Shown: positions 1-64,000 of the stretch, in pieces | How positions within the stretch are numbered: the first letter of the stretch is position 1 | How the letters are laid out: each line of letters starts with the position of its first letter | Source: Clostridia bacterium | GTDB taxonomy: Bacteria; Bacillota; Clostridia; TANB77; CAG-508 | NCBI GenBank assembly: GCA_017517685.1 | Contig: JAFWYK010000010.1 | Span: 237-64,236 of the forward strand | DNA: 64,000 nt | Direction of reading: 5' to 3' | Notes under the pieces: model-generated | What the model saw: the letters and a program-made list of their open reading frames with translations, nothing else | Databases searched by the model: none | What the model was told of the DNA's origin: nothing | Made by a program: the position numbers and the translations under genes

Positions 1-1338
1 AAAGATAAATTCCAATTACCAAGAGAAACTCCAAATACTTATGAGTTAAAATTAAAGGTAAGAAAAATTGCTGCTGCTAAAGAATATAACTTAGAACAAG
101 TTTATATGAAATTAAAGAAATTATTCATATTAAAGAAAAACTATTTAACTGCACCTACATCAGCAATTCAAGAAAAAATTCTTGAAATTCAAAATTATGA
201 ATTATATGCTGATATGACTGTTGAAGAAGTTGAAAGTGCTTTAGAGCAAATCACAGTAACAACAGGATTAAGCCAAGGTAGATTAAATGATGACGTAACA
301 AATTTCTTACTTGCAGGAGATAATGAATTAAGTAATGGTATTTCAATTCCATTTAATATTTTATCAACTGTATTTAAAGGTTTAAGAAAAGGCGAGACAA
401 TGTGTTATGCGATGCCTTCAAACTCTGGTAAATCAAGATTTACAATTAACCTTGCTGCATACATTTCATTTATTCATAGACAAAAAGTTTTAATTATTTC
501 AAACGAGATGTCTGAAGAAAAAATGAAACTTTGTATGATTACAACAATTTTAAATAACCCAGAAATTCAAGAATTACATGGACAAAAAATTATGGTTTCT
601 GAAGGAGAATTATTAGAGTTAAAATTTAGACCAGACAAAGGTAAGAGAGTTAAATGTGATGAAAATGGTTACATTTTAAGAAAAGATGATGAAACACAAG
701 AAGAATATGTTGGAAGACTTGAGAAAAATTCAAGTGTATTTAGACAAACATTAAAAGTTACAGAATGGGTAAATACACAATTAAATAACTCAATATTCTT
801 TATTCATATTACAGAACATACAAATGATGACTTAAAGAAAATTATCATGAACTTCTATTATAAAGAAGGAATTCAATATATGTTCTATGATACATTAAAA
901 GCTGATACAGCTAATATCGGAAGCAGTGATGAAGTTAAGAAAACTGCAACAATTCTTTCTAACTTAGCACAAAAATTCAAAATCTTTATAGCATCATCAA
1001 TGCAATTATTAGAAAGTAATACATTACCAGTAAACTTAACAATTAATGATATGTCTGCAAGTAAAACTGCAAAAGAGGTACTTGATACACTTTGCTTAAT
1101 TAAACAAATTAGTAGACAATCACTTCATAAATATGAGTATGCTGATACTGATCAATTTGATAAATGTTATGAAATTGATGTGCCAAAAGATACTGATGTT
1201 AGATTCTATGCATGTGTTGTTGATAAGAACAGAGCTGGTGCTAAACCAACTGTACTTTTTAGATTAAACTTAGCATATAATAGATGGGAAGAGCTTGGAC
1301 ATCTTAGATTAAAACAAACAGAAATTCAAGAAGATTAA
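1..1338 (+). CDS. DnaB-like helicase C-terminal (RecA-fold) ATPase, 5' end outside window
   Basis: Frame 1 is open from base 1, with no stop before the listed ATG at 106. Deviant Walker A AMPSNSGKSRF, Walker-B-like MFYDTLK, and DnaB-type VVDKNRAGAKP near the C-terminus. Confidence 0.6.
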   Translation, partial: KDKFQLPRETPNTYELKLKVRKIAAAKEYNLEQVYMKLKKLFILKKNYLTAPTSAIQEKILEIQNYELYADMTVEEVESALEQITVTTGLSQGRLNDDVTNFLLAGDNELSNGISIPFNILSTVFKGLRKGETMCYAMPSNSGKSRFTINLAAYISFIHRQKVLIISNEMSEEKMKLCMITTILNNPEIQELHGQKIMVSEGELLELKFRPDKGKRVKCDENGYILRKDDETQEEYVGRLEKNSSVFRQTLKVTEWVNTQLNNSIFFIHITEHTNDDLKKIIMNFYYKEGIQYMFYDTLKADTANIGSSDEVKKTATILSNLAQKFKIFIASSMQLLESNTLPVNLTINDMSASKTAKEVLDTLCLIKQISRQSLHKYEYADTDQFDKCYEIDVPKDTDVRFYACVVDKNRAGAKPTVLFRLNLAYNRWEELGHLRLKQTEIQED

Positions 1339-1346
1339 TAAAAATT

Positions 1347-1380
1347 ATAGGTTACTAAGTAATTAGTAGCCTATTTTTTT
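1347..1380 (+). terminator. intrinsic terminator after helicase-like gene
   Basis: Hairpin TAGGTTACTAA-gtaa-TTAGTAGCCTA followed by a T-run. Confidence 0.7.
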
Positions 1381-1389
1381 ATACCAAAC

Positions 1390-1418
1390 TTGCATAATTA
1401 TGTAAACTGTGATATAAT
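1390..1418 (+). promoter_or_regulatory. sigma-A-type promoter
   Basis: TTGCAT, 17-nt spacer, TATAAT, with a TGa extended -10. Confidence 0.5.
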
Positions 1419-1509
1419 ATTAAAGGATTGACAAACTTTTTTAAAAAAGTTGTTTTTAGAGTCTATATAGTTTAGAAAGAATTATTATTGGAAGGAGATG
1501 TAGGAAGAC

Positions 1510-1680
1510 ATGATGAACAAAGTAACAGTGAACCATTCTTCGGATGAATTTATATATAAAATGATTAAATATTCAGATAAAAAAATTTTTGATCAAATAA
1601 ATAAATTTGAAGAATTGGGAAAGACAAATAAGTTATCACAATCAGCTAAAAAAGCTGCATATATGAGTTTGTATATTTAA
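1510..1680 (+). CDS. possible small protein (56 aa), unknown function
   Basis: ATG preceded by GGAAGGAG. ORF MMNKVTVNHSSDEF...AAYMSLYI is below the 60-aa track cutoff. No recognisable motif. Confidence 0.3.
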   Translation: MMNKVTVNHSSDEFIYKMIKYSDKKIFDQINKFEELGKTNKLSQSAKKAAYMSLYI

Positions 1681-1692
1681 ATATAGCATAAA

Positions 1693-1734
1693 ACTTCTTT
1701 TAGAAATAATGATAATAACATTATATTCTGAAAG
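1693..1734 (+). repeat. copy 1 of a 42-nt promoter/hairpin element (degenerate)
   Basis: acttcttttAgaaataatgaTaataacattatattcTGaaag differs at a few positions from the copy at 1939-1980. Confidence 0.7.
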
Positions 1735-1926
1735 TTGATGGAGAATTAGTAGAAGATCCAATTAATGGAATGGATCATTCTATTAAGAAAAACTGTCTGG
1801 TTGTTTTTGAAACTGATGCAATAAAAAATATGCAAACACAGTTATAGATAAGCCGGTAAGAAAAATAAACGATATAAAATTAGGTGCAGAACACGATGTT
1901 CGTTAATTGAATAAGAAAAGTATTTT

Positions 1927-1957
1927 AGTATAAAAATGACTTCTTTTGGAAATAATG
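1927..1957 (+). promoter_or_regulatory. forespore (sigma-F/G-type) promoter candidate for sigG
   Basis: AGTATA, 15 nt, GGAAATAATG. This fits the remembered consensus G[C/T]ATA-15-GGnnAnAnT. Confidence 0.45.
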
Positions 1958-1980
1958 AAAATAACATTATATTCCAAAGG
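1939..1980 (+). repeat. copy 2 of the 42-nt element; its hairpin overlaps the sigG SD
   Basis: CTTTTGGAAATAATG-aaaataa-CATTATATTCCAAAG (1943-1979). The 3' arm runs into AAAGGAGG (1976-1983). Confidence 0.6.
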
Positions 1981-1992
1981 AGGTTTTTTATT

Positions 1993-2766
1993 TTGATAAA
2001 CAAAGTAGAAATAGCAAATGTAAATACCTCTAAATTACAAGTTTTAACATCAGATGAAACAAAAGAATTATTTAAATTAATGAAAGATGGAGATAAAAAT
2101 GCAAGAGAAAAAATTATAAATGGAAATTTAAAATTAGTACTTAGTGTAATTCAGAGATTTTGTGGAAGAGGTGAGAATGCAGATGATCTTTTTCAAATAG
2201 GATGTGTAGGTTTAATAAAGGCGATAGATAATTTTGATACAAGCTTAGATATTCAACTTTCGACTTATGCGGTACCAATGATAATAGGTGAAATAAGAAG
2301 ATATTTAAGAGATAATAATATGGTAAGAGTTAGTAGGTCTATTAGAGATTTAGCATATAAAGTGCTTCAATCAAAAGAAAAGTTAATAAGGGAAAATGGA
2401 AAAGAACCTACTATAGAAGAAATTGCAAAAGATCTTAATGTAGATAAAGAAGAAATTGTAGTAAGCTTAGATGCAATTCAAGATCCTATATCTCTTCAAG
2501 AGCCAGTATATAATGATGGACAGGAAAGCTTATATGTAATGGATCAGGTAAAAGATAAGAAAAACACAGATGAATTATGGACAGAAAATATAACGATGGA
2601 AGAAGCATTGAAAAAGTTAAATGATAAAGAACGAATGATAATAGATAAAAGGTTCTTTGAAGGTAGAACACAAATGGAAGTTGCTGATGAAATAGGAATA
2701 TCTCAAGCACAAGTCTCAAGATTAGAAAAGACTGCACTTGAACATATGAGAAGGTTATATAAATAA
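1993..2766 (+). CDS. sigG: sporulation sigma factor SigG
   Basis: Near-colinear with remembered B. subtilis SigG: NKVEI..TSKL.VL, NGNLKLVLSVIQRF, STYAVPMIIGEIRRYLRDNN, ISQAQVSRLEK. TTG start at 1993 sits 9 nt after AGGAGG. The track ATG at 1936 lacks an SD. Confidence 0.9.
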   Translation: MINKVEIANVNTSKLQVLTSDETKELFKLMKDGDKNAREKIINGNLKLVLSVIQRFCGRGENADDLFQIGCVGLIKAIDNFDTSLDIQLSTYAVPMIIGEIRRYLRDNNMVRVSRSIRDLAYKVLQSKEKLIRENGKEPTIEEIAKDLNVDKEEIVVSLDAIQDPISLQEPVYNDGQESLYVMDQVKDKKNTDELWTENITMEEALKKLNDKERMIIDKRFFEGRTQMEVADEIGISQAQVSRLEKTALEHMRRLYK

Positions 2767-3003
2767 TTAAAAGTCTACGAGTATTAAATCTTCACCAATT
2801 ACTTTTATGTAATTCCAAGGTATTGTAATATCAGATTCACTCGAAAGTAAACTAAAGAATTTATTATTACCAGGAACGATAATTTCCTTTATATTACCGG
2901 TTTGAAAATCGGCAGTTACATCTTGGACATATCCTAATCTAGTTCCATTTTTAATATTAATAACTTCTTTGTGTTTGAAATCTAATCCTTTTTTCTTGCT
3001 CAT
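2767..3003 (-). CDS. ylmC: YlmC/YmxH-family sporulation protein (PRC-barrel)
   Basis: MSKKKG...LGYVQDV..D...G.I..IIVPG. ATG at 3003 follows AGGAGG. Its stop abuts the sigG stop with zero spacer. Confidence 0.8.
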   Translation of the reverse strand: MSKKKGLDFKHKEVINIKNGTRLGYVQDVTADFQTGNIKEIIVPGNNKFFSLLSSESDITIPWNYIKVIGEDLILVDF

Positions 3004-3037
3004 AAATCCTCCTAATGCTTTAAATATATGCAAATAT

Positions 3038-3066
3038 TTGATTTTTTATTCCAAATATGGTGTAAT
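3038..3066 (+). promoter_or_regulatory. sigma-A-type promoter in front of GC-rich cassette A
   Basis: TTGATT, 17 nt, TGTAAT. The composition switch to GC-rich begins about 10 nt downstream. Confidence 0.4.
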
Positions 3067-3119
3067 TATTATAAGTTCGGACTTTACGTCCGTTCAATAT
3101 GAAAGCGAGGTATGACCTA

Positions 3120-3404
3120 ATGATCAAGAAAATCTTAACAACTGCTGCACGGACTATTTTATCATGTGTAGCAATCGCAGCTACCCTTGGCGCACTTTAT
3201 GTCCTCTCTATTGGACTTAGCGCCGCCGCCACGTACGTGAAGGACATCATCTTCAAGCTCTGGACCTATGTGTCTGGAAACTGGATTGCTGTCATCGTTA
3301 TCGTTGTGTTGGTTGCTCTTGGCACGATCGTGTACGACGGTATCTCTGACTCTGTGAAGAGCTGGAACAGAAACCGTAAACACAGAAAAAATGCCGGCGA
3401 GTAA
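3120..3404 (+). CDS. small two-TM membrane protein with basic C-terminal tail (cassette A, foreign composition)
   Basis: ATG at 3120 lies 9 nt after GAGG; the alternative ATG at 3099 has no SD. TM1 ILSCVAIAATLGALYVLSIGL, TM2 NWIAVIVIVVLVALGTIVY, tail KSWNRNRKHRKNAGE. 51 G+C in 3201-3300. Confidence 0.6.
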   Translation: MIKKILTTAARTILSCVAIAATLGALYVLSIGLSAAATYVKDIIFKLWTYVSGNWIAVIVIVVLVALGTIVYDGISDSVKSWNRNRKHRKNAGE

Positions 3405-3433
3405 GGCGAACTGTGAGACCGCGTCTTGAAATG

Positions 3434-3457
3434 CCGGCGAAATTTCGCCGGTTTTTT
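3434..3457 (+). terminator. intrinsic terminator of cassette A
   Basis: Perfect 18-nt palindrome CCGGCGAAATTTCGCCGG followed by T6. Confidence 0.8.
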
Positions 3458-3690
3458 CATTTTTATATATTAAAAAATATATAGGGTTGTGCTTTAGAAT
3501 GAATTTTAAATTAGCTTTTATATTATAGAGGGAAATTAGTAAAGCTATTTGTGTTTTTTTATTAAAATTAATTCTCGAGTGTTTTAGGGTATATAAATAA
3601 GCTATAATCAAAATATAATTAAAAATAAAAATAATCATAAAACCTTTTTTACATGAATATATTGTAACCATGTAAGAGAGGTGTATTTTT

Positions 3691-4530
3691 TTGGAAAAAA
3701 TTTTAGATGAAAACGAGAGAATAAAAAGAGCTGAGGAACTTTATTTTAGAAGAAATAATAAAGAAGTTAGTTTTCAAGGCTGTAAAGCAAATAAAAGCTA
3801 TTATGGAATGAAAAATAAATTGTTATTTCATCTGCTATTAATGTTTAATATTTTTGTCCTAGTATTTGTTATTCAAAACAAAGATTATGTGTTCAGCTAT
3901 GATTTTAATAATCAAATTAATGAATGGATGTTAAAATTATCAAATTATGTAAAAAGTATGGTTTATGAAATAGAAAAAGAAGAAAATAAAAATACTGTAG
4001 AAAATGATAGCGAGATATTAAATGAAAAAAATGAAACAGGTATTGTAAGCAATGAAGATATTCAAGATGATGAAAATAAAATAAACGAAATACAATCAAG
4101 TAGTGCAAGTCTTATGGAAGAAGATGTTAAAAATTTAAAGAATATATACAAATTTGTCAATCCTATATCAGGAGTTATTAGTTCAGAATTTGGTGCAAGA
4201 GAATCAAAATATCAGAATGTTAGAGGATATCACACTGGGATTGATGTTGCCTCAGAAACTGGAACACCAATTGTTGCTAGTATGGAAGGGATTGTTGAAG
4301 AAGTATCAAGTTATGGAGATTATGGAAAACATTTGAAAATAAGATGTAATAATGTAACTACTTTATATGCGCATTGCTCGGAAATCTTTGTAAAAAAAGG
4401 ACAAATTGTTGGCATGGGACAATTAATTGCAGCTGTCGGAAGTACAGGAAATAGTACTGGACCACATTTGCATTTTGAAATCAGGATTGATGATAGATTC
4501 GTAGATCCAGGGAAAGTAATTAAGTTTTAA
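3691..4530 (+). CDS. membrane-anchored M23/LytM metallopeptidase (SpoIVFA/SpoIIQ position)
   Basis: N-terminal TM segment LLFHLLLMFNIFVLVFVI. The C-terminal domain has intact YHTGIDV and GPHLHFE metal motifs. TTG start after AGAGAGG. Confidence 0.75.
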   Translation: MEKILDENERIKRAEELYFRRNNKEVSFQGCKANKSYYGMKNKLLFHLLLMFNIFVLVFVIQNKDYVFSYDFNNQINEWMLKLSNYVKSMVYEIEKEENKNTVENDSEILNEKNETGIVSNEDIQDDENKINEIQSSSASLMEEDVKNLKNIYKFVNPISGVISSEFGARESKYQNVRGYHTGIDVASETGTPIVASMEGIVEEVSSYGDYGKHLKIRCNNVTTLYAHCSEIFVKKGQIVGMGQLIAAVGSTGNSTGPHLHFEIRIDDRFVDPGKVIKF

Positions 4531-4540
4531 AGGAAAATTT

Positions 4541-5149
4541 ATGAAAGTAAGTGTTGATTATAAGATAATTATAGTTATAGGATTATTAATAATTTTTGGA
4601 AAAATAGATTTATATTTTATTTTTGCAGTATCAATTATTTGTCATGAATTGGTTCATATATTGATTGCAAAAATAATGGGCTTTAAGCTTATCGAATTAC
4701 ATTTTGGTATCTTTGGAATGAGTGCTAATATAGCTTTTTTAGGAAAAGTAAAAGTTTTAAGTAGAGTTTTATTTTATATTTCAGGACCTTTAATGAATTT
4801 TTTTATTGCAGAGGTATTTAAAAATATTAATTATGAAGTTACATATATAAATGTTGCCCTTGGAATATTTAATTTATTACCAATTATACCACTAGATGGA
4901 GGGGAGATACTTTTAGAATTAGTTAAAGCATTTATTGGAAGAGATCAAGCTAGTGAAATAATTTTGTGCTTTACTAAAATTTTTCTATTTATAATTTCTA
5001 TTTTGTATGCTGCAATTTTAATTGAAGTAAAGAATATCTTTTTAGTATTTCTATTATTATATTTGTGGTACTTGTATTATATAGAAGATGAGAAATGGAT
5101 GCTGTATAAAAAAGCTAGAAAATGTATAAAAGATATTGAAATAAATTAA
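4541..5149 (+). CDS. M50 site-2 protease, SpoIVFB-like, short form
   Basis: HELVHILIAK (HExxH) in a TM segment, plus NLLPIIPLDGG. 202 aa with no room for a C-terminal CBS domain. Confidence 0.75.
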   Translation: MKVSVDYKIIIVIGLLIIFGKIDLYFIFAVSIICHELVHILIAKIMGFKLIELHFGIFGMSANIAFLGKVKVLSRVLFYISGPLMNFFIAEVFKNINYEVTYINVALGIFNLLPIIPLDGGEILLELVKAFIGRDQASEIILCFTKIFLFIISILYAAILIEVKNIFLVFLLLYLWYLYYIEDEKWMLYKKARKCIKDIEIN

Positions 5150-5194
5150 AAATAATAGTAAATTGTAGATATAAAGTGAAAAGGAAAAAAGTAA

Positions 5195-5635
5195 ATGAAA
5201 AAATATGGAATAATATTAATTTTAATAACAGTAATAATGGTTTTATTAATTGTCGTTAATATAAAACATTCATCAAATGATGGGGTTAATTTGTTAATGC
5301 TAAATAATATGTATTCTGATATTGAAAAAATTGATAATGAGATTGCAATGTATTATTTAAATTATGGATATCTTCCTGTTAACAAAGAAAGAGCTGCAGA
5401 ATTTAAAGATAAATCAATTAACCCTAATGATAGTGAAGAATATTATGAAATTGATTTAAGTGTTCTTGAAGAATTAGATATAACATATGGTAAAAAAGAG
5501 TTTGGAGAAGATGACGTATATATTATAAATTATCAAAGTCATACTGTTTATTATGTAAAAGGTGTGACTTATGGCGAAAATACATATTATACAAGACCAG
5601 TAGAATATGAACAAGTAGAATTAGAAAAGTATTAG
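5195..5635 (+). CDS. hypothetical N-terminally anchored protein
   Basis: ORF with an N-terminal hydrophobic segment IILILITVIMVLLIVV. No motif recognised. Confidence 0.5.
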   Translation: MKKYGIILILITVIMVLLIVVNIKHSSNDGVNLLMLNNMYSDIEKIDNEIAMYYLNYGYLPVNKERAAEFKDKSINPNDSEEYYEIDLSVLEELDITYGKKEFGEDDVYIINYQSHTVYYVKGVTYGENTYYTRPVEYEQVELEKY

Positions 5636-5644
5636 AGGTAAGAT

Positions 5645-6496
5645 ATGAAAGAATTTATAAGAAAACATCCTAATATGGTTGTATTTATTATAGCGATAAT
5701 AATGATTGTGATTAGTTTTTTATATGGTTTCTATATTGCTCAAGAAGAAGCATTTTTTATACCAAATCATGATGAAGAGGCATATATAAGATTAAAGCAA
5801 AATGATGAGTTTGAAGAAGTACATATAACATCAGATGGATTAGATTTGTATGGTTGGGTTAGACCTATAAATAAAGAAGAGAAGAAACCACTTTTAATTA
5901 TGTACTTAGGAAATGCACAAAGTTCATCAAATTTTTTAGCTAATGGTTATTTTTTAGATTATATAGATGATTATCATCTTTTGATAGTTGATTATCCTAA
6001 ATATGGATTGAGTAAAGGAAGTTTAACGGAGAAAGAATTATTTAAATCTGTATTAGGAATATATGATTATGGTAAAACTCTAGAATATGTTGATGAAAAC
6101 AATATCTGTGTTTTAGGATACAGTATTGGTACAGGTATGGCGACATATGTTGCTTCGCAAAGAAATGTAAATGGATTAATATTATTAGCACCATATGATA
6201 ATGCATTAAATTTATATAATGATAATATTAATGTATTTTACGGACCACTTAGAAATATAACAAGATATAAATTAGAGTCTGACAAATATGCTAAAAGTGT
6301 TAAGGCCAAACCATTGATAATTGCAACAAAAAGTGATGAAGTAATTAACTATAAACATGCAGAAGATTTATCAAAAAGCTTTAATGAGTTAGAAAAATTT
6401 TTATTATTAGAAAATCCATCACATGGAGGCCTAATAATAGAAAAAGAAGTTTGGGTGGAAATACAAAATTATTTACAAGAAACTCTTGTCAAATAA
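5645..6496 (+). CDS. alpha/beta hydrolase, membrane anchored
   Basis: SD GAGG. N-terminal TM segment and nucleophile elbow GYSIGTG. Confidence 0.65.
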   Translation: MKEFIRKHPNMVVFIIAIIMIVISFLYGFYIAQEEAFFIPNHDEEAYIRLKQNDEFEEVHITSDGLDLYGWVRPINKEEKKPLLIMYLGNAQSSSNFLANGYFLDYIDDYHLLIVDYPKYGLSKGSLTEKELFKSVLGIYDYGKTLEYVDENNICVLGYSIGTGMATYVASQRNVNGLILLAPYDNALNLYNDNINVFYGPLRNITRYKLESDKYAKSVKAKPLIIATKSDEVINYKHAEDLSKSFNELEKFLLLENPSHGGLIIEKEVWVEIQNYLQETLVK

Positions 6497-6514
6497 GAAA
6501 TTTTATGTTAAAAT
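6486..6514 (+). promoter_or_regulatory. sigma-A-type promoter of the rpsF operon
   Basis: TTGTCA, 17 nt, TAAAAT. Confidence 0.55.
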
Positions 6515-6519
6515 AGACC

Positions 6520-6597
6520 AGTATGAATGCAAGTACGCGTTCATACCCTTACCCATATCACGAGATGGGTTATATATCCAAAAGGAGGTGACAAATA
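6520..6597 (+). promoter_or_regulatory. structured 5' leader of rpsF-ssb-rpsR (possible S6:S18 autoregulatory leader)
   Basis: Two local GC-enriched hairpins, TATGAA..TTCATA and ACCCAT..ATGGGT, just upstream of the SD. An S6 leader is known in Firmicutes, but the motif was not verified here. Confidence 0.3.
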
Positions 6598-6885
6598 ATG
6601 AATAGATACGAAACAGTATTCATTATTAATCCAAATGTTGAGGAAGCTGGAGTTAAAGAATTAACAAAAAAATTCTCAGATTTAATTAATAATGATGGAA
6701 AAGTTGAGTCAGTAGAAGAGTTAGGTAAAAGAAAATTAGCTTATGAAATCAAAAAGAATCCAGAAGGTATTTACGTATTAATTAACTTTGAAGCTGCACC
6801 AAGTTTAATCAAAGAACTTGAAAGAGTATACAGAATTACAGACGAAGTTATTAAATTCATCGTTGTAAGAAAAGACGAAGAATAA
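6598..6885 (+). CDS. rpsF: 30S ribosomal protein S6
   Basis: MNRYETVFII.P family signature, with the rpsF-ssb-rpsR order conserved. Confidence 0.9.
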   Translation: MNRYETVFIINPNVEEAGVKELTKKFSDLINNDGKVESVEELGKRKLAYEIKKNPEGIYVLINFEAAPSLIKELERVYRITDEVIKFIVVRKDEE

Positions 6886-6906
6886 TAAAGAAAGGTGGAA
6901 AACCAA

Positions 6907-7326
6907 ATGAACAAAGTAATTTTAATGGGAAGATTAACAAGAGACCCAGAAGTAAGATATACTCAAACAAATAACACTCTAGTTGCATCATTCAGTCTAG
7001 CTGTTAATAGAAGATTTGCTAGACCAGGAGAAGAAAGACAAGCAGATTTTATTAATATCGTTGCTTGGAATAAAACTGGAGAATTCTGCAGTAAATACTT
7101 CAAAAAAGGTCAACAAGTTTCAATTATTGGAAGAATCCAAACAAGAAGCTGGGATGATGAAAATGGACAAAAACGTTATGCAACAGAAGTAATTGCTGAA
7201 GAAGCTTATTTTGCAGATAGTAAAAGAGATGGAGAAGCATCAGGATTTGAAAGTACATTTGGAGAATCAGTTGCTCAAAGCGCTGAATTCCAAGTTACAG
7301 CATCTGATGATGACCTACCATTCTAG
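6907..7326 (+). CDS. ssb: single-stranded DNA-binding protein
   Basis: MNKVILMGRLTRDPEVRYT OB-fold N-terminus and an acidic tail ending DDDLPF. ATG at 6907 lies 7 nt after GGTGGA. Confidence 0.9.
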   Translation: MNKVILMGRLTRDPEVRYTQTNNTLVASFSLAVNRRFARPGEERQADFINIVAWNKTGEFCSKYFKKGQQVSIIGRIQTRSWDDENGQKRYATEVIAEEAYFADSKRDGEASGFESTFGESVAQSAEFQVTASDDDLPF

Positions 7327-7364
7327 GGTTAATATGGAGTATTAAAGAATAGGAGGAGTTTGAA

Positions 7365-7646
7365 ATGGCTGATAAAAAACAAAATAGAAGAAATAATAGA
7401 AACAACCAAGATGATGATTTCAACCCAAAGTTTAGAAAAATGAGAAAAAAAGTTTGTGCATTATGCAATGACAAAAACTTTGAGTTAGATTATAAAAATG
7501 TTGATCAATTAAGAAAATTCATCAATGAAAAAGGTAAAATATTACCAAGAAGAGCAACAGGTGCTTGTGCTAAACATCAAAGAGAAATCACAACAGCAGT
7601 TAAAAGAGCTAGACACATCGCTATTATTGCTTATTCACAAGACTAA
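7365..7646 (+). CDS. rpsR: 30S ribosomal protein S18 with N-terminal N/R-rich extension
   Basis: KKVC..C......DYKN...L.KFI...GKILPRR.TG.CAKHQR. Confidence 0.9.
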
Positions 7647-7656
7647 TTATAGTATA

Positions 7657-7686
7657 AAAAGCGTTCTTTATAGAACGCTTTTTTTG
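7657..7686 (+). terminator. intrinsic terminator after rpsR
   Basis: AGCGTTC-tttata-GAACGCT followed by a T-run. Confidence 0.8.
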
Positions 7687-7764
7687 TTATTAAAATCTCT
7701 TGCAAATCTTATTCCGAGCATATATAATAAGTAAGAAAATAGAAATAAAAAAGGAGATAATAAT

Positions 7765-8223
7765 ATGAAAAAACGTGGATTTGAAGTTGCAAAAGGATTT
7801 GAGGATGCAGGAATAAACTTACCAGTAAGAAAAACAAAATTCTCAGCAGGATATGATGTTGAAGCAGCAGAAGATACAATAATTCCAGCATTTAAAAGAG
7901 GACAAAAACCAACTTTAGTAAAGACAGGAATTAAAGCTTTTATGGAAGATGATGAAATGTTACTTCTATATAATAGAAGTTCTAATCCAGGAAAAAAAGG
8001 TTTAATACTTGCAAATAGTGTTGGTGTAGTTGATAAAGATTATTATGGAAATCCTGATAATGACGGACATATCATGTTTGCATTTATTAATATAAAAGAA
8101 GAAGATGTTGAAATCAAAAAAGGAGATGCTATTGGACAAGCAATTTTCCAAAAATATTTAGTAACAGATGATGATATTGCAGCAGGTGAAAGAACAGGTG
8201 GATTTGGTTCAACAAGTAAATAA
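7765..8223 (+). CDS. dut: dUTP diphosphatase
   Basis: SAGYD motif, GVVD.DY motif, and C-terminal GGFGSTS. Confidence 0.8.
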   Translation: MKKRGFEVAKGFEDAGINLPVRKTKFSAGYDVEAAEDTIIPAFKRGQKPTLVKTGIKAFMEDDEMLLLYNRSSNPGKKGLILANSVGVVDKDYYGNPDNDGHIMFAFINIKEEDVEIKKGDAIGQAIFQKYLVTDDDIAAGERTGGFGSTSK

Positions 8224-8233
8224 ATAAAGACAC

Positions 8234-8256
8234 AGGGCCTTAGGGCCCTATTTGTT
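8234..8256 (+). terminator. intrinsic terminator after dut
   Basis: AGGGCC-ttag-GGCCCT followed by a weak T-tract. Confidence 0.55.
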
Positions 8257-8318
8257 TGCTCAAAAATAAGGATAATGTAATATAATTGAAAAGAATTTAA
8301 AAAAATCGTTATATTTCT

Positions 8319-8347
8319 TTGACTTTTGCTCAAAAATGTAGTATAAT
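8319..8347 (+). promoter_or_regulatory. sigma-A-type promoter of the carD-family gene
   Basis: TTGACT, 17 nt, TATAAT. The TTTGCTCAAAAAT segment is also present about 68 nt upstream (8253). Confidence 0.55.
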
Positions 8348-8387
8348 TGTAATGTAGTAATTTTAATATTACTTGGAAGGAGTGACG

Positions 8388-8969
8388 ATGATGTTTAAAG
8401 TAGGAGATAAAATTGTATATCCAATGCACGGAGCAGGTGTAATTGAAACAATCGAAGAAAGAGCTATTTTAGATGAAAAACAATCATACTATATTATTAA
8501 AATGCCAGGCGAAGTAAAAGTTATGGTACCTACAGCTAAAGCAGAAGAAATAGGAGTACGTAATATAATAGATAAAGAAACAGCCGGAAAAGTAATAAAT
8601 GTTTTAGAGCAAGATAGCACTGAAATGTCTATGAAATGGAACAAAAGATACAGAGATAATGTTGAAAAGATGAAATCAGGAGACATTTTTGAAGTAGCAG
8701 ACATTGTTAGAAATTTAAGTTTCAAACAAAAAGAAAAAGGGTTATCTACAACTGAAAAGAAAATGCTATTAAATGCTAAACAAATTTTAGTAAGTGAATT
8801 AGTATTAGCTGAAAGTAAAGAAAAAGATGAAATTGAAAGTTTAGTAGAAACAAAAATTAATACATCTTATGAATTACATGGAGTAAATCCAACTGGAATG
8901 CCAAATGTTATTTCTATGCATGATGAACCAGCTGATAACATTGTAAAAAAATTTATCTCAGCTAATTAA
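8388..8969 (+). CDS. CarD/CdnL-family RNA-polymerase-binding regulator
   Basis: MFKVGDKIVYPMHGAGVIE...YY.I. ATG at 8388 follows GGAAGGAG. Confidence 0.8.
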   Translation: MMFKVGDKIVYPMHGAGVIETIEERAILDEKQSYYIIKMPGEVKVMVPTAKAEEIGVRNIIDKETAGKVINVLEQDSTEMSMKWNKRYRDNVEKMKSGDIFEVADIVRNLSFKQKEKGLSTTEKKMLLNAKQILVSELVLAESKEKDEIESLVETKINTSYELHGVNPTGMPNVISMHDEPADNIVKKFISAN

Positions 8970-8991
8970 TTTTAAGATAACATAAAGATAA

Positions 8992-9024
8992 AAGATTATA
9001 TATCAAAAATATATAATCTTTTTT
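8992..9024 (+). terminator. intrinsic terminator (AT-only stem)
   Basis: AAGATTATATAT-caaaa-ATATATAATCTT followed by a T-run. Confidence 0.55.
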
Positions 9025-9147
9025 GACGTTTAAACCCTTAAAATTCAAGGGTTTGTATTATTTTTGTAACGAAAATGAAAAATAATTAACATAAAATGAA
9101 GGATTTAGACACTCTGTGTCGAATAATATAAAAGAAAGGTTTTAAGA

Positions 9148-10932
9148 ATGGTTCAATACACTGATGATTTAAAAGAGGAAATCAGATCTGCTAATGATAT
9201 AGTAGACGTTATTTCTCAATATGTGACGTTAAAAAGAAGTGGTAGAAATTTTTTCGGCTTATGCCCATTTCATAAAGAAAAATCACCTTCTTTTTCTGTT
9301 TCTGCCGATAGGCAATATTTCCATTGTTTTGGATGTCATAAAGGCGGAGACGTTTTCACGTTCATTAGTGAAGTAGAACGAGTATCTTTTAAAGAAGCAT
9401 TAGAAATTTTAGCAGAAAGAGCAAGAATTGAACTTCCAACATCTCAAAATGCGGAGTTTAATAAAACTCAATATCTTAAAGATAGAATGTATAAAATTAA
9501 TGCTGAAACAACAATATTTTACCACGAGAGGTTGTACAAACCTCTAGCAAAAATTGCACAAGACTATGTTAAACAAAGAAAACTTGATAATAATACTTTA
9601 AAAGCTTTTAAAATAGGATATTCAGGTGAATATAATGAACTATATAAACACTTAAAAGCTCAAGGTTTTAAAGATGAAGAAATTCTAGCAACAGGTCTTG
9701 TAAATAAGAATGATAGAGGAGAGTTTATAGACAGATATAGAAAAAGATTAATGTTTCCAATTATGGATGTAAGTGGAAAGGTTATAGCTTTTGGTGGTAG
9801 AAAATTAGAACAAAATGAAAAATTAGCAAAATATATAAATTCTAATGAAAACTTAGTATATTCAAAGAAAAAGCATTTGTTTGGACTAAACCTTGCAAAA
9901 CAAAGTGACTCAAAAAGAATCATATTAGTTGAAGGTTATATGGATGCGATATCGCTATACCAAAGAGGGTTTGACAATGTAGTTGCTTCACTAGGAACAG
10001 CCTTGACTGAAGAACAAGGAAGATTATTAAGAAAATATTGTGAGCAAGTAATTATTAGTTATGACTCTGATAGTGCTGGTCAAGAGGCGATTATGAGAGG
10101 ACTAGGAATTCTAGAGGCACAAGGTTGTGATGCTAGAGTCTTACAAATGGAAGGGGCAAAAGACCCAGATGAATATGTTATTAAGTATGGTAGTGGTAGA
10201 TTTAATATGCTTGTTGATAAAGCTATATCACTAGTAGAGTTTAAAATTAAAATGCTAAAGAATAAATACAACTTAGAAAATGCTAATGATAAGATTAGAT
10301 TCTTAAAAGAGATTACTCAAATTCTTTCAAATGTTAGCAATAAAATTGAAAGAGAGATTTATATTGATCATATTGCTGATGAGTACAATATTTCAAGAGA
10401 AGCAATTTATGCAGAGGTTAATAAGGCTTTATATTCAGAAAAAGTTACTGATAAAGTATTAATAAAGCCAGTAGTAAAAGAACCAAAAAGTGTAGAAATA
10501 AGTCCAGCAGTAATTAAAAGAGAAAATATGATTATATATTTATTAATTAATCACTTTAGAGAATCATTCGAACATATAGTAACACATATAACTCTTGATG
10601 ATTTTAAAGTAGAAGAAAACAAAATAATATTTGAAAAAATATTAGAATCACCTGCAGAAGATAGTGAAAAGATTCTTCAAGTTATTGCTAACATTGAAGA
10701 TCCAGCAATACAATCTCATGTAAGTGAAATATTAGTTACAGACTATGAAATTTCATCAGTAGAAAAATGTATAGAAGATGTAGTTACTATTTATAATAAG
10801 GACAGGCTAACTAATAGAAAATTTGAAATAATCAAAATGTTAGATAATAGTTCTGCTTATACTAAAGAAGAAGTAGCTAAACTGGAGAAGGAATTAAACG
10901 AAGTTATAATTGAATTAGCTAAAAAGAAGTAG
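9148..10932 (+). CDS. dnaG: DNA primase
   Basis: Zinc ribbon CPFHKEKSPSFSV....YFHCFGCHKGGD. TOPRIM motifs EGYMD and DSDSAG. Confidence 0.92.
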   Translation: MVQYTDDLKEEIRSANDIVDVISQYVTLKRSGRNFFGLCPFHKEKSPSFSVSADRQYFHCFGCHKGGDVFTFISEVERVSFKEALEILAERARIELPTSQNAEFNKTQYLKDRMYKINAETTIFYHERLYKPLAKIAQDYVKQRKLDNNTLKAFKIGYSGEYNELYKHLKAQGFKDEEILATGLVNKNDRGEFIDRYRKRLMFPIMDVSGKVIAFGGRKLEQNEKLAKYINSNENLVYSKKKHLFGLNLAKQSDSKRIILVEGYMDAISLYQRGFDNVVASLGTALTEEQGRLLRKYCEQVIISYDSDSAGQEAIMRGLGILEAQGCDARVLQMEGAKDPDEYVIKYGSGRFNMLVDKAISLVEFKIKMLKNKYNLENANDKIRFLKEITQILSNVSNKIEREIYIDHIADEYNISREAIYAEVNKALYSEKVTDKVLIKPVVKEPKSVEISPAVIKRENMIIYLLINHFRESFEHIVTHITLDDFKVEENKIIFEKILESPAEDSEKILQVIANIEDPAIQSHVSEILVTDYEISSVEKCIEDVVTIYNKDRLTNRKFEIIKMLDNSSAYTKEEVAKLEKELNEVIIELAKKK

Positions 10933-10948
10933 GAGGGAAAGTTAGGAA

Positions 10949-12481
10949 ATGAAGAAAGAAAAAGATTTAGTAGAAGAAATTAAAGAAGAAAAACCTACAA
11001 CAAAGAAAAGAGCTAAAAAAGAAGAAACAGTTAACGAAGTAGAAGTAAAAGAAGTTAAAAAAACAAGAAAATCTACTAAAAAAGAAGAACCAGCAGAGAA
11101 AGTAAAAGAAGTAAAAACAAAAAAAGCAAAAGCTGAAGAGATAAAAGAAGAAAAGCCAAAAAAAGCAGAAGCTGAAGAGATAAAAGAAGAAAAACCAAAA
11201 AAAGCAACTAAAAAAGCTAAAAAAGAAGCTGTTGTTGAAGAAGCTATAGAAGAAGCAAAACCTGAAAAGAAAAAAAGAGCTTCTAAGAAAAAAGAAAATG
11301 TAGAAGTAGAACAATTAGAACTTGTTCCAGTAGAAGAAGTTAAAGAAGAAAAAGAAACAAAAACTAAAAAAGCAGATAAAAAAGAAGAAGCGAAACCTGA
11401 TCAAGAAAAAGATAAAATTTTACAAATCGTAAGTACAGCTAAAGAAAAAGGAAAAATCACATATGGTGAACTTGCAGCTGAACTAGGTGAAGCTAATTCA
11501 GAGCAAATTGATAAAATTTTTGAAGCTTTTGAAGAAGTTGGAGTTAACGTTTTAAAAGATGATGATGATTTCTTAGAGCCTGATTTAGATGATTTAAGTG
11601 AAGTTGAAGATATTAAATTAGATGAAGTTGATTTAGTTAATATCGAAGGTGTTAGCGTTGATGATCCAGTTAGAATGTATTTAAGAGAAATTGGTAGAAT
11701 CCCACTTTTAACATTTGAAGAAGAATTAGAACTTGCACAACAAGTTTTAGAAGGTGATGAAAGAGCTAGACAAAAACTTGCTGAATCAAACTTAAGATTA
11801 GTTGTAAGTATTGCTAAAAAATATGTTGGTAGAGGAATGTTATTCTTAGATTTAATTCAAGAAGGTAACATGGGATTAATCAAAGCAGTTGAAAAATTTG
11901 ATTATAAAAAAGGATATAAATTTAGTACTTATGCTACATGGTGGATTAGACAAGCTATAACAAGAGCTATAGCAGATCAAGCAAGAACAATCAGAATACC
12001 TGTACACATGGTTGAAACAATTAATAAATTAATTCGTACTTCAAGACATTTACTTCAAATATTAGGAAGAGAACCATCTCCAGAAGAAATCGCTGAAGAA
12101 ATGGAAATTCCAGTAGAAAAAGTAATGGAAATTCAAAAAATTGCTCAAGATCCAGTTTCATTAGAAACACCAATTGGTGAAGAAGATGATAGCCACTTAG
12201 GAGACTTTATTCCAGATGATGAATCTCCAGCACCACATGATTCTGCAGCATATACATTATTGAAAGAACAACTTGAAGAAGTAATGAGTACATTAACACC
12301 AAGAGAAGCAAAAGTCTTAAAACTAAGATTTGGACTAGAAGATGGAAAAGCTAGAACACTAGAAGAAGTAGGAAAAGAATTCCAAGTAACTCGTGAAAGA
12401 ATTAGACAAATTGAAGCAAAAGCATTAAGAAAATTAAGACATCCAAGTAGAAGCAAGAGATTAAAAGATTACATGAGTTAA
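10949..12481 (+). CDS. rpoD: primary sigma factor RpoD/SigA with about 160-aa Lys/Glu-rich N-terminal extension
   Basis: Regions 1.2-4.2 are recognisable: [56 protein letters not shown]. Follows dnaG as in the MMS operon. Confidence 0.92.
11132..11206 (+). repeat. 39-bp tandem duplication inside rpoD ([12 protein letters not shown] x2)
   Basis: GCTGAAGAGATAAAAGAAGAAAA[G/A]CCAAAAAAAGCA occurs at 11132-11167 and again at 11171-11206. Confidence 0.85.
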
Positions 12482-12513
12482 TAGAATTATGTAAATTAAT
12501 TTGAGAAATTTAG

Positions 12514-12544
12514 AAAAAAGCCTTGATTTTTAAGGCTTTTTTTG
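12514..12544 (+). terminator. intrinsic terminator after rpoD
   Basis: AGCCTT-gattttt-AAGGCT followed by a T-run. Confidence 0.8.
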
Positions 12545-12616
12545 TTATAATTAGTGTAGAATTGTTATTTTTATGCAAAGAAATGAGGTGAAACTAGGCT
12601 TAAGCTTAGAAAAAAG

Positions 12617-13000
12617 ATGGGATTTTTAAGAGAATTTGGAAATAAATTAGGTTCAGCTATGAAAACAATATTTGCTGATGATCCAGAACAATATGTTGAA
12701 GACGTAGATGGAGCAAGCTTAACAACAGTTGCTGCAATTGGACTTAAAGAAGGAAAAATCAATCAAAAAGAAGCTGTTGAGTTAATTAATGCTCAAAGAA
12801 AAAATGGAGAAAAAGCTGATCTTGTTTCTCAAAGAGTTGAGAGAGATATTGTTTTAACTCCAAGTGATAAAACTGATTTCAGAAATGATGCAACAATGGA
12901 CGAAGCTCAAAGAGTTAAAGTTGCTTCAAAACCAGCTGGAGAATTAGAAAATCACGAAAGAGTGCCTGGTGGAAGAGAAAGAGACGAAAAGTCTAAATAA
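12617..13000 (+). CDS. hypothetical protein
   Basis: 127-aa ORF with host-like composition, its own terminator and a weak SD. No motif recognised. Confidence 0.45.
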   Translation: MGFLREFGNKLGSAMKTIFADDPEQYVEDVDGASLTTVAAIGLKEGKINQKEAVELINAQRKNGEKADLVSQRVERDIVLTPSDKTDFRNDATMDEAQRVKVASKPAGELENHERVPGGRERDEKSK

Positions 13001-13020
13001 ATAGTTAAAAATTAGTTTAA

Positions 13021-13048
13021 AAAGACATCTTTTAAAGATGTCTTTTTT
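13021..13048 (+). terminator. intrinsic terminator
   Basis: AAAGACATCTTT-t-AAAGATGTCTTT followed by a T-run. Confidence 0.8.
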
Positions 13049-13107
13049 GTTTTGATATTTTTAATATTAAAAAACTCAGAAAAATGCTTAAAAACTAAAT
13101 ATTTTTC

Positions 13108-13136
13108 TTGACAAACAGGCTGAAAAGTGTTAAAAT
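13108..13136 (+). promoter_or_regulatory. sigma-A-type promoter of rplU-rpmA
   Basis: TTGACA, 17 nt, TAAAAT, with TGt upstream. Confidence 0.6.
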
Positions 13137-13139
13137 TTA

Positions 13140-13236
13140 TTACTGTAAACTGCTTAACTAGGGTCCATAAATACTATTTTTAATAGTTACCCAAGTTGGA
13201 AGTTAGCGAGATTACGAAAAGGGAGGTGCATTTTAA
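13140..13236 (+). promoter_or_regulatory. about 100-nt 5' leader of rplU (possible L21 leader)
   Basis: Long leader between the predicted +1 and the SD GGGAGG. An L21 leader is known in Firmicutes, but its structure was not verified here. Confidence 0.3.
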
Positions 13237-13596
13237 ATGTACGCAATAATTGAAGCATGTGGTAGACAATACAAAGTACAAGAAGGAGAAGCAGTATATT
13301 TCGAAAAATTAGATGTTGAAGAAGGAAAAAAAGTTTCTTTTGATAAAGTTGTTTTAATATCTAACGACGGAAAAGTACAAGTTGGAAATCCTTATGTTGC
13401 TAATGCTAAAGTTGAAGGAAAAGTTGTGTCTAACGGTAAAGCAAAGAAAATTTTAGTTTTCAAATACAAAGCTAAAAAGAATGAAAGAAAAACAAGAGGA
13501 CATAGACAAGACTACACTAAAGTAGAAATTACTTCAATAAAAGTTAAAGCAGAAAAAGCTGAAAAAGCTGAAAAAACAGAAAAAGCAGCTAAATAG
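13237..13596 (+). CDS. rplU: 50S ribosomal protein L21 with KAEKAEK C-terminal tail
   Basis: MYAIIE.GG.QYKV.EG N-terminus. Confidence 0.9.
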
Positions 13597-13673
13597 TTAA
13601 CTGCTAATTATTATATCGAAATTAAAAAAGTGTGATATAAATGAAATTATAAAGCGAAAGGAGTGAATTTTTC

Positions 13674-13928
13674 ATGGCACACAAAAAAGGTCAAGGTAGT
13701 GTTAAGAACGGAAGAGATAGTGAGTCAAAGAGACTTGGTGTCAAAAAAGCTGATGGACAAATAGTTAAAGCTGGAAACATTATAGTAAGACAAAGAGGAA
13801 CTAACGTACATCCAGGAACTAATGTTGGAATCGGTAGCGATGATACTTTATTTGCTTTAGTAGATGGAACAGTTAAATTTGAAAGAAAAGGTAAAGACAA
13901 AAAACAAGTAAGTGTTTATCCAGCATAG
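13674..13928 (+). CDS. rpmA: 50S ribosomal protein L27 (no N-terminal propeptide)
   Basis: [24 protein letters not shown]...[15 protein letters not shown]. Confidence 0.92.
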
Positions 13929-13949
13929 TAAATAAAAATAATAAAAATG

Positions 13950-13977
13950 CGAGACAAATTATTTTGTCTCGTTTTTT
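13950..13977 (+). terminator. intrinsic terminator after rpmA
   Basis: CGAGACAAA-ttat-TTTGTCTCG followed by T6. Confidence 0.85.
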
Positions 13978-14087
13978 GTTTAAAAAAACTATTAAAAATA
14001 TTACTTTTTTAGTAAAAAAGGTTTGAAAAAAAACGTAATATATGATTAAATAGTTATATAAAATTTTGCTATAAGGAGAGTAAGCGT

Positions 14088-15203
14088 ATGGGAGGTAAAT
14101 TATCACCTGTAATAATCGCTGTATTAGTTATAGTTGTAGTTGCTTTAGGAGTGTTAATGTTTAACATTATGAAAAGTGATACACCATCAACTAATCCAGG
14201 AGGAACAGAACAAGGAGTAGAATCAACAAAACCTGTTTTAAATTTAAGTAAAGAGGTTGATGAACAAGACAAAAATAAAGTAACAATTACTGCTTATGCG
14301 ACAACAACTGATCCAGATGGAATTCAAGAAATTCATCTTCCAGATGGAACAATAGTTGTAGGAGATATTGCAACATATATAGTTACAGAAAATGGAACAT
14401 ATGAATTTAAAGCTGTTTGTGTAAACGGAGAAGAAGATTCATTAAAAATCAATGTAACAGAAATACCAGAGATTTCAGCAACAAATCCTTATGTACCAGA
14501 AGGATTCGAAGTAATTAACGACAATGTTGATGAAGGATTTGTAATTGAAGATAAATCAGGAAACCAATATGTATGGATTCCAGTAGAAAGTGGAAAATTA
14601 ACACGTAATACAATATTTAGCGTAGAATATGAAGAATCAAATAGTACAGCTTCAGCATTAGTAAATAGTGTTGCTAAAAACTATGGATTCTATATTGGAA
14701 GATTTGAAGCATCACAATATGAAATAGATGGAAAAATTGTTGCTGCATCAATGTCAGGAAAGATTCCATGGACAAACGTAACATATCAAGATGCAATTGT
14801 TTATGCTAATAAATCAGCAGAAGCATTTGGATATACAGATTGTTCAACATCATTAATTAATAGTTATGCATGGGATACAACTTTAGAATGGATTGATGCA
14901 TCAGTAACAAATTATTCATCAGTTACTAACTATGGAAATTATTCTGGAACAATTTATCCAACAGGAACAACACAATCAGATATTATAAAAAATATATCTG
15001 ACTTAGCTGGAAATGTTAGAGAATGGACTACAGAAATTTATAAATCATCAACAGAGCAAAAAGATAATTCAAAAGAAAAAGTAATTTATAGAGTAGTTCG
15101 TGGAGGAAGTGCAAACTTAAGTAGAACTCCAGGAAGTCATATAGGATATTCAGAATCAACAGCTGATACTTATTGGGGATTTAGAACAATATTATATAAA
15201 TAA
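14088..15203 (+). CDS. membrane-anchored protein with C-terminal FGE/SUMF1-like domain
   Basis: N-terminal TM segment. The C-terminal YRVVRGGS....YWGFR pattern is typical of the formylglycine-generating-enzyme fold. Confidence 0.5.
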   Translation: MGGKLSPVIIAVLVIVVVALGVLMFNIMKSDTPSTNPGGTEQGVESTKPVLNLSKEVDEQDKNKVTITAYATTTDPDGIQEIHLPDGTIVVGDIATYIVTENGTYEFKAVCVNGEEDSLKINVTEIPEISATNPYVPEGFEVINDNVDEGFVIEDKSGNQYVWIPVESGKLTRNTIFSVEYEESNSTASALVNSVAKNYGFYIGRFEASQYEIDGKIVAASMSGKIPWTNVTYQDAIVYANKSAEAFGYTDCSTSLINSYAWDTTLEWIDASVTNYSSVTNYGNYSGTIYPTGTTQSDIIKNISDLAGNVREWTTEIYKSSTEQKDNSKEKVIYRVVRGGSANLSRTPGSHIGYSESTADTYWGFRTILYK

Positions 15204-15211
15204 TTTTTATA

Positions 15212-15240
15212 AAACTCTCGGAAAAACCGAGAGTTTTTCT
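15212..15240 (+). terminator. intrinsic terminator
   Basis: ACTCTCGG-aaaaa-CCGAGAGT followed by a T-run. Confidence 0.85.
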
Positions 15241-15321
15241 TTTTGTAAAATGTTATTTAAAAAAGTCTTAAAAATACGTAATTGTTAATAAAAAATAATG
15301 AAAAAGAAATATACTTGTATA

Positions 15322-15350
15322 TTGAAAATTGTTGGCAAATAATGTATAAT
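15322..15350 (+). promoter_or_regulatory. sigma-A-type promoter of aspS
   Basis: TTGAAA, 17 nt, TATAAT. Confidence 0.6.
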
Positions 15351-15415
15351 TAATCCACATTATAAGACAAAATGGTGGAAAACGCCCTTTTGAAAACAAA
15401 TTATTAGGAGGACTT

Positions 15416-17170
15416 ATGGCAAATATTTACAGAACTCACAACTGTGGAGAATTAAGAATATCTGACGCAGGCAAAGAAGTAAGACTTGCAGGATTCGTAC
15501 AAACAATTAGAAACTTAGGAAAAATGGTTTTCTTAGATTTAAGAGATGAAAACGGAATAACACAAATTGTTGTGTCTGATGATATTGATTTAACAGATGT
15601 AACTAAAGAATGTACTTTAACAGTTACTGGTGATGTTGTAGAAAGAGCCAGCAAAAATGATAAAATACCAACAGGTGAAATCGAGATTGTTGCAAAATCA
15701 ATAACAGTACTTGGAAAATGTAAAAGTGCATTACCATTTGAAATTAATGTTGACGGGCAAACAGTTAGAGAAGATTTACGTTTAGAATATAGATTTTTAG
15801 ATTTAAGAAACGAAAAAATTCATAATAATATAAAATTACGTTCTAAGATATTAAAAGATTTTAGAAATGCAATGGATGAATTAGGATTTACAGAGGTTCA
15901 AACACCAATACTTGCGAACTCATCTCCAGAAGGAGCGAGAGATTTCTTAGTACCAAGTAGATTACATCCAGGTGAATTTTATGCGCTTCCACAAGCGCCA
16001 CAACAATTTAAACAATTGTTAATGGTATCAGGATTTGATAAATATTATCAAATTGCACCATGTTTTAGAGATGAAGATCCAAGAGCAGACCGTTCACCAG
16101 GAGAATTCTATCAATTAGACTTTGAAATGAGCTTTGCAACACAAGAAGATGTTTTTGAAGTAATTGAAACAGTTCTTCCAAAAGTATTTAAACAAAACAC
16201 AACATGGACTGTTGATGAAGGACCATTTGTTAGAATTCCTTATAAAGAAGCAATGGAAAAATATGGTTCTGATAAACCAGATTTAAGAAACCCATTAACA
16301 ATTTCTGATTTAACAGATATATTTGTTGGAACAGAATTTAATGCTTTTAAAGATAAAACAGTTAAAGCTATAGTAACAGAGAATATGGAAGAAAAACCAA
16401 GAAAATTCTTTGATGCTATGTCAGATTTTGCTGTTCAAGAATTAGATGCTAAAGGATTGGCTTGGGTTAAAGTTGATCAAGATGGAAATTTAAATGGTGG
16501 AATTAGCAAGTTTATCGATGAAGATAGAAAAGCTAAAATTTTCGAAAGAATGAATGTAAAACCAAATTCAGCAATTTTCTTTGTAGCTGATGAATATAAT
16601 AAAGCAGTTAAGATTGCTGGTGGTGTTAGAATTAAACTAGGAAATGAATTAGATCTATTAGAAAAAGATGTATATAGATTCTGTTTTATAGTAGATTTCC
16701 CAATGTATGAATTATCAGATGAAGGAACTATTGATTTTAATCATAATCCTTTCTCAATGCCACAAGGTGGATTAGAAGCATTAATGACAAAAGATCCTTT
16801 AGATATTTATGCATATCAATATGATGCTGTATGTAATGGATATGAAATTCTATCAGGAGCTGTTAGAAATCATGATCAAGAGATTATGGTTAAAGCATTT
16901 GAAATTGCAGGTTATACAGTAGAGGATGTTAAAGGAAAATTTGGTGCTTTATTTAATGCATTTAGCTATGGAACACCACCACATGCTGGTGCTGCTCCTG
17001 GAATGGATAGAATTATAATGTTATTAGCTAAAGAAGATAACATTAGAGAAGTTATTGCATTCCCTAAAAATAAAAAGGCAAGAGATTTATTAATGAACGC
17101 ACCTTCAAAAGTATTTGATAAACAATTAGAGGAAGTACATATAAAATTAAATTTAGAAAACAAAGAATAG
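15416..17170 (+). CDS. aspS: aspartate--tRNA ligase
   Basis: Class II motifs: FRDEDPRADRSPGEFYQLD, GGLEA, and GTPPHAG.A.G.DR. Confidence 0.9.
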   Translation: MANIYRTHNCGELRISDAGKEVRLAGFVQTIRNLGKMVFLDLRDENGITQIVVSDDIDLTDVTKECTLTVTGDVVERASKNDKIPTGEIEIVAKSITVLGKCKSALPFEINVDGQTVREDLRLEYRFLDLRNEKIHNNIKLRSKILKDFRNAMDELGFTEVQTPILANSSPEGARDFLVPSRLHPGEFYALPQAPQQFKQLLMVSGFDKYYQIAPCFRDEDPRADRSPGEFYQLDFEMSFATQEDVFEVIETVLPKVFKQNTTWTVDEGPFVRIPYKEAMEKYGSDKPDLRNPLTISDLTDIFVGTEFNAFKDKTVKAIVTENMEEKPRKFFDAMSDFAVQELDAKGLAWVKVDQDGNLNGGISKFIDEDRKAKIFERMNVKPNSAIFFVADEYNKAVKIAGGVRIKLGNELDLLEKDVYRFCFIVDFPMYELSDEGTIDFNHNPFSMPQGGLEALMTKDPLDIYAYQYDAVCNGYEILSGAVRNHDQEIMVKAFEIAGYTVEDVKGKFGALFNAFSYGTPPHAGAAPGMDRIIMLLAKEDNIREVIAFPKNKKARDLLMNAPSKVFDKQLEEVHIKLNLENKE

Positions 17171-17179
17171 AGGTAATTT

Positions 17180-18649
17180 ATGAAAGTTTTTAAAAAATTA
17201 GTTTTAATTACTGCTATAATGTTATTTACTTGTGTAAATGTTTCTTTTGCAAAACAAACTGGTGAAGTAAATACATCAGGTATAAGAATAAGAAAAGAAG
17301 CAAATACAACATCAGATATTTTAACAGTTATTTATAAAGGTGATGATGTTGAAATATTAGATGAGGATGGAGAATGGTATAAAATTACAGCATCTGGTAA
17401 AACAGGTTATGTAAAAAAAGAGTTTATTACTTTAGATAAACAATCATCAAAAAATAATACTACAAATACATCAAAAACTAATACAAGTAAGAACCAAAAT
17501 AAAACAAATACAACTACAAATACAGTTTCAAATTCAGTTACAAATACAACAACTAATGATGACGGTGATAAAATAGCATCATTAGATGGAGCTTTAGTAA
17601 CAAATTCAGAAGTTAATGTAAGAGTATTACCTAATATGGCTTCAAGAGTAATTTCAAGATTGCCATCAGAGAAATCATTAATGAAAACTGGTGAAATGAA
17701 TAATTGGATTCAAGTAACAGATGGAACTGTAAATGGATGGATTCCAAAAAGTAGAGTTATAGGTTCTGATACACCGGTTGTTGATTCAACAATTAATCCA
17801 GATGATTTAGATGATACAGCAACAAATACAACTAATACAACAAATACGACAAATACAACAAATACAAACACTAATGTTGCTAACAATACTAATACAAATA
17901 AAACAAATACAAATTCTACAAAAACAAATTCTGTAAAAAATGAAACTGTAGATAATACCTCTACAACATCTAAAGAAACAGCGGTAAATAAAGTTGGTAT
18001 TGTAAATGTTGAAACTGCTAAAGTAAGAGCTTCTGCTTCAAGTAAAGGGAAAGTAGTTGGGTTCTTAGATTTAGATGATAAAATTACAATTACAGCTGAA
18101 GATGGTGATTGGTATAAATTTACAGCAAGTGATGTAGCTGGATATGTAAATAAAAAGTTAGTAACAATAAAATCTGAAGGAGTATCATCAAGAGGTGATA
18201 CTAGCGAAAGAGATGAATATGTAGAAGTACCACTTCAAAATAATAATAATGTTTCAGATAAGCTTAGTGCTTCGACATCATCAATTGTTGATTTTTCAAA
18301 ACAATATTTGGGATATTCTTATATAGTTGGTGGAAAAACACCAGAAACAGGTTTTGATTGTTCAGGATTTACAAGATATGTGTATTCAGAATATGGTTAT
18401 TCGCTTGGCAGTACAACAGCTAGTCAACAAAATGCTGGAACTGAAGTAAATAGAAATGATATGTTACCTGGAGATTTAATTGTTTTCTATAATGAAGAAA
18501 TGACAAAAGTAGGGCATGTAGGGATTTATATTGGAGATGGAAATTTTGTTCATGCAGCAAATCCTGAAAGAGGAGTTGTAATTGATAATATAAATACTAA
18601 TACATATTATAATGCTCGTTATATAAGTGCTAGAAGAATAATAAAATAA
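17180..18649 (+). CDS. secreted cell-wall hydrolase: SH3b repeats plus C-terminal NlpC/P60
   Basis: Signal peptide, three SH3b-like units (G.V....NVR/IRK), and an NlpC/P60 core DCSGF...GHVGIY.G. Confidence 0.8.
   Translation: MKVFKKLVLITAIMLFTCVNVSFAKQTGEVNTSGIRIRKEANTTSDILTVIYKGDDVEILDEDGEWYKITASGKTGYVKKEFITLDKQSSKNNTTNTSKTNTSKNQNKTNTTTNTVSNSVTNTTTNDDGDKIASLDGALVTNSEVNVRVLPNMASRVISRLPSEKSLMKTGEMNNWIQVTDGTVNGWIPKSRVIGSDTPVVDSTINPDDLDDTATNTTNTTNTTNTTNTNTNVANNTNTNKTNTNSTKTNSVKNETVDNTSTTSKETAVNKVGIVNVETAKVRASASSKGKVVGFLDLDDKITITAEDGDWYKFTASDVAGYVNKKLVTIKSEGVSSRGDTSERDEYVEVPLQNNNNVSDKLSASTSSIVDFSKQYLGYSYIVGGKTPETGFDCSGFTRYVYSEYGYSLGSTTASQQNAGTEVNRNDMLPGDLIVFYNEEMTKVGHVGIYIGDGNFVHAANPERGVVIDNINTNTYYNARYISARRIIK
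17819..17877 (+). repeat. imperfect ACAAAT/ACTAAT hexanucleotide iterations (Thr-Asn linker)
   Basis: Encodes ATNTTNTTNTTNTTNTNTN. A similar N/T-rich linker lies at about 17446-17560. Confidence 0.8.
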
Positions 18650-18661
18650 TATATAAAGAAT

Positions 18662-18690
18662 AAGTGTATTTTAAATACACTTATTTTTTT
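18662..18690 (+). terminator. intrinsic terminator
   Basis: AAGTGTATTT-t-AAATACACTT followed by a T-run. Confidence 0.75.
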
Positions 18691-18737
18691 GTATAAAAAA
18701 GGAAAAAGTATAGATAATACTCTTAAGGTGGTAAATT

Positions 18738-19301
18738 ATGAGAAGAGTTATTATTTATGGATTTTTTATATTTATATTTTCAATTTTGATAGGGTATATG
18801 TATTCAAATATGTGGAAAGAAAAAAATAATATAAATATCGTTTCTTATACTAATAAAACGAATGAGAATGAAATTAAACAGACTTCTATTGAGCCAGAAG
18901 AAAAGATTAGTTATAACGCTAAATTTTCACTAAAAAAGCATTATAGCAAGTGTGGTCATACACAAATAGAGAATGGAGAACTTCCAATAGAAATTGTAAA
19001 TTTAAGCAAAGAAGAAATAGCTTTAAATTATAAGGATTGGGAAGTGGAAGAGTTTAATAAATCAAAAGTTGTATTATCAAAAGATATAGATGGATTTTGT
19101 CAAGAACACTTTACTATTAGATTAAAAGATGATGGGATAGTTGAAGTATATGGAATTAATATTGATGGTGAAGAGATATTTTTAAATAAAACAGAAATTA
19201 GTCAGATGTATTTAACTGATAGAGATATAGAAAATTTAAAAGATGGGGTAGTAGTATATGGAATAAAAGAACTAAATCAAGTATTAGAAGATTTTGAGTA
19301 A
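18738..19301 (+). CDS. hypothetical N-terminally anchored protein
   Basis: SD AAGGTGG and an N-terminal TM segment. No motif recognised. Confidence 0.5.
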   Translation: MRRVIIYGFFIFIFSILIGYMYSNMWKEKNNINIVSYTNKTNENEIKQTSIEPEEKISYNAKFSLKKHYSKCGHTQIENGELPIEIVNLSKEEIALNYKDWEVEEFNKSKVVLSKDIDGFCQEHFTIRLKDDGIVEVYGINIDGEEIFLNKTEISQMYLTDRDIENLKDGVVVYGIKELNQVLEDFE

Positions 19302-19302
19302 C

Positions 19303-19341
19303 AAAAAAAGATATTTAGAATAAAATTCTAAATATCTTTTT
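19303..19341. terminator. bidirectional terminator between convergent genes
   Basis: AAGATATTTAGAAT-aaa-ATTCTAAATATCTT flanked by an A-run and a T-run. Confidence 0.75.
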
Positions 19342-19350
19342 CATTATTTT

Positions 19351-21747
19351 TTATGATACTGAAAATTTTAAATTTCCTTCTTCCATATAACCTGTAATAG
19401 TTTGTCCTGCAATAACATCGCCTCTTAATACCATTTCTGCAATTTCATCTTCAACTAATTTTTGAATAGATCTTCTTAATGGTCTAGCGCCATATTTTAA
19501 GTCTGTTCCTTTTTCAGCAATGAAACGTTTTGCATCTTCGTTTAAGATTAAATGTATTTCTTTATTGTCTAATGCTGCTTGAGTTTTTGCAAGTAATAAG
19601 TCAACAATTTGTAACAACTCATCAGATGTTAATGGATTGAATACGATTGTTTCATCAACTCTGTTTAAAAATTCTGGTCTAAATAAATCTTTTAAAGCAC
19701 CCATCATTTTATCAGTATTAATAGGGGCAGAGTTACCAAAACCAATAGAATTATTATTTAAATTTGAACCAGCATTTGATGTCATGATGATGATTGTGTT
19801 TTCAAAGTTAACAGTGTTACCTTGTGCGTCTGTTAATTTTCCATCATCTAATACTTGTAGTAAAACATTAAATACATCTGGATGAGCTTTTTCTATTTCA
19901 TCTAAAAGAATAATAGAGTATGGTTTTCTTTTTACTTTTTCAGTTAATTGGCCAGCATCATCGTAACCTACATATCCTGGAGGTGAACCTATTAATTTAG
20001 ATGTAGAATGACTTTCCATATATTCAGACATATCTACTCTAATAATTGCATCTTCACTACCAAACATCTCGAAAGCTAATGCTTTTGCAAGTTCTGTTTT
20101 ACCAACACCAGTTGGTCCAACAAAGATGAATGAAGGTGGTCTTTTTGTACTTTGAAGTCCAGCTCTATTTCTTCTAATTGCTTTTGATACAGCAGTAACT
20201 GCAGCATCTTGAGAAATAACATGTTTGTGTAAATTCTTTTCAAGATTTAATAATTTTTCTGTTTCAGCTTCTGTTATTTTTGTAACTGGAATTTTTGTCC
20301 AACGTTCGATAACTTCAGCAACATCTTGAACTGTAAGTACACATGGAACTAAATCTTTTTCGATTTCAGCCATACGATTTGTTATTGTACATTCTTTAGT
20401 TTTTAAATCAGCAGCTTTTTGATATTCTTCAATTGAGTCAGAAGAAACAGCTTCTTCTTTTTCTTCAGCTACTTTTTTAAGTTCATTTTTTAATAATTCA
20501 AGTTCAAATAAAGCTTTGTTTTTTAAGTTTAATTTAGAACAAGCTTCGTCAATTAAGTCTATAGCTTTATCTGGTAAGAATCTATCATGAATATATTTTT
20601 CAGACATTTTTACTGTTTTTTCAATAATGTCTGGAGTGATTGTTACTTTATGGAAGTCTTCGTAATATTTTTTGATACCTTTGATTATATCTACTGTATC
20701 GTCAATAGAAGGTTCTTCAACAAGAATTGGTTGAAATCTTCTCTCTAAAGCAGAATCTTTTTCAATATATTTTCTATATTCTTTTAATGTTGTTGTACCA
20801 ATTAATTGAATATCACCATTAGATAGAGAAGGTTTTAGAATGTTTGCTGCATTCATTGAGTGTTCAGCATCACCAGCTCCAATAATGTTATGAATTTCAT
20901 CAATAACTAAAATAATATTTCCATAAGTTTTGCATTCATCAACTATAGATTTCATTCTGCCTTCAAATTGTCCTCTAAATTGAGTACCAGCAATAATTGC
21001 TGTCATATCTAATAAATAAACTTCTTTATTTAATAATTTCGCAGGAACTTCTTTAGCTGCAATTTTTAATGCTAAACCTTGAGCAATAGCTGTTTTACCA
21101 ACACCAGGTTCACCTATTAGGCATGGGTTGTTTTTTGAACGTCTATTTAAGATTTGAATCATTCTTTCAATTTCTTGTTCTCTACCGATAACTGTATCCA
21201 ATAAACCTTCTCTAGCTTTATCTGTTAGGTTTGTTCCAAAAGCATCAAGGAATTTTTTCTTATTGTTTTTTGTTTTCTTTTGAACTTTAACTGTTTTACC
21301 TGATTCAGATGGTTCTCCTTTACTTGATGAATCATCATTTTGCAATCTTTCATCACGTTGTTGATGGAAGATACTAAAGATTCCTTTTATTGGATCTGTT
21401 TCTTCGCCAGATTCAATTTCATCAATTATTTTTTGAAGGGCTTCCATATGCTCAGGGTCATTATTGTTATCGATAGCTTCAATAACATCTAAAGGTAATC
21501 CCATACCTTCTAATCCATCACCATTTTTTATAGTTTCTGTGAATTCATCTAAAATCTTATCAAACTGTTTTGACATTCGTTCTAATTCTTCATTAGAAAT
21601 GTTTGCGTTTTTTGCCAAAACTTCTAAAGGGTTAATTCCTTTTTCTTTTGCACAATTGTAGCAAAGACCTTCAACAGTTTTTTTACCATTTTCAATTTTA
21701 TTTAAAAACACTACTGCGGTGTTTTTATTACATACTGAACATAACAT
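19351..21747 (-). CDS. clpE: Clp ATPase with N-terminal zinc ribbon (ClpE-type)
   Basis: N-terminus CSVCNK...CYNCAKE. Two AAA+ modules with GEPGVGKTA and GPTGVGKTE. Confidence 0.8.
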   Translation of the reverse strand: MLCSVCNKNTAVVFLNKIENGKKTVEGLCYNCAKEKGINPLEVLAKNANISNEELERMSKQFDKILDEFTETIKNGDGLEGMGLPLDVIEAIDNNNDPEHMEALQKIIDEIESGEETDPIKGIFSIFHQQRDERLQNDDSSSKGEPSESGKTVKVQKKTKNNKKKFLDAFGTNLTDKAREGLLDTVIGREQEIERMIQILNRRSKNNPCLIGEPGVGKTAIAQGLALKIAAKEVPAKLLNKEVYLLDMTAIIAGTQFRGQFEGRMKSIVDECKTYGNIILVIDEIHNIIGAGDAEHSMNAANILKPSLSNGDIQLIGTTTLKEYRKYIEKDSALERRFQPILVEEPSIDDTVDIIKGIKKYYEDFHKVTITPDIIEKTVKMSEKYIHDRFLPDKAIDLIDEACSKLNLKNKALFELELLKNELKKVAEEKEEAVSSDSIEEYQKAADLKTKECTITNRMAEIEKDLVPCVLTVQDVAEVIERWTKIPVTKITEAETEKLLNLEKNLHKHVISQDAAVTAVSKAIRRNRAGLQSTKRPPSFIFVGPTGVGKTELAKALAFEMFGSEDAIIRVDMSEYMESHSTSKLIGSPPGYVGYDDAGQLTEKVKRKPYSIILLDEIEKAHPDVFNVLLQVLDDGKLTDAQGNTVNFENTIIIMTSNAGSNLNNNSIGFGNSAPINTDKMMGALKDLFRPEFLNRVDETIVFNPLTSDELLQIVDLLLAKTQAALDNKEIHLILNEDAKRFIAEKGTDLKYGARPLRRSIQKLVEDEIAEMVLRGDVIAGQTITGYMEEGNLKFSVS

Positions 21748-21791
21748 TTATCATTTATCTCCTTAGTGTTTATTACTTTTGTATAGATATA

Positions 21792-21820
21792 ATCATACAA
21801 TATTTTTATTTTATAGTCAA
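21792..21820 (-). promoter_or_regulatory. sigma-A-type promoter of clpE
   Basis: On the minus strand: TTGACT, 17 nt, TATGAT. Confidence 0.5.
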
Positions 21821-21978
21821 TGGTTTTTTGCCTAAAAATACAAATAAAACACAATTAATTTAGCAATCACTACAGCAGAGTGCTACTTGAAAAAGGTGAC
21901 ATTTTTTTGAAATAATTTGATAATAATTTATTCTTAAAATCCTTACGGAAAGTGGGAGTTATTAATGCAAAAAAGTAA

Positions 21979-22007
21979 TTGATATTTTTATGGTTAAGTG
22001 CTATAAT
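21979..22007 (+). promoter_or_regulatory. sigma-A-type promoter
   Basis: TTGATA, 17 nt, TATAAT, with TGc extended -10. Confidence 0.6.
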
Positions 22008-22036
22008 GAAATCACTTTAGTAATAAGGAGAAACAA

Positions 22037-22906
22037 ATGAATAGAGCAATAAGAAGATTTGTAGGTTCGTTAAATGGACCAAAGAAATATTTATTCTTTT
22101 TAGGATTATTATTAATTTGTGTTGTATGTTTATGTTTAGGAATATATGCACAATTCTTTTATAAGTATTCTGATACAGATATGTTTATGATAGGAATTAA
22201 TGTTGGAAGTCAAAAAACAGCAGAAGAGATTTCTTTATTGAAAGCAAATTTTAATAGTTTATATGATGACTCAATTAAAATTAATAGTGAAAATGTAAGA
22301 ACAGACAAGATAGAACCATCAAAAGAATTAGTATATTGTGGATATACTTTTGATAATGTTGATGAGAATTTTTATAATGTTTCTGTTAAGATTCCAATTT
22401 TAAATATTAATACAGATGTTGCTAAAAAGATTAATGGTGAAATAAAAACTGAATTTTATGATAAAGCAAATCTTGTTATGAGAAGTTCTAAAGGGCATAC
22501 AGTATATAATGTAAATTATGCTGCGTTTGTCAATGAAGATGTTTTGTCAGTTACTATTAAAGCTTCATTAAAAGAAGATGGAAAAGCAGAAAAAGTAAGT
22601 GTTAAAACATATACATATAGTATTTCTGAAAAAAGAGAAGTAACTCTTCAAGAATTAATTAAATTAAAAGGAACAACAGAAGATGTAGTTCAAAAAACAA
22701 TTAGAGATGATATTCAAACAGCATATACTAATGCAAAGTTAATTGCATCAGAATATGGTAGTTTATATGAAAGAGATGTTGATGGGGATGAATATAAAAT
22801 AGAGAATTCTCAAGAATATTTCTTAACACAAGATGGATATGTATATTTAGTATATGCGTATGGAAATAAAGATTATACAAATGAGATGGATATAGTAATT
22901 TTCTAA
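22037..22906 (+). CDS. membrane-anchored protein, DUF3298/RsiV-like by eye
   Basis: N-terminal TM segment. Extracytoplasmic region has the pattern Y.V.V..P......VAKKIN..I and C-terminal DGYVYLVYAYG. Weak assignment. Confidence 0.45.
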   Translation: MNRAIRRFVGSLNGPKKYLFFLGLLLICVVCLCLGIYAQFFYKYSDTDMFMIGINVGSQKTAEEISLLKANFNSLYDDSIKINSENVRTDKIEPSKELVYCGYTFDNVDENFYNVSVKIPILNINTDVAKKINGEIKTEFYDKANLVMRSSKGHTVYNVNYAAFVNEDVLSVTIKASLKEDGKAEKVSVKTYTYSISEKREVTLQELIKLKGTTEDVVQKTIRDDIQTAYTNAKLIASEYGSLYERDVDGDEYKIENSQEYFLTQDGYVYLVYAYGNKDYTNEMDIVIF

Positions 22907-22922
22907 AATAGGGGGAATATAG

Positions 22923-24119
22923 TTGAAAAAAGTAACAATAGTATTATGTATGTTTTTACTAATGATAACTTCTTTAACAGTTTTTGTTAGTGCAACAGAA
23001 CCTGATACTCAAGAAAACACTGAATTAATAGAAAAAAATGATTATGTTGTAGATACAGTTGCAAGAGTAATGGAAACTTATGGAGTAAAAGAAGTTGTAA
23101 CTGGAACAGTAACAGATAAAGTACAAGAAGTTAAAATTGAAATAGTTGAAGGTGATTATATAGGCGAAGAATTTACAACAAATTACGTTCTTACTTATGA
23201 TATCGCTGGAAAAATTCAAGCATATGAATTAGATGTAGGTGATAGAGTTTTAGTTCAACTTACAGAAGATGACGAAGGTAATGTAATAGCAACTGTTCAA
23301 GATGTTGCAAGAGAAAAGTACATAATTTTAATGTTTGTTGTATTTTTATTATCAATTGTCTTAGTATGTGGAAAACAAGGAGTTAAAGCTATAGTAGGAC
23401 TTATAGCTACAATAATTATTATTTATTGCGTATTTATTCAAGGTGTATTTGAAGGAAAAGATGCTATTATCTATTCAATACTTGCAACAATATTAACTAT
23501 TGGAGTAACTTTTGTTATAATCGGTGGATTTAATAAAAAGGTTTTAACAGCTACACTTGGAACACTTGGTGGAGTTTTATCTGCTGGAGTTATGGCTTTG
23601 ATCTTCAATAATTTAGCAAAAATGACTGGAGCAAGTGAAGAAGCAATTCAATTAACTATTAATATTGCAAGTATAAACTTTGAATTTAGAGATTTATTAT
23701 TCTCTGGTATTGTTATTTCAGCACTTGGTGCTTGTATGGACGTTGGTATGTCTATAGCATCTAGCTTAGATGAAATCAAAATGAAAAATCCAGAAATTAC
23801 ATGGAAAGAATTATTAAAAAGTGGTATGAATATAGGAAGAGATACTATAGGAACTATGACAAACACTTTAATATTAGCTTATGTTGGTAGTTCTGTTTCT
23901 TTAATTCTATTATTTATGGCATCTGATTTATCAGTAATAGAAATATTAAATAAAGAAACAATTGCAGAACAAATTATTTCAGCGTTAGCAGGAAGTATGG
24001 GGGTTGTTTATACAGTTCCAATAACATCATTTGTTTATGCAGTATTAAATAAAGATCAAGTTATTTATAAAAAAGTATCAGATAATAAATTAAATGGAAA
24101 AAGAAGTTTAAAAATTTAG
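22923..24119 (+). CDS. YibE/F-family polytopic membrane protein
   Basis: TTG start after AGGGGG. Signal/anchor, a soluble domain of about 120 aa, then multiple TM segments. Confidence 0.55.
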   Translation: MKKVTIVLCMFLLMITSLTVFVSATEPDTQENTELIEKNDYVVDTVARVMETYGVKEVVTGTVTDKVQEVKIEIVEGDYIGEEFTTNYVLTYDIAGKIQAYELDVGDRVLVQLTEDDEGNVIATVQDVAREKYIILMFVVFLLSIVLVCGKQGVKAIVGLIATIIIIYCVFIQGVFEGKDAIIYSILATILTIGVTFVIIGGFNKKVLTATLGTLGGVLSAGVMALIFNNLAKMTGASEEAIQLTINIASINFEFRDLLFSGIVISALGACMDVGMSIASSLDEIKMKNPEITWKELLKSGMNIGRDTIGTMTNTLILAYVGSSVSLILLFMASDLSVIEILNKETIAEQIISALAGSMGVVYTVPITSFVYAVLNKDQVIYKKVSDNKLNGKRSLKI

Positions 24120-24126
24120 TTTAAAA

Positions 24127-24166
24127 TAAAAAATAAGGTTGCTATTTAAAGCAACCTTATTTTTTA
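24127..24166. terminator. bidirectional terminator
   Basis: TAAGGTTGC-tatttaaa-GCAACCTTA flanked by an A-run and a T-run. Confidence 0.8.
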
Positions 24167-24173
24167 TTTAATT

Positions 24174-25457
24174 TTATCTAAAGAAGTCGAATATTGATCC
24201 ACCTTGTTGAGTTTGTGGTTGTGGAGTTGGTTGAGTTTGTGTATTAGTTGTTTCTTGTGGTGTTGCAACTAATGTTACTTCAACTTCCAATTCTTCAGTT
24301 CCTCTTATTACAGTTAATTTTACTTTATCGCCAACATTGTAATTATATTTAATACGATTTAATTGATCGACAGTTGTAACTTCTTTGCCTTCGATTTTTG
24401 TAATGATATCAGCTTTTTGTAGACCAGCTTTTGATGCAGGAGAATCTTCTCCAACTGATTCAACATAAACACCTTGTGGTAAATTATATCTTTGAGCATC
24501 ATATTCATCTATTGCTGAACCTGTAATTCCAATATATGGTCTAACAACAGTTTTATTTTCTATTAATTGAGAAATGATAGATGTTGTTGATGAAATTGGA
24601 ATAGCAAATCCAACACCTTCAATTCCTGTACCAGCAAGTTTTAAAGTATTAATACCAATTACTTCACCAGCACTATTTACTAAAGCACCACCACTATTAC
24701 CAGAGTTGATAGCTGCATCAGTTTGAATTGCTGAGTAAACATTTCCATCACTTTGAACTTCTCTTTCAATAGCACTAACTACACCAGTTGTTACTGAATA
24801 ATCCATACCTAAAGGATTTCCAACTGCCATTACAAATTCACCAACTTTAACTTTTGATGAATCACCAATTGTTGCAGGTGTTAGTCCTGTTTTTTCGATT
24901 TTTAATACAGCTAAATCTGTATATTCATCTGTTCCAATAATTTTGGCTTCATAAGTTTTATCATCGTTATAAAGTTTAATTGAAATTCCTGTTGCTTCTT
25001 GAATTGCATAGTAGCTAGAAGATTCTGATGCAACAACGTGATTGTTTGTTACTATATAACCATCTTCAGAAATTATTATTCCTGAACCAGTCGCTTCTCC
25101 AGTTGAACTTCCAAATATTGAACTAATTTGGTAAGTTACTTTAATACCAACTACTGATGGTAAAGACTTCTCGGCAACTGCAATTGATGTATTTGAATAA
25201 TCTGTTATATCTATTTGATTATCAGTATTATCATAAGTACTTGAAGACGTTTCTTTTAAAAAGGAAGTGCTTCCTGATAAAAGATTTTGTTTTATTGTAG
25301 GTATGCCAAAGCATACACCCATTACTAAACTAGCTCCAAGTATACCTGAAATAAATGGTACGAATACAGATTTACCAAAACCACCTGATGTATGTTTTAT
25401 AGAGCTTTTCTTAAATGAGTTTTGCGAAGCAAACTCAAAGTTGTTTTCATTATCCAT
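24174..25457 (-). CDS. HtrA/DegP-family serine protease with PDZ domain
   Basis: N-terminal TM segment. Catalytic-triad contexts TNNHV, TDLAVLK and GNSGGALVN, plus a C-terminal PDZ domain. Confidence 0.85.
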   Translation of the reverse strand: MDNENNFEFASQNSFKKSSIKHTSGGFGKSVFVPFISGILGASLVMGVCFGIPTIKQNLLSGSTSFLKETSSSTYDNTDNQIDITDYSNTSIAVAEKSLPSVVGIKVTYQISSIFGSSTGEATGSGIIISEDGYIVTNNHVVASESSSYYAIQEATGISIKLYNDDKTYEAKIIGTDEYTDLAVLKIEKTGLTPATIGDSSKVKVGEFVMAVGNPLGMDYSVTTGVVSAIEREVQSDGNVYSAIQTDAAINSGNSGGALVNSAGEVIGINTLKLAGTGIEGVGFAIPISSTTSIISQLIENKTVVRPYIGITGSAIDEYDAQRYNLPQGVYVESVGEDSPASKAGLQKADIITKIEGKEVTTVDQLNRIKYNYNVGDKVKLTVIRGTEELEVEVTLVATPQETTNTQTQPTPQPQTQQGGSIFDFFR

Positions 25458-25655
25458 TTATATTACCTCCGATCGCTTTGTTATCTAAAATATATAATAC
25501 ATTAAAAAATTATTATATACAATAAATATATAAGAAAAATTTTCTTAACTTAGTTGAAATATTTTTTCCTTATAGATATAATATCGTTATATGATTAAAA
25601 TAAACTTAAAATGGAGTAAATGTATGTTTTTTTAAAATAAAAATATGCAGTAGAA

Positions 25656-26297
25656 ATGGAAGACATAATGAAAGAAAAAGAGATTGAACGACTAAATAAT
25701 TTAAAGGCTGAAGAACTTAAACTATATGAAAGAAACATTGAATATATATGTGGAATAGATGAAGCTGGACGTGGACCTTTGGCAGGACCTGTTGTAGTTG
25801 GCGCCGTTATATTACCACAAGATTCTTTTATAGAAGGAGTAAATGATTCTAAAAAAATTTCTGAAAAGAAAAGAGAAAGAATTTATGATCAAATAATAGA
25901 AGAAGCTATTGCTTGGAGCGTTGGAATTGTTGATGAAAAAACAATTGACGAGATAAATATTTTAAATGCTACTAAACTTGGAGTTAAACTTGCATTAGAA
26001 GGTTTAAAACAAAAACCAGATGTAATTATGGTTGATGCATTAAATAATATGGACACTTTAGGAATACCATACATTTCTGTTGTAAAAGGTGATGCTAAGA
26101 ACTATTCAATTGCTGCAGCATCTATTATAGCAAAAGTTACAAGGGATAGAATGATGCAAGAATGGGATGAAGTTTATCCAGCATATGGTTTTGCTAAACA
26201 TAAAGGATATGGAACTGCGGAACATATAAGAGTTATTAAAGAAAATGGACCATGTAGCATTCACAGAAGATCGTTTATAAAAAACTTTGTTAAGTAA
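25656..26297 (+). CDS. rnhB: ribonuclease HII
   Basis: GIDEAGRGPLAGPVV and DSKK motifs. The ATG at 25668 is an equally plausible start. Confidence 0.85.
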   Translation: MEDIMKEKEIERLNNLKAEELKLYERNIEYICGIDEAGRGPLAGPVVVGAVILPQDSFIEGVNDSKKISEKKRERIYDQIIEEAIAWSVGIVDEKTIDEINILNATKLGVKLALEGLKQKPDVIMVDALNNMDTLGIPYISVVKGDAKNYSIAAASIIAKVTRDRMMQEWDEVYPAYGFAKHKGYGTAEHIRVIKENGPCSIHRRSFIKNFVK

Positions 26298-26326
26298 AAT
26301 AAAATCACAAAAGAGAGGTAATGAGA

Positions 26327-27631
26327 ATGGAAATTAAAAGTATCATTCGCAAGAAAAGACAAAAAAAGGAACTTACAAAAGATGAAATCAAATACTTCAT
26401 TGGAAAAATAATGAAAGGTGAAATTTCTGAAGCACAAGCTGCAGCATTAATGAGTTACATCTATATTAACGGATTAACAGAAGAAGAAATCCTAAATTTA
26501 AGTGTAACAATGGCTGAATCAGGAGATGTAATAGACCTAAGTGACATAGCACCTAATATTGTTGATAAACACTCAACTGGTGGTATTGGTGATAAAGCTA
26601 CAATTTTATTAATGCCAATTTTAGCATCTTTGGATATTCCAGTTGCTAAAATTTCTAGTAGAGGTTATGGTGTTTCTGGTGGTACAATTGATAAATTAGA
26701 ATCAATACCAGGATTTAAAACAGATTTAACTTCAGAAGAATTTAGAAATAATATTAAAAACGTTGGTGTATGTATAATGAACCAAGGTTTAAATTTAGCG
26801 CCTGCTGAAGGAAAAATGTATAAATTAAGAAATGAAGTTGCTTGTGAAAACAGTCTTCCAATAATAGCATCAAGCTTAATGAGCTTAAAGATCGCTACAG
26901 GAAGTAACAAAATAGTATTTGATATAACATCTGGTAAAGGTACTTATATAAGTGATAGAGAAGAAGCAAAAAGACTTGCAAAGTTATTAGTTAGACTTGG
27001 AAAAAATCTTGATAAAGAAGTTGCTTGTGTTATAACTAACATGAATCAACCTTTAGGATATTCTATTGGTCATAATTTAGAAATGAAAGAAACAATTATG
27101 GCATTAAGAGGAATTATTTCTGAAGATTTAGGAAATGTTGTTGAAGCTTTAGGAAGTGTTATGATTGCTTTAGCCACAGATTCAAAAGATTTAGATGCTA
27201 ATGCAAAAATGATTAAAGAAGCAATTAGAACTGGAGCTGCATTTGAAAAATTTAAAGAAATGGTTGCAGCACAAGGTGGAGATACTTCTTATTTAGATGA
27301 TCCAGAATTATTTAGAAGATCAAAATATATTATGCCTGTTTTAGCTACTGAATCAGGAACAATTGAAGCAATTGATGCTGATATGGTTGGTAGTATAGCT
27401 GTATATTTAGGTGCTGGTAGAATGAAAAAAGAGGGTGAAATCAATAGAACAGCTGGTATTACAATTAATAAAAAAATTGGTGATACAGTTACTGTTGGTG
27501 AAACTTTAGCTTACATTCATACAGATGAAGATGGAAAAGTTAATGGTACTACACAAAACTTACAACAAGCATTTACTATCACAAATAAGAAAATTAACTT
27601 TAAATCAAGAGTACTTGAAATTGTAAAATAG
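26327..27631 (+). CDS. pyrimidine-nucleoside phosphorylase paralog 1 (non-canonical active-site residues)
   Basis: DKHSTGGIGDK, SRGYGVSGGTIDKLESIPGF, DITSGKGTYI. ATG at 26327 is better spaced from GAGAGG than 26321. Confidence 0.8.
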   Translation: MEIKSIIRKKRQKKELTKDEIKYFIGKIMKGEISEAQAAALMSYIYINGLTEEEILNLSVTMAESGDVIDLSDIAPNIVDKHSTGGIGDKATILLMPILASLDIPVAKISSRGYGVSGGTIDKLESIPGFKTDLTSEEFRNNIKNVGVCIMNQGLNLAPAEGKMYKLRNEVACENSLPIIASSLMSLKIATGSNKIVFDITSGKGTYISDREEAKRLAKLLVRLGKNLDKEVACVITNMNQPLGYSIGHNLEMKETIMALRGIISEDLGNVVEALGSVMIALATDSKDLDANAKMIKEAIRTGAAFEKFKEMVAAQGGDTSYLDDPELFRRSKYIMPVLATESGTIEAIDADMVGSIAVYLGAGRMKKEGEINRTAGITINKKIGDTVTVGETLAYIHTDEDGKVNGTTQNLQQAFTITNKKINFKSRVLEIVK

Positions 27632-27647
27632 GAGAGGAATATATTTA

Positions 27648-28946
27648 ATGAATATTTTAGATATAATTGAAAAGAAAAAAGTTGCAAAAGAATTAACAAG
27701 CGAAGAAATAAATTATTTTATTGAAGCTTATACAAAAAATGAAATTACAGATTATCAAGCAGCAGCTTTGATAATGGCAATATGTATTAATGGTATGACA
27801 CAAGATGAAATTTTAGCATTAACAATTGCTATGGCAAAATCTGGTGATGTATTAGATTTAAGTGATATATCAAATCATATTGTTGATAAACATTCAACTG
27901 GTGGTGTTGGAGATAAAATTACCTTGATTGTAATGCCAATTATTGCAGCACTTGGAATACCAGTTGCAAAAATGAGTGGAAGAGGTCTTGGAATAACAGG
28001 TGGAACAGCTGATAAGCTTGAATCAATCCCAGGATATAACATTAATATTTCTATTGATGAATTTAAACAAAATATTAAAGATATAGGAATAAGTTTAATA
28101 TCTCAAACATTAAATTTAGCTCCAGCTGATAAAAAAATATATGCATTAAGAGATACTATAGCTTGTACAAATAGTACTCCACTTATTGCATCAAGTATTA
28201 TGAGTAAAAAAATTGCAGCTGGTGCAGATGCTATTGTACTTGATGTTACATGCGGTAGTGGTGCATTTATGCCAAATAAAGAACAAGCTAAAAAGTTAGC
28301 TACATTAATGTCTAAAATTGGTGTTTGGGCAAATAGAAAAACAATTTGTGTTATAACAAATATGGATGAACCTTTAGGATTTGCAGTTGGAAATACATTA
28401 GAAGTAGCTGAAGCTGTAAATGCATTAAAAGGAAAAATGCCTGATGATGTTAAAGAAGTTGTTGTAGAGCTTGCTGCACAAATGATGTATTTATCAGGTA
28501 AATATCCAAAAATAGCTGAAAATAGAATCAAAGTAATGGAAGTTATTGAAAATGGAAAAGCTTTTGAAAAATTTAGAGAATTAGTAGAAAGACAAGGTGG
28601 AGATGTATCATTTATAGATGATCCATCAAAATTTGAAAAAGCTCCAATTATTACACCAGTAATTGCTGAAGAAGATGGTGTTGTAGAAAAATTAGATGCT
28701 GGAATGGTTGGTAAAGCAGGTCTTGGATTAGGAATGGGAAGACAAAATAAAGATGATGAAATTGATCCAAGAGTAGGTATGATTTTCAATAAAAAAATTG
28801 GTGATGACGTTAAAAAAGGAGACATTTTAGCATACGTACATGCAAATACACCAGAAAGTGCAAACAATTGCGTTGAAGAAATTAAAAAGGCATATGTAAT
28901 TGGATATAGAAGAATTTCTAAAAAGAATATTATAGAAATTATATAG
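27648..28946 (+). CDS. pyrimidine-nucleoside phosphorylase paralog 2 (non-canonical active-site residues)
   Basis: DKHSTGGVGDK, GRGLGITGGTADKLESIPGY, DVTCGSGAFM. Confidence 0.8.
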   Translation: MNILDIIEKKKVAKELTSEEINYFIEAYTKNEITDYQAAALIMAICINGMTQDEILALTIAMAKSGDVLDLSDISNHIVDKHSTGGVGDKITLIVMPIIAALGIPVAKMSGRGLGITGGTADKLESIPGYNINISIDEFKQNIKDIGISLISQTLNLAPADKKIYALRDTIACTNSTPLIASSIMSKKIAAGADAIVLDVTCGSGAFMPNKEQAKKLATLMSKIGVWANRKTICVITNMDEPLGFAVGNTLEVAEAVNALKGKMPDDVKEVVVELAAQMMYLSGKYPKIAENRIKVMEVIENGKAFEKFRELVERQGGDVSFIDDPSKFEKAPIITPVIAEEDGVVEKLDAGMVGKAGLGLGMGRQNKDDEIDPRVGMIFNKKIGDDVKKGDILAYVHANTPESANNCVEEIKKAYVIGYRRISKKNIIEII

Positions 28947-28992
28947 AATGTAAATAATAAACATAAGATAAATGAAAGGTGGTAAAGATTTA

Positions 28993-30396
28993 ATGGCAAA
29001 TGATGGAAAAGCTTTAAAAGAAAAATTATTTAAAGATAAAAGAAATGGATGGCAAAACCTAAGTGATGAAGAATTAAAAAATATTTTTCAATATGCAGAT
29101 GAATATATGTATTTTTTAAATAATTCAAAAACAGAAAAGGAAATAGTTCAAAACTCAAAAGAAATATTAATAAAAAATGGTTTTGTGGATATTTCAGAAA
29201 GAGAAACATTAAATCCTGGAGATAAAGTATTCTATGTAAATAGAGGTAGATGTTTATATGCTGCTGTTATGGGACAAGATCCTGTTGAATCAGGTTTAAA
29301 AGTTGTTGCAGCACATGGAGATTCTCCAAGAATAGATTTAAAACAATCACCATTATATGAAGATAGTGAAATAGCTATGTTAAAAACACATTATTATGGT
29401 GGAATCAAAAAATATCAATGGACAAATATTCCATTAAGTATGCACGGAACAATTGTTAAACCAGATGGCGAAAAAGTAAATATTTGCATTGGTGAAAAAG
29501 ATGAAGATCCAGTATTTACAATTTGTGATCTTTTACCACATTTAGCAGCAGAACAAATGGAAAGAAAATTAAGAGAAGGCGTTCAAGGTGAAGAACTTAA
29601 TGCAATGATTGGAAGTATTCCATATGATTCAGATGATGTTTCAGAAAAAGTAAAATTAAATGTATTAAAATTATTAAATGAACAATATGGAATTAAAGAA
29701 GTTGATTTTGCTAGTTCAGAAATTGAACTTGTACCAGCATTTAAAGCAAGAAGTACAGGATTAGATTATAGTATGATAGCAGCTTATGGACAAGATGATA
29801 AAGTATGCTGTTATGCTGGATTAAGAGCATTATTAAATGTAGAAGCTCCAAAGAAAACAGCAGTATGTGTTATTACTGATAAAGAAGAAGTTGGATTTAA
29901 TGGCGTAACAGGAATGTATACAAGAATATTTGATGGATTCGTAACTGAGTTACTTGAAAAAACAGGTAATAATAAAATAAGTGCATTAGATAGAACTTTT
30001 TCTAATACAAAGGCATTATCAGCAGATGTTGATGCAGCTTATAATCCAAATTTCCCTAGTGCTTTCGAGAAAAATAACTCAGCATTTTTTGGAAGAGGAA
30101 TGTCACTTGTAAAATATACAGGAGCAAGAGGAAAATCTGGTGCATCTGAAGCACCTGCAGAATTTGTTGCAGAAGTTAGAAGAATATTTGATCAAGCCGG
30201 AGCAAAATATCAATCTTGTGAATTAGGTAAAGTTGATAAAGGTGGCGGTGGAACAATCGCTTTAACTTTAGCAAATAGAGGTATGGATGTATTAGATGTT
30301 GGTGTTCCAGTAATGGGAATGCATTCTCCATATGAAGTAACAAGTAAATTTGATGTTTACCAAGCTTATAAAGGATATCAAGCATTTTTAAAATAA
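28993..30396 (+). CDS. M18-family aminopeptidase
   Basis: AAHGDSPRIDLK plus later DKEEVG and GMHSP motifs. ATG at 28993 follows AAAGGTGG; the track start is 28972. Confidence 0.7.
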   Translation: MANDGKALKEKLFKDKRNGWQNLSDEELKNIFQYADEYMYFLNNSKTEKEIVQNSKEILIKNGFVDISERETLNPGDKVFYVNRGRCLYAAVMGQDPVESGLKVVAAHGDSPRIDLKQSPLYEDSEIAMLKTHYYGGIKKYQWTNIPLSMHGTIVKPDGEKVNICIGEKDEDPVFTICDLLPHLAAEQMERKLREGVQGEELNAMIGSIPYDSDDVSEKVKLNVLKLLNEQYGIKEVDFASSEIELVPAFKARSTGLDYSMIAAYGQDDKVCCYAGLRALLNVEAPKKTAVCVITDKEEVGFNGVTGMYTRIFDGFVTELLEKTGNNKISALDRTFSNTKALSADVDAAYNPNFPSAFEKNNSAFFGRGMSLVKYTGARGKSGASEAPAEFVAEVRRIFDQAGAKYQSCELGKVDKGGGGTIALTLANRGMDVLDVGVPVMGMHSPYEVTSKFDVYQAYKGYQAFLK

Positions 30397-30401
30397 AAGT
30401 T

Positions 30402-30428
30402 AAAAGAGCATGAAAATGCTCTTTTTTT
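30402..30428 (+). terminator. intrinsic terminator
   Basis: AAGAGCAT-gaaa-ATGCTCTT followed by a T-run. Confidence 0.85.
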
Positions 30429-30510
30429 GTCGTTAAAAAAGTCGAAAACCTTTACAAAATGTAGTAAAGATGGTATAATTACAATGTAATTTATAAAAGG
30501 AGAGGATAAT

Positions 30511-30708
30511 ATGTTACATTTAATTCCAATACCAATTTTATTAATAGCACACTTAATTTATGTTGTTGCTGATAAATATAAATTAAATATCACTAAAAAA
30601 ATATGTAGAATAGTTATGATTTTATCTACTATTGTATTTATATATACATTTGCATTATATAAAGGAATCGATTTAATTGCATTAGTAATTAATTTCTTTA
30701 AGTTTTAA
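30511..30708 (+). CDS. small two-TM membrane protein, unknown
   Basis: SD GGAGAGG. 65 aa, hydrophobic, with host-like composition. Confidence 0.45.
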   Translation: MLHLIPIPILLIAHLIYVVADKYKLNITKKICRIVMILSTIVFIYTFALYKGIDLIALVINFFKF

Positions 30709-30963
30709 AAAATATAGGCTAAATATGAAATGTTTTTCATTTTATATTTAGTCTTTTTTTGTTAAAAAAACAATAAAAATTTAGTCAAAATAGATGAAAT
30801 ATTTTTTAAATGTGATATAATCATTTTGGAAAATTATATCCTCTTGGAATCAAACTAAGAGTTGATTAATTTATAATAAAAACTTTTAAAATTTTTTAGA
30901 AAGGAGATATGCTAGAAAATAATTGTAATCTAGCATAGAAGGTAAACATGGAGAATACAAAAT

Positions 30964-31440
30964 GTGAAGGATGCACTCGGAATTGATCCAAAAATGACTG
31001 AGATACTTAATAAGTATACAGCAGTAAAAGACAATTTAATTCAAATTTTGAATGAAGTACAAGATTATTATGGATATGTTCCAGAAAAAGCACAAGTTGC
31101 AATTTCAGAATATTTAGATATGCCAATGGCAGAAATATATGGAGTTGTTACATTTTATTCAAGATTCACTTTAAAACCAAAAGGAAAATATCACATTGCA
31201 GTTTGCTTAGGAACAGCTTGCTTTGTTAAAGGTTCTGAAAATGTTCTTGAAAGAGCAAAAGAAAGATTAGGAATTGATGTAGGAGAAACAACAGCGGATG
31301 GTAAGTTTTCACTAGAAGCAACTAGATGTATAGGTGCTTGCGGTTTAGCTCCGGTATTTACAGTTAATGAAGAAGTATACGGAAAAGCCACAGTAAAAAT
31401 GATGGATGAAGTATTAGATAAATACATGAATGAACAATAA
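30964..31440 (+). CDS. hydC: NuoE-like [2Fe-2S] subunit of trimeric [FeFe] hydrogenase
   Basis: Cys pattern C..TAC....C.GAC typical of NuoE/HndA. Start is ambiguous: GTG at 30964 or ATG at 30994. Confidence 0.8.
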   Translation: MKDALGIDPKMTEILNKYTAVKDNLIQILNEVQDYYGYVPEKAQVAISEYLDMPMAEIYGVVTFYSRFTLKPKGKYHIAVCLGTACFVKGSENVLERAKERLGIDVGETTADGKFSLEATRCIGACGLAPVFTVNEEVYGKATVKMMDEVLDKYMNEQ

Positions 31441-31463
31441 AAATTTTAGAAGGGAGCAAATTG

Positions 31464-33323
31464 ATGAAGACTTTAGAAGAAATTAAATTAATTAGAGAAG
31501 AAAAAAGAAAAGAATTAGATCTAAGAATCAATACTGAAGCTGACACTAGAGAAAAACATATTTTAGTATGTCATGGAACTGGTTGTACATCTTCAAAATC
31601 ACCAAAAATTATTGAAAATTTTAGAAAATTAATTGAAGAAAAAAATATAGAAAATGTTAGAGTAATTCAAACTGGATGTTTTGGATTATGTGCTAAAGGT
31701 CCAATAGTAATTATTAGACCTGAAGATGTATTTTATGCAATGGTTACTCCAGATGATTGTGAAGAAATTATTGAAAAACACATTCAAAATGGAGAATTAG
31801 TTGAAAGATTACTATGTAAAGATATTGATAATTCAGTAGTAAAAAAATTAGATGAATTAACATTCTATAAAAAACAAAAAAGAATTGCACTTCAAAACTG
31901 TGGTGTAATTGATCCAGAAAATATTGATGAATATATCGCATTTGATGGATATAAAGCGTTAGAAAAAGTTTTATTTGAAATGTCACAAGATGATGTTATC
32001 AATGAAATAACAAACTCTGGCTTAAGAGGTAGAGGTGGAGCTGGATTCCCAACAGGTAAAAAATGGTTATTTACAAAAATGGCAGAAGGAGAACAAAAAT
32101 ATGTTGCATGTAATGCTGACGAGGGTGACCCAGGAGCATTCATGGATAGAAGTATTTTAGAGGGCGATCCACACAACATAGTTGAAGCTATGATGATTGC
32201 TGGTTATGCAATTGGAGCTGACAAAGGTTACATATATGTAAGAGCTGAATATCCAATCGCAGTTAAACGTTTCCAAACAGCTATAGATCAAGCTAGAGAA
32301 TATGGAATCTTAGGACAAAATATTTGGGGAACAGGATTTAACTTTGATTTAGAAATAAGATTAGGAGCTGGAGCTTTCGTATGTGGTGAAGAAACAGCAC
32401 TTCTTGAATCAATTGAAGGAAGACGTGGTCAACCAAGATTAAAACCTCCATTCCCAGCAAATGCAGGTTTATTCCAAAAACCAACATTAATAAACAACGT
32501 TGAAACATACGCTAATATAACAAAAATTATTTTAAATGGAGCTGAATGGTATAACGGTATTGGTACAGAAACATCTAAAGGAACTAAAGTATTTGCTTTA
32601 GGTGGAAACGTTATGAACATAGGACTTGTTGAAGTTCCAATGGGTGTAACATTAAGAGAAATCGTATACGATATCGGTGGAGGAATTCCAAACGGAAGAA
32701 AATTCAAGGCAGCTCAAACAGGTGGACCTTCAGGAGGATGTATTCCAGAAGAACACTTAGATACACCAATTGATTATGAATCATTAAAATCAATCGGATC
32801 TATGATGGGATCAGGTGGATTAATAGTAATGGATGATTCAAAATGTATGGTTAACTTAGCTAAATTCTATTTAGGATTTACAGTTGATGAATCATGTGGT
32901 AAATGTACACCATGTAGAATTGGTACAAAGAGATTACTAGAAATGCTTGAAAGAATTACAGATGGAAAAGGTGAAGCTGGAGATATCGAAAAAATCGAAG
33001 TTCTATGCAGAAACATTCAAACAGCATCTGTATGTGGACTTGGTCAAACAGCACCAAACCCAGTATTAAGTACATTAAAATATTTCAGAAATGAATATGA
33101 AGAACATATTAATGAGAAAAAATGTAGTGCTGGTGAATGTAAAGCTTTAATGCAACTTACAATTGTACCTGAACTATGTAAAGGATGTGGATTATGTAAG
33201 AGAAATTGCCCAGTTGATGCAATCGATGGAGATATTAAACAACCACACGTAATCGACTTAGAAAAATGTATTAAATGTGGAACATGTATTACAAAATGTC
33301 CATTCCACGCAATTAAAAATTAG
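31464..33323 (+). CDS. hydB: NuoF-like FMN/NAD(H)-binding subunit of trimeric [FeFe] hydrogenase
   Basis: N-terminal thioredoxin-like 2Fe-2S domain (CHGTGC..CFGLC). GRGGAGFPTGKKW, ADEGDPGAF, and a C-terminal 2x CxxCxxCxxxCP ferredoxin domain. Confidence 0.88.
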   Translation: MKTLEEIKLIREEKRKELDLRINTEADTREKHILVCHGTGCTSSKSPKIIENFRKLIEEKNIENVRVIQTGCFGLCAKGPIVIIRPEDVFYAMVTPDDCEEIIEKHIQNGELVERLLCKDIDNSVVKKLDELTFYKKQKRIALQNCGVIDPENIDEYIAFDGYKALEKVLFEMSQDDVINEITNSGLRGRGGAGFPTGKKWLFTKMAEGEQKYVACNADEGDPGAFMDRSILEGDPHNIVEAMMIAGYAIGADKGYIYVRAEYPIAVKRFQTAIDQAREYGILGQNIWGTGFNFDLEIRLGAGAFVCGEETALLESIEGRRGQPRLKPPFPANAGLFQKPTLINNVETYANITKIILNGAEWYNGIGTETSKGTKVFALGGNVMNIGLVEVPMGVTLREIVYDIGGGIPNGRKFKAAQTGGPSGGCIPEEHLDTPIDYESLKSIGSMMGSGGLIVMDDSKCMVNLAKFYLGFTVDESCGKCTPCRIGTKRLLEMLERITDGKGEAGDIEKIEVLCRNIQTASVCGLGQTAPNPVLSTLKYFRNEYEEHINEKKCSAGECKALMQLTIVPELCKGCGLCKRNCPVDAIDGDIKQPHVIDLEKCIKCGTCITKCPFHAIKN

Positions 33324-33360
33324 GAATCTTATAAGTCCAAAAATATGAAAGGAGATAAAC

Positions 33361-35094
33361 ATGATACATTTAACTATAAATGGAAAAAATGTTGAAGTTG
33401 AGGAAGGATCAACAATATTAGAAGCAGCAAGAAAAGCTAATATAGATATTCCAACACTTTGTTTCTTAAAAGATGTAAATGAAGTTGGAGATTGTAGAAT
33501 GTGTGTTGTAGAAGTTGAAGGTAGAAGAGGATTAGCTACAGCATGTATTCAAAAAGCAGAAGAAGGAATGGTAGTAAATACAAGTACACCTACTGTTATA
33601 GAAGCTAGAAAAGTAGTTCTAGATTTAATTCTTTCAAATCATGATAGAGAATGCTTAACATGTACAAGAAATGGAAATTGTGAATTACAAAGATTAGCAC
33701 AACAATTCTATGTAGATGATATTAGATACAAAGGTGAAAGAAATGTTCATGAAATAGACGACTTATCACCAGCTATCGTTAGAGATTTTAATAAATGCGT
33801 ATTATGTAGAAGATGCGTTGCAACATGTAAAAAAGTTCAAGGAATCGGAGCAATCGATTCTGCAAACAGAGGATTTGCATCACAAGTTTCTACATATGCA
33901 AATAAAAGTTTAAATGATGTTAACTGTACATTCTGTGGACAATGTATTGAAGCTTGTCCTGTAGGAGCTTTAAAAGAAAAAGATTCTACAAAAGAAGTAT
34001 GGGAAGCATTAAGAAATCCAGATAAATATGTTGTAGTTCAAACAGCTCCTGCTGTCAGAGTTGCACTTGGTGAAGAATTCGGAATGGAAATCGGAACAAA
34101 TGTAACAGGAAAAATGGTTACAGCATTAAGAACATTAGGATTTGATAAAGTATTTGATACAAATACAGCAGCAGACTTAACAATTATGGAAGAGGGAACA
34201 GAATTCTTAGATAGATTCCAAAATGGTGGAACTCTACCAATGATTACATCTTGTAGTCCAGGATGGGTTAGATATTTAGAATTAAATTATCCAGAATTAA
34301 TTCCAAATCTTTCTACATGTAAATCACCTCATCAAATGTATGGAGCAATCATTAAATCATACTTTGCTGAGAAAAATAATATTGATCCAGCTAAAATATA
34401 TGTTGTATCAGTTATGCCATGTGTAGCTAAAAAATTCGAAAGTTCAAGAGAAGAAATGATAAATGATGTAGATGCAGTTATCACAACAAGAGAACTTGCA
34501 AGAATGATTAAACAAGCTCACATCGAATTTACAACTTTAGAAGAAACAGGATTTGATGCTCCAATGGGTGAAGCAACAGGTGCTGGTGTAATCTTTGGAA
34601 CAACTGGTGGTGTTATGGAAGCTGCTTTAAGAACAGTTAAAGAAATAGTAACAGGAAATACATTTGATAAATTAGAATATGAACCAGTTAGAGGAGCAGA
34701 AGGAATTAAAAAAGCATCTGTAGAAATGAACGGACAAGAAGTTAAAGTTGCAGTTGCATCTGGATTAAAAAATGCTCAAATTATATTAGAAGAAATCAAA
34801 GCAGGAAAAGCTGATTATCAATTCGTTGAAATTATGGCTTGCCCAGGTGGATGCGTAATGGGTGGAGGACAACCAATTAGATCTTCTAAAGAAAGAGCTA
34901 CAATTGATATTAGAGCAAAAAGAGCAGGAGCTTTATATTCAATTGATGAAGCTAGTACAATTAGAAAATCTCATGAAAATCCAGTAATTAAAAAATTATA
35001 TGAAGAATACTTAGAAAAACCAGGCGGACATAAATCTCATGAATTATTACATACACATTATGTATCAAGACCTAAATATAAATTAGGAGAATAG
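33361..35094 (+). CDS. hydA: [FeFe] hydrogenase catalytic subunit
   Basis: N-terminal 2Fe-2S and 4Fe-4S domains. H-cluster motifs MPCVAKKFE and EIMACPGGCVMGGGQP are present. The first motif reads TSCSPGW instead of TSCCPxW. Confidence 0.88.
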   Translation: MIHLTINGKNVEVEEGSTILEAARKANIDIPTLCFLKDVNEVGDCRMCVVEVEGRRGLATACIQKAEEGMVVNTSTPTVIEARKVVLDLILSNHDRECLTCTRNGNCELQRLAQQFYVDDIRYKGERNVHEIDDLSPAIVRDFNKCVLCRRCVATCKKVQGIGAIDSANRGFASQVSTYANKSLNDVNCTFCGQCIEACPVGALKEKDSTKEVWEALRNPDKYVVVQTAPAVRVALGEEFGMEIGTNVTGKMVTALRTLGFDKVFDTNTAADLTIMEEGTEFLDRFQNGGTLPMITSCSPGWVRYLELNYPELIPNLSTCKSPHQMYGAIIKSYFAEKNNIDPAKIYVVSVMPCVAKKFESSREEMINDVDAVITTRELARMIKQAHIEFTTLEETGFDAPMGEATGAGVIFGTTGGVMEAALRTVKEIVTGNTFDKLEYEPVRGAEGIKKASVEMNGQEVKVAVASGLKNAQIILEEIKAGKADYQFVEIMACPGGCVMGGGQPIRSSKERATIDIRAKRAGALYSIDEASTIRKSHENPVIKKLYEEYLEKPGGHKSHELLHTHYVSRPKYKLGE

Positions 35095-35122
35095 AATATA
35101 ATAAATAAAAATTAAAATTTTT

Positions 35123-35152
35123 AAAGTAGGACTGATTTAGTCCTACTTTTTT
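35123..35152 (+). terminator. intrinsic terminator after the hydrogenase operon
   Basis: GTAGGAC-tgattta-GTCCTAC followed by T6. Confidence 0.85.
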
Positions 35153-35239
35153 GTTATTTAAAAGTAACACCTGTGTTATAGTATTTTGAAAACTTCAATG
35201 ATACAATAATTAAAATATTATAAGTAAAAGAGGTTTGTT

Positions 35240-35494
35240 ATGGGTGTAGAAAATGATAAAGTTAAAGAGTTACTTTTAATAAAAAGTAATTTACAAACTG
35301 CATTAGAAACAAATAATAGAGAAGATATAATAAGATATTTTAATGAATTTAAAGCTTTATATGAGGAAGTAACATCAAAGAAATTTGAAGATGATATACC
35401 AGAAGAAAAGTTAAAACAAATTCAAAGTGTTATTAATGGAACTGTTGCTGAAACAGTTGTTAAGGAAGATACCGGAGAAGAAATTTTAATGTAG
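35240..35494 (+). CDS. small acidic helical protein, unknown (orphan operon gene 1)
   Basis: SD AGAGG. 84 aa with no motif. 13-nt spacer to the next ORF. Confidence 0.55.
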   Translation: MGVENDKVKELLLIKSNLQTALETNNREDIIRYFNEFKALYEEVTSKKFEDDIPEEKLKQIQSVINGTVAETVVKEDTGEEILM

Positions 35495-35507
35495 TTGGAG
35501 TACTCAT

Positions 35508-38500
35508 ATGGAGAAAAAAGATATAGATTTATACTTAAGTAAAGTTAATAGTGAGGCAACAAAGGAAGAGAAACTTGAAGCAACAAAAGAATTAGTAAAA
35601 CAGATAGATGAAAGTGTTGTACATTTAGATAAAACAACACGAAGAATGGCATCGTATAAAATAGATCAAGACTTAATAGATTATTTGGTTTCTTCTTCAG
35701 CAATTAGTATTGCGCATGAAATAGGAATGACAGAAATCCAAGAATTATCAAGAATTGTTGGATTTATTGTGGAAAGTTCTAACGCTTCTAATAAAGAAGA
35801 TTCTTTAAAGAAATTAAGAGAAGAAGTTGAAGCAGCTTTACAAAATCATGAGTTTTTGGGAGAATCACCTACAAAGGAACAATTAGATATATATGATGGA
35901 ATATTAACTAGATATTTATATGAGGCGATAGATAGAGGAATACCGGTTAATAATATTGCAAAAGATGCAGCTACGTATTTATTTTCAAATATGCCTGATG
36001 GGTTGAATCATAGGCATACATTAGCTTATCAATTACAAATATTGAGAGCAATGTCTGACAGAGAAGATATTGGTGATTTAATTCCTAAACTTACTAAAGA
36101 AGAATATAGAGAAGCTTTAAGTAATCCACATGTTTTAAAAAGTGGAAGATTAGCTGTTTTAGGTCCATATGATTTAATATTAAATGAATATATGTATCAT
36201 TATGGACAAACAGGTGAAATTAGCATAGAAGAAAAAAGTAAATTATTCGATACATTAGTTTCTAATGTAAGACCAGGAGAATTAATAAACTCTAATGCAT
36301 ATACAAAATATTTTTCAGTAAGCGGTTTTGAAGATGATCAAAAAGTTACTTATGGTAGTAATACTGCAATTATGACAGATGTATTAGCAAGAATATATGA
36401 GAACAACGGTAGAGATACTCGTATAACAGATTTTGAAGCAATGTTAATAGATGATTTTTATTTACCACATGACTATAATTTAGAACAAGAAGAACCAGAA
36501 GAATATGCAAGAATGAAAGAGTTAATACCAGATTATTCTCCAGTACTACATATCGAAAGTGAACTTGAAAGACATTTGAATCAGCTATTTATATATTCGG
36601 CTTCTTCACCTGAAAAATTAGCTAGATATATGATTAGATTACAAAATTTGTTTGCTTCTAGAAATAGACCGAAAGAAGAAAAATTAGGAAAAATATATGA
36701 TGATGTAATATCTATAAAAATTGTAGATGCATTAAAAGCAAATCTTACAAAAGATGCACTAAAAGAAGTTGATCCAAACGCTCCGAAAGTAGATTGGGAC
36801 GAGATTTCAAAAATTTTAGGTATCGAAGAAACTGAAGAAGAACGTCAAAGACGACTTGAAACAGAGAAATCTCTTGAAGAGATAAAAAAAGATCGTGATC
36901 CTAATTTAAGTTATACAGGTTTAAGAAGAATTGATTATGCAGATATTGCTATAGAATTGATGTTAGAAGCTGACTTTGAAGAGGGTGTTAAGGTATTTGC
37001 TAATCCAGAAACAATAGCTAGATTTTCTGAGGCTGGTAGAAATATATTTGATTCTAAAGCTGCTAGAAAAATGGTTGAATTATATGTAGAAGACCCTTCA
37101 AGGTATGATAAAAATCCGCTTGCTGAGTCAATAATTGAAAGATATGTTAGCACAGTTGTTAGTAAACCTGATTTTAATGTGTTTAAAGAACAAGGTATTG
37201 CTGAATTAATGCAACTTGGTAATTTAGATAATAAATGTTATTTTGCAAAACGATTAATACCAAGAATAAAAGAAATTTTTGCAAAAAATCCTGCGTATTC
37301 AATGACCATAGATGAAAGTATTCAAGAGACATATGATTTTATAAAAAGTGTTGGCGATAATTCAATTAGTCAAGATATGGAAGCGGAATTTGATACATTT
37401 TTAAAAAATTTAACAAGAATAAGAATGGTATCACTAAATTTTGCATTACCAGAAGATGTAGTAGATTTTTTGATGAGCCAATCAATGAGACCAGAATCTC
37501 TTATTAATTTTAATAAGGAAAAATATGGTAAAGTTGCTGAGAGGGCTATTGAAGATTTAGGAAAAATAGATCATTTAAGACGTAATGGCGGAAAACCACT
37601 TAGTTCATTATATATAGTTAGAGATTATCTAGAACATGAAAAAACAATGGGATTACATGCAGGAGATACTATAACAATTAAAAGAGAAAGAATGGATCAA
37701 TTAGCAAATGGTAATCCAGATGGAATTAATACAATTTTCCATGAAAATACGCATATGAATCAAGGTGTAAGATTAAAAGGTACTATCTCTAGTTATAGAG
37801 AATATGTAATGTTAAAAGAAGATATTATTAGAAATTATGATAAATATGATGATTATTATGACACAAATTATATTATGATTTTTAAAGAAATAGAAGCCAG
37901 AGAAGTGGCTGCAGGAATGACAGCTAAGTATTTAGCTAAAATTGCTCCTAAAACTCAAGAAGTTGCAATAGCAGAAGCTGCAAAAGCTGATGTAATAGAT
38001 ATGATTTCCGAAAGATTTAAAAGAGAACAAGAAAGATATGAACATGAAAGCGAGTCTGAATCGAAATTATATATAGAAGGTTTGGATAAAAAAGATAAAG
38101 ATGGTAGCACAAGAAGTGTTAATGCTATATTTTCAGATAGATTTAGAAATAGTTATGCTATGAATGATTTTATAAAAAGAGTACCGTTTGCAGCTATAGA
38201 ATATGATAGCAATGGAAAAATAAGACCATTTTCAGAGCAAATGGCATTTCTAAACAGGATTAGTGACACAACATTTTCTGTAAAACAATATGGTTTTATT
38301 AAAAATATTTTAAAATTTAGTCAAAATGATAAAACAGAAAATAGTAAACAATCAGTTTTAGCATTAAAAGACTTAATAGAAGCTTCAAATGGTAAGAATT
38401 TACAAGAGCAATTTGTAGGGGTTATAGTATCAGATAATTATTTACCAGTTTTTGCTAGTTTTGTTAAAGATGCTTTTGCAGATTTAAAGGCAAAACCATC

Positions 38501-38927
38501 AGTAACTGAAGATAGAATAGATACTTATACTGCTGTTAAAAGAATTGCTAGCTTAGTAAGAGATAATCCTGATGCTGAATGGACAAAAGCATTTAATGAA
38601 AAAAATGCAAAAGGTAATAGTATTTTAGATATGATAGATTTATACGAAAAAGGTATAAAACTAGCTCATCCAGGAATGGATAAAGCGGTAGTAGCTTTAT
38701 CAGAAGCTCGTAGAAAACAAGCTGAAGAACGCCAAGCAAGAATAGATATGCTAAAACATTCAAATAAACCGAAAGGATTACTGGGAATATTTGGTAAAAA
38801 GAGAGTTGGATATAAAGAAATGGCTGGAATAACAGCCGATGTTGAAGGAAAACATGCAGTGCAAAATTATGAATCTGTTCAACAACATCAAATAGATTTG
38901 GCAGAACAAGATATTCAAGAACAATAA
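35508..38927 (+). CDS. 1139-aa soluble protein with a single HExxH zincin motif, otherwise unknown
   Basis: SD GGAG. HENTHMNQ at 37740-37763 (residues 745-752), with FKEIEAREVA downstream. No obvious TM segment or signal peptide. Confidence 0.7.
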   Translation: MEKKDIDLYLSKVNSEATKEEKLEATKELVKQIDESVVHLDKTTRRMASYKIDQDLIDYLVSSSAISIAHEIGMTEIQELSRIVGFIVESSNASNKEDSLKKLREEVEAALQNHEFLGESPTKEQLDIYDGILTRYLYEAIDRGIPVNNIAKDAATYLFSNMPDGLNHRHTLAYQLQILRAMSDREDIGDLIPKLTKEEYREALSNPHVLKSGRLAVLGPYDLILNEYMYHYGQTGEISIEEKSKLFDTLVSNVRPGELINSNAYTKYFSVSGFEDDQKVTYGSNTAIMTDVLARIYENNGRDTRITDFEAMLIDDFYLPHDYNLEQEEPEEYARMKELIPDYSPVLHIESELERHLNQLFIYSASSPEKLARYMIRLQNLFASRNRPKEEKLGKIYDDVISIKIVDALKANLTKDALKEVDPNAPKVDWDEISKILGIEETEEERQRRLETEKSLEEIKKDRDPNLSYTGLRRIDYADIAIELMLEADFEEGVKVFANPETIARFSEAGRNIFDSKAARKMVELYVEDPSRYDKNPLAESIIERYVSTVVSKPDFNVFKEQGIAELMQLGNLDNKCYFAKRLIPRIKEIFAKNPAYSMTIDESIQETYDFIKSVGDNSISQDMEAEFDTFLKNLTRIRMVSLNFALPEDVVDFLMSQSMRPESLINFNKEKYGKVAERAIEDLGKIDHLRRNGGKPLSSLYIVRDYLEHEKTMGLHAGDTITIKRERMDQLANGNPDGINTIFHENTHMNQGVRLKGTISSYREYVMLKEDIIRNYDKYDDYYDTNYIMIFKEIEAREVAAGMTAKYLAKIAPKTQEVAIAEAAKADVIDMISERFKREQERYEHESESESKLYIEGLDKKDKDGSTRSVNAIFSDRFRNSYAMNDFIKRVPFAAIEYDSNGKIRPFSEQMAFLNRISDTTFSVKQYGFIKNILKFSQNDKTENSKQSVLALKDLIEASNGKNLQEQFVGVIVSDNYLPVFASFVKDAFADLKAKPSVTEDRIDTYTAVKRIASLVRDNPDAEWTKAFNEKNAKGNSILDMIDLYEKGIKLAHPGMDKAVVALSEARRKQAEERQARIDMLKHSNKPKGLLGIFGKKRVGYKEMAGITADVEGKHAVQNYESVQQHQIDLAEQDIQEQ

Positions 38928-38943
38928 AATTTAAGAGGTAGAT

Positions 38944-47679: not shown

Positions 47680-49038
47680 GTGGATAACAACACAGAATTG
47701 TTTAAAAGATTAATTGAAAATATAGACAGCGAAGCTGTAAGAATACAAATAGCTAATACTTTACCAGAATTATCGATTCTTTCAGAACGTAATTTATATG
47801 CATTTAAAGAATTACTTGAAAAGTATATGACTTATAAAGATGGTAAAGAACAAGTTAGTAAAAAGTGGAGAGCTATATATCAAAATTCACCATCTCCAAC
47901 AGTACCGCTTTCAGTAATGTTGCAAGATGAAAATGTAAAAAGAGAAGCATTTGAAAGTATGGAATTTCTAATAAATTATGGTGATTTTAGAGATTCAGCA
48001 CCATTAGCAGAAGTAATTGGTAGCGTCGAAGGGGGAGCACATGTAATTGCCAATAATTTTGAAGAATTTTTTGCTAATTGTTTAACAGATTTATCAGCTA
48101 TAACATTACCTTGTATGGAAACACCACTTGGTAGAAGAAAAATTAAAGATAATTTTGATAGAATAAAAGGTAGATATTCAGAAAATCAATGGGATACATC
48201 AATAAGAGGATTCTTTGAAACTGTTAAAAGAATGAAAGGGCATCCTGAATTTGCAGAAGAATATAAAAAATATGGATATTTAGCACAAGTCTATGAAGAA
48301 GCAGGAATACCAACGGTTCAGTTTAAAGATCCAATGGAAGTTTTAGAACTTGCAAAACAAGGCTATGATTTCTCAGAAGCTAACATGTTATCAGGTGCTA
48401 GATTTATAAAAGATGAATCCTTTGTAGCATTATTAAAATCACCAGACTTAGAAGAAAAGATGATAGTATTAAAAGAAATCTCAAAAGGTCAACCGTTTAG
48501 ATTTAAAAGCACAGGTTCAACTAGTTTGATTCTTCAAACCGGAGATATGATAGTAAAAATTGGAGCTGGAAGAAGAAAGTATGAAGTTCCATACCATCCA
48601 AGAATAATGATGCCATATTTTAGAAAAAGATATCAAGATGGTTCTTGTATTGAAGTATTTAATTATGGAGATACAAAATCAGCAGATATTACTGATGAAA
48701 AATTATTAGAGATTTATAAGGAACTAGAGGATGCCGGAATTTTATGGGGAGATGCTAGAAAAGAAAATTTAGTTGTACTTAAAAAAGATAATATATTACC
48801 AGATTATATAGCAAGTGATGAATTTAATGTTATGGGATTTTTAGAGCATCCTAGATTTCCAACAAACAAACATAAACCATTAAAAAAAGGTGACATAGTT
48901 GTTTGTGATTTGGATATGCTATATGTAAAGGGAGATCCAAATTATCAAAGAGGAATATTCGATGATGTTGTCTATAATTACATAGATGAACAAGAAAGAA
49001 ACGGGATTTATGCCCGTAGTATGGAATTAGATGAGTAG
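47680..49038 (+). CDS. orphan protein with C-terminal minimal protein-kinase-like domain
   Basis: GTG at 47680 follows AAGGGGA; the alternative ATG at 47623 has no SD. MIVKIG (Lys), GDARKENL (D..x..N catalytic loop, 48751-48768), and VCDLDM (metal-binding Asp). Confidence 0.6.
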   Translation: MDNNTELFKRLIENIDSEAVRIQIANTLPELSILSERNLYAFKELLEKYMTYKDGKEQVSKKWRAIYQNSPSPTVPLSVMLQDENVKREAFESMEFLINYGDFRDSAPLAEVIGSVEGGAHVIANNFEEFFANCLTDLSAITLPCMETPLGRRKIKDNFDRIKGRYSENQWDTSIRGFFETVKRMKGHPEFAEEYKKYGYLAQVYEEAGIPTVQFKDPMEVLELAKQGYDFSEANMLSGARFIKDESFVALLKSPDLEEKMIVLKEISKGQPFRFKSTGSTSLILQTGDMIVKIGAGRRKYEVPYHPRIMMPYFRKRYQDGSCIEVFNYGDTKSADITDEKLLEIYKELEDAGILWGDARKENLVVLKKDNILPDYIASDEFNVMGFLEHPRFPTNKHKPLKKGDIVVCDLDMLYVKGDPNYQRGIFDDVVYNYIDEQERNGIYARSMELDE

Positions 49039-49053
49039 TTAGGAGATTTATAC

Positions 49054-50820
49054 GTGGATAGTAAATATAATTGGAATTTAAAAGAAATTTTTGAAAATGA
49101 AGATGCTTTAGAAAATTCTATAAAAGATTTATATGGATTAATTGAAAAAATTAAAACATATGAGGGAAGACTTTCAGAAAGCGTTAGTGTTATATATGAA
49201 TATTTTAAAGTATTAGAAAAAGCTTTAGAACTACATGAAAGAATATATGCATATTCAATGTTTAAATATCATCAAGATATGAGTTCTCAAGATGCGATTA
49301 AACTTTATAAAAGAGTTGAGAAAATTACAACAGATTTTTCAGAAGCAGAAAGTTTTGCATCACCAGAAATAAGTAAAATCGATGATTCAAAATTAGAAGA
49401 ATACTTGCAAGATGAAAGAATGAAAGAATTTGAAAAATCCATAAGAGATATTATGAAAGATAAAAAACATATTTTATCTGAAGAGGTAGAAAAAGTACTT
49501 GCTCAATATGGTGAGATATTTAGTGCATCAGAAAATACATTTGATATATTTACAAATACTGAATTTGAATTTGAAAATATTTATGATGATAATGGAAATG
49601 AGTTAAAAATGAATGCAGCATTATATTCAAAATATTTAACAGATAAGTCAGAAAATGTAAGAAGACAAGCATTTGAATCAATGTACAAATTATATAAAAA
49701 ACATATAAATACAATTACAGAACTTTATTTAACAAGGGTAAAATCAAGAGTAATTTCAAGCAGATTAAGAAAGTTTAATTCTTCTTTAGATAGTGCAACA
49801 AATGCCGATGATTCAAATGAAGCTGTATATCATACATTACTTGATGCGGTTAACAAAAACTTATATTTAAATCATGAATATTTAAAGTTAAAAGCAAAAC
49901 TTTTAGGTAAAGAAAAGTTAGAAATGTATGATGTATATCTGAATACATTAGAAACAGAAAATACTCATATAGAATATGAAGATGCAAAAAATACAGTGCT
50001 AGATGCATTAAGTATTTTAGGTCAAGAATATACAGATAAATTAAGAGAAGCATTTGATAATAATTGGCTTGATGTATATGAAAAAGATAATAAGATGGGT
50101 GGAGCTTATAGTATGGGAGTTCATACATTACATCCATTTGTACTTTTAAATTATATAAATTCATCAAGAGATGTATCAACAATAGCTCACGAGCTTGGAC
50201 ATTCAATGCATAGTTATTATGCAAGCAAGAATCAAAATATAATTAATGCAAATTATACAATTATGGTTGCAGAAGTTGCTTCAACAGTAAATGAGTTATT
50301 ACTTGCTAATTATTTAATAAATAAAGAACAAGATACAAATAAAAAAGCAGCTTTAATAAATGAGCAACTTGATATGATAAGGGCTACATTAATAAGACAA
50401 TCAATGTTTGCTGAATTTGAAAGAGATGTACATTCAAAAATTGAACAAAATGAAAGTTTAACATCAGATACTTTAAATGAAATTTATTATGAACTTGTTA
50501 AAAAATATTTTGGTGAATCAACAAATGCAAATGAAGAGATAAAATATGAATGGGCGAGAATACCACATTTTTATAGATGTTTCTATGTATATAAATATGC
50601 AACTGGTATAACATCAGCAATAGTTATTGCAAGTAAAATATTAGAAGGTGAACCAGGATATGTTGAAAGATATATTAATATGCTTAGCCAAGGCGGAGCA
50701 AAAGATTCTTTAACACTATTAAGAATGGTTGATGTAGATCTAGAAAAACCAGAAACATATGATAAAGCATTTAAATATATTGAAAATAATTTAAATGAAC
50801 TTAAAAGTTTGATAAATTAG
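49054..50820 (+). CDS. pepF: oligoendopeptidase F (M3B)
   Basis: IAHELGHSMH zinc motif and a family-typical length of 588 aa. Confidence 0.85.
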   Translation: MDSKYNWNLKEIFENEDALENSIKDLYGLIEKIKTYEGRLSESVSVIYEYFKVLEKALELHERIYAYSMFKYHQDMSSQDAIKLYKRVEKITTDFSEAESFASPEISKIDDSKLEEYLQDERMKEFEKSIRDIMKDKKHILSEEVEKVLAQYGEIFSASENTFDIFTNTEFEFENIYDDNGNELKMNAALYSKYLTDKSENVRRQAFESMYKLYKKHINTITELYLTRVKSRVISSRLRKFNSSLDSATNADDSNEAVYHTLLDAVNKNLYLNHEYLKLKAKLLGKEKLEMYDVYLNTLETENTHIEYEDAKNTVLDALSILGQEYTDKLREAFDNNWLDVYEKDNKMGGAYSMGVHTLHPFVLLNYINSSRDVSTIAHELGHSMHSYYASKNQNIINANYTIMVAEVASTVNELLLANYLINKEQDTNKKAALINEQLDMIRATLIRQSMFAEFERDVHSKIEQNESLTSDTLNEIYYELVKKYFGESTNANEEIKYEWARIPHFYRCFYVYKYATGITSAIVIASKILEGEPGYVERYINMLSQGGAKDSLTLLRMVDVDLEKPETYDKAFKYIENNLNELKSLIN

Positions 50821-50925
50821 GCTTTTTTTCACACAAAAAACATAATTTTGTTATATATATAATAATGTGATATAAAAAATAATAAAAGAAAGTAGTAAAT
50901 ATAGCTATATTGGAGGTAGTAATAT

Positions 50926-51606
50926 ATGGGCGATTTAACAGTATTAGTAGTAGATGATGAATCAAGAATGAGAAAGTTAATTAGAGACTTTTTAATACAA
51001 AAGAATTTTAACATCTTAGAAGCAGAAGATGGAGAAAGAGCACTAAAGGTTTATGAAGAAAATAAAGAAAAAATAAATTTAATATTACTAGATGTTATGA
51101 TGCCTAAATTAGATGGTTGGTCAGTTCTTCGTAATATCCGTCAAGAAAATAAAAAATTACCTATTATCATGTTAACTGCAAGAGCAGAAGAACAAGATGA
51201 ACTATTTGGATTTGAACTTGGAGTAGATGAATATATAACAAAACCATTTAGTCCTAAAATTTTAGTAGCAAGAGTTGAAGCTTTATTAAAAAGATCAATG
51301 CCAGAAGTTAAAGAATTAAAAAGTTACGATGGTATTGTTATTGATAATGAAGGAAGAACTGTTACTGTTGATGGGAAACAAGTAGAATTAAGTTTTAGAG
51401 AATATGAATTATTAAAATATTTATTAGATAATGAAAATATTGCATTATCAAGAGATAAAATTTTAAATACAGTATGGAACTATGACTATTATGGAGATTC
51501 AAGAACAATTGATAGTCATATCAAAAAGATTAGACATAAATTAGGTAAAAAAGGTAAACATATTCAAACAATTCGTGGTATAGGATATAAATTCGAAATA
51601 AAATAA
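50926..51606 (+). CDS. OmpR-family response regulator
   Basis: Receiver domain (VVDDE, LILLDVMMP) plus a winged-helix output domain (TVW......SRTIDSHI..IR.K). Confidence 0.88.
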   Translation: MGDLTVLVVDDESRMRKLIRDFLIQKNFNILEAEDGERALKVYEENKEKINLILLDVMMPKLDGWSVLRNIRQENKKLPIIMLTARAEEQDELFGFELGVDEYITKPFSPKILVARVEALLKRSMPEVKELKSYDGIVIDNEGRTVTVDGKQVELSFREYELLKYLLDNENIALSRDKILNTVWNYDYYGDSRTIDSHIKKIRHKLGKKGKHIQTIRGIGYKFEIK

Positions 51607-51618
51607 TAGGGGATATTT

Positions 51619-53133
51619 ATGAAGTTTAAGAATATATTCAAATCTATTCGTGCAAAATTATTTTTAACTTTGTGTATAGTAATTGTTATGATAATTGCAT
51701 TCTTTGTAATTATTAGTAATACTGTTCTAGAAACACTTTACTATACGTCAAAAAAAGATGCATTACTTAATGCTTTTGATTATGTACAAAATAACATACC
51801 AAAAGAATTTAAAGAAGATGAAGCGAATCATTTGAAATCTGATTTAGAGAAAGTATGTGTTGAATATAGTTTTGAAATTGTAATTGAAGACGGAGAAAAT
51901 CAAATATATGTAACAAATAAGAATTTCTCTAAAGATTTTGGTACAGTAAATGATATTACATATAATATTGATTATAGTATTTTTAATAAATCGGATATAA
52001 TGTACGCTAGAAATGATGTTTCTTTAAGAAAAATAATGAGCAAATCAAATGGAATGGATTATGTTTTATTAAAAGGTCATTTAGAAAATGGAAATGAAAT
52101 ATTTATTAGAACACCAATTTCACCAATAGAAGAAAGTGCTGAAATAACTAATAACTTTATCTATGTAATTGGATTTTTGAGTATAGTATTAGGTGGATTT
52201 GCTATATTAGTTATTACTGAAAGATTCACTAAACCAATTGAAGAATTAAATGACATTGCAAATGAAATGAGCAATTTGAATTTCAAAAGAAAATATAGAA
52301 TAAATGATTCTGAAGACGAAATTGATGAACTTGGAAAAAGTATAAATACATTATCAGATAAACTTGAAGAAACAATTCTTCAACTTAAGAAAAATAATTC
52401 TGATCTAGAAAAAGACATTGAAGCAAAATCAAAAATTGATGAGATGAGAAAACAATTTATCTCAGACGTATCTCATGAATTAAAAACTCCAATTGCTTTA
52501 ATTCAAGGATATGCTGAAGGCTTAGTAGAAAATGTAACTACTGATGAAGAAAGTAGAAAGTTCTATACAGAAGTTATTTTAGATGAAGCTAATAAGATGG
52601 ATAAACTTGTAAAAAGATTATTAGAACTTATGAAGCTTGAATATGAAGATAGAAAATTAAATGATGTTAAGTTTGACTTAGTAGAGTTAATTAATGAAGT
52701 AATTAAAAACTCACAAGTAATGCTTAAAGAAAATAAAATTGAAGTAGAATTTAATCAAGATAAACCAGTAATGGTTTTTGCAGATGATTTTTATATTGAA
52801 CAAGTTGTAACTAATTATTTTACAAACGCTATTAAAAATAATATTGAGGTAGGGGGAGTAAAGAAAATAAAAATCTCTATCAAAAAAGGAAAAGAACAAG
52901 GTAAAGTAAGAGTTACAGTATTCAATACTGGTAAAAAGATTGATGAAGAAAATTTAAATAGAATTTGGACAAGATTCTATAAAATTGATGAATCAAGAGA
53001 TCGTTCTAAAGGTGGTACTGGTATTGGTTTAGCACTTGTAAAAGCTATAATGACAAAATATAAAAGTCAATATGGTGTAACTAATAAAAAAGATGGAGTA
53101 GAATTCTATTTTGAAATTACAGAAGCAAAATAA
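51619..53133 (+). CDS. sensor histidine kinase (two TM segments, HAMP, HisKA, HATPase)
   Basis: H-box FISDVSHELKTP, plus an N box and G boxes (GGTGIGLALV). Confidence 0.88.
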   Translation: MKFKNIFKSIRAKLFLTLCIVIVMIIAFFVIISNTVLETLYYTSKKDALLNAFDYVQNNIPKEFKEDEANHLKSDLEKVCVEYSFEIVIEDGENQIYVTNKNFSKDFGTVNDITYNIDYSIFNKSDIMYARNDVSLRKIMSKSNGMDYVLLKGHLENGNEIFIRTPISPIEESAEITNNFIYVIGFLSIVLGGFAILVITERFTKPIEELNDIANEMSNLNFKRKYRINDSEDEIDELGKSINTLSDKLEETILQLKKNNSDLEKDIEAKSKIDEMRKQFISDVSHELKTPIALIQGYAEGLVENVTTDEESRKFYTEVILDEANKMDKLVKRLLELMKLEYEDRKLNDVKFDLVELINEVIKNSQVMLKENKIEVEFNQDKPVMVFADDFYIEQVVTNYFTNAIKNNIEVGGVKKIKISIKKGKEQGKVRVTVFNTGKKIDEENLNRIWTRFYKIDESRDRSKGGTGIGLALVKAIMTKYKSQYGVTNKKDGVEFYFEITEAK

Positions 53134-53138
53134 AAGTA

Positions 53139-53170
53139 AAGTCTTAGGTAGAAATGCCTAAGACTTTTTT
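53139..53170 (+). terminator. intrinsic terminator after the two-component operon
   Basis: GTCTTAGG-tagaaatg-CCTAAGAC followed by T6. Confidence 0.85.
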
Positions 53171-53173
53171 GCA

Positions 53174-53219
53174 TAAAAAAAGAGGGAACCACAGCCTTAG
53201 CGGCCGCGGAATCCCTTTT
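53174..53219 (-). terminator. intrinsic terminator of cassette D (overlaps its stop codon)
   Basis: Minus-strand RNA AGGGAUUCC...GGUUCCCU followed by CUUUUUUU. The stem is imperfect. Confidence 0.5.
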
Positions 53220-53388
53220 TTGTGGTGAGCGGAACAGAAATGTCGACTTTTCTACAGACTCTGAATTCATCGCCTTCTTGGATAACATAAGCCTTAAGCT
53301 CAAGATATCTATCTACTTTCCGAAGGTGAGCGAGTCTTTGGTCCGCGTCTTCTTGGGTTTTTTCCATGAATACATTTGTAAATGTCAT
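53197..53388 (-). CDS. 63-aa soluble protein, unknown (cassette D, foreign composition)
   Basis: ATG lies 8 nt after GGAGGG. MTFTNVFMEKTQEDADQRLAHLRKVDRYLELKAYVIQEGDEFRVCRKVDISVPLTTKKGFRGR. 46 G+C in 53201-53300. Confidence 0.5.
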   Translation of the reverse strand: MTFTNVFMEKTQEDADQRLAHLRKVDRYLELKAYVIQEGDEFRVCRKVDISVPLTTKKGFRGR

Positions 53389-53433
53389 ATGAAAAGCCCT
53401 CCGTTTCGATATAATTGTTGATTCGACTCTTTA

Positions 53434-53462
53434 ATTATATCATAATTTACATAAAATTACAA
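53434..53462 (-). promoter_or_regulatory. promoter of cassette D, overlapping the pflA stop codon
   Basis: On the minus strand: TTGTAA, 17 nt, TATAAT, with TGa extended -10. Confidence 0.5.
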
Positions 53463-54173
53463 ATCTATACCTAAGATTGCTTTAGCAGCTTCAATTTCGG
53501 CTTGAGTAGGTGACTTAACACCTTCTAATGCATACTCATCTTGAAATTCTGCCCATTTAAATTTACCTAAGTCATGATAAGGTAATAATTCAATCTTTTC
53601 AACATTTTTTAATGAATCAATAAAATCTTTTAATCTTTTTAAATCAAATTTATCATCAGTATATCCTGGAATTAATACTTGTCTAATCCATACTGGAACA
53701 TTTAGATTGCTTAAATATTGTGCAAATTCAAGAGTGTTTTTATTTGGAGCACTAGTTAAGTTGATGCATTTTTCATTATCTATATGTTTGATATCAAGTA
53801 AAACTAAATCTGTATATTTTAATAGCTCTTTAATTTCATAAGATACTGGAATACTTCCAGCAGTATCAATTGCAGTATGAATATTGTGTTTCTTTAATTC
53901 TTTGAATAATTCACAAATAAAATCAGTTTGAAGTAGGGGCTCACCACCTGATACAGTTACTCCACCACCAGAACTATCCATATATGATTTGTATTTAATT
54001 ATTTCTTTTACTAACTCTTCGACTGTAATCATCTTACCTGAGTGAACTGACCAAGTATCTCTATTATGACAATATTTGCATTTTAAACAACATCCTTGCA
54101 TAAAGATAACAAATCTTATTCCGGGTCCGTCAACAGTACCAAAAGTTTCAAATGAGTGTATTTTTCCTACCAT
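53457..54173 (-). CDS. pflA: pyruvate formate-lyase activating enzyme (radical SAM)
   Basis: CCLKCKYCHN radical-SAM cluster motif. Lies downstream of pflB. Confidence 0.9.
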   Translation of the reverse strand: MVGKIHSFETFGTVDGPGIRFVIFMQGCCLKCKYCHNRDTWSVHSGKMITVEELVKEIIKYKSYMDSSGGGVTVSGGEPLLQTDFICELFKELKKHNIHTAIDTAGSIPVSYEIKELLKYTDLVLLDIKHIDNEKCINLTSAPNKNTLEFAQYLSNLNVPVWIRQVLIPGYTDDKFDLKRLKDFIDSLKNVEKIELLPYHDLGKFKWAEFQDEYALEGVKSPTQAEIEAAKAILGIDL

Positions 54174-54220
54174 AGGTTTTGCTCCTTAAATCAATTTATG
54201 AGTATATTATATTATAAAAA

Positions 54221-54252
54221 ACAAAAAAGGCAAACTATTAATTAGTTTGCCT
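54221..54252 (-). terminator. terminator/attenuator between pflB and pflA
   Basis: AGGCAAACTA-ttaat-TAGTTTGCCT with a T-run on the minus strand. Confidence 0.7.
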
Positions 54253-54265
54253 TAAATATTTTTGA

Positions 54266-56500
54266 TTAAATGTTTTCGTGTATTGTTCTATTGATAACAT
54301 CTAATTGTTGTTCTCTAGTTAATTTAACAAAGTTAACTGCGTATCCTGAAACCCTGATTGTTAATTGTGGGTATTTTTCTGGATGTTCCATAGCATCTTC
54401 AAGAAGTGCTCTATCAAATACGTTAACATTAATGTGATGACTAAATTTTGAGAAGTATCCATCAAGTAATGCTGTTAAGTTGCTAACTCTAGATTTTTCG
54501 TCTCTTCCTAATGCTTTAGGAATTATGGCAAACGTATATGAAATTCCATCTTCAGCATATTTATATGGTAATTTAGTCATTGTATTTAATACAGCTAAAG
54601 CACCATGTGTATCTCTTCCGTGAATTGGGTTTGCACCAGGACCGAATGGAGAACCAGCTTCTCTACCATCTGGTGTAGTACCAGTAGCTTTACCATATAC
54701 AACGTTTGATGTGATTGTTAAAATTGACATTGTTGGTTTTGAGTTTCTATATGTTGGTTGTTTTTGAAGTTTTTTCATAAACATTTTAACTATATCAACT
54801 GCAATTGAATCAACTCTATCATCATCGTTACCATATTGAGGATAATCACCTTCAACTTTGTAATCAACAGCAAGTCCAGTTGCATCTCTGATTACTTTAA
54901 CTTTTGCATATTTCATTGCAGAGAATGAATCAGCAACAATTGAAAGACCAGCTATACCACAAGCCATTGTTCTTAAAATTTCTCTATCATGTAAAGCCAT
55001 TTCTAATTTTTCATAACAATATTTGTCATGCATGTAGTGGATGATGTTTAATGCATTGATGTATACTCTAGCAACCCAATCACACATTTTATCAAATTTT
55101 TCCCAAACTTCATCATAATCTAAGTATTCTGAAGTAACAGGAATTGTTTTATCTGTAACTTGTTTTCCAGAGATTTCATCTCTACCACCATTGATAGCAT
55201 ATAATAATGTTTTTGCAAGGTTTGCTCTAGCTCCGAAGAATTGCATTTGTTTACCAATTCTCATTGCAGAAACGCAACATGCTATTCCATAATCGTCACC
55301 CCAATATTCTCTCATTAAGTCGTCGTTTTCATATTGGATTGAACTTGTTTTTATTGATAATTTTGAACAATAGTTTTTAAATCCTTTTGGTAATTTTGTA
55401 GACCATAAAACTGTTAAGTTTGGTTCTGGAGCTGGGCCTAATGTTTCTAATGTATGAAGAACTCTAAATGAGTTTTTTGTAACTAATGTTCTTCCATCAA
55501 TACCCATACCACCAATACTTTCAGTTACCCAAACTGGGTCACCACTAAATAGTGCGTCATATTCTGGTGTTCTTAAGAATCTTACCATTCTTAATTTCAT
55601 AACAAAATGATCTATAATTTCTTGAGCATCAGTTTCAGTTAAAACACCTGAAGCTAAATCTCTTTCAAAATAGATATCTAGGAAAGAGGCAACTCTACCT
55701 AAACTCATAGCAGCACCATTTTGTTCTTTAATAGCACCTAAGTATCCAAAGTATGTCCATTGTACAGCTTCTTTAGCGTTTTTTGCTGGTCTTGAGATAT
55801 CAAAACCATATTTTTTTGCCATAACTTTTAATTCTTCTAAAGCTGAAATTTGGTCAAAATGTTCTTCTCTTGCTCTAACAAGTTCTTCAGTAATAGAAGC
55901 GTGGTTTAATTCTTCTAAGTCTTTTTTCTTTTTAGCAACTAAGAAATCAATACCATATAAAGCAACTCTTCTATAGTCACCAATAATTCTTCCACGGCCA
56001 TAACCATCTGGTAGACCAGTAATTAAGTGAGAGCTTCTAGCTGCTCTGATTTCTGGAGTATATGCTGTGAAAACACCATCATTATGTGTTCTTCTATAGT
56101 TGTGATATACATCTGCTAATTTGTCAGAAATTTTTTGGTCATAAGCTTCGCAAGATTTTTCAACGATTCTAATACCACCATTAGGCATAATAGCTCTTTT
56201 AAGTGGTTCTTCTGTTTGAAGACCAACGATTTCTTCCAAATTTTTATCTATATAACCAGCTTCATGGCTTGAAATTGTTGATGCAATATCGTTAGAAATT
56301 GCTAAAACACCACCAGCTTCTCTTTCTTTTTTATATAATTCTAAAACTTCTTCCCATAATTTTGTTGTTTTTTCTGTAGCGTCAGCAAGGAAAGAAGAAT
56401 CACCTTCATAAGGTGTATAGTTCTTTTGAATGAAGTCTCTAACATTTACTTCGTTTTCCCAAGAACCTGAATTGAAATTATTCCATTCTTCAAATCTCAT
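54266..56500 (-). CDS. pflB: pyruvate formate-lyase (glycyl radical enzyme)
   Basis: Catalytic IACCVSAM and glycyl-radical motif [11 protein letters not shown]. Confidence 0.93.
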
Positions 56501-56762
56501 AAAATCCTCCTAAATGTATTTATTAAATTATTTTCAACATAAATGTTAAAAATATTCATTGACGTTTTTTCTCGATTATAAATTTTAACATAATCAGACA
56601 AAATTTTCAACACTTGCACTAAAGTTTATATATCAAATATGTAACTTTTATGTGAATAAAGTAGGGAGGTTTTGTCAAAAAATCATAATAATCTAATTGA
56701 CAGTATTTTTTTAAATATATATAATTAATATAGAAAAAATTTGAAAAAAGAGGGATAAGGAA

Positions 56763-57338
56763 ATGAAAATAATATTAGCGTCTCAATCACCAAGAAGAAT
56801 TGCACTTTTAGATTTAGCAAAAATTGATTTTGAAGTATTACCAAGTGGTTATGATGAGAAAATTGATAAATCAATGAGTATTGAAGAAATATCAAAAGAA
56901 TTAGCTTATGGTAAAGCTAAAGATGTATTTGATAACACACAAGGAGATAGAACAATTATTGGTGCAGATACAATAGTTGTAAAAGATAATGTGATTTTTG
57001 GTAAACCAAAAGATAGAGCAGAAGCTATTAAAATGTTAAAAGAAATACAAGGTGATGTTCATACTGTTTATACAAGTTTAGCAATATTAATAGAAGAACG
57101 TGGTGAATATAAAGAATATAAAGAAGTTGTTGAAACAGATATAACAGTAAATCCAATGACTGATGCTGAAATTATTGAATATATAGATCAAGAAGAACCA
57201 TATGATAAAGCTGGAGCGTACGCAATTCAAAGTACATTTGCTAAATTCATTGATGAGATTGAAGGAAATTACATGAGTGTAATTGGACTTCCAATTGATA
57301 AAGTTTATAAGATATTAAAAGAAAACGAAATTATATAG
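56763..57338 (+). CDS. maf: Maf-family nucleoside triphosphate pyrophosphatase
   Basis: ILAS.SPRR..LL N-terminus and GAYAIQ motif. Confidence 0.88.
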   Translation: MKIILASQSPRRIALLDLAKIDFEVLPSGYDEKIDKSMSIEEISKELAYGKAKDVFDNTQGDRTIIGADTIVVKDNVIFGKPKDRAEAIKMLKEIQGDVHTVYTSLAILIEERGEYKEYKEVVETDITVNPMTDAEIIEYIDQEEPYDKAGAYAIQSTFAKFIDEIEGNYMSVIGLPIDKVYKILKENEII

Positions 57339-57344
57339 TAAAAA

Positions 57345-57372
57345 TAAAAAACTTCCGAAAGGAAGTTTTTTG
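57345..57372. terminator. bidirectional terminator
   Basis: AACTTCC-gaaa-GGAAGTT flanked by an A-run and a T-run. Confidence 0.8.
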
Positions 57373-57383
57373 TTTTATCTTTT

Positions 57384-57653
57384 TTAATTCATTTTTGCAA
57401 AAACGTTAAATTGTAGAGCTTGTTTTACAGTTTGCCATTCTTCTTCTGGAATAGAAGAAACGATAACTGCATTTGCTCTTTCTTCAACGATTTCTAATAT
57501 ATCTAAATTAGCATATCTGCTATTAGGTTCAAATATATCATCTTTGTTATTTATAGCAACATAGTTTTTTCCATTTGTTTTACATGTAAATGAAAAAAGC
57601 AGTTCCATATTTAAAGTTTCTTTTTTAGTATTTATAATTGTTACTGGTTGCAT
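57384..57653 (-). CDS. hypothetical small protein (DUF1292-like by eye)
   Basis: SD GAGAGG. 89 aa. Weak resemblance only. Confidence 0.45.
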   Translation of the reverse strand: MQPVTIINTKKETLNMELLFSFTCKTNGKNYVAINNKDDIFEPNSRYANLDILEIVEERANAVIVSSIPEEEWQTVKQALQFNVFAKMN

Positions 57654-57676
57654 ATATACCTCTCAAAAATTTATTT

Positions 57677-58054
57677 TTATAATGGTCTTAATGTTTGAAA
57701 AAATGGATTTGATAGTAAATCACTATCAGAAATTGGTGTATTATTTAAATCAACAGCTGGTGAAGTTGTTGATGTTTCTTTTTCTTCACTTGCAACAGTA
57801 GATTGTGCAGGAGAAGTTTCTAAGCCTAATATACCACGCATTTTTTCAATTGTAAGTAGATTTACCTTATGAAGAACCAATACGTTTTTTGGTGGTATAT
57901 AATTAAAGTTACCAACTTGAACAATTGAATTAGATGTCTTATAGATATCATTCATTTTTGAAGTTATTAATGAAGTATTATAAAATGCTTTCAAAGTGTC
58001 TAAATCTTGCTTAAGAAGTACAATTGATCCTGGGCAAGGGAAAACTACTTTCAT
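57677..58054 (-). CDS. hypothetical protein
   Basis: SD AAGGATGG. 125 aa with no motif. Confidence 0.45.
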   Translation of the reverse strand: MKVVFPCPGSIVLLKQDLDTLKAFYNTSLITSKMNDIYKTSNSIVQVGNFNYIPPKNVLVLHKVNLLTIEKMRGILGLETSPAQSTVASEEKETSTTSPAVDLNNTPISDSDLLSNPFFQTLRPL

Positions 58055-58221
58055 TTATTTCACCATCCTTAGTAATATACAATATAGATAATATTATCAA
58101 TAATAGAAAAATATTTCAATAATATTATGTACAAAAAAATAAATTTTTTTCTTAATTATAGAAGAAATATTATTATTGTGTTATAATTACCGAGTATTAA
58201 GATAAGTAAGGAGATTTTAAC

Positions 58222-58719
58222 ATGAAATTAAACATTGTTTTAGTAGAACCTGAAATACCACAAAATACAGGGAATATTGCAAGAACATGTGCTGCGCTTG
58301 GAGCAAAACTTCATTTAGTGTATCCACTTGGATTTTCAGTATCTGAAAGAGAAGTTAAAAGAGCAGGATTAGATTATTGGGATAAATTAGATATAGAGGA
58401 ACATACAAGTTTTACTAAGTTTTTAGAAAAATATAAACCAGAAGAGAATAATATGTTTTTTGTAACTACAAAAGGAAAAACTGTATATTCAGATGTTGAT
58501 TATTCAGAAATGGACGAAGTTTTTTGTTTATTTGGGAAAGAAACTAAGGGACTACCAGAAGATATTCTTAAAAAGTATTTAGATAAAACAATTAGAATTC
58601 CAATGAGAGAAACATTACGTTCTTTAAATCTTTCAAATTCAGTTGCTATAGTAGCATATGATATATTTAGACAAGCAAAATTTGATAATTTAGAAGAAAT
58701 TAGTTCATATTTTGGATAA
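58222..58719 (+). CDS. trmL: tRNA (cytidine/uridine-2'-O-)-methyltransferase TrmL
   Basis: IVLVEPEIPQNTGNIARTCAA N-terminus, SLNLSN motif, and about 165 aa. Confidence 0.85.
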   Translation: MKLNIVLVEPEIPQNTGNIARTCAALGAKLHLVYPLGFSVSEREVKRAGLDYWDKLDIEEHTSFTKFLEKYKPEENNMFFVTTKGKTVYSDVDYSEMDEVFCLFGKETKGLPEDILKKYLDKTIRIPMRETLRSLNLSNSVAIVAYDIFRQAKFDNLEEISSYFG

Positions 58720-58788
58720 AAGCTATTTATTTTTTTTAGGTTTTATTATAAAATACAAATAAGTTTTTATAAAAAGAGAGGTATTCAT

Positions 58789-59046
58789 ATGAAAAAAATA
58801 GTTTTAACAATGGTTTTAGTAACATTATTAACAGTTGCAATGTTTGCATTAACAGGATGCACATTACAAATTGAAACAACAGATAATTCAGTATCAGCAT
58901 CAGTAGATGGAGAAACAACAGAAAGAGTTGATAGTGTTATAGATTGGATTAAAGCAAGAATTGATAGAGTATTTAATTCTTCAGATGAAGGAGCAACATC
59001 AGCACCAGAAACAACACCTACAGTTTCTGAAGGACAACCAGCTTAA
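58789..59046 (+). CDS. small lipoprotein, unknown
   Basis: Signal peptide with lipobox ALTGC. Confidence 0.55.
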   Translation: MKKIVLTMVLVTLLTVAMFALTGCTLQIETTDNSVSASVDGETTERVDSVIDWIKARIDRVFNSSDEGATSAPETTPTVSEGQPA

Positions 59047-59063
59047 TTTTAAGGAGATAATTA

Positions 59064-59882
59064 ATGAAAAAGACAATAAAAGTACTTGTTTTATTAGTAT
59101 TAATGCTTGTTATATTGACAGGATGTTCATCAAATGTGGATAATACAGTCTCTACAACAGCAAGCAATTCTAATAGTACAAATAATACCGTGTCAGAAAA
59201 GACAGAGACAAAAACAATAGATCAAGTGGATTTTGAAGCAGCAGCAAAGAAACAAATGGCTGCACCAGAAGTGGGAGAAGAGATTGCTATATTTCATATT
59301 AAAGGATATGGGGATGTAAAAGTAAAATTCTTTAAAGATGTAGCGCCTAAAGCTGTGGAAAACTTCTTAACTCACGCAAAAAATGGATATTATAATGGAG
59401 TGACTTTCCATAGAGTTATAAATGAATTTATGATTCAAGGTGGAGACCCAACAGGAACAGGTACTGGTGGCGAAAGTATTTGGGGAGCAGGGTTTCCAGA
59501 AGAACTTGCATATGAATTAGTACCATATAGAGGTTCTTTGTGTATGGCAAGTGCTGGAGTTGGTACATCTAGTTTGGGTAGTCAATTCTTTATTACACAA
59601 GCTCATTATAAAGATGATGAAGGAGCATATTTTTCAAAAGTAGGACTTCCAGAAAGTTTAAGAAAACAATATGAAGTTTACGGTGGAAATATTTTAAGTT
59701 TATATTGTTCATATACAGTGTTTGGACAAGTATATGAAGGTATGGATATTGTAGATAAAATTGCTGCAGTAGAAACAGGTTCTGTACCAATGGTAATTAA
59801 TGGTGTTACTTATGGCACTCAAGCAGATAAACCAGTTAAAGATGTAGTAATTGAAAGTATAGAAGTTACAGTTCAAAAATAA
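59064..59882 (+). CDS. cyclophilin-type peptidyl-prolyl isomerase lipoprotein
   Basis: Lipobox ILTGC. FHRVINEFMIQGGDPTGTGTGGESIWG. Confidence 0.88.
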   Translation: MKKTIKVLVLLVLMLVILTGCSSNVDNTVSTTASNSNSTNNTVSEKTETKTIDQVDFEAAAKKQMAAPEVGEEIAIFHIKGYGDVKVKFFKDVAPKAVENFLTHAKNGYYNGVTFHRVINEFMIQGGDPTGTGTGGESIWGAGFPEELAYELVPYRGSLCMASAGVGTSSLGSQFFITQAHYKDDEGAYFSKVGLPESLRKQYEVYGGNILSLYCSYTVFGQVYEGMDIVDKIAAVETGSVPMVINGVTYGTQADKPVKDVVIESIEVTVQK

Positions 59883-59890
59883 TAATTTGT

Positions 59891-59920
59891 TTGGGCATAC
59901 CTTGTGTTATGCCCAATTTT
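59891..59920 (+). terminator. probable terminator
   Basis: TGGGCATA-ccttgtgt-TATGCCCA followed by a weak T-tract. Confidence 0.5.
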
Positions 59921-59941
59921 AAAGTTTAAGGGGTAGGTAAA

Positions 59942-61195
59942 ATGTATAGTGAATTTGGTATTAGTGAAAATATAGTACAAATCGCAAATGAAGTAGAAAA
60001 AGAATTAGAACCAATATTTAATGAATATGAGAAGAATTGCTTAAAAATGAGTGCAAAAGTTTTAAAAGCATTCCAAAAAAATAAAGTATCAACAGTTGAT
60101 TTTAATGAAGTAACTGGATATGGATATTATGATGGTGGTAGAGAAAAACTAGAAAGAATATATGCAGATATATTTGGCGCAGAAGATGCTTTAGTTAGAC
60201 CACAAATTATGTCTGGAACACACGCTCTTGCATTAGCATTTTTTGGGCTTTTAAAATATGGAGATACTATGATAAGTATTTCAGGTGAACCTTATGATAC
60301 ACTTCAAAGTGTTATCGGTTTAACAGGTGATAGTGAAAACTCATTAATAAAACATGGAATTAAATATGAACAAATTGAACTTGTAGATAATGATTTTGAT
60401 TATGAGAAAATTGCAGAAAGAGTAAGACAAGGTAATGTTAAATTAATTGAGCTTCAACGTTCAAGAGGATATTCTCAAAGAAAAAGTTTAACTATGGATA
60501 AAATCGAAAAAGTTATTAAAGTAATCAAAGATAATAATCCAGAAATTATAGTAATGGTTGATAATTGCTATGGAGAATTTGTAGAAGATAAAGAACCAAC
60601 AGAAGTTGGAGCTGATATTTTTGTAAGTTCATTAATGAAAAATTTAGGAGCTGGTATTGCAACAAGTGGTGGGTATATTGTAGGTAAACAAAAATATATT
60701 CACTCAATAGCAGAAAGATTAACTGCACCTTGTATTGGTAAAGATTTAGGAGCAAACTTTAATCAATTATTATCATATTACAAAGGTATTTTTATGGCTC
60801 CATCTGTTGTTAAATCAGTTTTGAAATCAATGACATTTGCTAGTAGAATGCTTGAAAAATTTGGTTTTGATGGAATAAGTCCAAGATACAACGAAAAAAG
60901 AACTGATATTATTCAAACTATAGAATTAAAATCTGATGAAAAATTAGTTAAATTCTGTCAAGGTGTGCAAAAAGGATCTCCAATTGAATCTTATGTTACA
61001 CCAATTCCTGATGATATGCCAGGATATGAACATAAAGAAATTATGGCAGGAGGAAGTTTTACTCCTGGTGCAACAATTGAGTTGAGCTGCGATGGACCAA
61101 TGTGTGAACCATATACTGCATATATGCAAGGAGGACTTACATATGAATATGGTAAAATTGGTATTATGATGGCAATAGATAATATGCTAAAATAG
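59942..61195 (+). CDS. PLP-dependent aluminium-resistance/YnbB (Cys/Met-metabolism lyase) family protein
   Basis: 417 aa. The overall pattern (GYGY.D.GR..LE..YA..FGAE.ALVR, SLMKN) matches the family from memory. Confidence 0.65.
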   Translation: MYSEFGISENIVQIANEVEKELEPIFNEYEKNCLKMSAKVLKAFQKNKVSTVDFNEVTGYGYYDGGREKLERIYADIFGAEDALVRPQIMSGTHALALAFFGLLKYGDTMISISGEPYDTLQSVIGLTGDSENSLIKHGIKYEQIELVDNDFDYEKIAERVRQGNVKLIELQRSRGYSQRKSLTMDKIEKVIKVIKDNNPEIIVMVDNCYGEFVEDKEPTEVGADIFVSSLMKNLGAGIATSGGYIVGKQKYIHSIAERLTAPCIGKDLGANFNQLLSYYKGIFMAPSVVKSVLKSMTFASRMLEKFGFDGISPRYNEKRTDIIQTIELKSDEKLVKFCQGVQKGSPIESYVTPIPDDMPGYEHKEIMAGGSFTPGATIELSCDGPMCEPYTAYMQGGLTYEYGKIGIMMAIDNMLK

Positions 61196-61206
61196 AAAAG
61201 ATGAAT

Positions 61207-61238
61207 AGCTGGGGAAATAAGAACTCCAGCTATTTTTT
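61207..61238 (+). terminator. intrinsic terminator
   Basis: AGCTGGGG-aaataagaa-CTCCAGCT followed by a T-run. Confidence 0.7.
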
Positions 61239-61504
61239 ATTGTTTTCAAAAAGTAATAAAAATTTCACAAAATAGTTACATTTTTTGGGCAAATTCGGTT
61301 TGACAAATGCAATTATTATGATTAAAATTATAATGAGTAATATTGCAAAAACTTGGCTCAAAAAAATCTACTAAAAAAGTCAAAAAAACTATGAAAAAAT
61401 TCATAAAAATAGCATTTTTAGGTTGATATTTTTGGGAATATATTGTATTATATTATGTGTATAATATATTAGGGAAATAGCCCAAAGGAGGTTTTTTATA
61501 AATT

Positions 61505-61921
61505 ATGAAAAAGAAAACAACATTAATCGTAGTAGCAGCTATAGCATTATTAGTATTACTTTCAATATTTTCAAATGCCTATGCAGTTACAGGAGAAGAA
61601 GTTTTAAATTCAACTCAAGCAACAGAGCTAGTTGAAATTAAAGAATCAGCAAAAAATACATTAGCTGAATATATCGATAAATATGGTTCAACACCATTTG
61701 GAGTTGCAGCTTATATTTTAAACATGGTTAGAATTTATAGTATTCCATTCTGCTTTGTTGGTATAGCTGTTGGATCAATTTATCAATACGTATTAGGTAT
61801 TAGAAAATTGGATGTTAGAGACAGAGGATTCATGCTTATTATAACATTCGTAACAATTTTATTAATATGCCAAGTACTACCATTAATTTTTGCTATAGTA
61901 GTAAACGGTTGGAGGGGTTAA
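61505..61921 (+). CDS. membrane protein with signal peptide, unknown
   Basis: SD AAGGAGG, a signal/anchor, and three further TM segments. Its stop lies 4 nt before the next ATG. Confidence 0.55.
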   Translation: MKKKTTLIVVAAIALLVLLSIFSNAYAVTGEEVLNSTQATELVEIKESAKNTLAEYIDKYGSTPFGVAAYILNMVRIYSIPFCFVGIAVGSIYQYVLGIRKLDVRDRGFMLIITFVTILLICQVLPLIFAIVVNGWRG

Positions 61922-61925
61922 ACAA

Positions 61926-64000
61926 ATGAAAGTTTTATTTGCGGTTAGTAGTGAAAGCATTTCAGATGCTATTATTAAAAAGTATCAAAAAGATTATAAG
62001 GAGATTCTATCTTATAAGAATGTTTATTACTTCAACGCAATATTAAAAGAGATACAAAAAGATAAAACTTACGATAGAATCGTAATTAGTGAAGATTTAG
62101 AGCCATTCGCAAACAATAATTATGACGCAATAGATAAATTTATCTTTGAGAAACTTGATAATATTAGCGACGAAGCACAAGATATTGATGGAAATGAAAC
62201 ATCAATTATTATGATTTGTACTGATAGACATACACCAGGAAGTTCTTTCCTAGTAAAACTATTTGGTATTGGTATTTACAATGCTCTTTTAGGAAGCGAT
62301 AGAAAAATTGAAAGTATTTGTAAATTAATCAATAAACCAAGAGTAAAAAAAGAAGCTAAAATGTACTATAAAATTGATGCTGATGATGTTAATTACAGCA
62401 ACAAAAATGAGAAAGAAGTTAGTGAATTAGAAATTCAAAATATCTTAACTCACTTTAAAAAATTAGGTAGAAATACTGATAAGTATGCTGAAAGTTTTAA
62501 TAACATTGCTGCTCAATATACAGATGATCAATTAAAAATAATTGTTAACTGCTTACCAATGACAGTAAAAGCTGTTCTTGAAGAAGAATGTCAAAAATAT
62601 CAAGAGTTGATGGCAGCTGACGGAATGATTGAAAAAGTAAATAGAGAAGCTGTTAAAACAACAAAAGAAGCTCAAAAACAAACTGGAATAAAAATTGATA
62701 TAATTGAAAATAAATTAAATCAAACAAAAATGACTGGACCAATAGTTATTCCTTCATCAGTTAGAACATCTAAAAATAAAGGACCAGCACCAGTAAGACC
62801 AATGGGAAATAATTTAGAAATTCCTGAGTCAAATACTGAAACAACAAAGGTTAAAAAAGTTATAAGTAAAAAAGAAGAACTAACGGATATTCCATCTGTT
62901 GTTCCACCAAGACCAACTCAACCTGTTGTAGAAGAATCAGTTATAGAAGAAAAAGTACAAGAACCAGTTGTAGAACCAGTTGCTCCAGCGCCTGAAGTAG
63001 CACCTGCTGCACCAGCTCCAGAAACTGCTCCAGTTGAGCAATTTAAAATAAAAAAAGTATTAAAAACAATGCCTGATGGATCAAAGAAAGTAGTTAAGGT
63101 AAAAGTAAGAGTTCAACCAGATGAAGTTCAAACTGCAAAACCAGTTGAAACAGTTAAAGTTGAAGAGCCAACAGTTGAGGCTGTTGAAGAAAAAAAGTTA
63201 CCATTTGATCCAACGGTAAAAGAAAAAGGTAAAAGAGGAAGACCAAGAAAAAATCCTGAAGAAGAAGATACATTTTTACCACAAGTTCCAGATGATGATG
63301 ACGATTTCATTTTACCAAGTATAGAAGATGGAGATGACACATTACCAGGACTTGATATGTTCGAAGAAGAATTGCCAGGATTAGGTGAATTTGATGCTAA
63401 TGCTGTTCCAGGTGGACCAAAACAACCAGCTGTTGAAGAAGATGCACTTCCAGGATTAGATGATTTTGAAGAAACATCAGTAGAGACACCAGAAGAAACA
63501 GTTGAAGATTCATTACCAGGTCTTGACGATTTTGAAGAAAATGCTCTTCCAGGATTAGATGACTTTGAAGAAGAAACAGTTGAAGAAACAGTTGAAGAAA
63601 CTGTAGAAGAAACTGTAGAAGAAGTTCCTGCAGTTGAAGATGATTTCGAAGAAGATGCATTACCAGGTCTTGATGATTTTGAAGAAGATACTCTTCCAGA
63701 ATTAGATGGATTTGATGATGATGGTTTACCAGGACTTGCTGATGATTTTGATGATGTTGATGAATTACCAGCACTTGATGATTTTGAAGAAGAAACAGTT
63801 GAAACACCAGTTGTTGAAGATACTGTTGAAGAAATACCAGAAGTTACTGAAGAAGTTGTTGAAACAGTTGAAGAAACAACAGATGTAGCTGAAGAAGTAT
63901 TTGATGAAATAGAAGAAATAATGCCAGACGTTGTAGAAGGATTTGAAGACGTTGCTAATGAAACAACAGAAACAGTAGAAGAAGTTGTTGAAGAAGCAGA
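61926..64000 (+). CDS. large protein (3' end outside window): receiver-like N-domain, Pro-rich linker, AT-hook, acidic LPGLDDFEE repeats
   Basis: Not in the ORF track because there is no stop in the window. I translated it by hand from ATG 61926 (SD GGAGGGG) to 64000 and found no stop. Confidence 0.75.
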   Translation, partial: MKVLFAVSSESISDAIIKKYQKDYKEILSYKNVYYFNAILKEIQKDKTYDRIVISEDLEPFANNNYDAIDKFIFEKLDNISDEAQDIDGNETSIIMICTDRHTPGSSFLVKLFGIGIYNALLGSDRKIESICKLINKPRVKKEAKMYYKIDADDVNYSNKNEKEVSELEIQNILTHFKKLGRNTDKYAESFNNIAAQYTDDQLKIIVNCLPMTVKAVLEEECQKYQELMAADGMIEKVNREAVKTTKEAQKQTGIKIDIIENKLNQTKMTGPIVIPSSVRTSKNKGPAPVRPMGNNLEIPESNTETTKVKKVISKKEELTDIPSVVPPRPTQPVVEESVIEEKVQEPVVEPVAPAPEVAPAAPAPETAPVEQFKIKKVLKTMPDGSKKVVKVKVRVQPDEVQTAKPVETVKVEEPTVEAVEEKKLPFDPTVKEKGKRGRPRKNPEEEDTFLPQVPDDDDDFILPSIEDGDDTLPGLDMFEEELPGLGEFDANAVPGGPKQPAVEEDALPGLDDFEETSVETPEETVEDSLPGLDDFEENALPGLDDFEEETVEETVEETVEETVEEVPAVEDDFEEDALPGLDDFEEDTLPELDGFDDDGLPGLADDFDDVDELPALDDFEEETVETPVVEDTVEEIPEVTEEVVETVEETTDVAEEVFDEIEEIMPDVVEGFEDVANETTETVEEVVEEA
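63342..63794 (+). repeat. nine degenerate copies of an LPGLDDFEE-type peptide repeat
   Basis: LPGLDMFEEE, LPGLGEFD, LPGLDDFEE x4, LPELDGFDDD, LPGLADDFDD, LPALDDFEEE. Confidence 0.85.
63573..63620 (+). repeat. 12-bp tandem repeat x4 (ETVE)
   Basis: GAAACAGTTGAA x2, then GAAACTGTAGAA x2. Confidence 0.9.

Follow-up and report, generated by a model that had tools for sequence, protein, structure and literature searches.

The question raised by this locus is why four short open reading frames of about 45% G+C stand dispersed between the core genes of a gut Clostridia genome of 28% G+C, and whether they were inserted there recently. The window, i.e. the whole stretch of 64,000 nucleotides that was analysed, had been described in an earlier note as carrying four monocistronic, compositionally aberrant units amid intact core genes and without mobility machinery. 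This description is correct, and the four islands (named A, B, C and D; Table 1) correspond to real ORFs. Three origins had been proposed there: independent recent scarless acquisitions (option 1), components of one dispersed system (option 2), or an artefact or engineering (option 3).

Composition of the four cassettes

The G+C counts per 100 nt given earlier were reproduced, with 51 (3201-3300), 41 (40761-40860), 50 (44821-44920) and 46 (53201-53300) in the cassettes, as were the comparators of 28 (2101-2200) and 12 out of 60 (3541-3600). In a 200-nt G+C profile of the 64 kb, the cassettes alone stand out, being the sole islands at or above 0.41, with B weaker (0.31-0.37). The GC3 of the 55 other ORFs of the window has a mean of 0.125 (sd 0.029, maximum 0.19), which places the cassettes at z = 8.6 to 14.7. 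Core genes contain 2.2% C and 3.6% G at four-fold sites, versus 25-37% C and 11-18% G in the cassettes. The shift of the arginine codons toward CGN also holds, the CGN:AGR ratios being 2:2 (A), 6:1 (B), 8:1 (C) and 3:4 (D) against 53:638 in the background. The codons CTC, CGG, CGC and CTG, almost absent from the host, are used in the cassettes, and in aligned homologues such rare codons pair with standard synonymous codons. GC-rich codon usage was seen in every family member examined. The pattern is not that of a uniform decay: CTG is favoured over CTA (42:5 in the family, 6:59 in core genes), yet GCA is favoured over GCG (GCG:GCA of 4:48 in the family). The G+C excess is restricted to the coding sequences (0.39-0.44, versus 0.21-0.25 upstream); it is 0.32 over the initial 30 coding nt, and the value is again 0.24 by 90 nt past the stop codon.

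Architecture and products

Table 1. Features of the four cassettes in the window (promoters are predictions from consensus matches only)
Feature	Position	Strand	Description
A, alternative start	in-frame ATG 3099	+	gives 101 aa
A, coding sequence	3120..3404	+	94 aa; GC 0.47, GC3 0.55
A, intrinsic terminator	3433..3458	+	GCCGGCGAAATTTCGCCGG then T run
B, predicted sigma-A promoter	40516..40544	+	TTGAAT, 17 nt, TG-n-TATAAT
B, coding sequence	40703..40936	+	77 aa; GC 0.38, GC3 0.38
B, intrinsic terminator	41032..41063	+	14-bp stem, then T run
Bidirectional terminator	44762..44793	.	common to mfd (plus) and C (minus)
C, coding sequence	44802..45314	-	170 aa, soluble; GC 0.46, GC3 0.52
C, predicted sigma-A promoter	45358..45386	-	GTGACT, 17 nt, TG-n-TATAAT
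Second hairpin near D	53138-53167	bidirectional	common to D and histidine-kinase gene
D, terminator-like hairpin	53187..53205	-	directly after D
D, coding sequence	53197..53388	-	63 aa, soluble; GC 0.43, GC3 0.41
D, predicted sigma-A promoter	53434..53462	-	TTGTAA, 17 nt, TG-n-TATAAT

From its sequence, each cassette appears to be a transcription unit of its own, with a native-looking AT-rich predicted promoter, a strong Shine-Dalgarno (SD) sequence and an intrinsic terminator. The ORF sizes that had been claimed (94, 77, 170 and 63 aa) are correct, as are the claimed SD sequences (GAGG, GAAGGAG, GGGAGG and GGAGGG), and intrinsic terminators were located for A (3433-3452), B, C and D. The 5' arm of the A terminator is a copy of the final 12 nt of the A coding sequence (3389-3400). 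The claim of sigma-A promoters stands for B, C and D, which display TG-extended -10 boxes, whereas A failed the consensus scan. The predicted promoter of B would give a leader of about 150 nt. Gene D follows pflB-pflA in the same orientation, and its predicted promoter coincides in part with the end of pflA. A 197-aa form of C starting at 45395 is unlikely, as it reads through the promoter.

The cassettes encode four unrelated small proteins confined to one genus: A and B are membrane proteins bearing charged tails, and C and D are small soluble alpha/beta proteins. Protein A has hydrophobic segments at about residues 10-37 and 47-79, followed by the basic tail NRNRKHRKNAGE. Protein B has a single N-terminal transmembrane helix, then a strongly charged Lys/Arg/Glu tail. 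The AlphaFold2 model of C (pLDDT 82.6, pTM 0.80) contains two tandem alpha-beta-beta-alpha-beta-beta halves, and the structure model of D is a beta-alpha-beta-beta fold (pLDDT 71). An antisense ORF of 169 aa over A (3162-3671, minus strand), called instead of A by some automatic gene callers, is spurious.

The claimed absence of integrase, tRNA and terminal repeats was confirmed: no tRNA was found, nor were terminal direct or inverted repeats, an integrase, a recombinase or att-like motifs. The four have no k-mer of 9 nt or longer in common, and no motif in common in their promoters and leaders. The searches of the cassette proteins with PADLOC, PHROGs, Pfam and NCBIfam gave nothing above threshold. 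No Rfam family reached the gathering score, and the E-value mode gave only sub-threshold, terminator-driven ctRNA matches. Two viral-contig scans, made with the C and D queries and detecting close relatives only, gave no match.

Conservation at fixed chromosomal sites

The sequence itself is genuine. The exact proteins A (P0001), C and D are present in public collections on many contigs, and an identical synteny occurs in more than 20 independent assemblies. Dozens of metagenome assemblies, each independent, carry these genes within unchanged flanks. The exact proteins and junctions are found again in many ENA and Logan assemblies, which refutes option 3.

The syntenic sites were compared in relatives, as the earlier note had proposed, and both occupied and empty sites were found; all these relatives are MAGs, and Mfd is the single protein from which the depth of the species tree is taken. 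B-like genes were detected upstream of mfd in five species. The homologue of L018 lies at the same gate|mfd site (49% identity, E 8e-20, GC3 0.30), as do those of L021, L022, L024 and L034 (GC3 of 0.46, 0.47, 0.52 and 0.28, respectively). The interval from mfd to the SpoU-type methylase gene carries C-like genes in L017-L020, L022, L024, L026, L030, L032, L035 (as a tandem pair) and L095. In L021, L023, L025, L027, L028, L038 and L083 this site, of 46-90 bp, is empty. Homologues of D were found downstream of pflA in four species, namely L018 (77% identity, GC3 0.38), L021 (0.33), L022 and L024 (0.26), and are absent from L025, L026, L038 and L095. Concerning A, L099 has an 83-aa positional homologue after the PRC-barrel gene (28% identity, E 1e-10, GC3 0.35), a weak homology, since this match is the only significant one and was obtained without composition correction. 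L100 has an 89-aa positional analogue (GC3 0.40), and L097 and L098 have an empty site. In Candidatus Scatovivens-like relatives, homologues of B, C and D, and probably of A, are therefore located where these genes lie in the window. The empty sites of some related species make the cassettes units of insertion or deletion in evolutionary terms.

Among 1.84 billion representative proteins, a search with a profile HMM recovered only about 48 clusters of family C. The family was found solely between mfd and the SpoU-type methylase gene, in one orientation and one lineage, in host genomes of 24-31% GC. When 185,579 species genomes were scanned with a degenerate motif, six matches appeared, all at this site in genomes of 24-27% GC. 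The six distant members that were examined (P0040, P0057, P0071, P0073, P0076 and L184, the last from a metagenome scan) are all beside mfd and the SpoU-type methylase gene, only the mfd end being visible on the short contig L201 of P0076. Their GC3 is of 0.43-0.60, versus 0.07-0.14 in the neighbours or flanks of 0.27-0.29 G+C. The GC3 of family C is always raised (mean 0.43, range 0.25-0.60, n=20), and remains 0.60 in a lineage where Mfd is only 71% identical.

Evolution of the cassettes

The allele classes of C agree with the Mfd clades, and the gene tree of C is broadly congruent with that of Mfd. Between the window genome and L018, the four-fold-site divergence of C resembles that of its flanks, and dS is comparable as well. 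Genes C (dN/dS 0.09-0.17) and D (0.21) are under purifying selection; the cassette proteins evolve 3-6 times faster than their neighbours. Within species, neither C nor D is unusually diverse; diversity is about 0.5% in C and in the flanks alike, and the numbers of SNPs per S site and per W site equal those of the flanks. The few C SNPs comprise 5 S>W and 2 W>S changes. At synonymous sites of mfd, the S/W state shows a correlation of about 0.2 between the window genome and relatives, from which a root-to-tip retention of at most 0.45 is deduced. With so skewed a composition, the polarisation of substitutions by parsimony is biased. No independent indication of a selective agent came from mRNA folding: under synonymous-codon shuffles, the coding sequences have z-scores averaging about -1.9, equal to those of control genes.

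Origin of the cassettes

Old transfers from a GC-rich donor (GC3 of about 0.8-0.9) into the ancestor of the genus, followed by a passive, unmaintained drift toward AT, would be one source of an intermediate composition, and we regard this scenario as rather unlikely. A three-taxon non-stationary likelihood fit (window genome, L184 and L018) does not reject a passive decay in which GC3 falls from about 0.72 at the root toward 0.10 (2ΔlnL = 1.4), and a donor at about 0.85 with a retention of about 0.45 could yield the family mean. The excess of S>W over W>S among the few C SNPs, at flank-like rates, and the spread of GC3 among lineages, as though stages differed, point the same way; moreover, the same genomes carry foreign genes of intermediate GC3, such as an H+-PPase (0.36, L095) and a clearly foreign gene of 430 aa (0.48, L033). 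However, with the retention bounded as above, a single old transfer needs an ancestral GC3 of at least 1 for the lineages at 0.55-0.60. The rate for one gene would have to vary more than 5-fold among lineages of similar core divergence, and all four families, though unrelated, would need to be in mid-decay at once. The conflicting G:A ratios of the Leu and Ala codon boxes, as well as GC2 and amino-acid usage unlike those of a high-GC donor, also oppose it, and no donor homologue was found among the representative proteins or species genomes searched. Another scenario is that the genes were gained or replaced recently and repeatedly out of an unsampled phage, plasmid or bacterial reservoir of about 45-50% GC, by a site-specific scarless route to intergenic or terminator sites. 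It fits the codon usage, which is like that of a moderate-GC Firmicute. It would also account for L017 and L018, sister tips whose Mfd is about 94% and 93% identical to that of the window yet whose C alleles are very different (45% identity to the window C for the partial C of L017, 75% for L018), for P0029, an apparent recombinant of two alleles, and for the gate|mfd spacer, which gathers assorted foreign genes in relatives. We nevertheless judge it very improbable: no collection searched contains such a reservoir, family C keeps to its single site, orientation and lineage, its allele classes track the host tree, and its diversity equals that of the flanks. In addition, the AT-rich promoters and leaders resemble those of the host, the G+C excess ends at the borders of the coding sequences, and the repeats, att-like motifs, common k-mers, recombinase or tRNA that could mark a route were not found. 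Option 1 of the earlier note is thus disfavoured, shared sites across the lineage being what the note itself had named as a refutation.

That the four genes form one dispersed co-regulated accessory system, e.g. small membrane effectors and their soluble partners in toxin/immunity or defence modules, and owe their common unusual codon usage to it, is suggested by their common design (monocistronic, strong SD, sigma-A-type promoter, GC-rich codons). B and D are found together in the window genome, L018, L021, L022 and L024 and are both missing in L025; the MAG CAZYST01 has A-, B- and C-like genes, and the MAG CANEHB01 lacks A and C. This co-occurrence is confounded with phylogeny and is not strict, as L021 has B and D without C whereas L019 and L020 have C without B. 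With neither motifs nor domains in common and no hit to the defence and family databases, option 2 is left without support and looks very improbable. Finally, the islands could be structured non-coding RNAs, or assembly or engineering artefacts, with incidental ORFs. GC-rich DNA devoid of stop codons does give long ORFs in several frames, such as the one antisense to A, and the whole-transcript folding z is of -2.0 to -2.7. This hypothesis is scarcely credible given the dN/dS values (0.09-0.21), with protein conserved while DNA diverged, the confident model of C, the control-like folding of the coding sequences, the Rfam result and the recurrence of the genes in many independent assemblies.

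The cassettes have long resided at fixed chromosomal sites of the Candidatus Scatovivens-like lineage, where they are passed on vertically, have disappeared from some species and are subject to purifying selection on the protein. We conclude, with moderate confidence, that these are old small-protein genes specific to the genus, and that their GC-rich synonymous composition is probably maintained. Each gene probably stems from one old acquisition or birth event predating the radiation of the genus, and a special insertion route appears unnecessary to explain them. To call them ancient native genes leaves their composition unexplained, as the genes have stayed GC-rich throughout the radiation, a situation that the earlier note had not foreseen. 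A gene-specific force would hold this composition off the mutational equilibrium, at which four-fold sites have about 6% G+C, the likeliest force being weak selection on the synonymous composition of the coding sequences, with 4Nes of about 2 per site. Speculatively, the host-rare codons may throttle or conditionally gate translation or, alternatively, the purpose may be AU-poor, long-lived mRNAs.

Compositional anomaly of the four cassettes

The window has a G+C content of about 28% and contains genes of sporulation and housekeeping: sigG, a PRC-barrel gene, genes for M23 and M50 peptidases and ribosomal protein S6, mfd, a SpoU-type methylase gene, pepF, a two-component system and pflB/pflA. 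When 185,579 species-representative genomes were compared, the closest Mfd proteins, 93-94% identical, were those of uncultured gut MAGs that carry the names Candidatus Scatovivens or "uncultured Clostridia"; behind them come a block at 77-88% and an outgroup at about 60%. Between positions 1 and 64000 there is neither a tRNA gene nor an Rfam family at gathering score; riboswitches and T-boxes are missing too, somewhat unusually for so long a piece of Clostridia DNA.

In a 200-nt profile, no regions except the four small ORFs A to D (the cassettes) reach a G+C of 0.41 or more, B being the weaker peak. Their GC3 values deviate with z = 9-15 from those of the 55 other ORFs (0.125±0.029, maximum 0.19). 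At four-fold sites, the core genes contain 2.2% of C and 3.6% of G (5.8% together), versus 25-37% of C and 11-18% of G in the cassettes (39-50% together). The codon CTC is found in none of the 718 core Leu codons and CGG in none of the 395 core Arg codons; they occur 59 and 13 times, respectively, in the family of C. The six hand counts of G+C in the earlier note were all reproduced exactly, and the Shine-Dalgarno sequences, ORF sizes and terminators agree with its description. Of the sigma-A-type promoters that it had placed before each cassette, those of B, C and D are predicted here as well, with a TG-extended -10 box, and that of A failed the consensus scan. The compositional anomaly is accurate and statistically extreme.

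Coordinates of the cassettes and associated features (positions in the window unless a contig of a related genome, L-number, is named)
Feature	Positions	Strand	Description	GC3
Cassette A	3120-3404	+	94 aa; two hydrophobic segments and a basic tail	0.55
Cassette B	40703-40936	+	77 aa; one transmembrane helix and a charged tail	0.38
Cassette C	44802-45314	-	170 aa; soluble	0.52
Cassette D	53197-53388	-	63 aa; soluble	0.41
Antisense ORF over A	3162-3671	-	169 aa, ATG start; annotated by some pipelines in place of A; several of the public assemblies have it (L202, L203)	
Exact 12-nt direct repeat AAATGCCGGCGA	3389-3400 and 3429-3440		one copy is the last codons of A, the other the 5' arm of its terminator	
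Leader of B	40545-40702		about 150 nt between predicted promoter and start codon; no Rfam match	
Bidirectional terminator	44762-44793		common to convergent mfd and C	
Bidirectional terminator	53138-53167		common to convergent histidine-kinase gene and D	
Terminator hairpin at D	53187-53205			
3' end of D, GCGGCCGCGG	53199-53208		around the stop codon; includes a NotI site; adjoins the hairpin	
Tandem C paralogues, L035	11479-12733		two genes	0.59 and 0.41
C-terminal half of C alone, L026	13528-13815		85-95 aa in the three contigs	
C-terminal half of C alone, L032	13528-13785			
C-terminal half of C alone, L194	~1575-1856			
Gate-domain gene/mfd spacer, L033	6965-9289		further genes of raised GC3	
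Gate-domain gene/mfd spacer, L091	8420-9592		further genes of raised GC3	
Gate-domain gene/mfd spacer, L095	7647-9818		further genes of raised GC3	
Repeat proteins of these spacers			430 aa and 223 aa	0.48, 0.31
ORFs of these spacers			two, ~190 aa	0.30-0.38
H+-pyrophosphatase of these spacers				0.36

Authenticity and protein-coding nature

The exact A, C and D proteins are present in public collections; variants of C are spread over dozens of contigs, and D is in over 100. In independent assemblies from ENA and Logan, the same genes stand between the same flanks, and with this recurrence an artefact or engineering, one of the options of the earlier note, is rejected. C has dN/dS ratios of 0.09-0.17 and D one of 0.21, compared with 0.04-0.09 in the neighbouring genes, and in both the dN is 3-6 times that of the neighbours. 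The alignments of the cassette families reveal that amino-acid motifs are kept despite diverged DNA. Opposite the host-rare codons, the homologues have ordinary synonymous codons, so that the cassettes are decoded in the standard way.

None of the four proteins gave an above-threshold match in Pfam, PHROGs, PADLOC or NCBIfam. Anti-phage defence or phage-derived genes were considered and rejected: C and D have no PADLOC or PHROG match, and the weak matches of A and B are driven by transmembrane segments. Rfam gave nothing for the cassettes at gathering score and only sub-threshold, terminator-like matches in E-value mode. Folding of the whole transcripts yields z = -2.0 to -2.7, mostly owing to the terminators; for the coding sequences alone, compared with synonymous-codon shuffles, z equals that of control genes, with no excess of mRNA structure. 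A structured non-coding RNA is rejected on these grounds, together with the dN/dS values.

Gene C and its locus

Most members of the C family share the motif L-x-Y-x-E-L-x-x-x-Q-x-I-V-N-P-x-I-x-x-H-D-S-I-R-V. The AlphaFold2 model, a confident one (pLDDT 82.6, pTM 0.80), displays two tandem alpha-beta-beta-alpha-beta-beta halves, and the model of D (pLDDT 71) is beta-alpha-beta-beta. Neither protein had a match in a PDB profile search, nor either model a Foldseek match in the PDB with E below 1e-3; query-normalised TM-scores did not exceed about 0.39 (C) and, over short partial alignments, about 0.56 (D). A half-SPOR-like or PulM-like resemblance of the models was set aside as generic.

Homologues of C, on the minus strand between mfd and the SpoU-type methylase gene, were found in ten related genomes (L017-L020, L022, L024, L026, L032, L035, L095) and probably in L030, with identities to the window protein from 75% down to about 22%. 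The site is empty, with the core genes 46-90 bp apart, in seven others (L021, L023, L025, L027, L028, L038, L083). Two allele classes, NPRSAIVF-type and HDSIR-type, track the Mfd clades. The occupied and empty sites are interleaved on the Mfd tree, a distribution best read as one early gain that would have been followed by several losses. Two recombinant-looking proteins from public metagenome contigs were also noticed: P0029 is a clean mosaic of two C alleles (residues 1-100 are 100% identical to the L018 type, residues 101-170 99% identical to the L184/P0028 type), and in P0031 residues 1-129 of C are joined to an unrelated 68-aa tail. The cause is either a genuine shuffling of alleles or the chimeric nature of short contigs.

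The family is narrow. In 1.84 billion representative proteins, a profile search recovered only 48 clusters, and every member examined from these belongs to this lineage, no donor homologue being detected outside the recipient clade. Word-indexed homologue searches retrieved six proteins with C alone, nine with the C-family alignment and three with D. All six distant members that could be placed (P0040, P0057, P0071, P0073, P0076 and L184) adjoin mfd and the SpoU-type methylase gene, the contig of P0076 being short; one distant member comes from a lineage whose Mfd is just 71% identical. A degenerate DNA motif from the conserved C-terminal peptide, searched in 596 Gb of species genomes, gave six matches, all at the mfd/SpoU-type methylase site and in genomes of 24-27% GC. 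A scan of metagenome contigs gave four loci only, all of the same lineage, and scans of viral contigs with C and D found no relatives.

Genes A, B and D

L099 has a homologue of A and L100 a positional analogue, and in L097 and L098 the site is empty; a scan of the genome collection with A gave no match. A contains GCCGCCGCC and two GCCGGC sites. Given the repeat AAATGCCGGCGA, the end of its coding sequence could pair with the 3' arm of the terminator instead, so that a translation-dependent alternative hairpin is possible. The 169-aa antisense ORF is regarded as spurious because it is unconserved in L099 and L100 and begins in the AT-rich spacer; its open frame looks like a side effect of GC-rich sequence being poor in stops.

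Small transmembrane homologues of B were found upstream of mfd in L018, L021, L022, L024 and L034. In other relatives, the genes of raised GC3 listed in the table lie between the Gate-domain gene and mfd, in a spacer that has the look of a general hot spot of foreign DNA within the genus. Homologues of D lie downstream of pflA in L018, L021, L022 and L024; D is absent from L025, L026, L038 and L095. The NotI octamer in D is extremely improbable for a genome with about 6% G+C at four-fold sites.

Age of the loci

The earlier note proposed, as one option, recent, scarless acquisitions by a new intergenic-targeting route, and took the presence of the same GC-rich genes at the same loci throughout the lineage as evidence against recent insertion. 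Such genes are found there across the genus. Between the window and L018, four-fold-site identity is 0.50 for C and 0.71 for D, with 0.49-0.66 for four flanking genes, and the dS of the cassettes matches that of the flanks. Around C, a 7.5-kb segment compared in nine haplotypes has a diversity of about 0.5% (0.4-0.8% in C, 0.3-0.6% in the flanks). With divergence and diversity equal to those of the flanks and with C classes that follow Mfd, recent insertion does not stand, and the insertion route is unsupported. These comparisons show the cassettes to be old, positionally fixed residents rather than recent insertions.

The neighbours of the cassettes are core housekeeping genes. In agreement with the earlier note, we detected no adjacent tRNA (in the 64 kb), no recombinase and no flanking repeats beyond AT-rich chance matches; no k-mer of 9 nt or longer is present in three or more cassettes, and no motif is shared among them. 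The C family occupies one site per genome in every genome examined. A mobile cassette (integron cassette, MITE/IS-derived element or tRNA-targeting island) is rejected on the lack of repeats, recombinase and tRNA and on this single site. Targeted hypermutation of the DGR type was likewise discarded, the coding sequences having no repeat and C a diversity about equal to that of the flanks.

Persistence of the GC-rich codon usage

Raised GC3 is kept in every family member examined: 0.25-0.60 for C (mean 0.43, n=20), 0.28-0.52 for B, 0.26-0.41 for D and 0.35-0.55 for A, versus 0.07-0.16 in neighbouring genes. As a mean of 26 genes, G+C lies at 0.21-0.25 between -180 and -60, reaches 0.32 over the opening 30 nt of the coding sequence and 0.39-0.44 deeper inside it, and has fallen back to 0.24 by +90 past the stop. 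Since the GC excess is limited to the coding sequence, promoters and leaders look native. The codon boxes of the C family behave differently from one another (CTG:CTA 42:5, GCG:GCA 4:48, GGG:GGA 4:26; core CTG:CTA 6:59), and the cassette codon pattern is not one of uniform decay.

Parsimony polarisation in C counted 14 substitutions from G or C to A or T and 11 in the opposite direction; this would suggest stationarity, but the method was judged to be biased by compositional skew and multiple hits. The few within-species SNPs of C are five and two in these directions. Their per-site rates equal those of the flanks, which shows an ordinary mutational input, and a special mutation regime is rejected on the equality of these rates and of diversity. 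With such an input, the composition, if maintained, would be held at fixation by selection or by a conversion-like bias. Biased gene conversion has little appeal, given that neither the flanks nor the untranslated parts are affected.

Interpretation

On the account that the data support best, the cassettes are four unrelated, genus-specific, vertically inherited small-protein genes, each a self-contained transcription unit, and a weak selection specific to these genes probably maintains the GC-rich composition of their synonymous sites. A strength of roughly 4Nes ~2 per site would hold GC3 close to 0.5, away from an equilibrium close to 0.1. The more general statement, that in an extremely AT-rich genus of gut Clostridia (four-fold G+C of about 6%) selection actively holds GC-rich, host-rare codons in unrelated small genus-specific genes throughout the radiation, is advanced tentatively, as a possibility on which we lean somewhat to the doubtful side. 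A slow, passive amelioration from a very GC-rich donor is compatible with a three-taxon non-stationary maximum-likelihood fit of low power, in which decay from a root GC3 of about 0.72 is not rejected (2ΔlnL = 1.4). This explanation is strained, however, by the turnover of synonymous sites. At those of mfd, the correlation of G/C versus A/T states is about 0.2 between the window and its genus relatives (0.04-0.12 for some deeper taxa), so that at most 0.45 of an initial excess would be retained from root to tip; genes now at 0.55-0.60 would then require an ancestral GC3 of at least 1. Passive decay would also need more than five-fold differences of rate for the C gene among lineages of GC3 0.25-0.60 with similar core divergence, and the ratios are specific to the codon box.

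Recurrent replacement from an unsampled reservoir is disfavoured by the single site, the single lineage, alleles congruent with the host and a search in which no reservoir was found. The suggestion of the earlier note that the cassettes form one dispersed system has no positive evidence, and their co-occurrence is imperfect. Once the new insertion route is set aside, the case amounts to a modest yet real puzzle of evolution, based on MAG data. As for the purpose of the selection, one may speculate on a rare-codon gate that throttles translation or makes it conditional, or on long-lived, exceptionally stable AU-poor mRNAs; such a gene-specific "compositional homeostasis" would give the synonymous composition a functional role. 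If the GC-rich codons are actively maintained, the cassettes offer a rare clean natural contrast among neighbouring genes of the same genome and mutation regime, with equilibrium GC3 values about five-fold apart. Such a system would separate selection on GC content from mutation bias and gene conversion, and would bear on the long-running question of selection on bacterial G+C and synonymous sites. Two of the products are small membrane proteins, and the other two have new small alpha/beta folds (predicted); all are genus-specific and come from common animal-gut Clostridia.

Comparison with known systems

Literature searches yielded nothing specific on this phenomenon or on the genome features of the genus. 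The approach of Klein, Misulovin and Eddy reportedly uses GC-rich islands as marks of structured RNA genes in AT-rich genomes. The cassettes are likewise sharp local peaks in a genome of about 28% GC but, unlike such islands, have no Rfam match, no excess structure and clear protein-coding signatures.

From their sequences and hydropathy windows, A and B resemble type I toxins (Fst, TxpA, YonT-like) in shape: both are small and hydrophobic, carry charge in the C-terminal tail and are predicted to be expressed from monocistronic units with a strong Shine-Dalgarno sequence and a terminator. The test with a curated toxin-family model failed, B scoring 13.8 bits (E 0.046) against NCBIfam YonT_type_I_tox, whose cutoff is 45 bits, and a promoter scan showed no convincing convergent promoter at A or B. 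Unlike typical members of the class, A and B are longer (77-94 aa), and C and D are soluble.

Host-rare codons tune expression in the bldA/TTA-dependent genes of Streptomyces, and non-optimal codons occur in the clock genes FRQ and KaiBC. The likeness is one of logic only: a few cassette genes keep, in the coding sequence only, codons nearly absent elsewhere in the genome. Unlike the TTA case, the bias is a general GC enrichment and not one codon, which makes this an analogy and not a membership.

ORFans and horizontally acquired islets constitute the closest category. In the amelioration framework of Lawrence and Ochman, islets of atypical composition are said to be horizontally acquired and to ameliorate toward the composition of the host. 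The cassettes, too, are short genes for which no homologue turned up beyond a narrow clade, with host-relative composition and codon usage as atypical as in a horizontal-transfer islet. Each has a promoter and a terminator of its own, related species differ in which of them they carry, and they evolve faster than the core. In being GC-richer than the host, the cassettes depart from bacterial ORFans, which as a rule are AT-richer. Atypical composition is routinely taken as a flag of recent horizontal transfer; a strong flag on old genes at fixed loci calls for caution with compositional island callers. Unlike patchy or recent ORFan islets, the cassettes hold one fixed locus through a genus-level radiation and, unlike ameliorating islets, their GC3 has not converged on that of the host despite the turnover of synonymous sites.

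Follow-up and report, generated by a model that had tools for sequence, protein, structure and literature searches.

The window, by which we mean the whole 64,000-nucleotide stretch of a Clostridia bacterium contig (JAFWYK010000010.1) analyzed here, carries at positions 3038–3457 a small gene, designated gene A, with a predicted promoter and terminator of its own (table 1). It lies between ylmC (TIGR02888, PRC barrel) on one side and the genes for an M23 peptidase and an M50 protease on the other, where a preliminary description had placed it. That description was likewise borne out for the ORF, its two transmembrane (TM) helices, and the basic tail (sequence and Kyte–Doolittle hydropathy), as well as for the anatomy of a self-contained transcription unit.

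Table 1. Features of gene A and its flanks, in window coordinates
Feature	Position	Strand	Remarks
Candidate divergent ylmC promoter	3024..3052	-	GGAATA 3052-3047, 16 nt, CATATAT 3030-3024; overlaps the gene A promoter
Putative sigma-A-type extended -10 promoter	3038..3066	+	-35 TTGATT 3038-3043, 17-nt spacer, -10 TGTAAT 3061-3066
5' stem-loop CGGAC-UUUAC-GUCCG	3078..3092	+	A few nucleotides after the inferred +1
Shine-Dalgarno GAGG	3107..3110	+	9 nt 5' of the ATG; read from sequence
Gene A CDS	3120..3404	+	94 aa, ATG start, orphan family, GC3 0.55
TM1 (predicted)	3153..3230	+	Residues ~12-37, weakly to moderately hydrophobic, Ala/Gly/Ser/Thr-rich; Kyte-Doolittle hydropathy
Palindrome CACGTACGTG	3230..3239	.	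Species-specific, no family feature
TM2 (predicted)	3282..3338	+	Residues ~55-73 (hydropathy segment ~53-73), strongly hydrophobic, following a conserved G-N turn; Kyte-Doolittle hydropathy
Palindrome CACGATCGTG	3323..3332	.	Species-specific, no family feature
Basic C-terminal tail KSWNRNRKHRKNAGE	3357..3401	+	Read from sequence; predicted cytoplasmic via the positive-inside rule
12-nt repeat AAATGCCGGCGA, first copy	3389..3400	+	Last codons, K-N-A-G-E
12-nt repeat AAATGCCGGCGA, second copy	3429..3440	+	Makes the 5' arm of the terminator
Intrinsic terminator	3433..3457	+	8-bp stem, 4-nt loop, T run

The gene A promoter has a TG at 3058–3059 in its spacer, read from the sequence as an extended -10, and it escaped the consensus promoter scanner because of the G at the second position of its -10 box. 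All relatives have TATAAT here with equal spacing, and the -35 box is kept even in members that are ~30% identical in protein sequence. Transcription would start at about 3073–3075, as placed from the -10 box. We take the candidate ylmC promoter on the other strand to be forespore sigma-F/G-like (judged by eye); L018, L020, and L031 carry the equivalent GCATA...CATA, and its overlap with the gene A promoter would account for the strong conservation of the plus-strand spacer. The relatives also have a Shine–Dalgarno-like GAGG, GGGGAG, GGAGG, or GGAAGG at the position matching that of the window.

A hairpin at the position of the 5' stem-loop is found in most relatives, with stem sequences that differ; L007 and L009/L021 have strong versions of it, L018 and L031 moderate ones, and L019 and L020 weak ones. 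In alignment A5 this hairpin has changes on both sides in four of five pairs, and 92% of cells are paired. The terminator had been described as an 18-nt palindrome, and the palindrome CCGGCGAAATTTCGCCGG at 3434–3451 is indeed perfect and followed by a T run; its hairpin is the sole terminator-like site within 2700–3800. The terminator helix is paired in all cells of five sequences, with compensatory changes in three pairs. For both elements jointly, 97% of cells are paired and both-side changes occur in 7 of 15 pairs, a covariation reached by none of 500 shuffles.

The product is, by prediction, a helical-hairpin inner-membrane protein with an N-in/C-in orientation according to the positive-inside rule. 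The small-residue character of TM1 is retained in distant members of the family alignment, and most members carry basic tails. Two AlphaFold runs gave low-confidence helices only (pLDDT about 70, pTM 0.32–0.33), with a helix break at residues 52–55 in a model that is itself of low confidence (pLDDT 69, pTM 0.33).

The gene A family and its descent

Gene A belongs to an orphan family of 15 clusters (27–82% identity, length 88–103 aa) in which R11, Y27, and N54 are nearly invariant. No known family was matched at threshold in Pfam, NCBIfam, PHROG, PADLOC, PDB sequences, or Rfam, and homology to characterized proteins is absent, as the preliminary description had it. The slot between ylmC and the M23–M50 pair is common to all 15 loci recovered (nine distinct sequences), which are chromosomal and share the order sigG-ylmC / gene A / (p104) / M23 / M50 / p146 / rpsF. 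Wherever the contig extends, ylmC lies upstream on the minus strand and M23 followed by M50 downstream, including in members that are 27–38% identical. In distant relatives p104 stands between gene A and M23; tblastn found no remnant of it in the spacer 3458–3690 of the window.

The gene had been proposed to be a cassette splitting the cluster, a proposal to be judged by its presence or absence at the ylmC–M23 spacer. Every relative recovered with the locus has gene A there, a result conditioned on the relatives having been retrieved by searching with gene A itself; a contig scan with the M23 protein returned a sole locus, L011, from a distant Clostridia MAG, at 37% identity and in a different neighborhood. 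Between the window and L021, dS is 0.65 for gene A, compared with 0.71 for sigG, 0.81 for ylmC, 1.17 for M23, and 0.95 for M50. No mobility genes flank gene A, and the sole flanking pair is a 24-nt AT-rich repeat of 75% identity. A donor-like homolog was absent from sets of 5.8 billion clustered proteins and 1.84 billion representatives, and neither tBLASTn to phage and plasmid sets (INPHARED, PLSDB) nor a scan of IMG/VR returned a relative. An insertion thus finds no support, the slot being constant in all relatives recovered, mobility features lacking, and divergence matching that of the neighbors. Because the slot is constant, dS is neighbor-like, and links to phages or mobile elements are missing, gene A appears to be vertically inherited: as far as sequence and synteny tell, it is an independently transcribed, lineage-specific resident gene and not an inserted cassette.

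Against its orthologs gene A has a dN/dS of 0.17–0.23, a clear sequence signature of purifying selection on the protein. L007 and L021 are equally close for sigG and ylmC, whereas L007 is far more distant for gene A; this partial gene-tree incongruence could reflect accelerated evolution or allele exchange. When the window is compared with L021, the block from sigG to p146 is also more diverged than the sequence on either side of it.

Base composition and its possible causes

The GC-richness noted earlier is confirmed: The ORF has a GC content of 47% and the unit 3038–3457 one of 44.8%, compared with 28.8% for the window, and GC3 reaches 0.55, whereas the window's 43 long ORFs have 0.135 +/- 0.07. 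What the preliminary description missed, and what is the most interesting point here, is the family-wide conservation of this property. Every family member sequenced has a GC3 of 0.41–0.60, compared with 0.08–0.27 in neighbor genes; third-position A, C, and G stand at 0.19, 0.25, and 0.24 in the family versus 0.48, 0.06, and 0.08 in the host. A literature search for maintained GC-rich genes in AT-rich Clostridia found nothing relevant.

Two further orphan genes in the window, cassettes B and C, show the same anomaly, and all three are GC-rich units with their own promoter and terminator. Four orthologs of cassette B, 69–81% identical, all have a GC3 of 0.51–0.52 between flanks of 23–26% GC. 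Phage or viral relatives were found neither for B in INPHARED and IMG/VR nor for C in IMG/VR, and no hairpin comparable to the 5' stem-loop of gene A was seen by eye in either.

A composition and codon usage foreign to the host, present in three such orphan units and varying among lineages (GC3 from 0.41 to 0.60 for gene A), would fit an ancient horizontal acquisition from a GC-rich donor or mobile element, with A, B, and C ameliorating in parallel toward the host. The third positions of gene A argue against this: Between subclades they differ at 54–72%, where full randomization corresponds to 72–76% (i.e., 75–95% randomized), yet GC3 is still at least 0.41 everywhere, which indicates that the composition is close to stationary. 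Polarized substitutions in gene A number 12 GC>AT and 14 AT>GC, a count that is weak alone given the near-saturated outgroup. In cassette B, where the orthologs are uniform in GC3, singleton synonymous changes comprise 22 GC>AT versus 12 AT>GC, whereas the host bias predicts about 6.7:1 (P = 8e-4); GC>AT changes are far too few for neutral decay. With neither a donor-like homolog nor mobility features, amelioration is a decidedly unlikely account, and the GC-richness of gene A looks like a long-term equilibrium that is maintained rather than the residue of a transfer still being erased.

GC could also have been raised locally by biased gene conversion toward GC at a recombination hot spot, and the incongruence of the gene A tree with its neighbors (L007 vs. 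L021) and the elevated divergence of the sigG-to-p146 block are both of the kind expected from it. The GC-rich stretch, however, matches the transcription unit, roughly from transcription start to terminator, and not the divergent block, whose other genes M23, M50, and ylmC have a GC3 of 0.11–0.21. The effect needed (0.13 to 0.5) is, to our knowledge, far above anything reported for bacteria, and we consider this explanation highly improbable.

A further reading takes the primary product to be a structured regulatory RNA, for instance a dual-function sRNA, with the ORF secondary. Consistent with such an RNA are the transcript itself, which is GC-rich in an AT-rich genome, about 385 nt long, and equipped with a promoter and a terminator, an MFE z-score of -2.2 against dinucleotide shuffles, and double changes in some internal helices. 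On the other hand, purifying selection on the protein is clear, the ORF makes up 74% of the transcript, Rfam gives no match, and the body yields a weak consensus structure; this reading is very unlikely. The Rfam 15 search covered the window and six related loci and returned nothing at gathering score, the best E-values in 2900–3700 being 3–6; a structured RNA gene was rejected after Rfam (at gathering score and at E <= 10) and ARAGORN gave nothing.

Folding energies separate the family transcripts (MFE -0.28 to -0.33 kcal/mol/nt) from the AT-rich neighbor genes (-0.16). A conserved global fold of the mRNA was sought and found to be weak: The consensus energy of the body is -38 kcal/mol versus about -115 for single sequences, with many pairs broken, and z-scores against synonymous shuffles are only -0.1 to -3.5. 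As the fold of the body is weakly conserved, any selection would target base composition and not one given structure. No nuclease motif examined (TACAT, ACA, AAAT, runs of A or T) is avoided relative to synonymous shuffles.

Possible roles of transcript and protein

Our preferred reading, to which we give about an even chance, is that 3038–3457 holds a resident monocistronic gene for a small membrane protein whose transcript is under selection for high GC and low A content, probably for the sake of stability. Gene A would have been inherited vertically within a lineage of AT-rich, spore-forming Clostridia and would have a sigma-A-type extended -10 promoter of its own driving an mRNA that begins with a stem-loop, has a good Shine–Dalgarno sequence, and ends in a perfect intrinsic terminator. 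Its GC-rich, A-poor codon usage would be held against the AT pressure of the genome by selection acting, we infer, on the RNA. With a GC-rich, A-poor body between the 5' and terminator hairpins, the mRNA may be unusually structured and resistant to AU-directed decay, and such a message could have a long life or be at hand when bulk mRNA is lacking.

Stem-loops at the 5' terminus are known to act as stabilizers in Firmicutes mRNAs such as the aprE leader and ermC. The gene A transcript would share with them a stem-loop a few nucleotides from its predicted 5' end, here with compensatory changes, as well as a strong Shine–Dalgarno sequence and a strong terminator. It differs in that its entire body, too, has kept a GC-rich, A-poor makeup across long spans of evolution; we know of no description of such whole-body GC-richness for 5'-stabilized Firmicutes mRNAs.

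For the protein, the preliminary description had suggested from topology a holin or small membrane toxin, and this gained no support, phage, plasmid, and viral relatives being absent and no holin family being reached at threshold. The fuller version of the idea is a holin- or pinholin-like permeabilizer, or a small membrane toxin, that has been domesticated to serve in lysis of the mother cell, in autolysis, or in export, maybe together with the M23 peptidase. The topology does fit: Like class II holins and pinholins (phage 21 S21 68), the product is small, has two TM helices of which the first is weakly hydrophobic and rich in small residues, and carries many charges in its C-terminal tail, for which a cytoplasmic location is predicted in gene A; moreover, the M23 peptidase encoded by the following gene has its HxxxD...HxH motif intact. 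Sequence and profile similarity to these holins is nevertheless lacking (hhalign probability 0.2–0.3% against the phage 21 pinholin and Escherichia coli YqjE), as are a lysis cassette and a conserved dual start. An in-frame ATG at 3099, upstream of the start, was rejected as a dual-start holin motif, having no Shine–Dalgarno sequence and not being conserved (it is missing in L007). In contrast to the class II holins, gene A is chromosomal, syntenic, and vertically inherited; no lysis cassette context was seen in the 15 loci recovered, all of them chromosomal, and Foldseek gave no match in BFVD. A literature search on sporulation-linked holin-like proteins found nothing relevant.

The nearest profile is PF07332 (Phage_holin_3_6, formerly DUF1469), with sub-threshold matches in 6 of 15 members (best E = 0.002). 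The two share a two-TM architecture, and the weak matches span both helices. However, the scores of 14–18.5 bits all lie below the gathering value of 28.4, the members have 88–103 aa against about 116 profile positions, and the hhalign probability with YqjE, an inner-membrane protein of E. coli in this family, is 0.2%. PF07332 moreover includes nonlytic chromosomal proteins such as YqjE, and chromosomal nonphage members are what gene A resembles in this respect. A lethal product is also hard to reconcile with a separate unit, a constitutive-looking promoter, and a strong Shine–Dalgarno sequence. For a toxin, the consensus scan found no antisense promoter: Its sole minus-strand hit, at 3097–3068, is not conserved in relatives, and none is convergent downstream. 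Type I toxins are very short (usually under 60 aa) with a single TM helix, and the gene A product, with 94 aa and two helices, does not fit this pattern. A homolog family with a housekeeping role had been named as decisive against the holin; the family exists, but no housekeeping role was matched to it. Overall we judge a holin or toxin quite unlikely.

The adjacent protease pair suggests another role, that of a nonhomologous analog of BofA, the two-TM inhibitor of SpoIVFB in Bacillus subtilis: The gene A product, small and with two TM helices, would be a partner or inhibitor of the M50 intramembrane protease, and the M23 protein would stand in for SpoIVFA. BofA is likewise a small two-TM protein, the linkage of gene A to an M23(LytM)–M50 pair that resembles spoIVFA–spoIVFB in arrangement is invariant across the clade, and no BofA-like ORF was found within the window. 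In clostridia, nonorthologous LytM proteins occur at the spoIVFA position, and pro-sigma-K processing may be regulated differently (Galperin et al. 2012, PMC3533761). Homology to BofA itself was rejected (PF07441 not matched; nothing in Pfam at E <= 1; an hhalign probability of 0.1% with B. subtilis BofA), and the gene A product has a basic cytoplasmic tail that BofA lacks. The M50 protein, of 202 aa, has no SpoIVFB model in NCBIfam, its sole match there being a weak sub-threshold hit to RseP; it is not demonstrably SpoIVFB, and the pair may not be SpoIVFA/B. Furthermore, the gene A promoter is sigma-A-like and not of the mother-cell sigma-E type, p104 separates gene A from M23 in distant relatives, and synteny at such taxonomic depth can persist without a functional link. 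We regard a BofA analog as unlikely. Within the preferred reading of a stabilized transcript, the protein may be a small structural or regulatory membrane component, perhaps acting with the membrane-anchored M23 and M50 proteins, and not an agent of lysis or toxicity.

Atypical GC content is commonly taken to signal recent transfer, and gene A shows this signal in an old syntenic gene; at least one more orphan gene, cassette B, behaves in the same way, and calls of islands or cassettes based on GC can mislabel old resident genes. The analysis also adds an undescribed family of small membrane proteins, tied to an M23/M50 locus associated with sporulation. Should transcript-level selection be real, composition would be a selectable, gene-specific trait in an AT-rich bacterium, and genes of this kind would provide a shortlist of candidate mRNAs for how AT-rich bacteria protect particular messages. 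Genes A, B, and C, and possibly a 77-aa gene at 40703–40936, might even form a class of selected GC-rich, A-poor transcripts that are spared by AU-directed decay or during a global RNA shut-off, their proteins still being made when bulk mRNA is destroyed; this extension is a doubtful though appreciable possibility. Such a shut-off could come in late sporulation, in dormancy and germination, through an endoribonuclease toxin, or in phage defense, and the members would be clade-specific orphans in a genome of about 13% GC3.

Repeat and palindromes within the unit

The two 10-bp palindromes noted earlier inside the ORF are both present, and at least two such palindromes occur in 2.3% of ORF shuffles. 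They were rejected as functional sites, being confined to contigs of the same species and absent from every ortholog; CACGWWCGTG has no further occurrence in the 64 kb. The 12-nt direct repeat is exact, as described, and arises in 0.3% of dinucleotide-preserving shuffles of 3038–3457. A regulatory alternative hairpin was considered for it and dismissed, as either copy paired with the 3' arm still gives a hairpin before the U run. The first copy is identical in L008 and L021, partly retained in L007 (CCGGCAAG), and absent from L018, L019, L020, and L031; the repeat is limited to the close subclade, and it is more likely a historical duplication.

Architecture of the gene A unit

On the best-supported reading, gene A, the GC-rich unit between ylmC and the M23/M50 pair, is a resident, clade-specific gene that is transcribed independently and encodes a small hairpin membrane protein, with selection keeping its transcript GC-rich and A-poor. 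All elements listed in the preliminary description were recovered when the sequence at 2700-3800 was read through. The unit has a GC content of 45-47% compared with 28.8% for the window, and its GC content at third codon positions (GC3) is 0.55 against 0.135 +/- 0.07 in the window's long ORFs. The in-frame ATG at 3099 lacks a Shine-Dalgarno sequence and is not conserved. Hydropathy supports the two transmembrane helices proposed earlier, the first moderately hydrophobic and rich in small residues (residues ~12-37), the second very hydrophobic (~53-73), and the C-terminal tail is basic as described.

The CCGGCGAAATTTCGCCGG palindrome with its T run is the sole terminator-like site in 2700-3800. 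The 12-nt direct repeat is exact, and a repeat of this length arises in 0.3% of shuffles; the orthologues with 82% identity carry it unchanged, the related locus L007 keeps it in part, and the distant subclade lacks it. Either copy together with the 3' arm still gives a hairpin followed by a U run, so that no regulatory logic is seen, and the repeat is probably a historical duplication. The two 10-bp palindromes within the ORF are likewise real and mildly unexpected (2.3% of shuffles contain at least two), with CACGWWCGTG absent from the rest of the window; they are confined to the window's own species and are no family feature.

The gene A promoter is conserved including its spacer, also in the most distant members. 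On the opposite strand at 3015-3070, a forespore-type (sigma-F/G-like) ylmC promoter was noted by eye (GGAATA or GCATA, about 16 nt, CATA). The gene A promoter and this putative one appear to overlap back to back, which, if real, would make them mutually exclusive and account for the strong conservation of the spacer. Directly after the inferred +1 lies a stem-loop whose sequence varies by lineage (CGGAC/GUCCG, UUCGGG/CCCGAA, AUCGG/CCGAU, and CUAAGC/GCUUAG), with both sides changed in four of its five pairs on a five-sequence alignment. For this stem-loop and the terminator helix, 97% of cells are paired, and the observed covariation was reached by none of 500 shuffles.

Coordinates of gene A, the associated small protein p104, and the GC-rich orphan genes (window positions unless a locus is named)
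Feature	Position	Strand	Description
Gene A promoter (from sequence)	TTGATT 3038-3043; TG 3058-3059; TGTAAT 3061-3066	+	17-nt spacer including the TG
Gene A ORF	3120-3404	+	94 aa; GAGG nine bases 5' of the start
Gene A terminator	3' of the ORF		perfect 18-nt palindrome CCGGCGAAATTTCGCCGG, then T run
p104	L018 613-924; L019 1316-1630; L020 690-1010; L031 613-933		AT-rich; no Pfam match
77-aa gene	40703-40936	+	single-TM protein, basic charged tail; GC 0.38, GC3 0.38; upstream of mfd
B	about 44760-45400	-	170 aa from ATG 45314; GC3 0.52; between mfd and a putative TrmH-like methyltransferase gene (by eye)
C	about 53170-53430	-	63 aa; GC3 0.41; directly after pflA

Family, locus, and descent of gene A

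Gene A is neither an RNA gene nor a known protein: Rfam and ARAGORN gave zero matches across the full 64 kb (1-64000; neither a tRNA gene nor any Rfam family reaching gathering score, riboswitches and T-boxes included) and none in the gene A region at permissive thresholds, and the protein had no match at threshold in Pfam, PHROGs, NCBIfam, PADLOC, or PDB sequences. Searching 1.84 billion representatives exhaustively with a profile, and a 5.8-billion-cluster collection twice, recovered a tiny, undescribed family of only 15 clusters (88-103 aa, 27-82% identity), in which R11, Y27, and N54 are nearly invariant.

The earlier comparison with class-II holins and small membrane toxins is largely not supported. 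A holin or toxin role draws on the topology and on weak, sub-threshold matches of 6 of the 15 family members to PF07332 (Phage_holin_3_6; best E = 0.002, 14-18.5 bits vs. a gathering score of 28.4), and neither the constitutive-looking promoter nor the conserved chromosomal setting sits well with it. The family profile aligned by hhalign with a probability of 0.2% to Escherichia coli YqjE, a bona fide PF07332 member, and of 0.3% to the phage 21 pinholin. The AlphaFold model of the protein has only low-confidence helices, broken at the conserved G-N turn, and gave no match in a Foldseek search of viral structures; no relatives of gene A were found in phage, plasmid, and IMG/VR collections.

All fetchable family loci (15 loci, nine distinct sequences) share the same neighborhood, with the order sigG, ylmC (opposite strand), gene A, M23 peptidase, M50 protease, a ~145-aa protein, and rpsF, and this order is kept even by members only 27-38% identical (L018, L019, L020, and L031). 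The invariant linkage to M23/M50 suggests a BofA-like partnership with these neighboring proteins, for which the clostridial replacements of SpoIVFA remarked on by Galperin et al. 2012 (PMC3533761) also count; however, homology is absent (hhalign probability 0.1% with Bacillus subtilis BofA), and the M50 protein is not demonstrably SpoIVFB. The four distant relatives encode the additional ~104-aa protein p104, with a C-terminal transmembrane helix, between gene A and M23; it is missing from the window's subclade (window 3458-3690 and the related species L021), with no remnant detected by tblastn. By eye, positions 2784-3140 of L011, a distant Clostridia MAG, resemble a p104 relative.

Gene A is best read as a resident gene, and its reading as a cassette inserted into the sporulation cluster is largely not supported: it occupies the same slot in every fetched locus, its flanks carry no notable repeats or mobility genes, and its divergence from L021 (dS 0.65) is like that of its neighbors (sigG 0.71, ylmC 0.81, M50 0.95, and M23 1.17). 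Its dN/dS is 0.18 against L021 and 0.17-0.23 in other pairs. As the relatives were found by querying with gene A itself, a lineage with an empty site could be missed; the M23 protein as query led to a single locus, in a distant MAG whose arrangement differs. For sigG and ylmC, L007 and L021 are equally close, but for gene A L007 is much farther away (57% identity, dS about 1.5), which points to rapid evolution of gene A or to allele exchange there.

The block at 1928-5664 (sigG-ylmC-A-M23-M50-p146) shows dS values of 0.65-1.17 and 79% nucleotide identity to L021, and its flanks (a DnaB-like gene; rpsF-ssb-rpsR-dut-carD) are closer, with dS 0.08-0.36 and 89-94% identity; the contrast points to a mosaic history of recombination around this sporulation block. 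The window and L021 also differ by indels: a 283-aa hydrolase-like gene at 5645-6496 is absent from L021, and between the DnaB-like gene and sigG, L021 encodes a membrane protein of 633 aa whose tail is Gly/Ser-rich (1888-3789).

Composition of the gene A transcript

Each family member with available DNA has a GC3 of 0.41-0.60, compared with 0.08-0.27 in adjoining genes; in L018 the whole contig has 22% GC and the gene next to the family member 13%. Most of the shift lies in the loss of A-ending codons (third positions A 0.19, C 0.25, and G 0.24 in the family; A 0.48, C 0.06, and G 0.08 in the host), with TTA and ATA almost abandoned. Ordinary translational selection does not explain it, as the ribosomal-protein genes in the window have a GC3 of about 0.18. 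Between subclades 54-72% of third positions differ, where full randomization at the gene's own composition would yield 72-76%. Little of the ancestral state can thus remain, and the present composition must lie near its own equilibrium. Slow amelioration of an ancient transfer is less consistent with the data. Polarized synonymous changes in close pairs (12 GC>AT vs. 14 AT>GC) carry little weight, the outgroup being near saturation.

Because the GC-rich stretch coincides with the transcription unit, with its maintained 5' hairpin and terminator, we infer that selection acts on the gene A RNA; local biased gene conversion is a less consistent explanation. Such selection could be for stability or for resistance to AU-directed decay. 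Per nucleotide, the mRNA body has about twice the folding strength of its AT-rich neighbors (-0.30 vs. -0.16 kcal/mol/nt), with only a modest gain over synonymous shuffles (z -0.1 to -3.5). The body lacks a convincing conserved fold, and no particular short motif is avoided more than expected from composition; a dual-function RNA is also less consistent.

Orphan genes of similar composition

Two further monocistronic orphan genes in the window, B and C, show the same compositional anomaly. Both have a TGnTATAAT promoter, a strong Shine-Dalgarno sequence, and a terminator: B has a TGATATAAT promoter and shares its terminator with mfd, and C has its own TGATATAAT promoter and terminator, a GGAGGG Shine-Dalgarno sequence, and a NotI site GCGGCCGC at the stop codon. 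Neither has a family, phage, or viral-contig match. In the assembly collection, 213 blocks contain the identical C protein, each time in the same context. Four B orthologues from related species, 69-81% identical, have a GC3 of 0.51-0.52 throughout, in flanks of 23-26% GC. The more robust count for B, of three-against-one singletons, comprises 22 GC>AT and 12 AT>GC changes, where the host bias predicts about 6.7:1 (P = 8e-4). An atypical composition maintained for so long, and common to gene A and nearby orphan genes, is unusual and testable. The 77-aa gene upstream of mfd is perhaps a fourth, weaker member of this class. In L011, an intergenic patch of ~180 bp (1990-2170) without Rfam match lies upstream of a protease-like gene and has 43% GC and several GC-rich hairpins.
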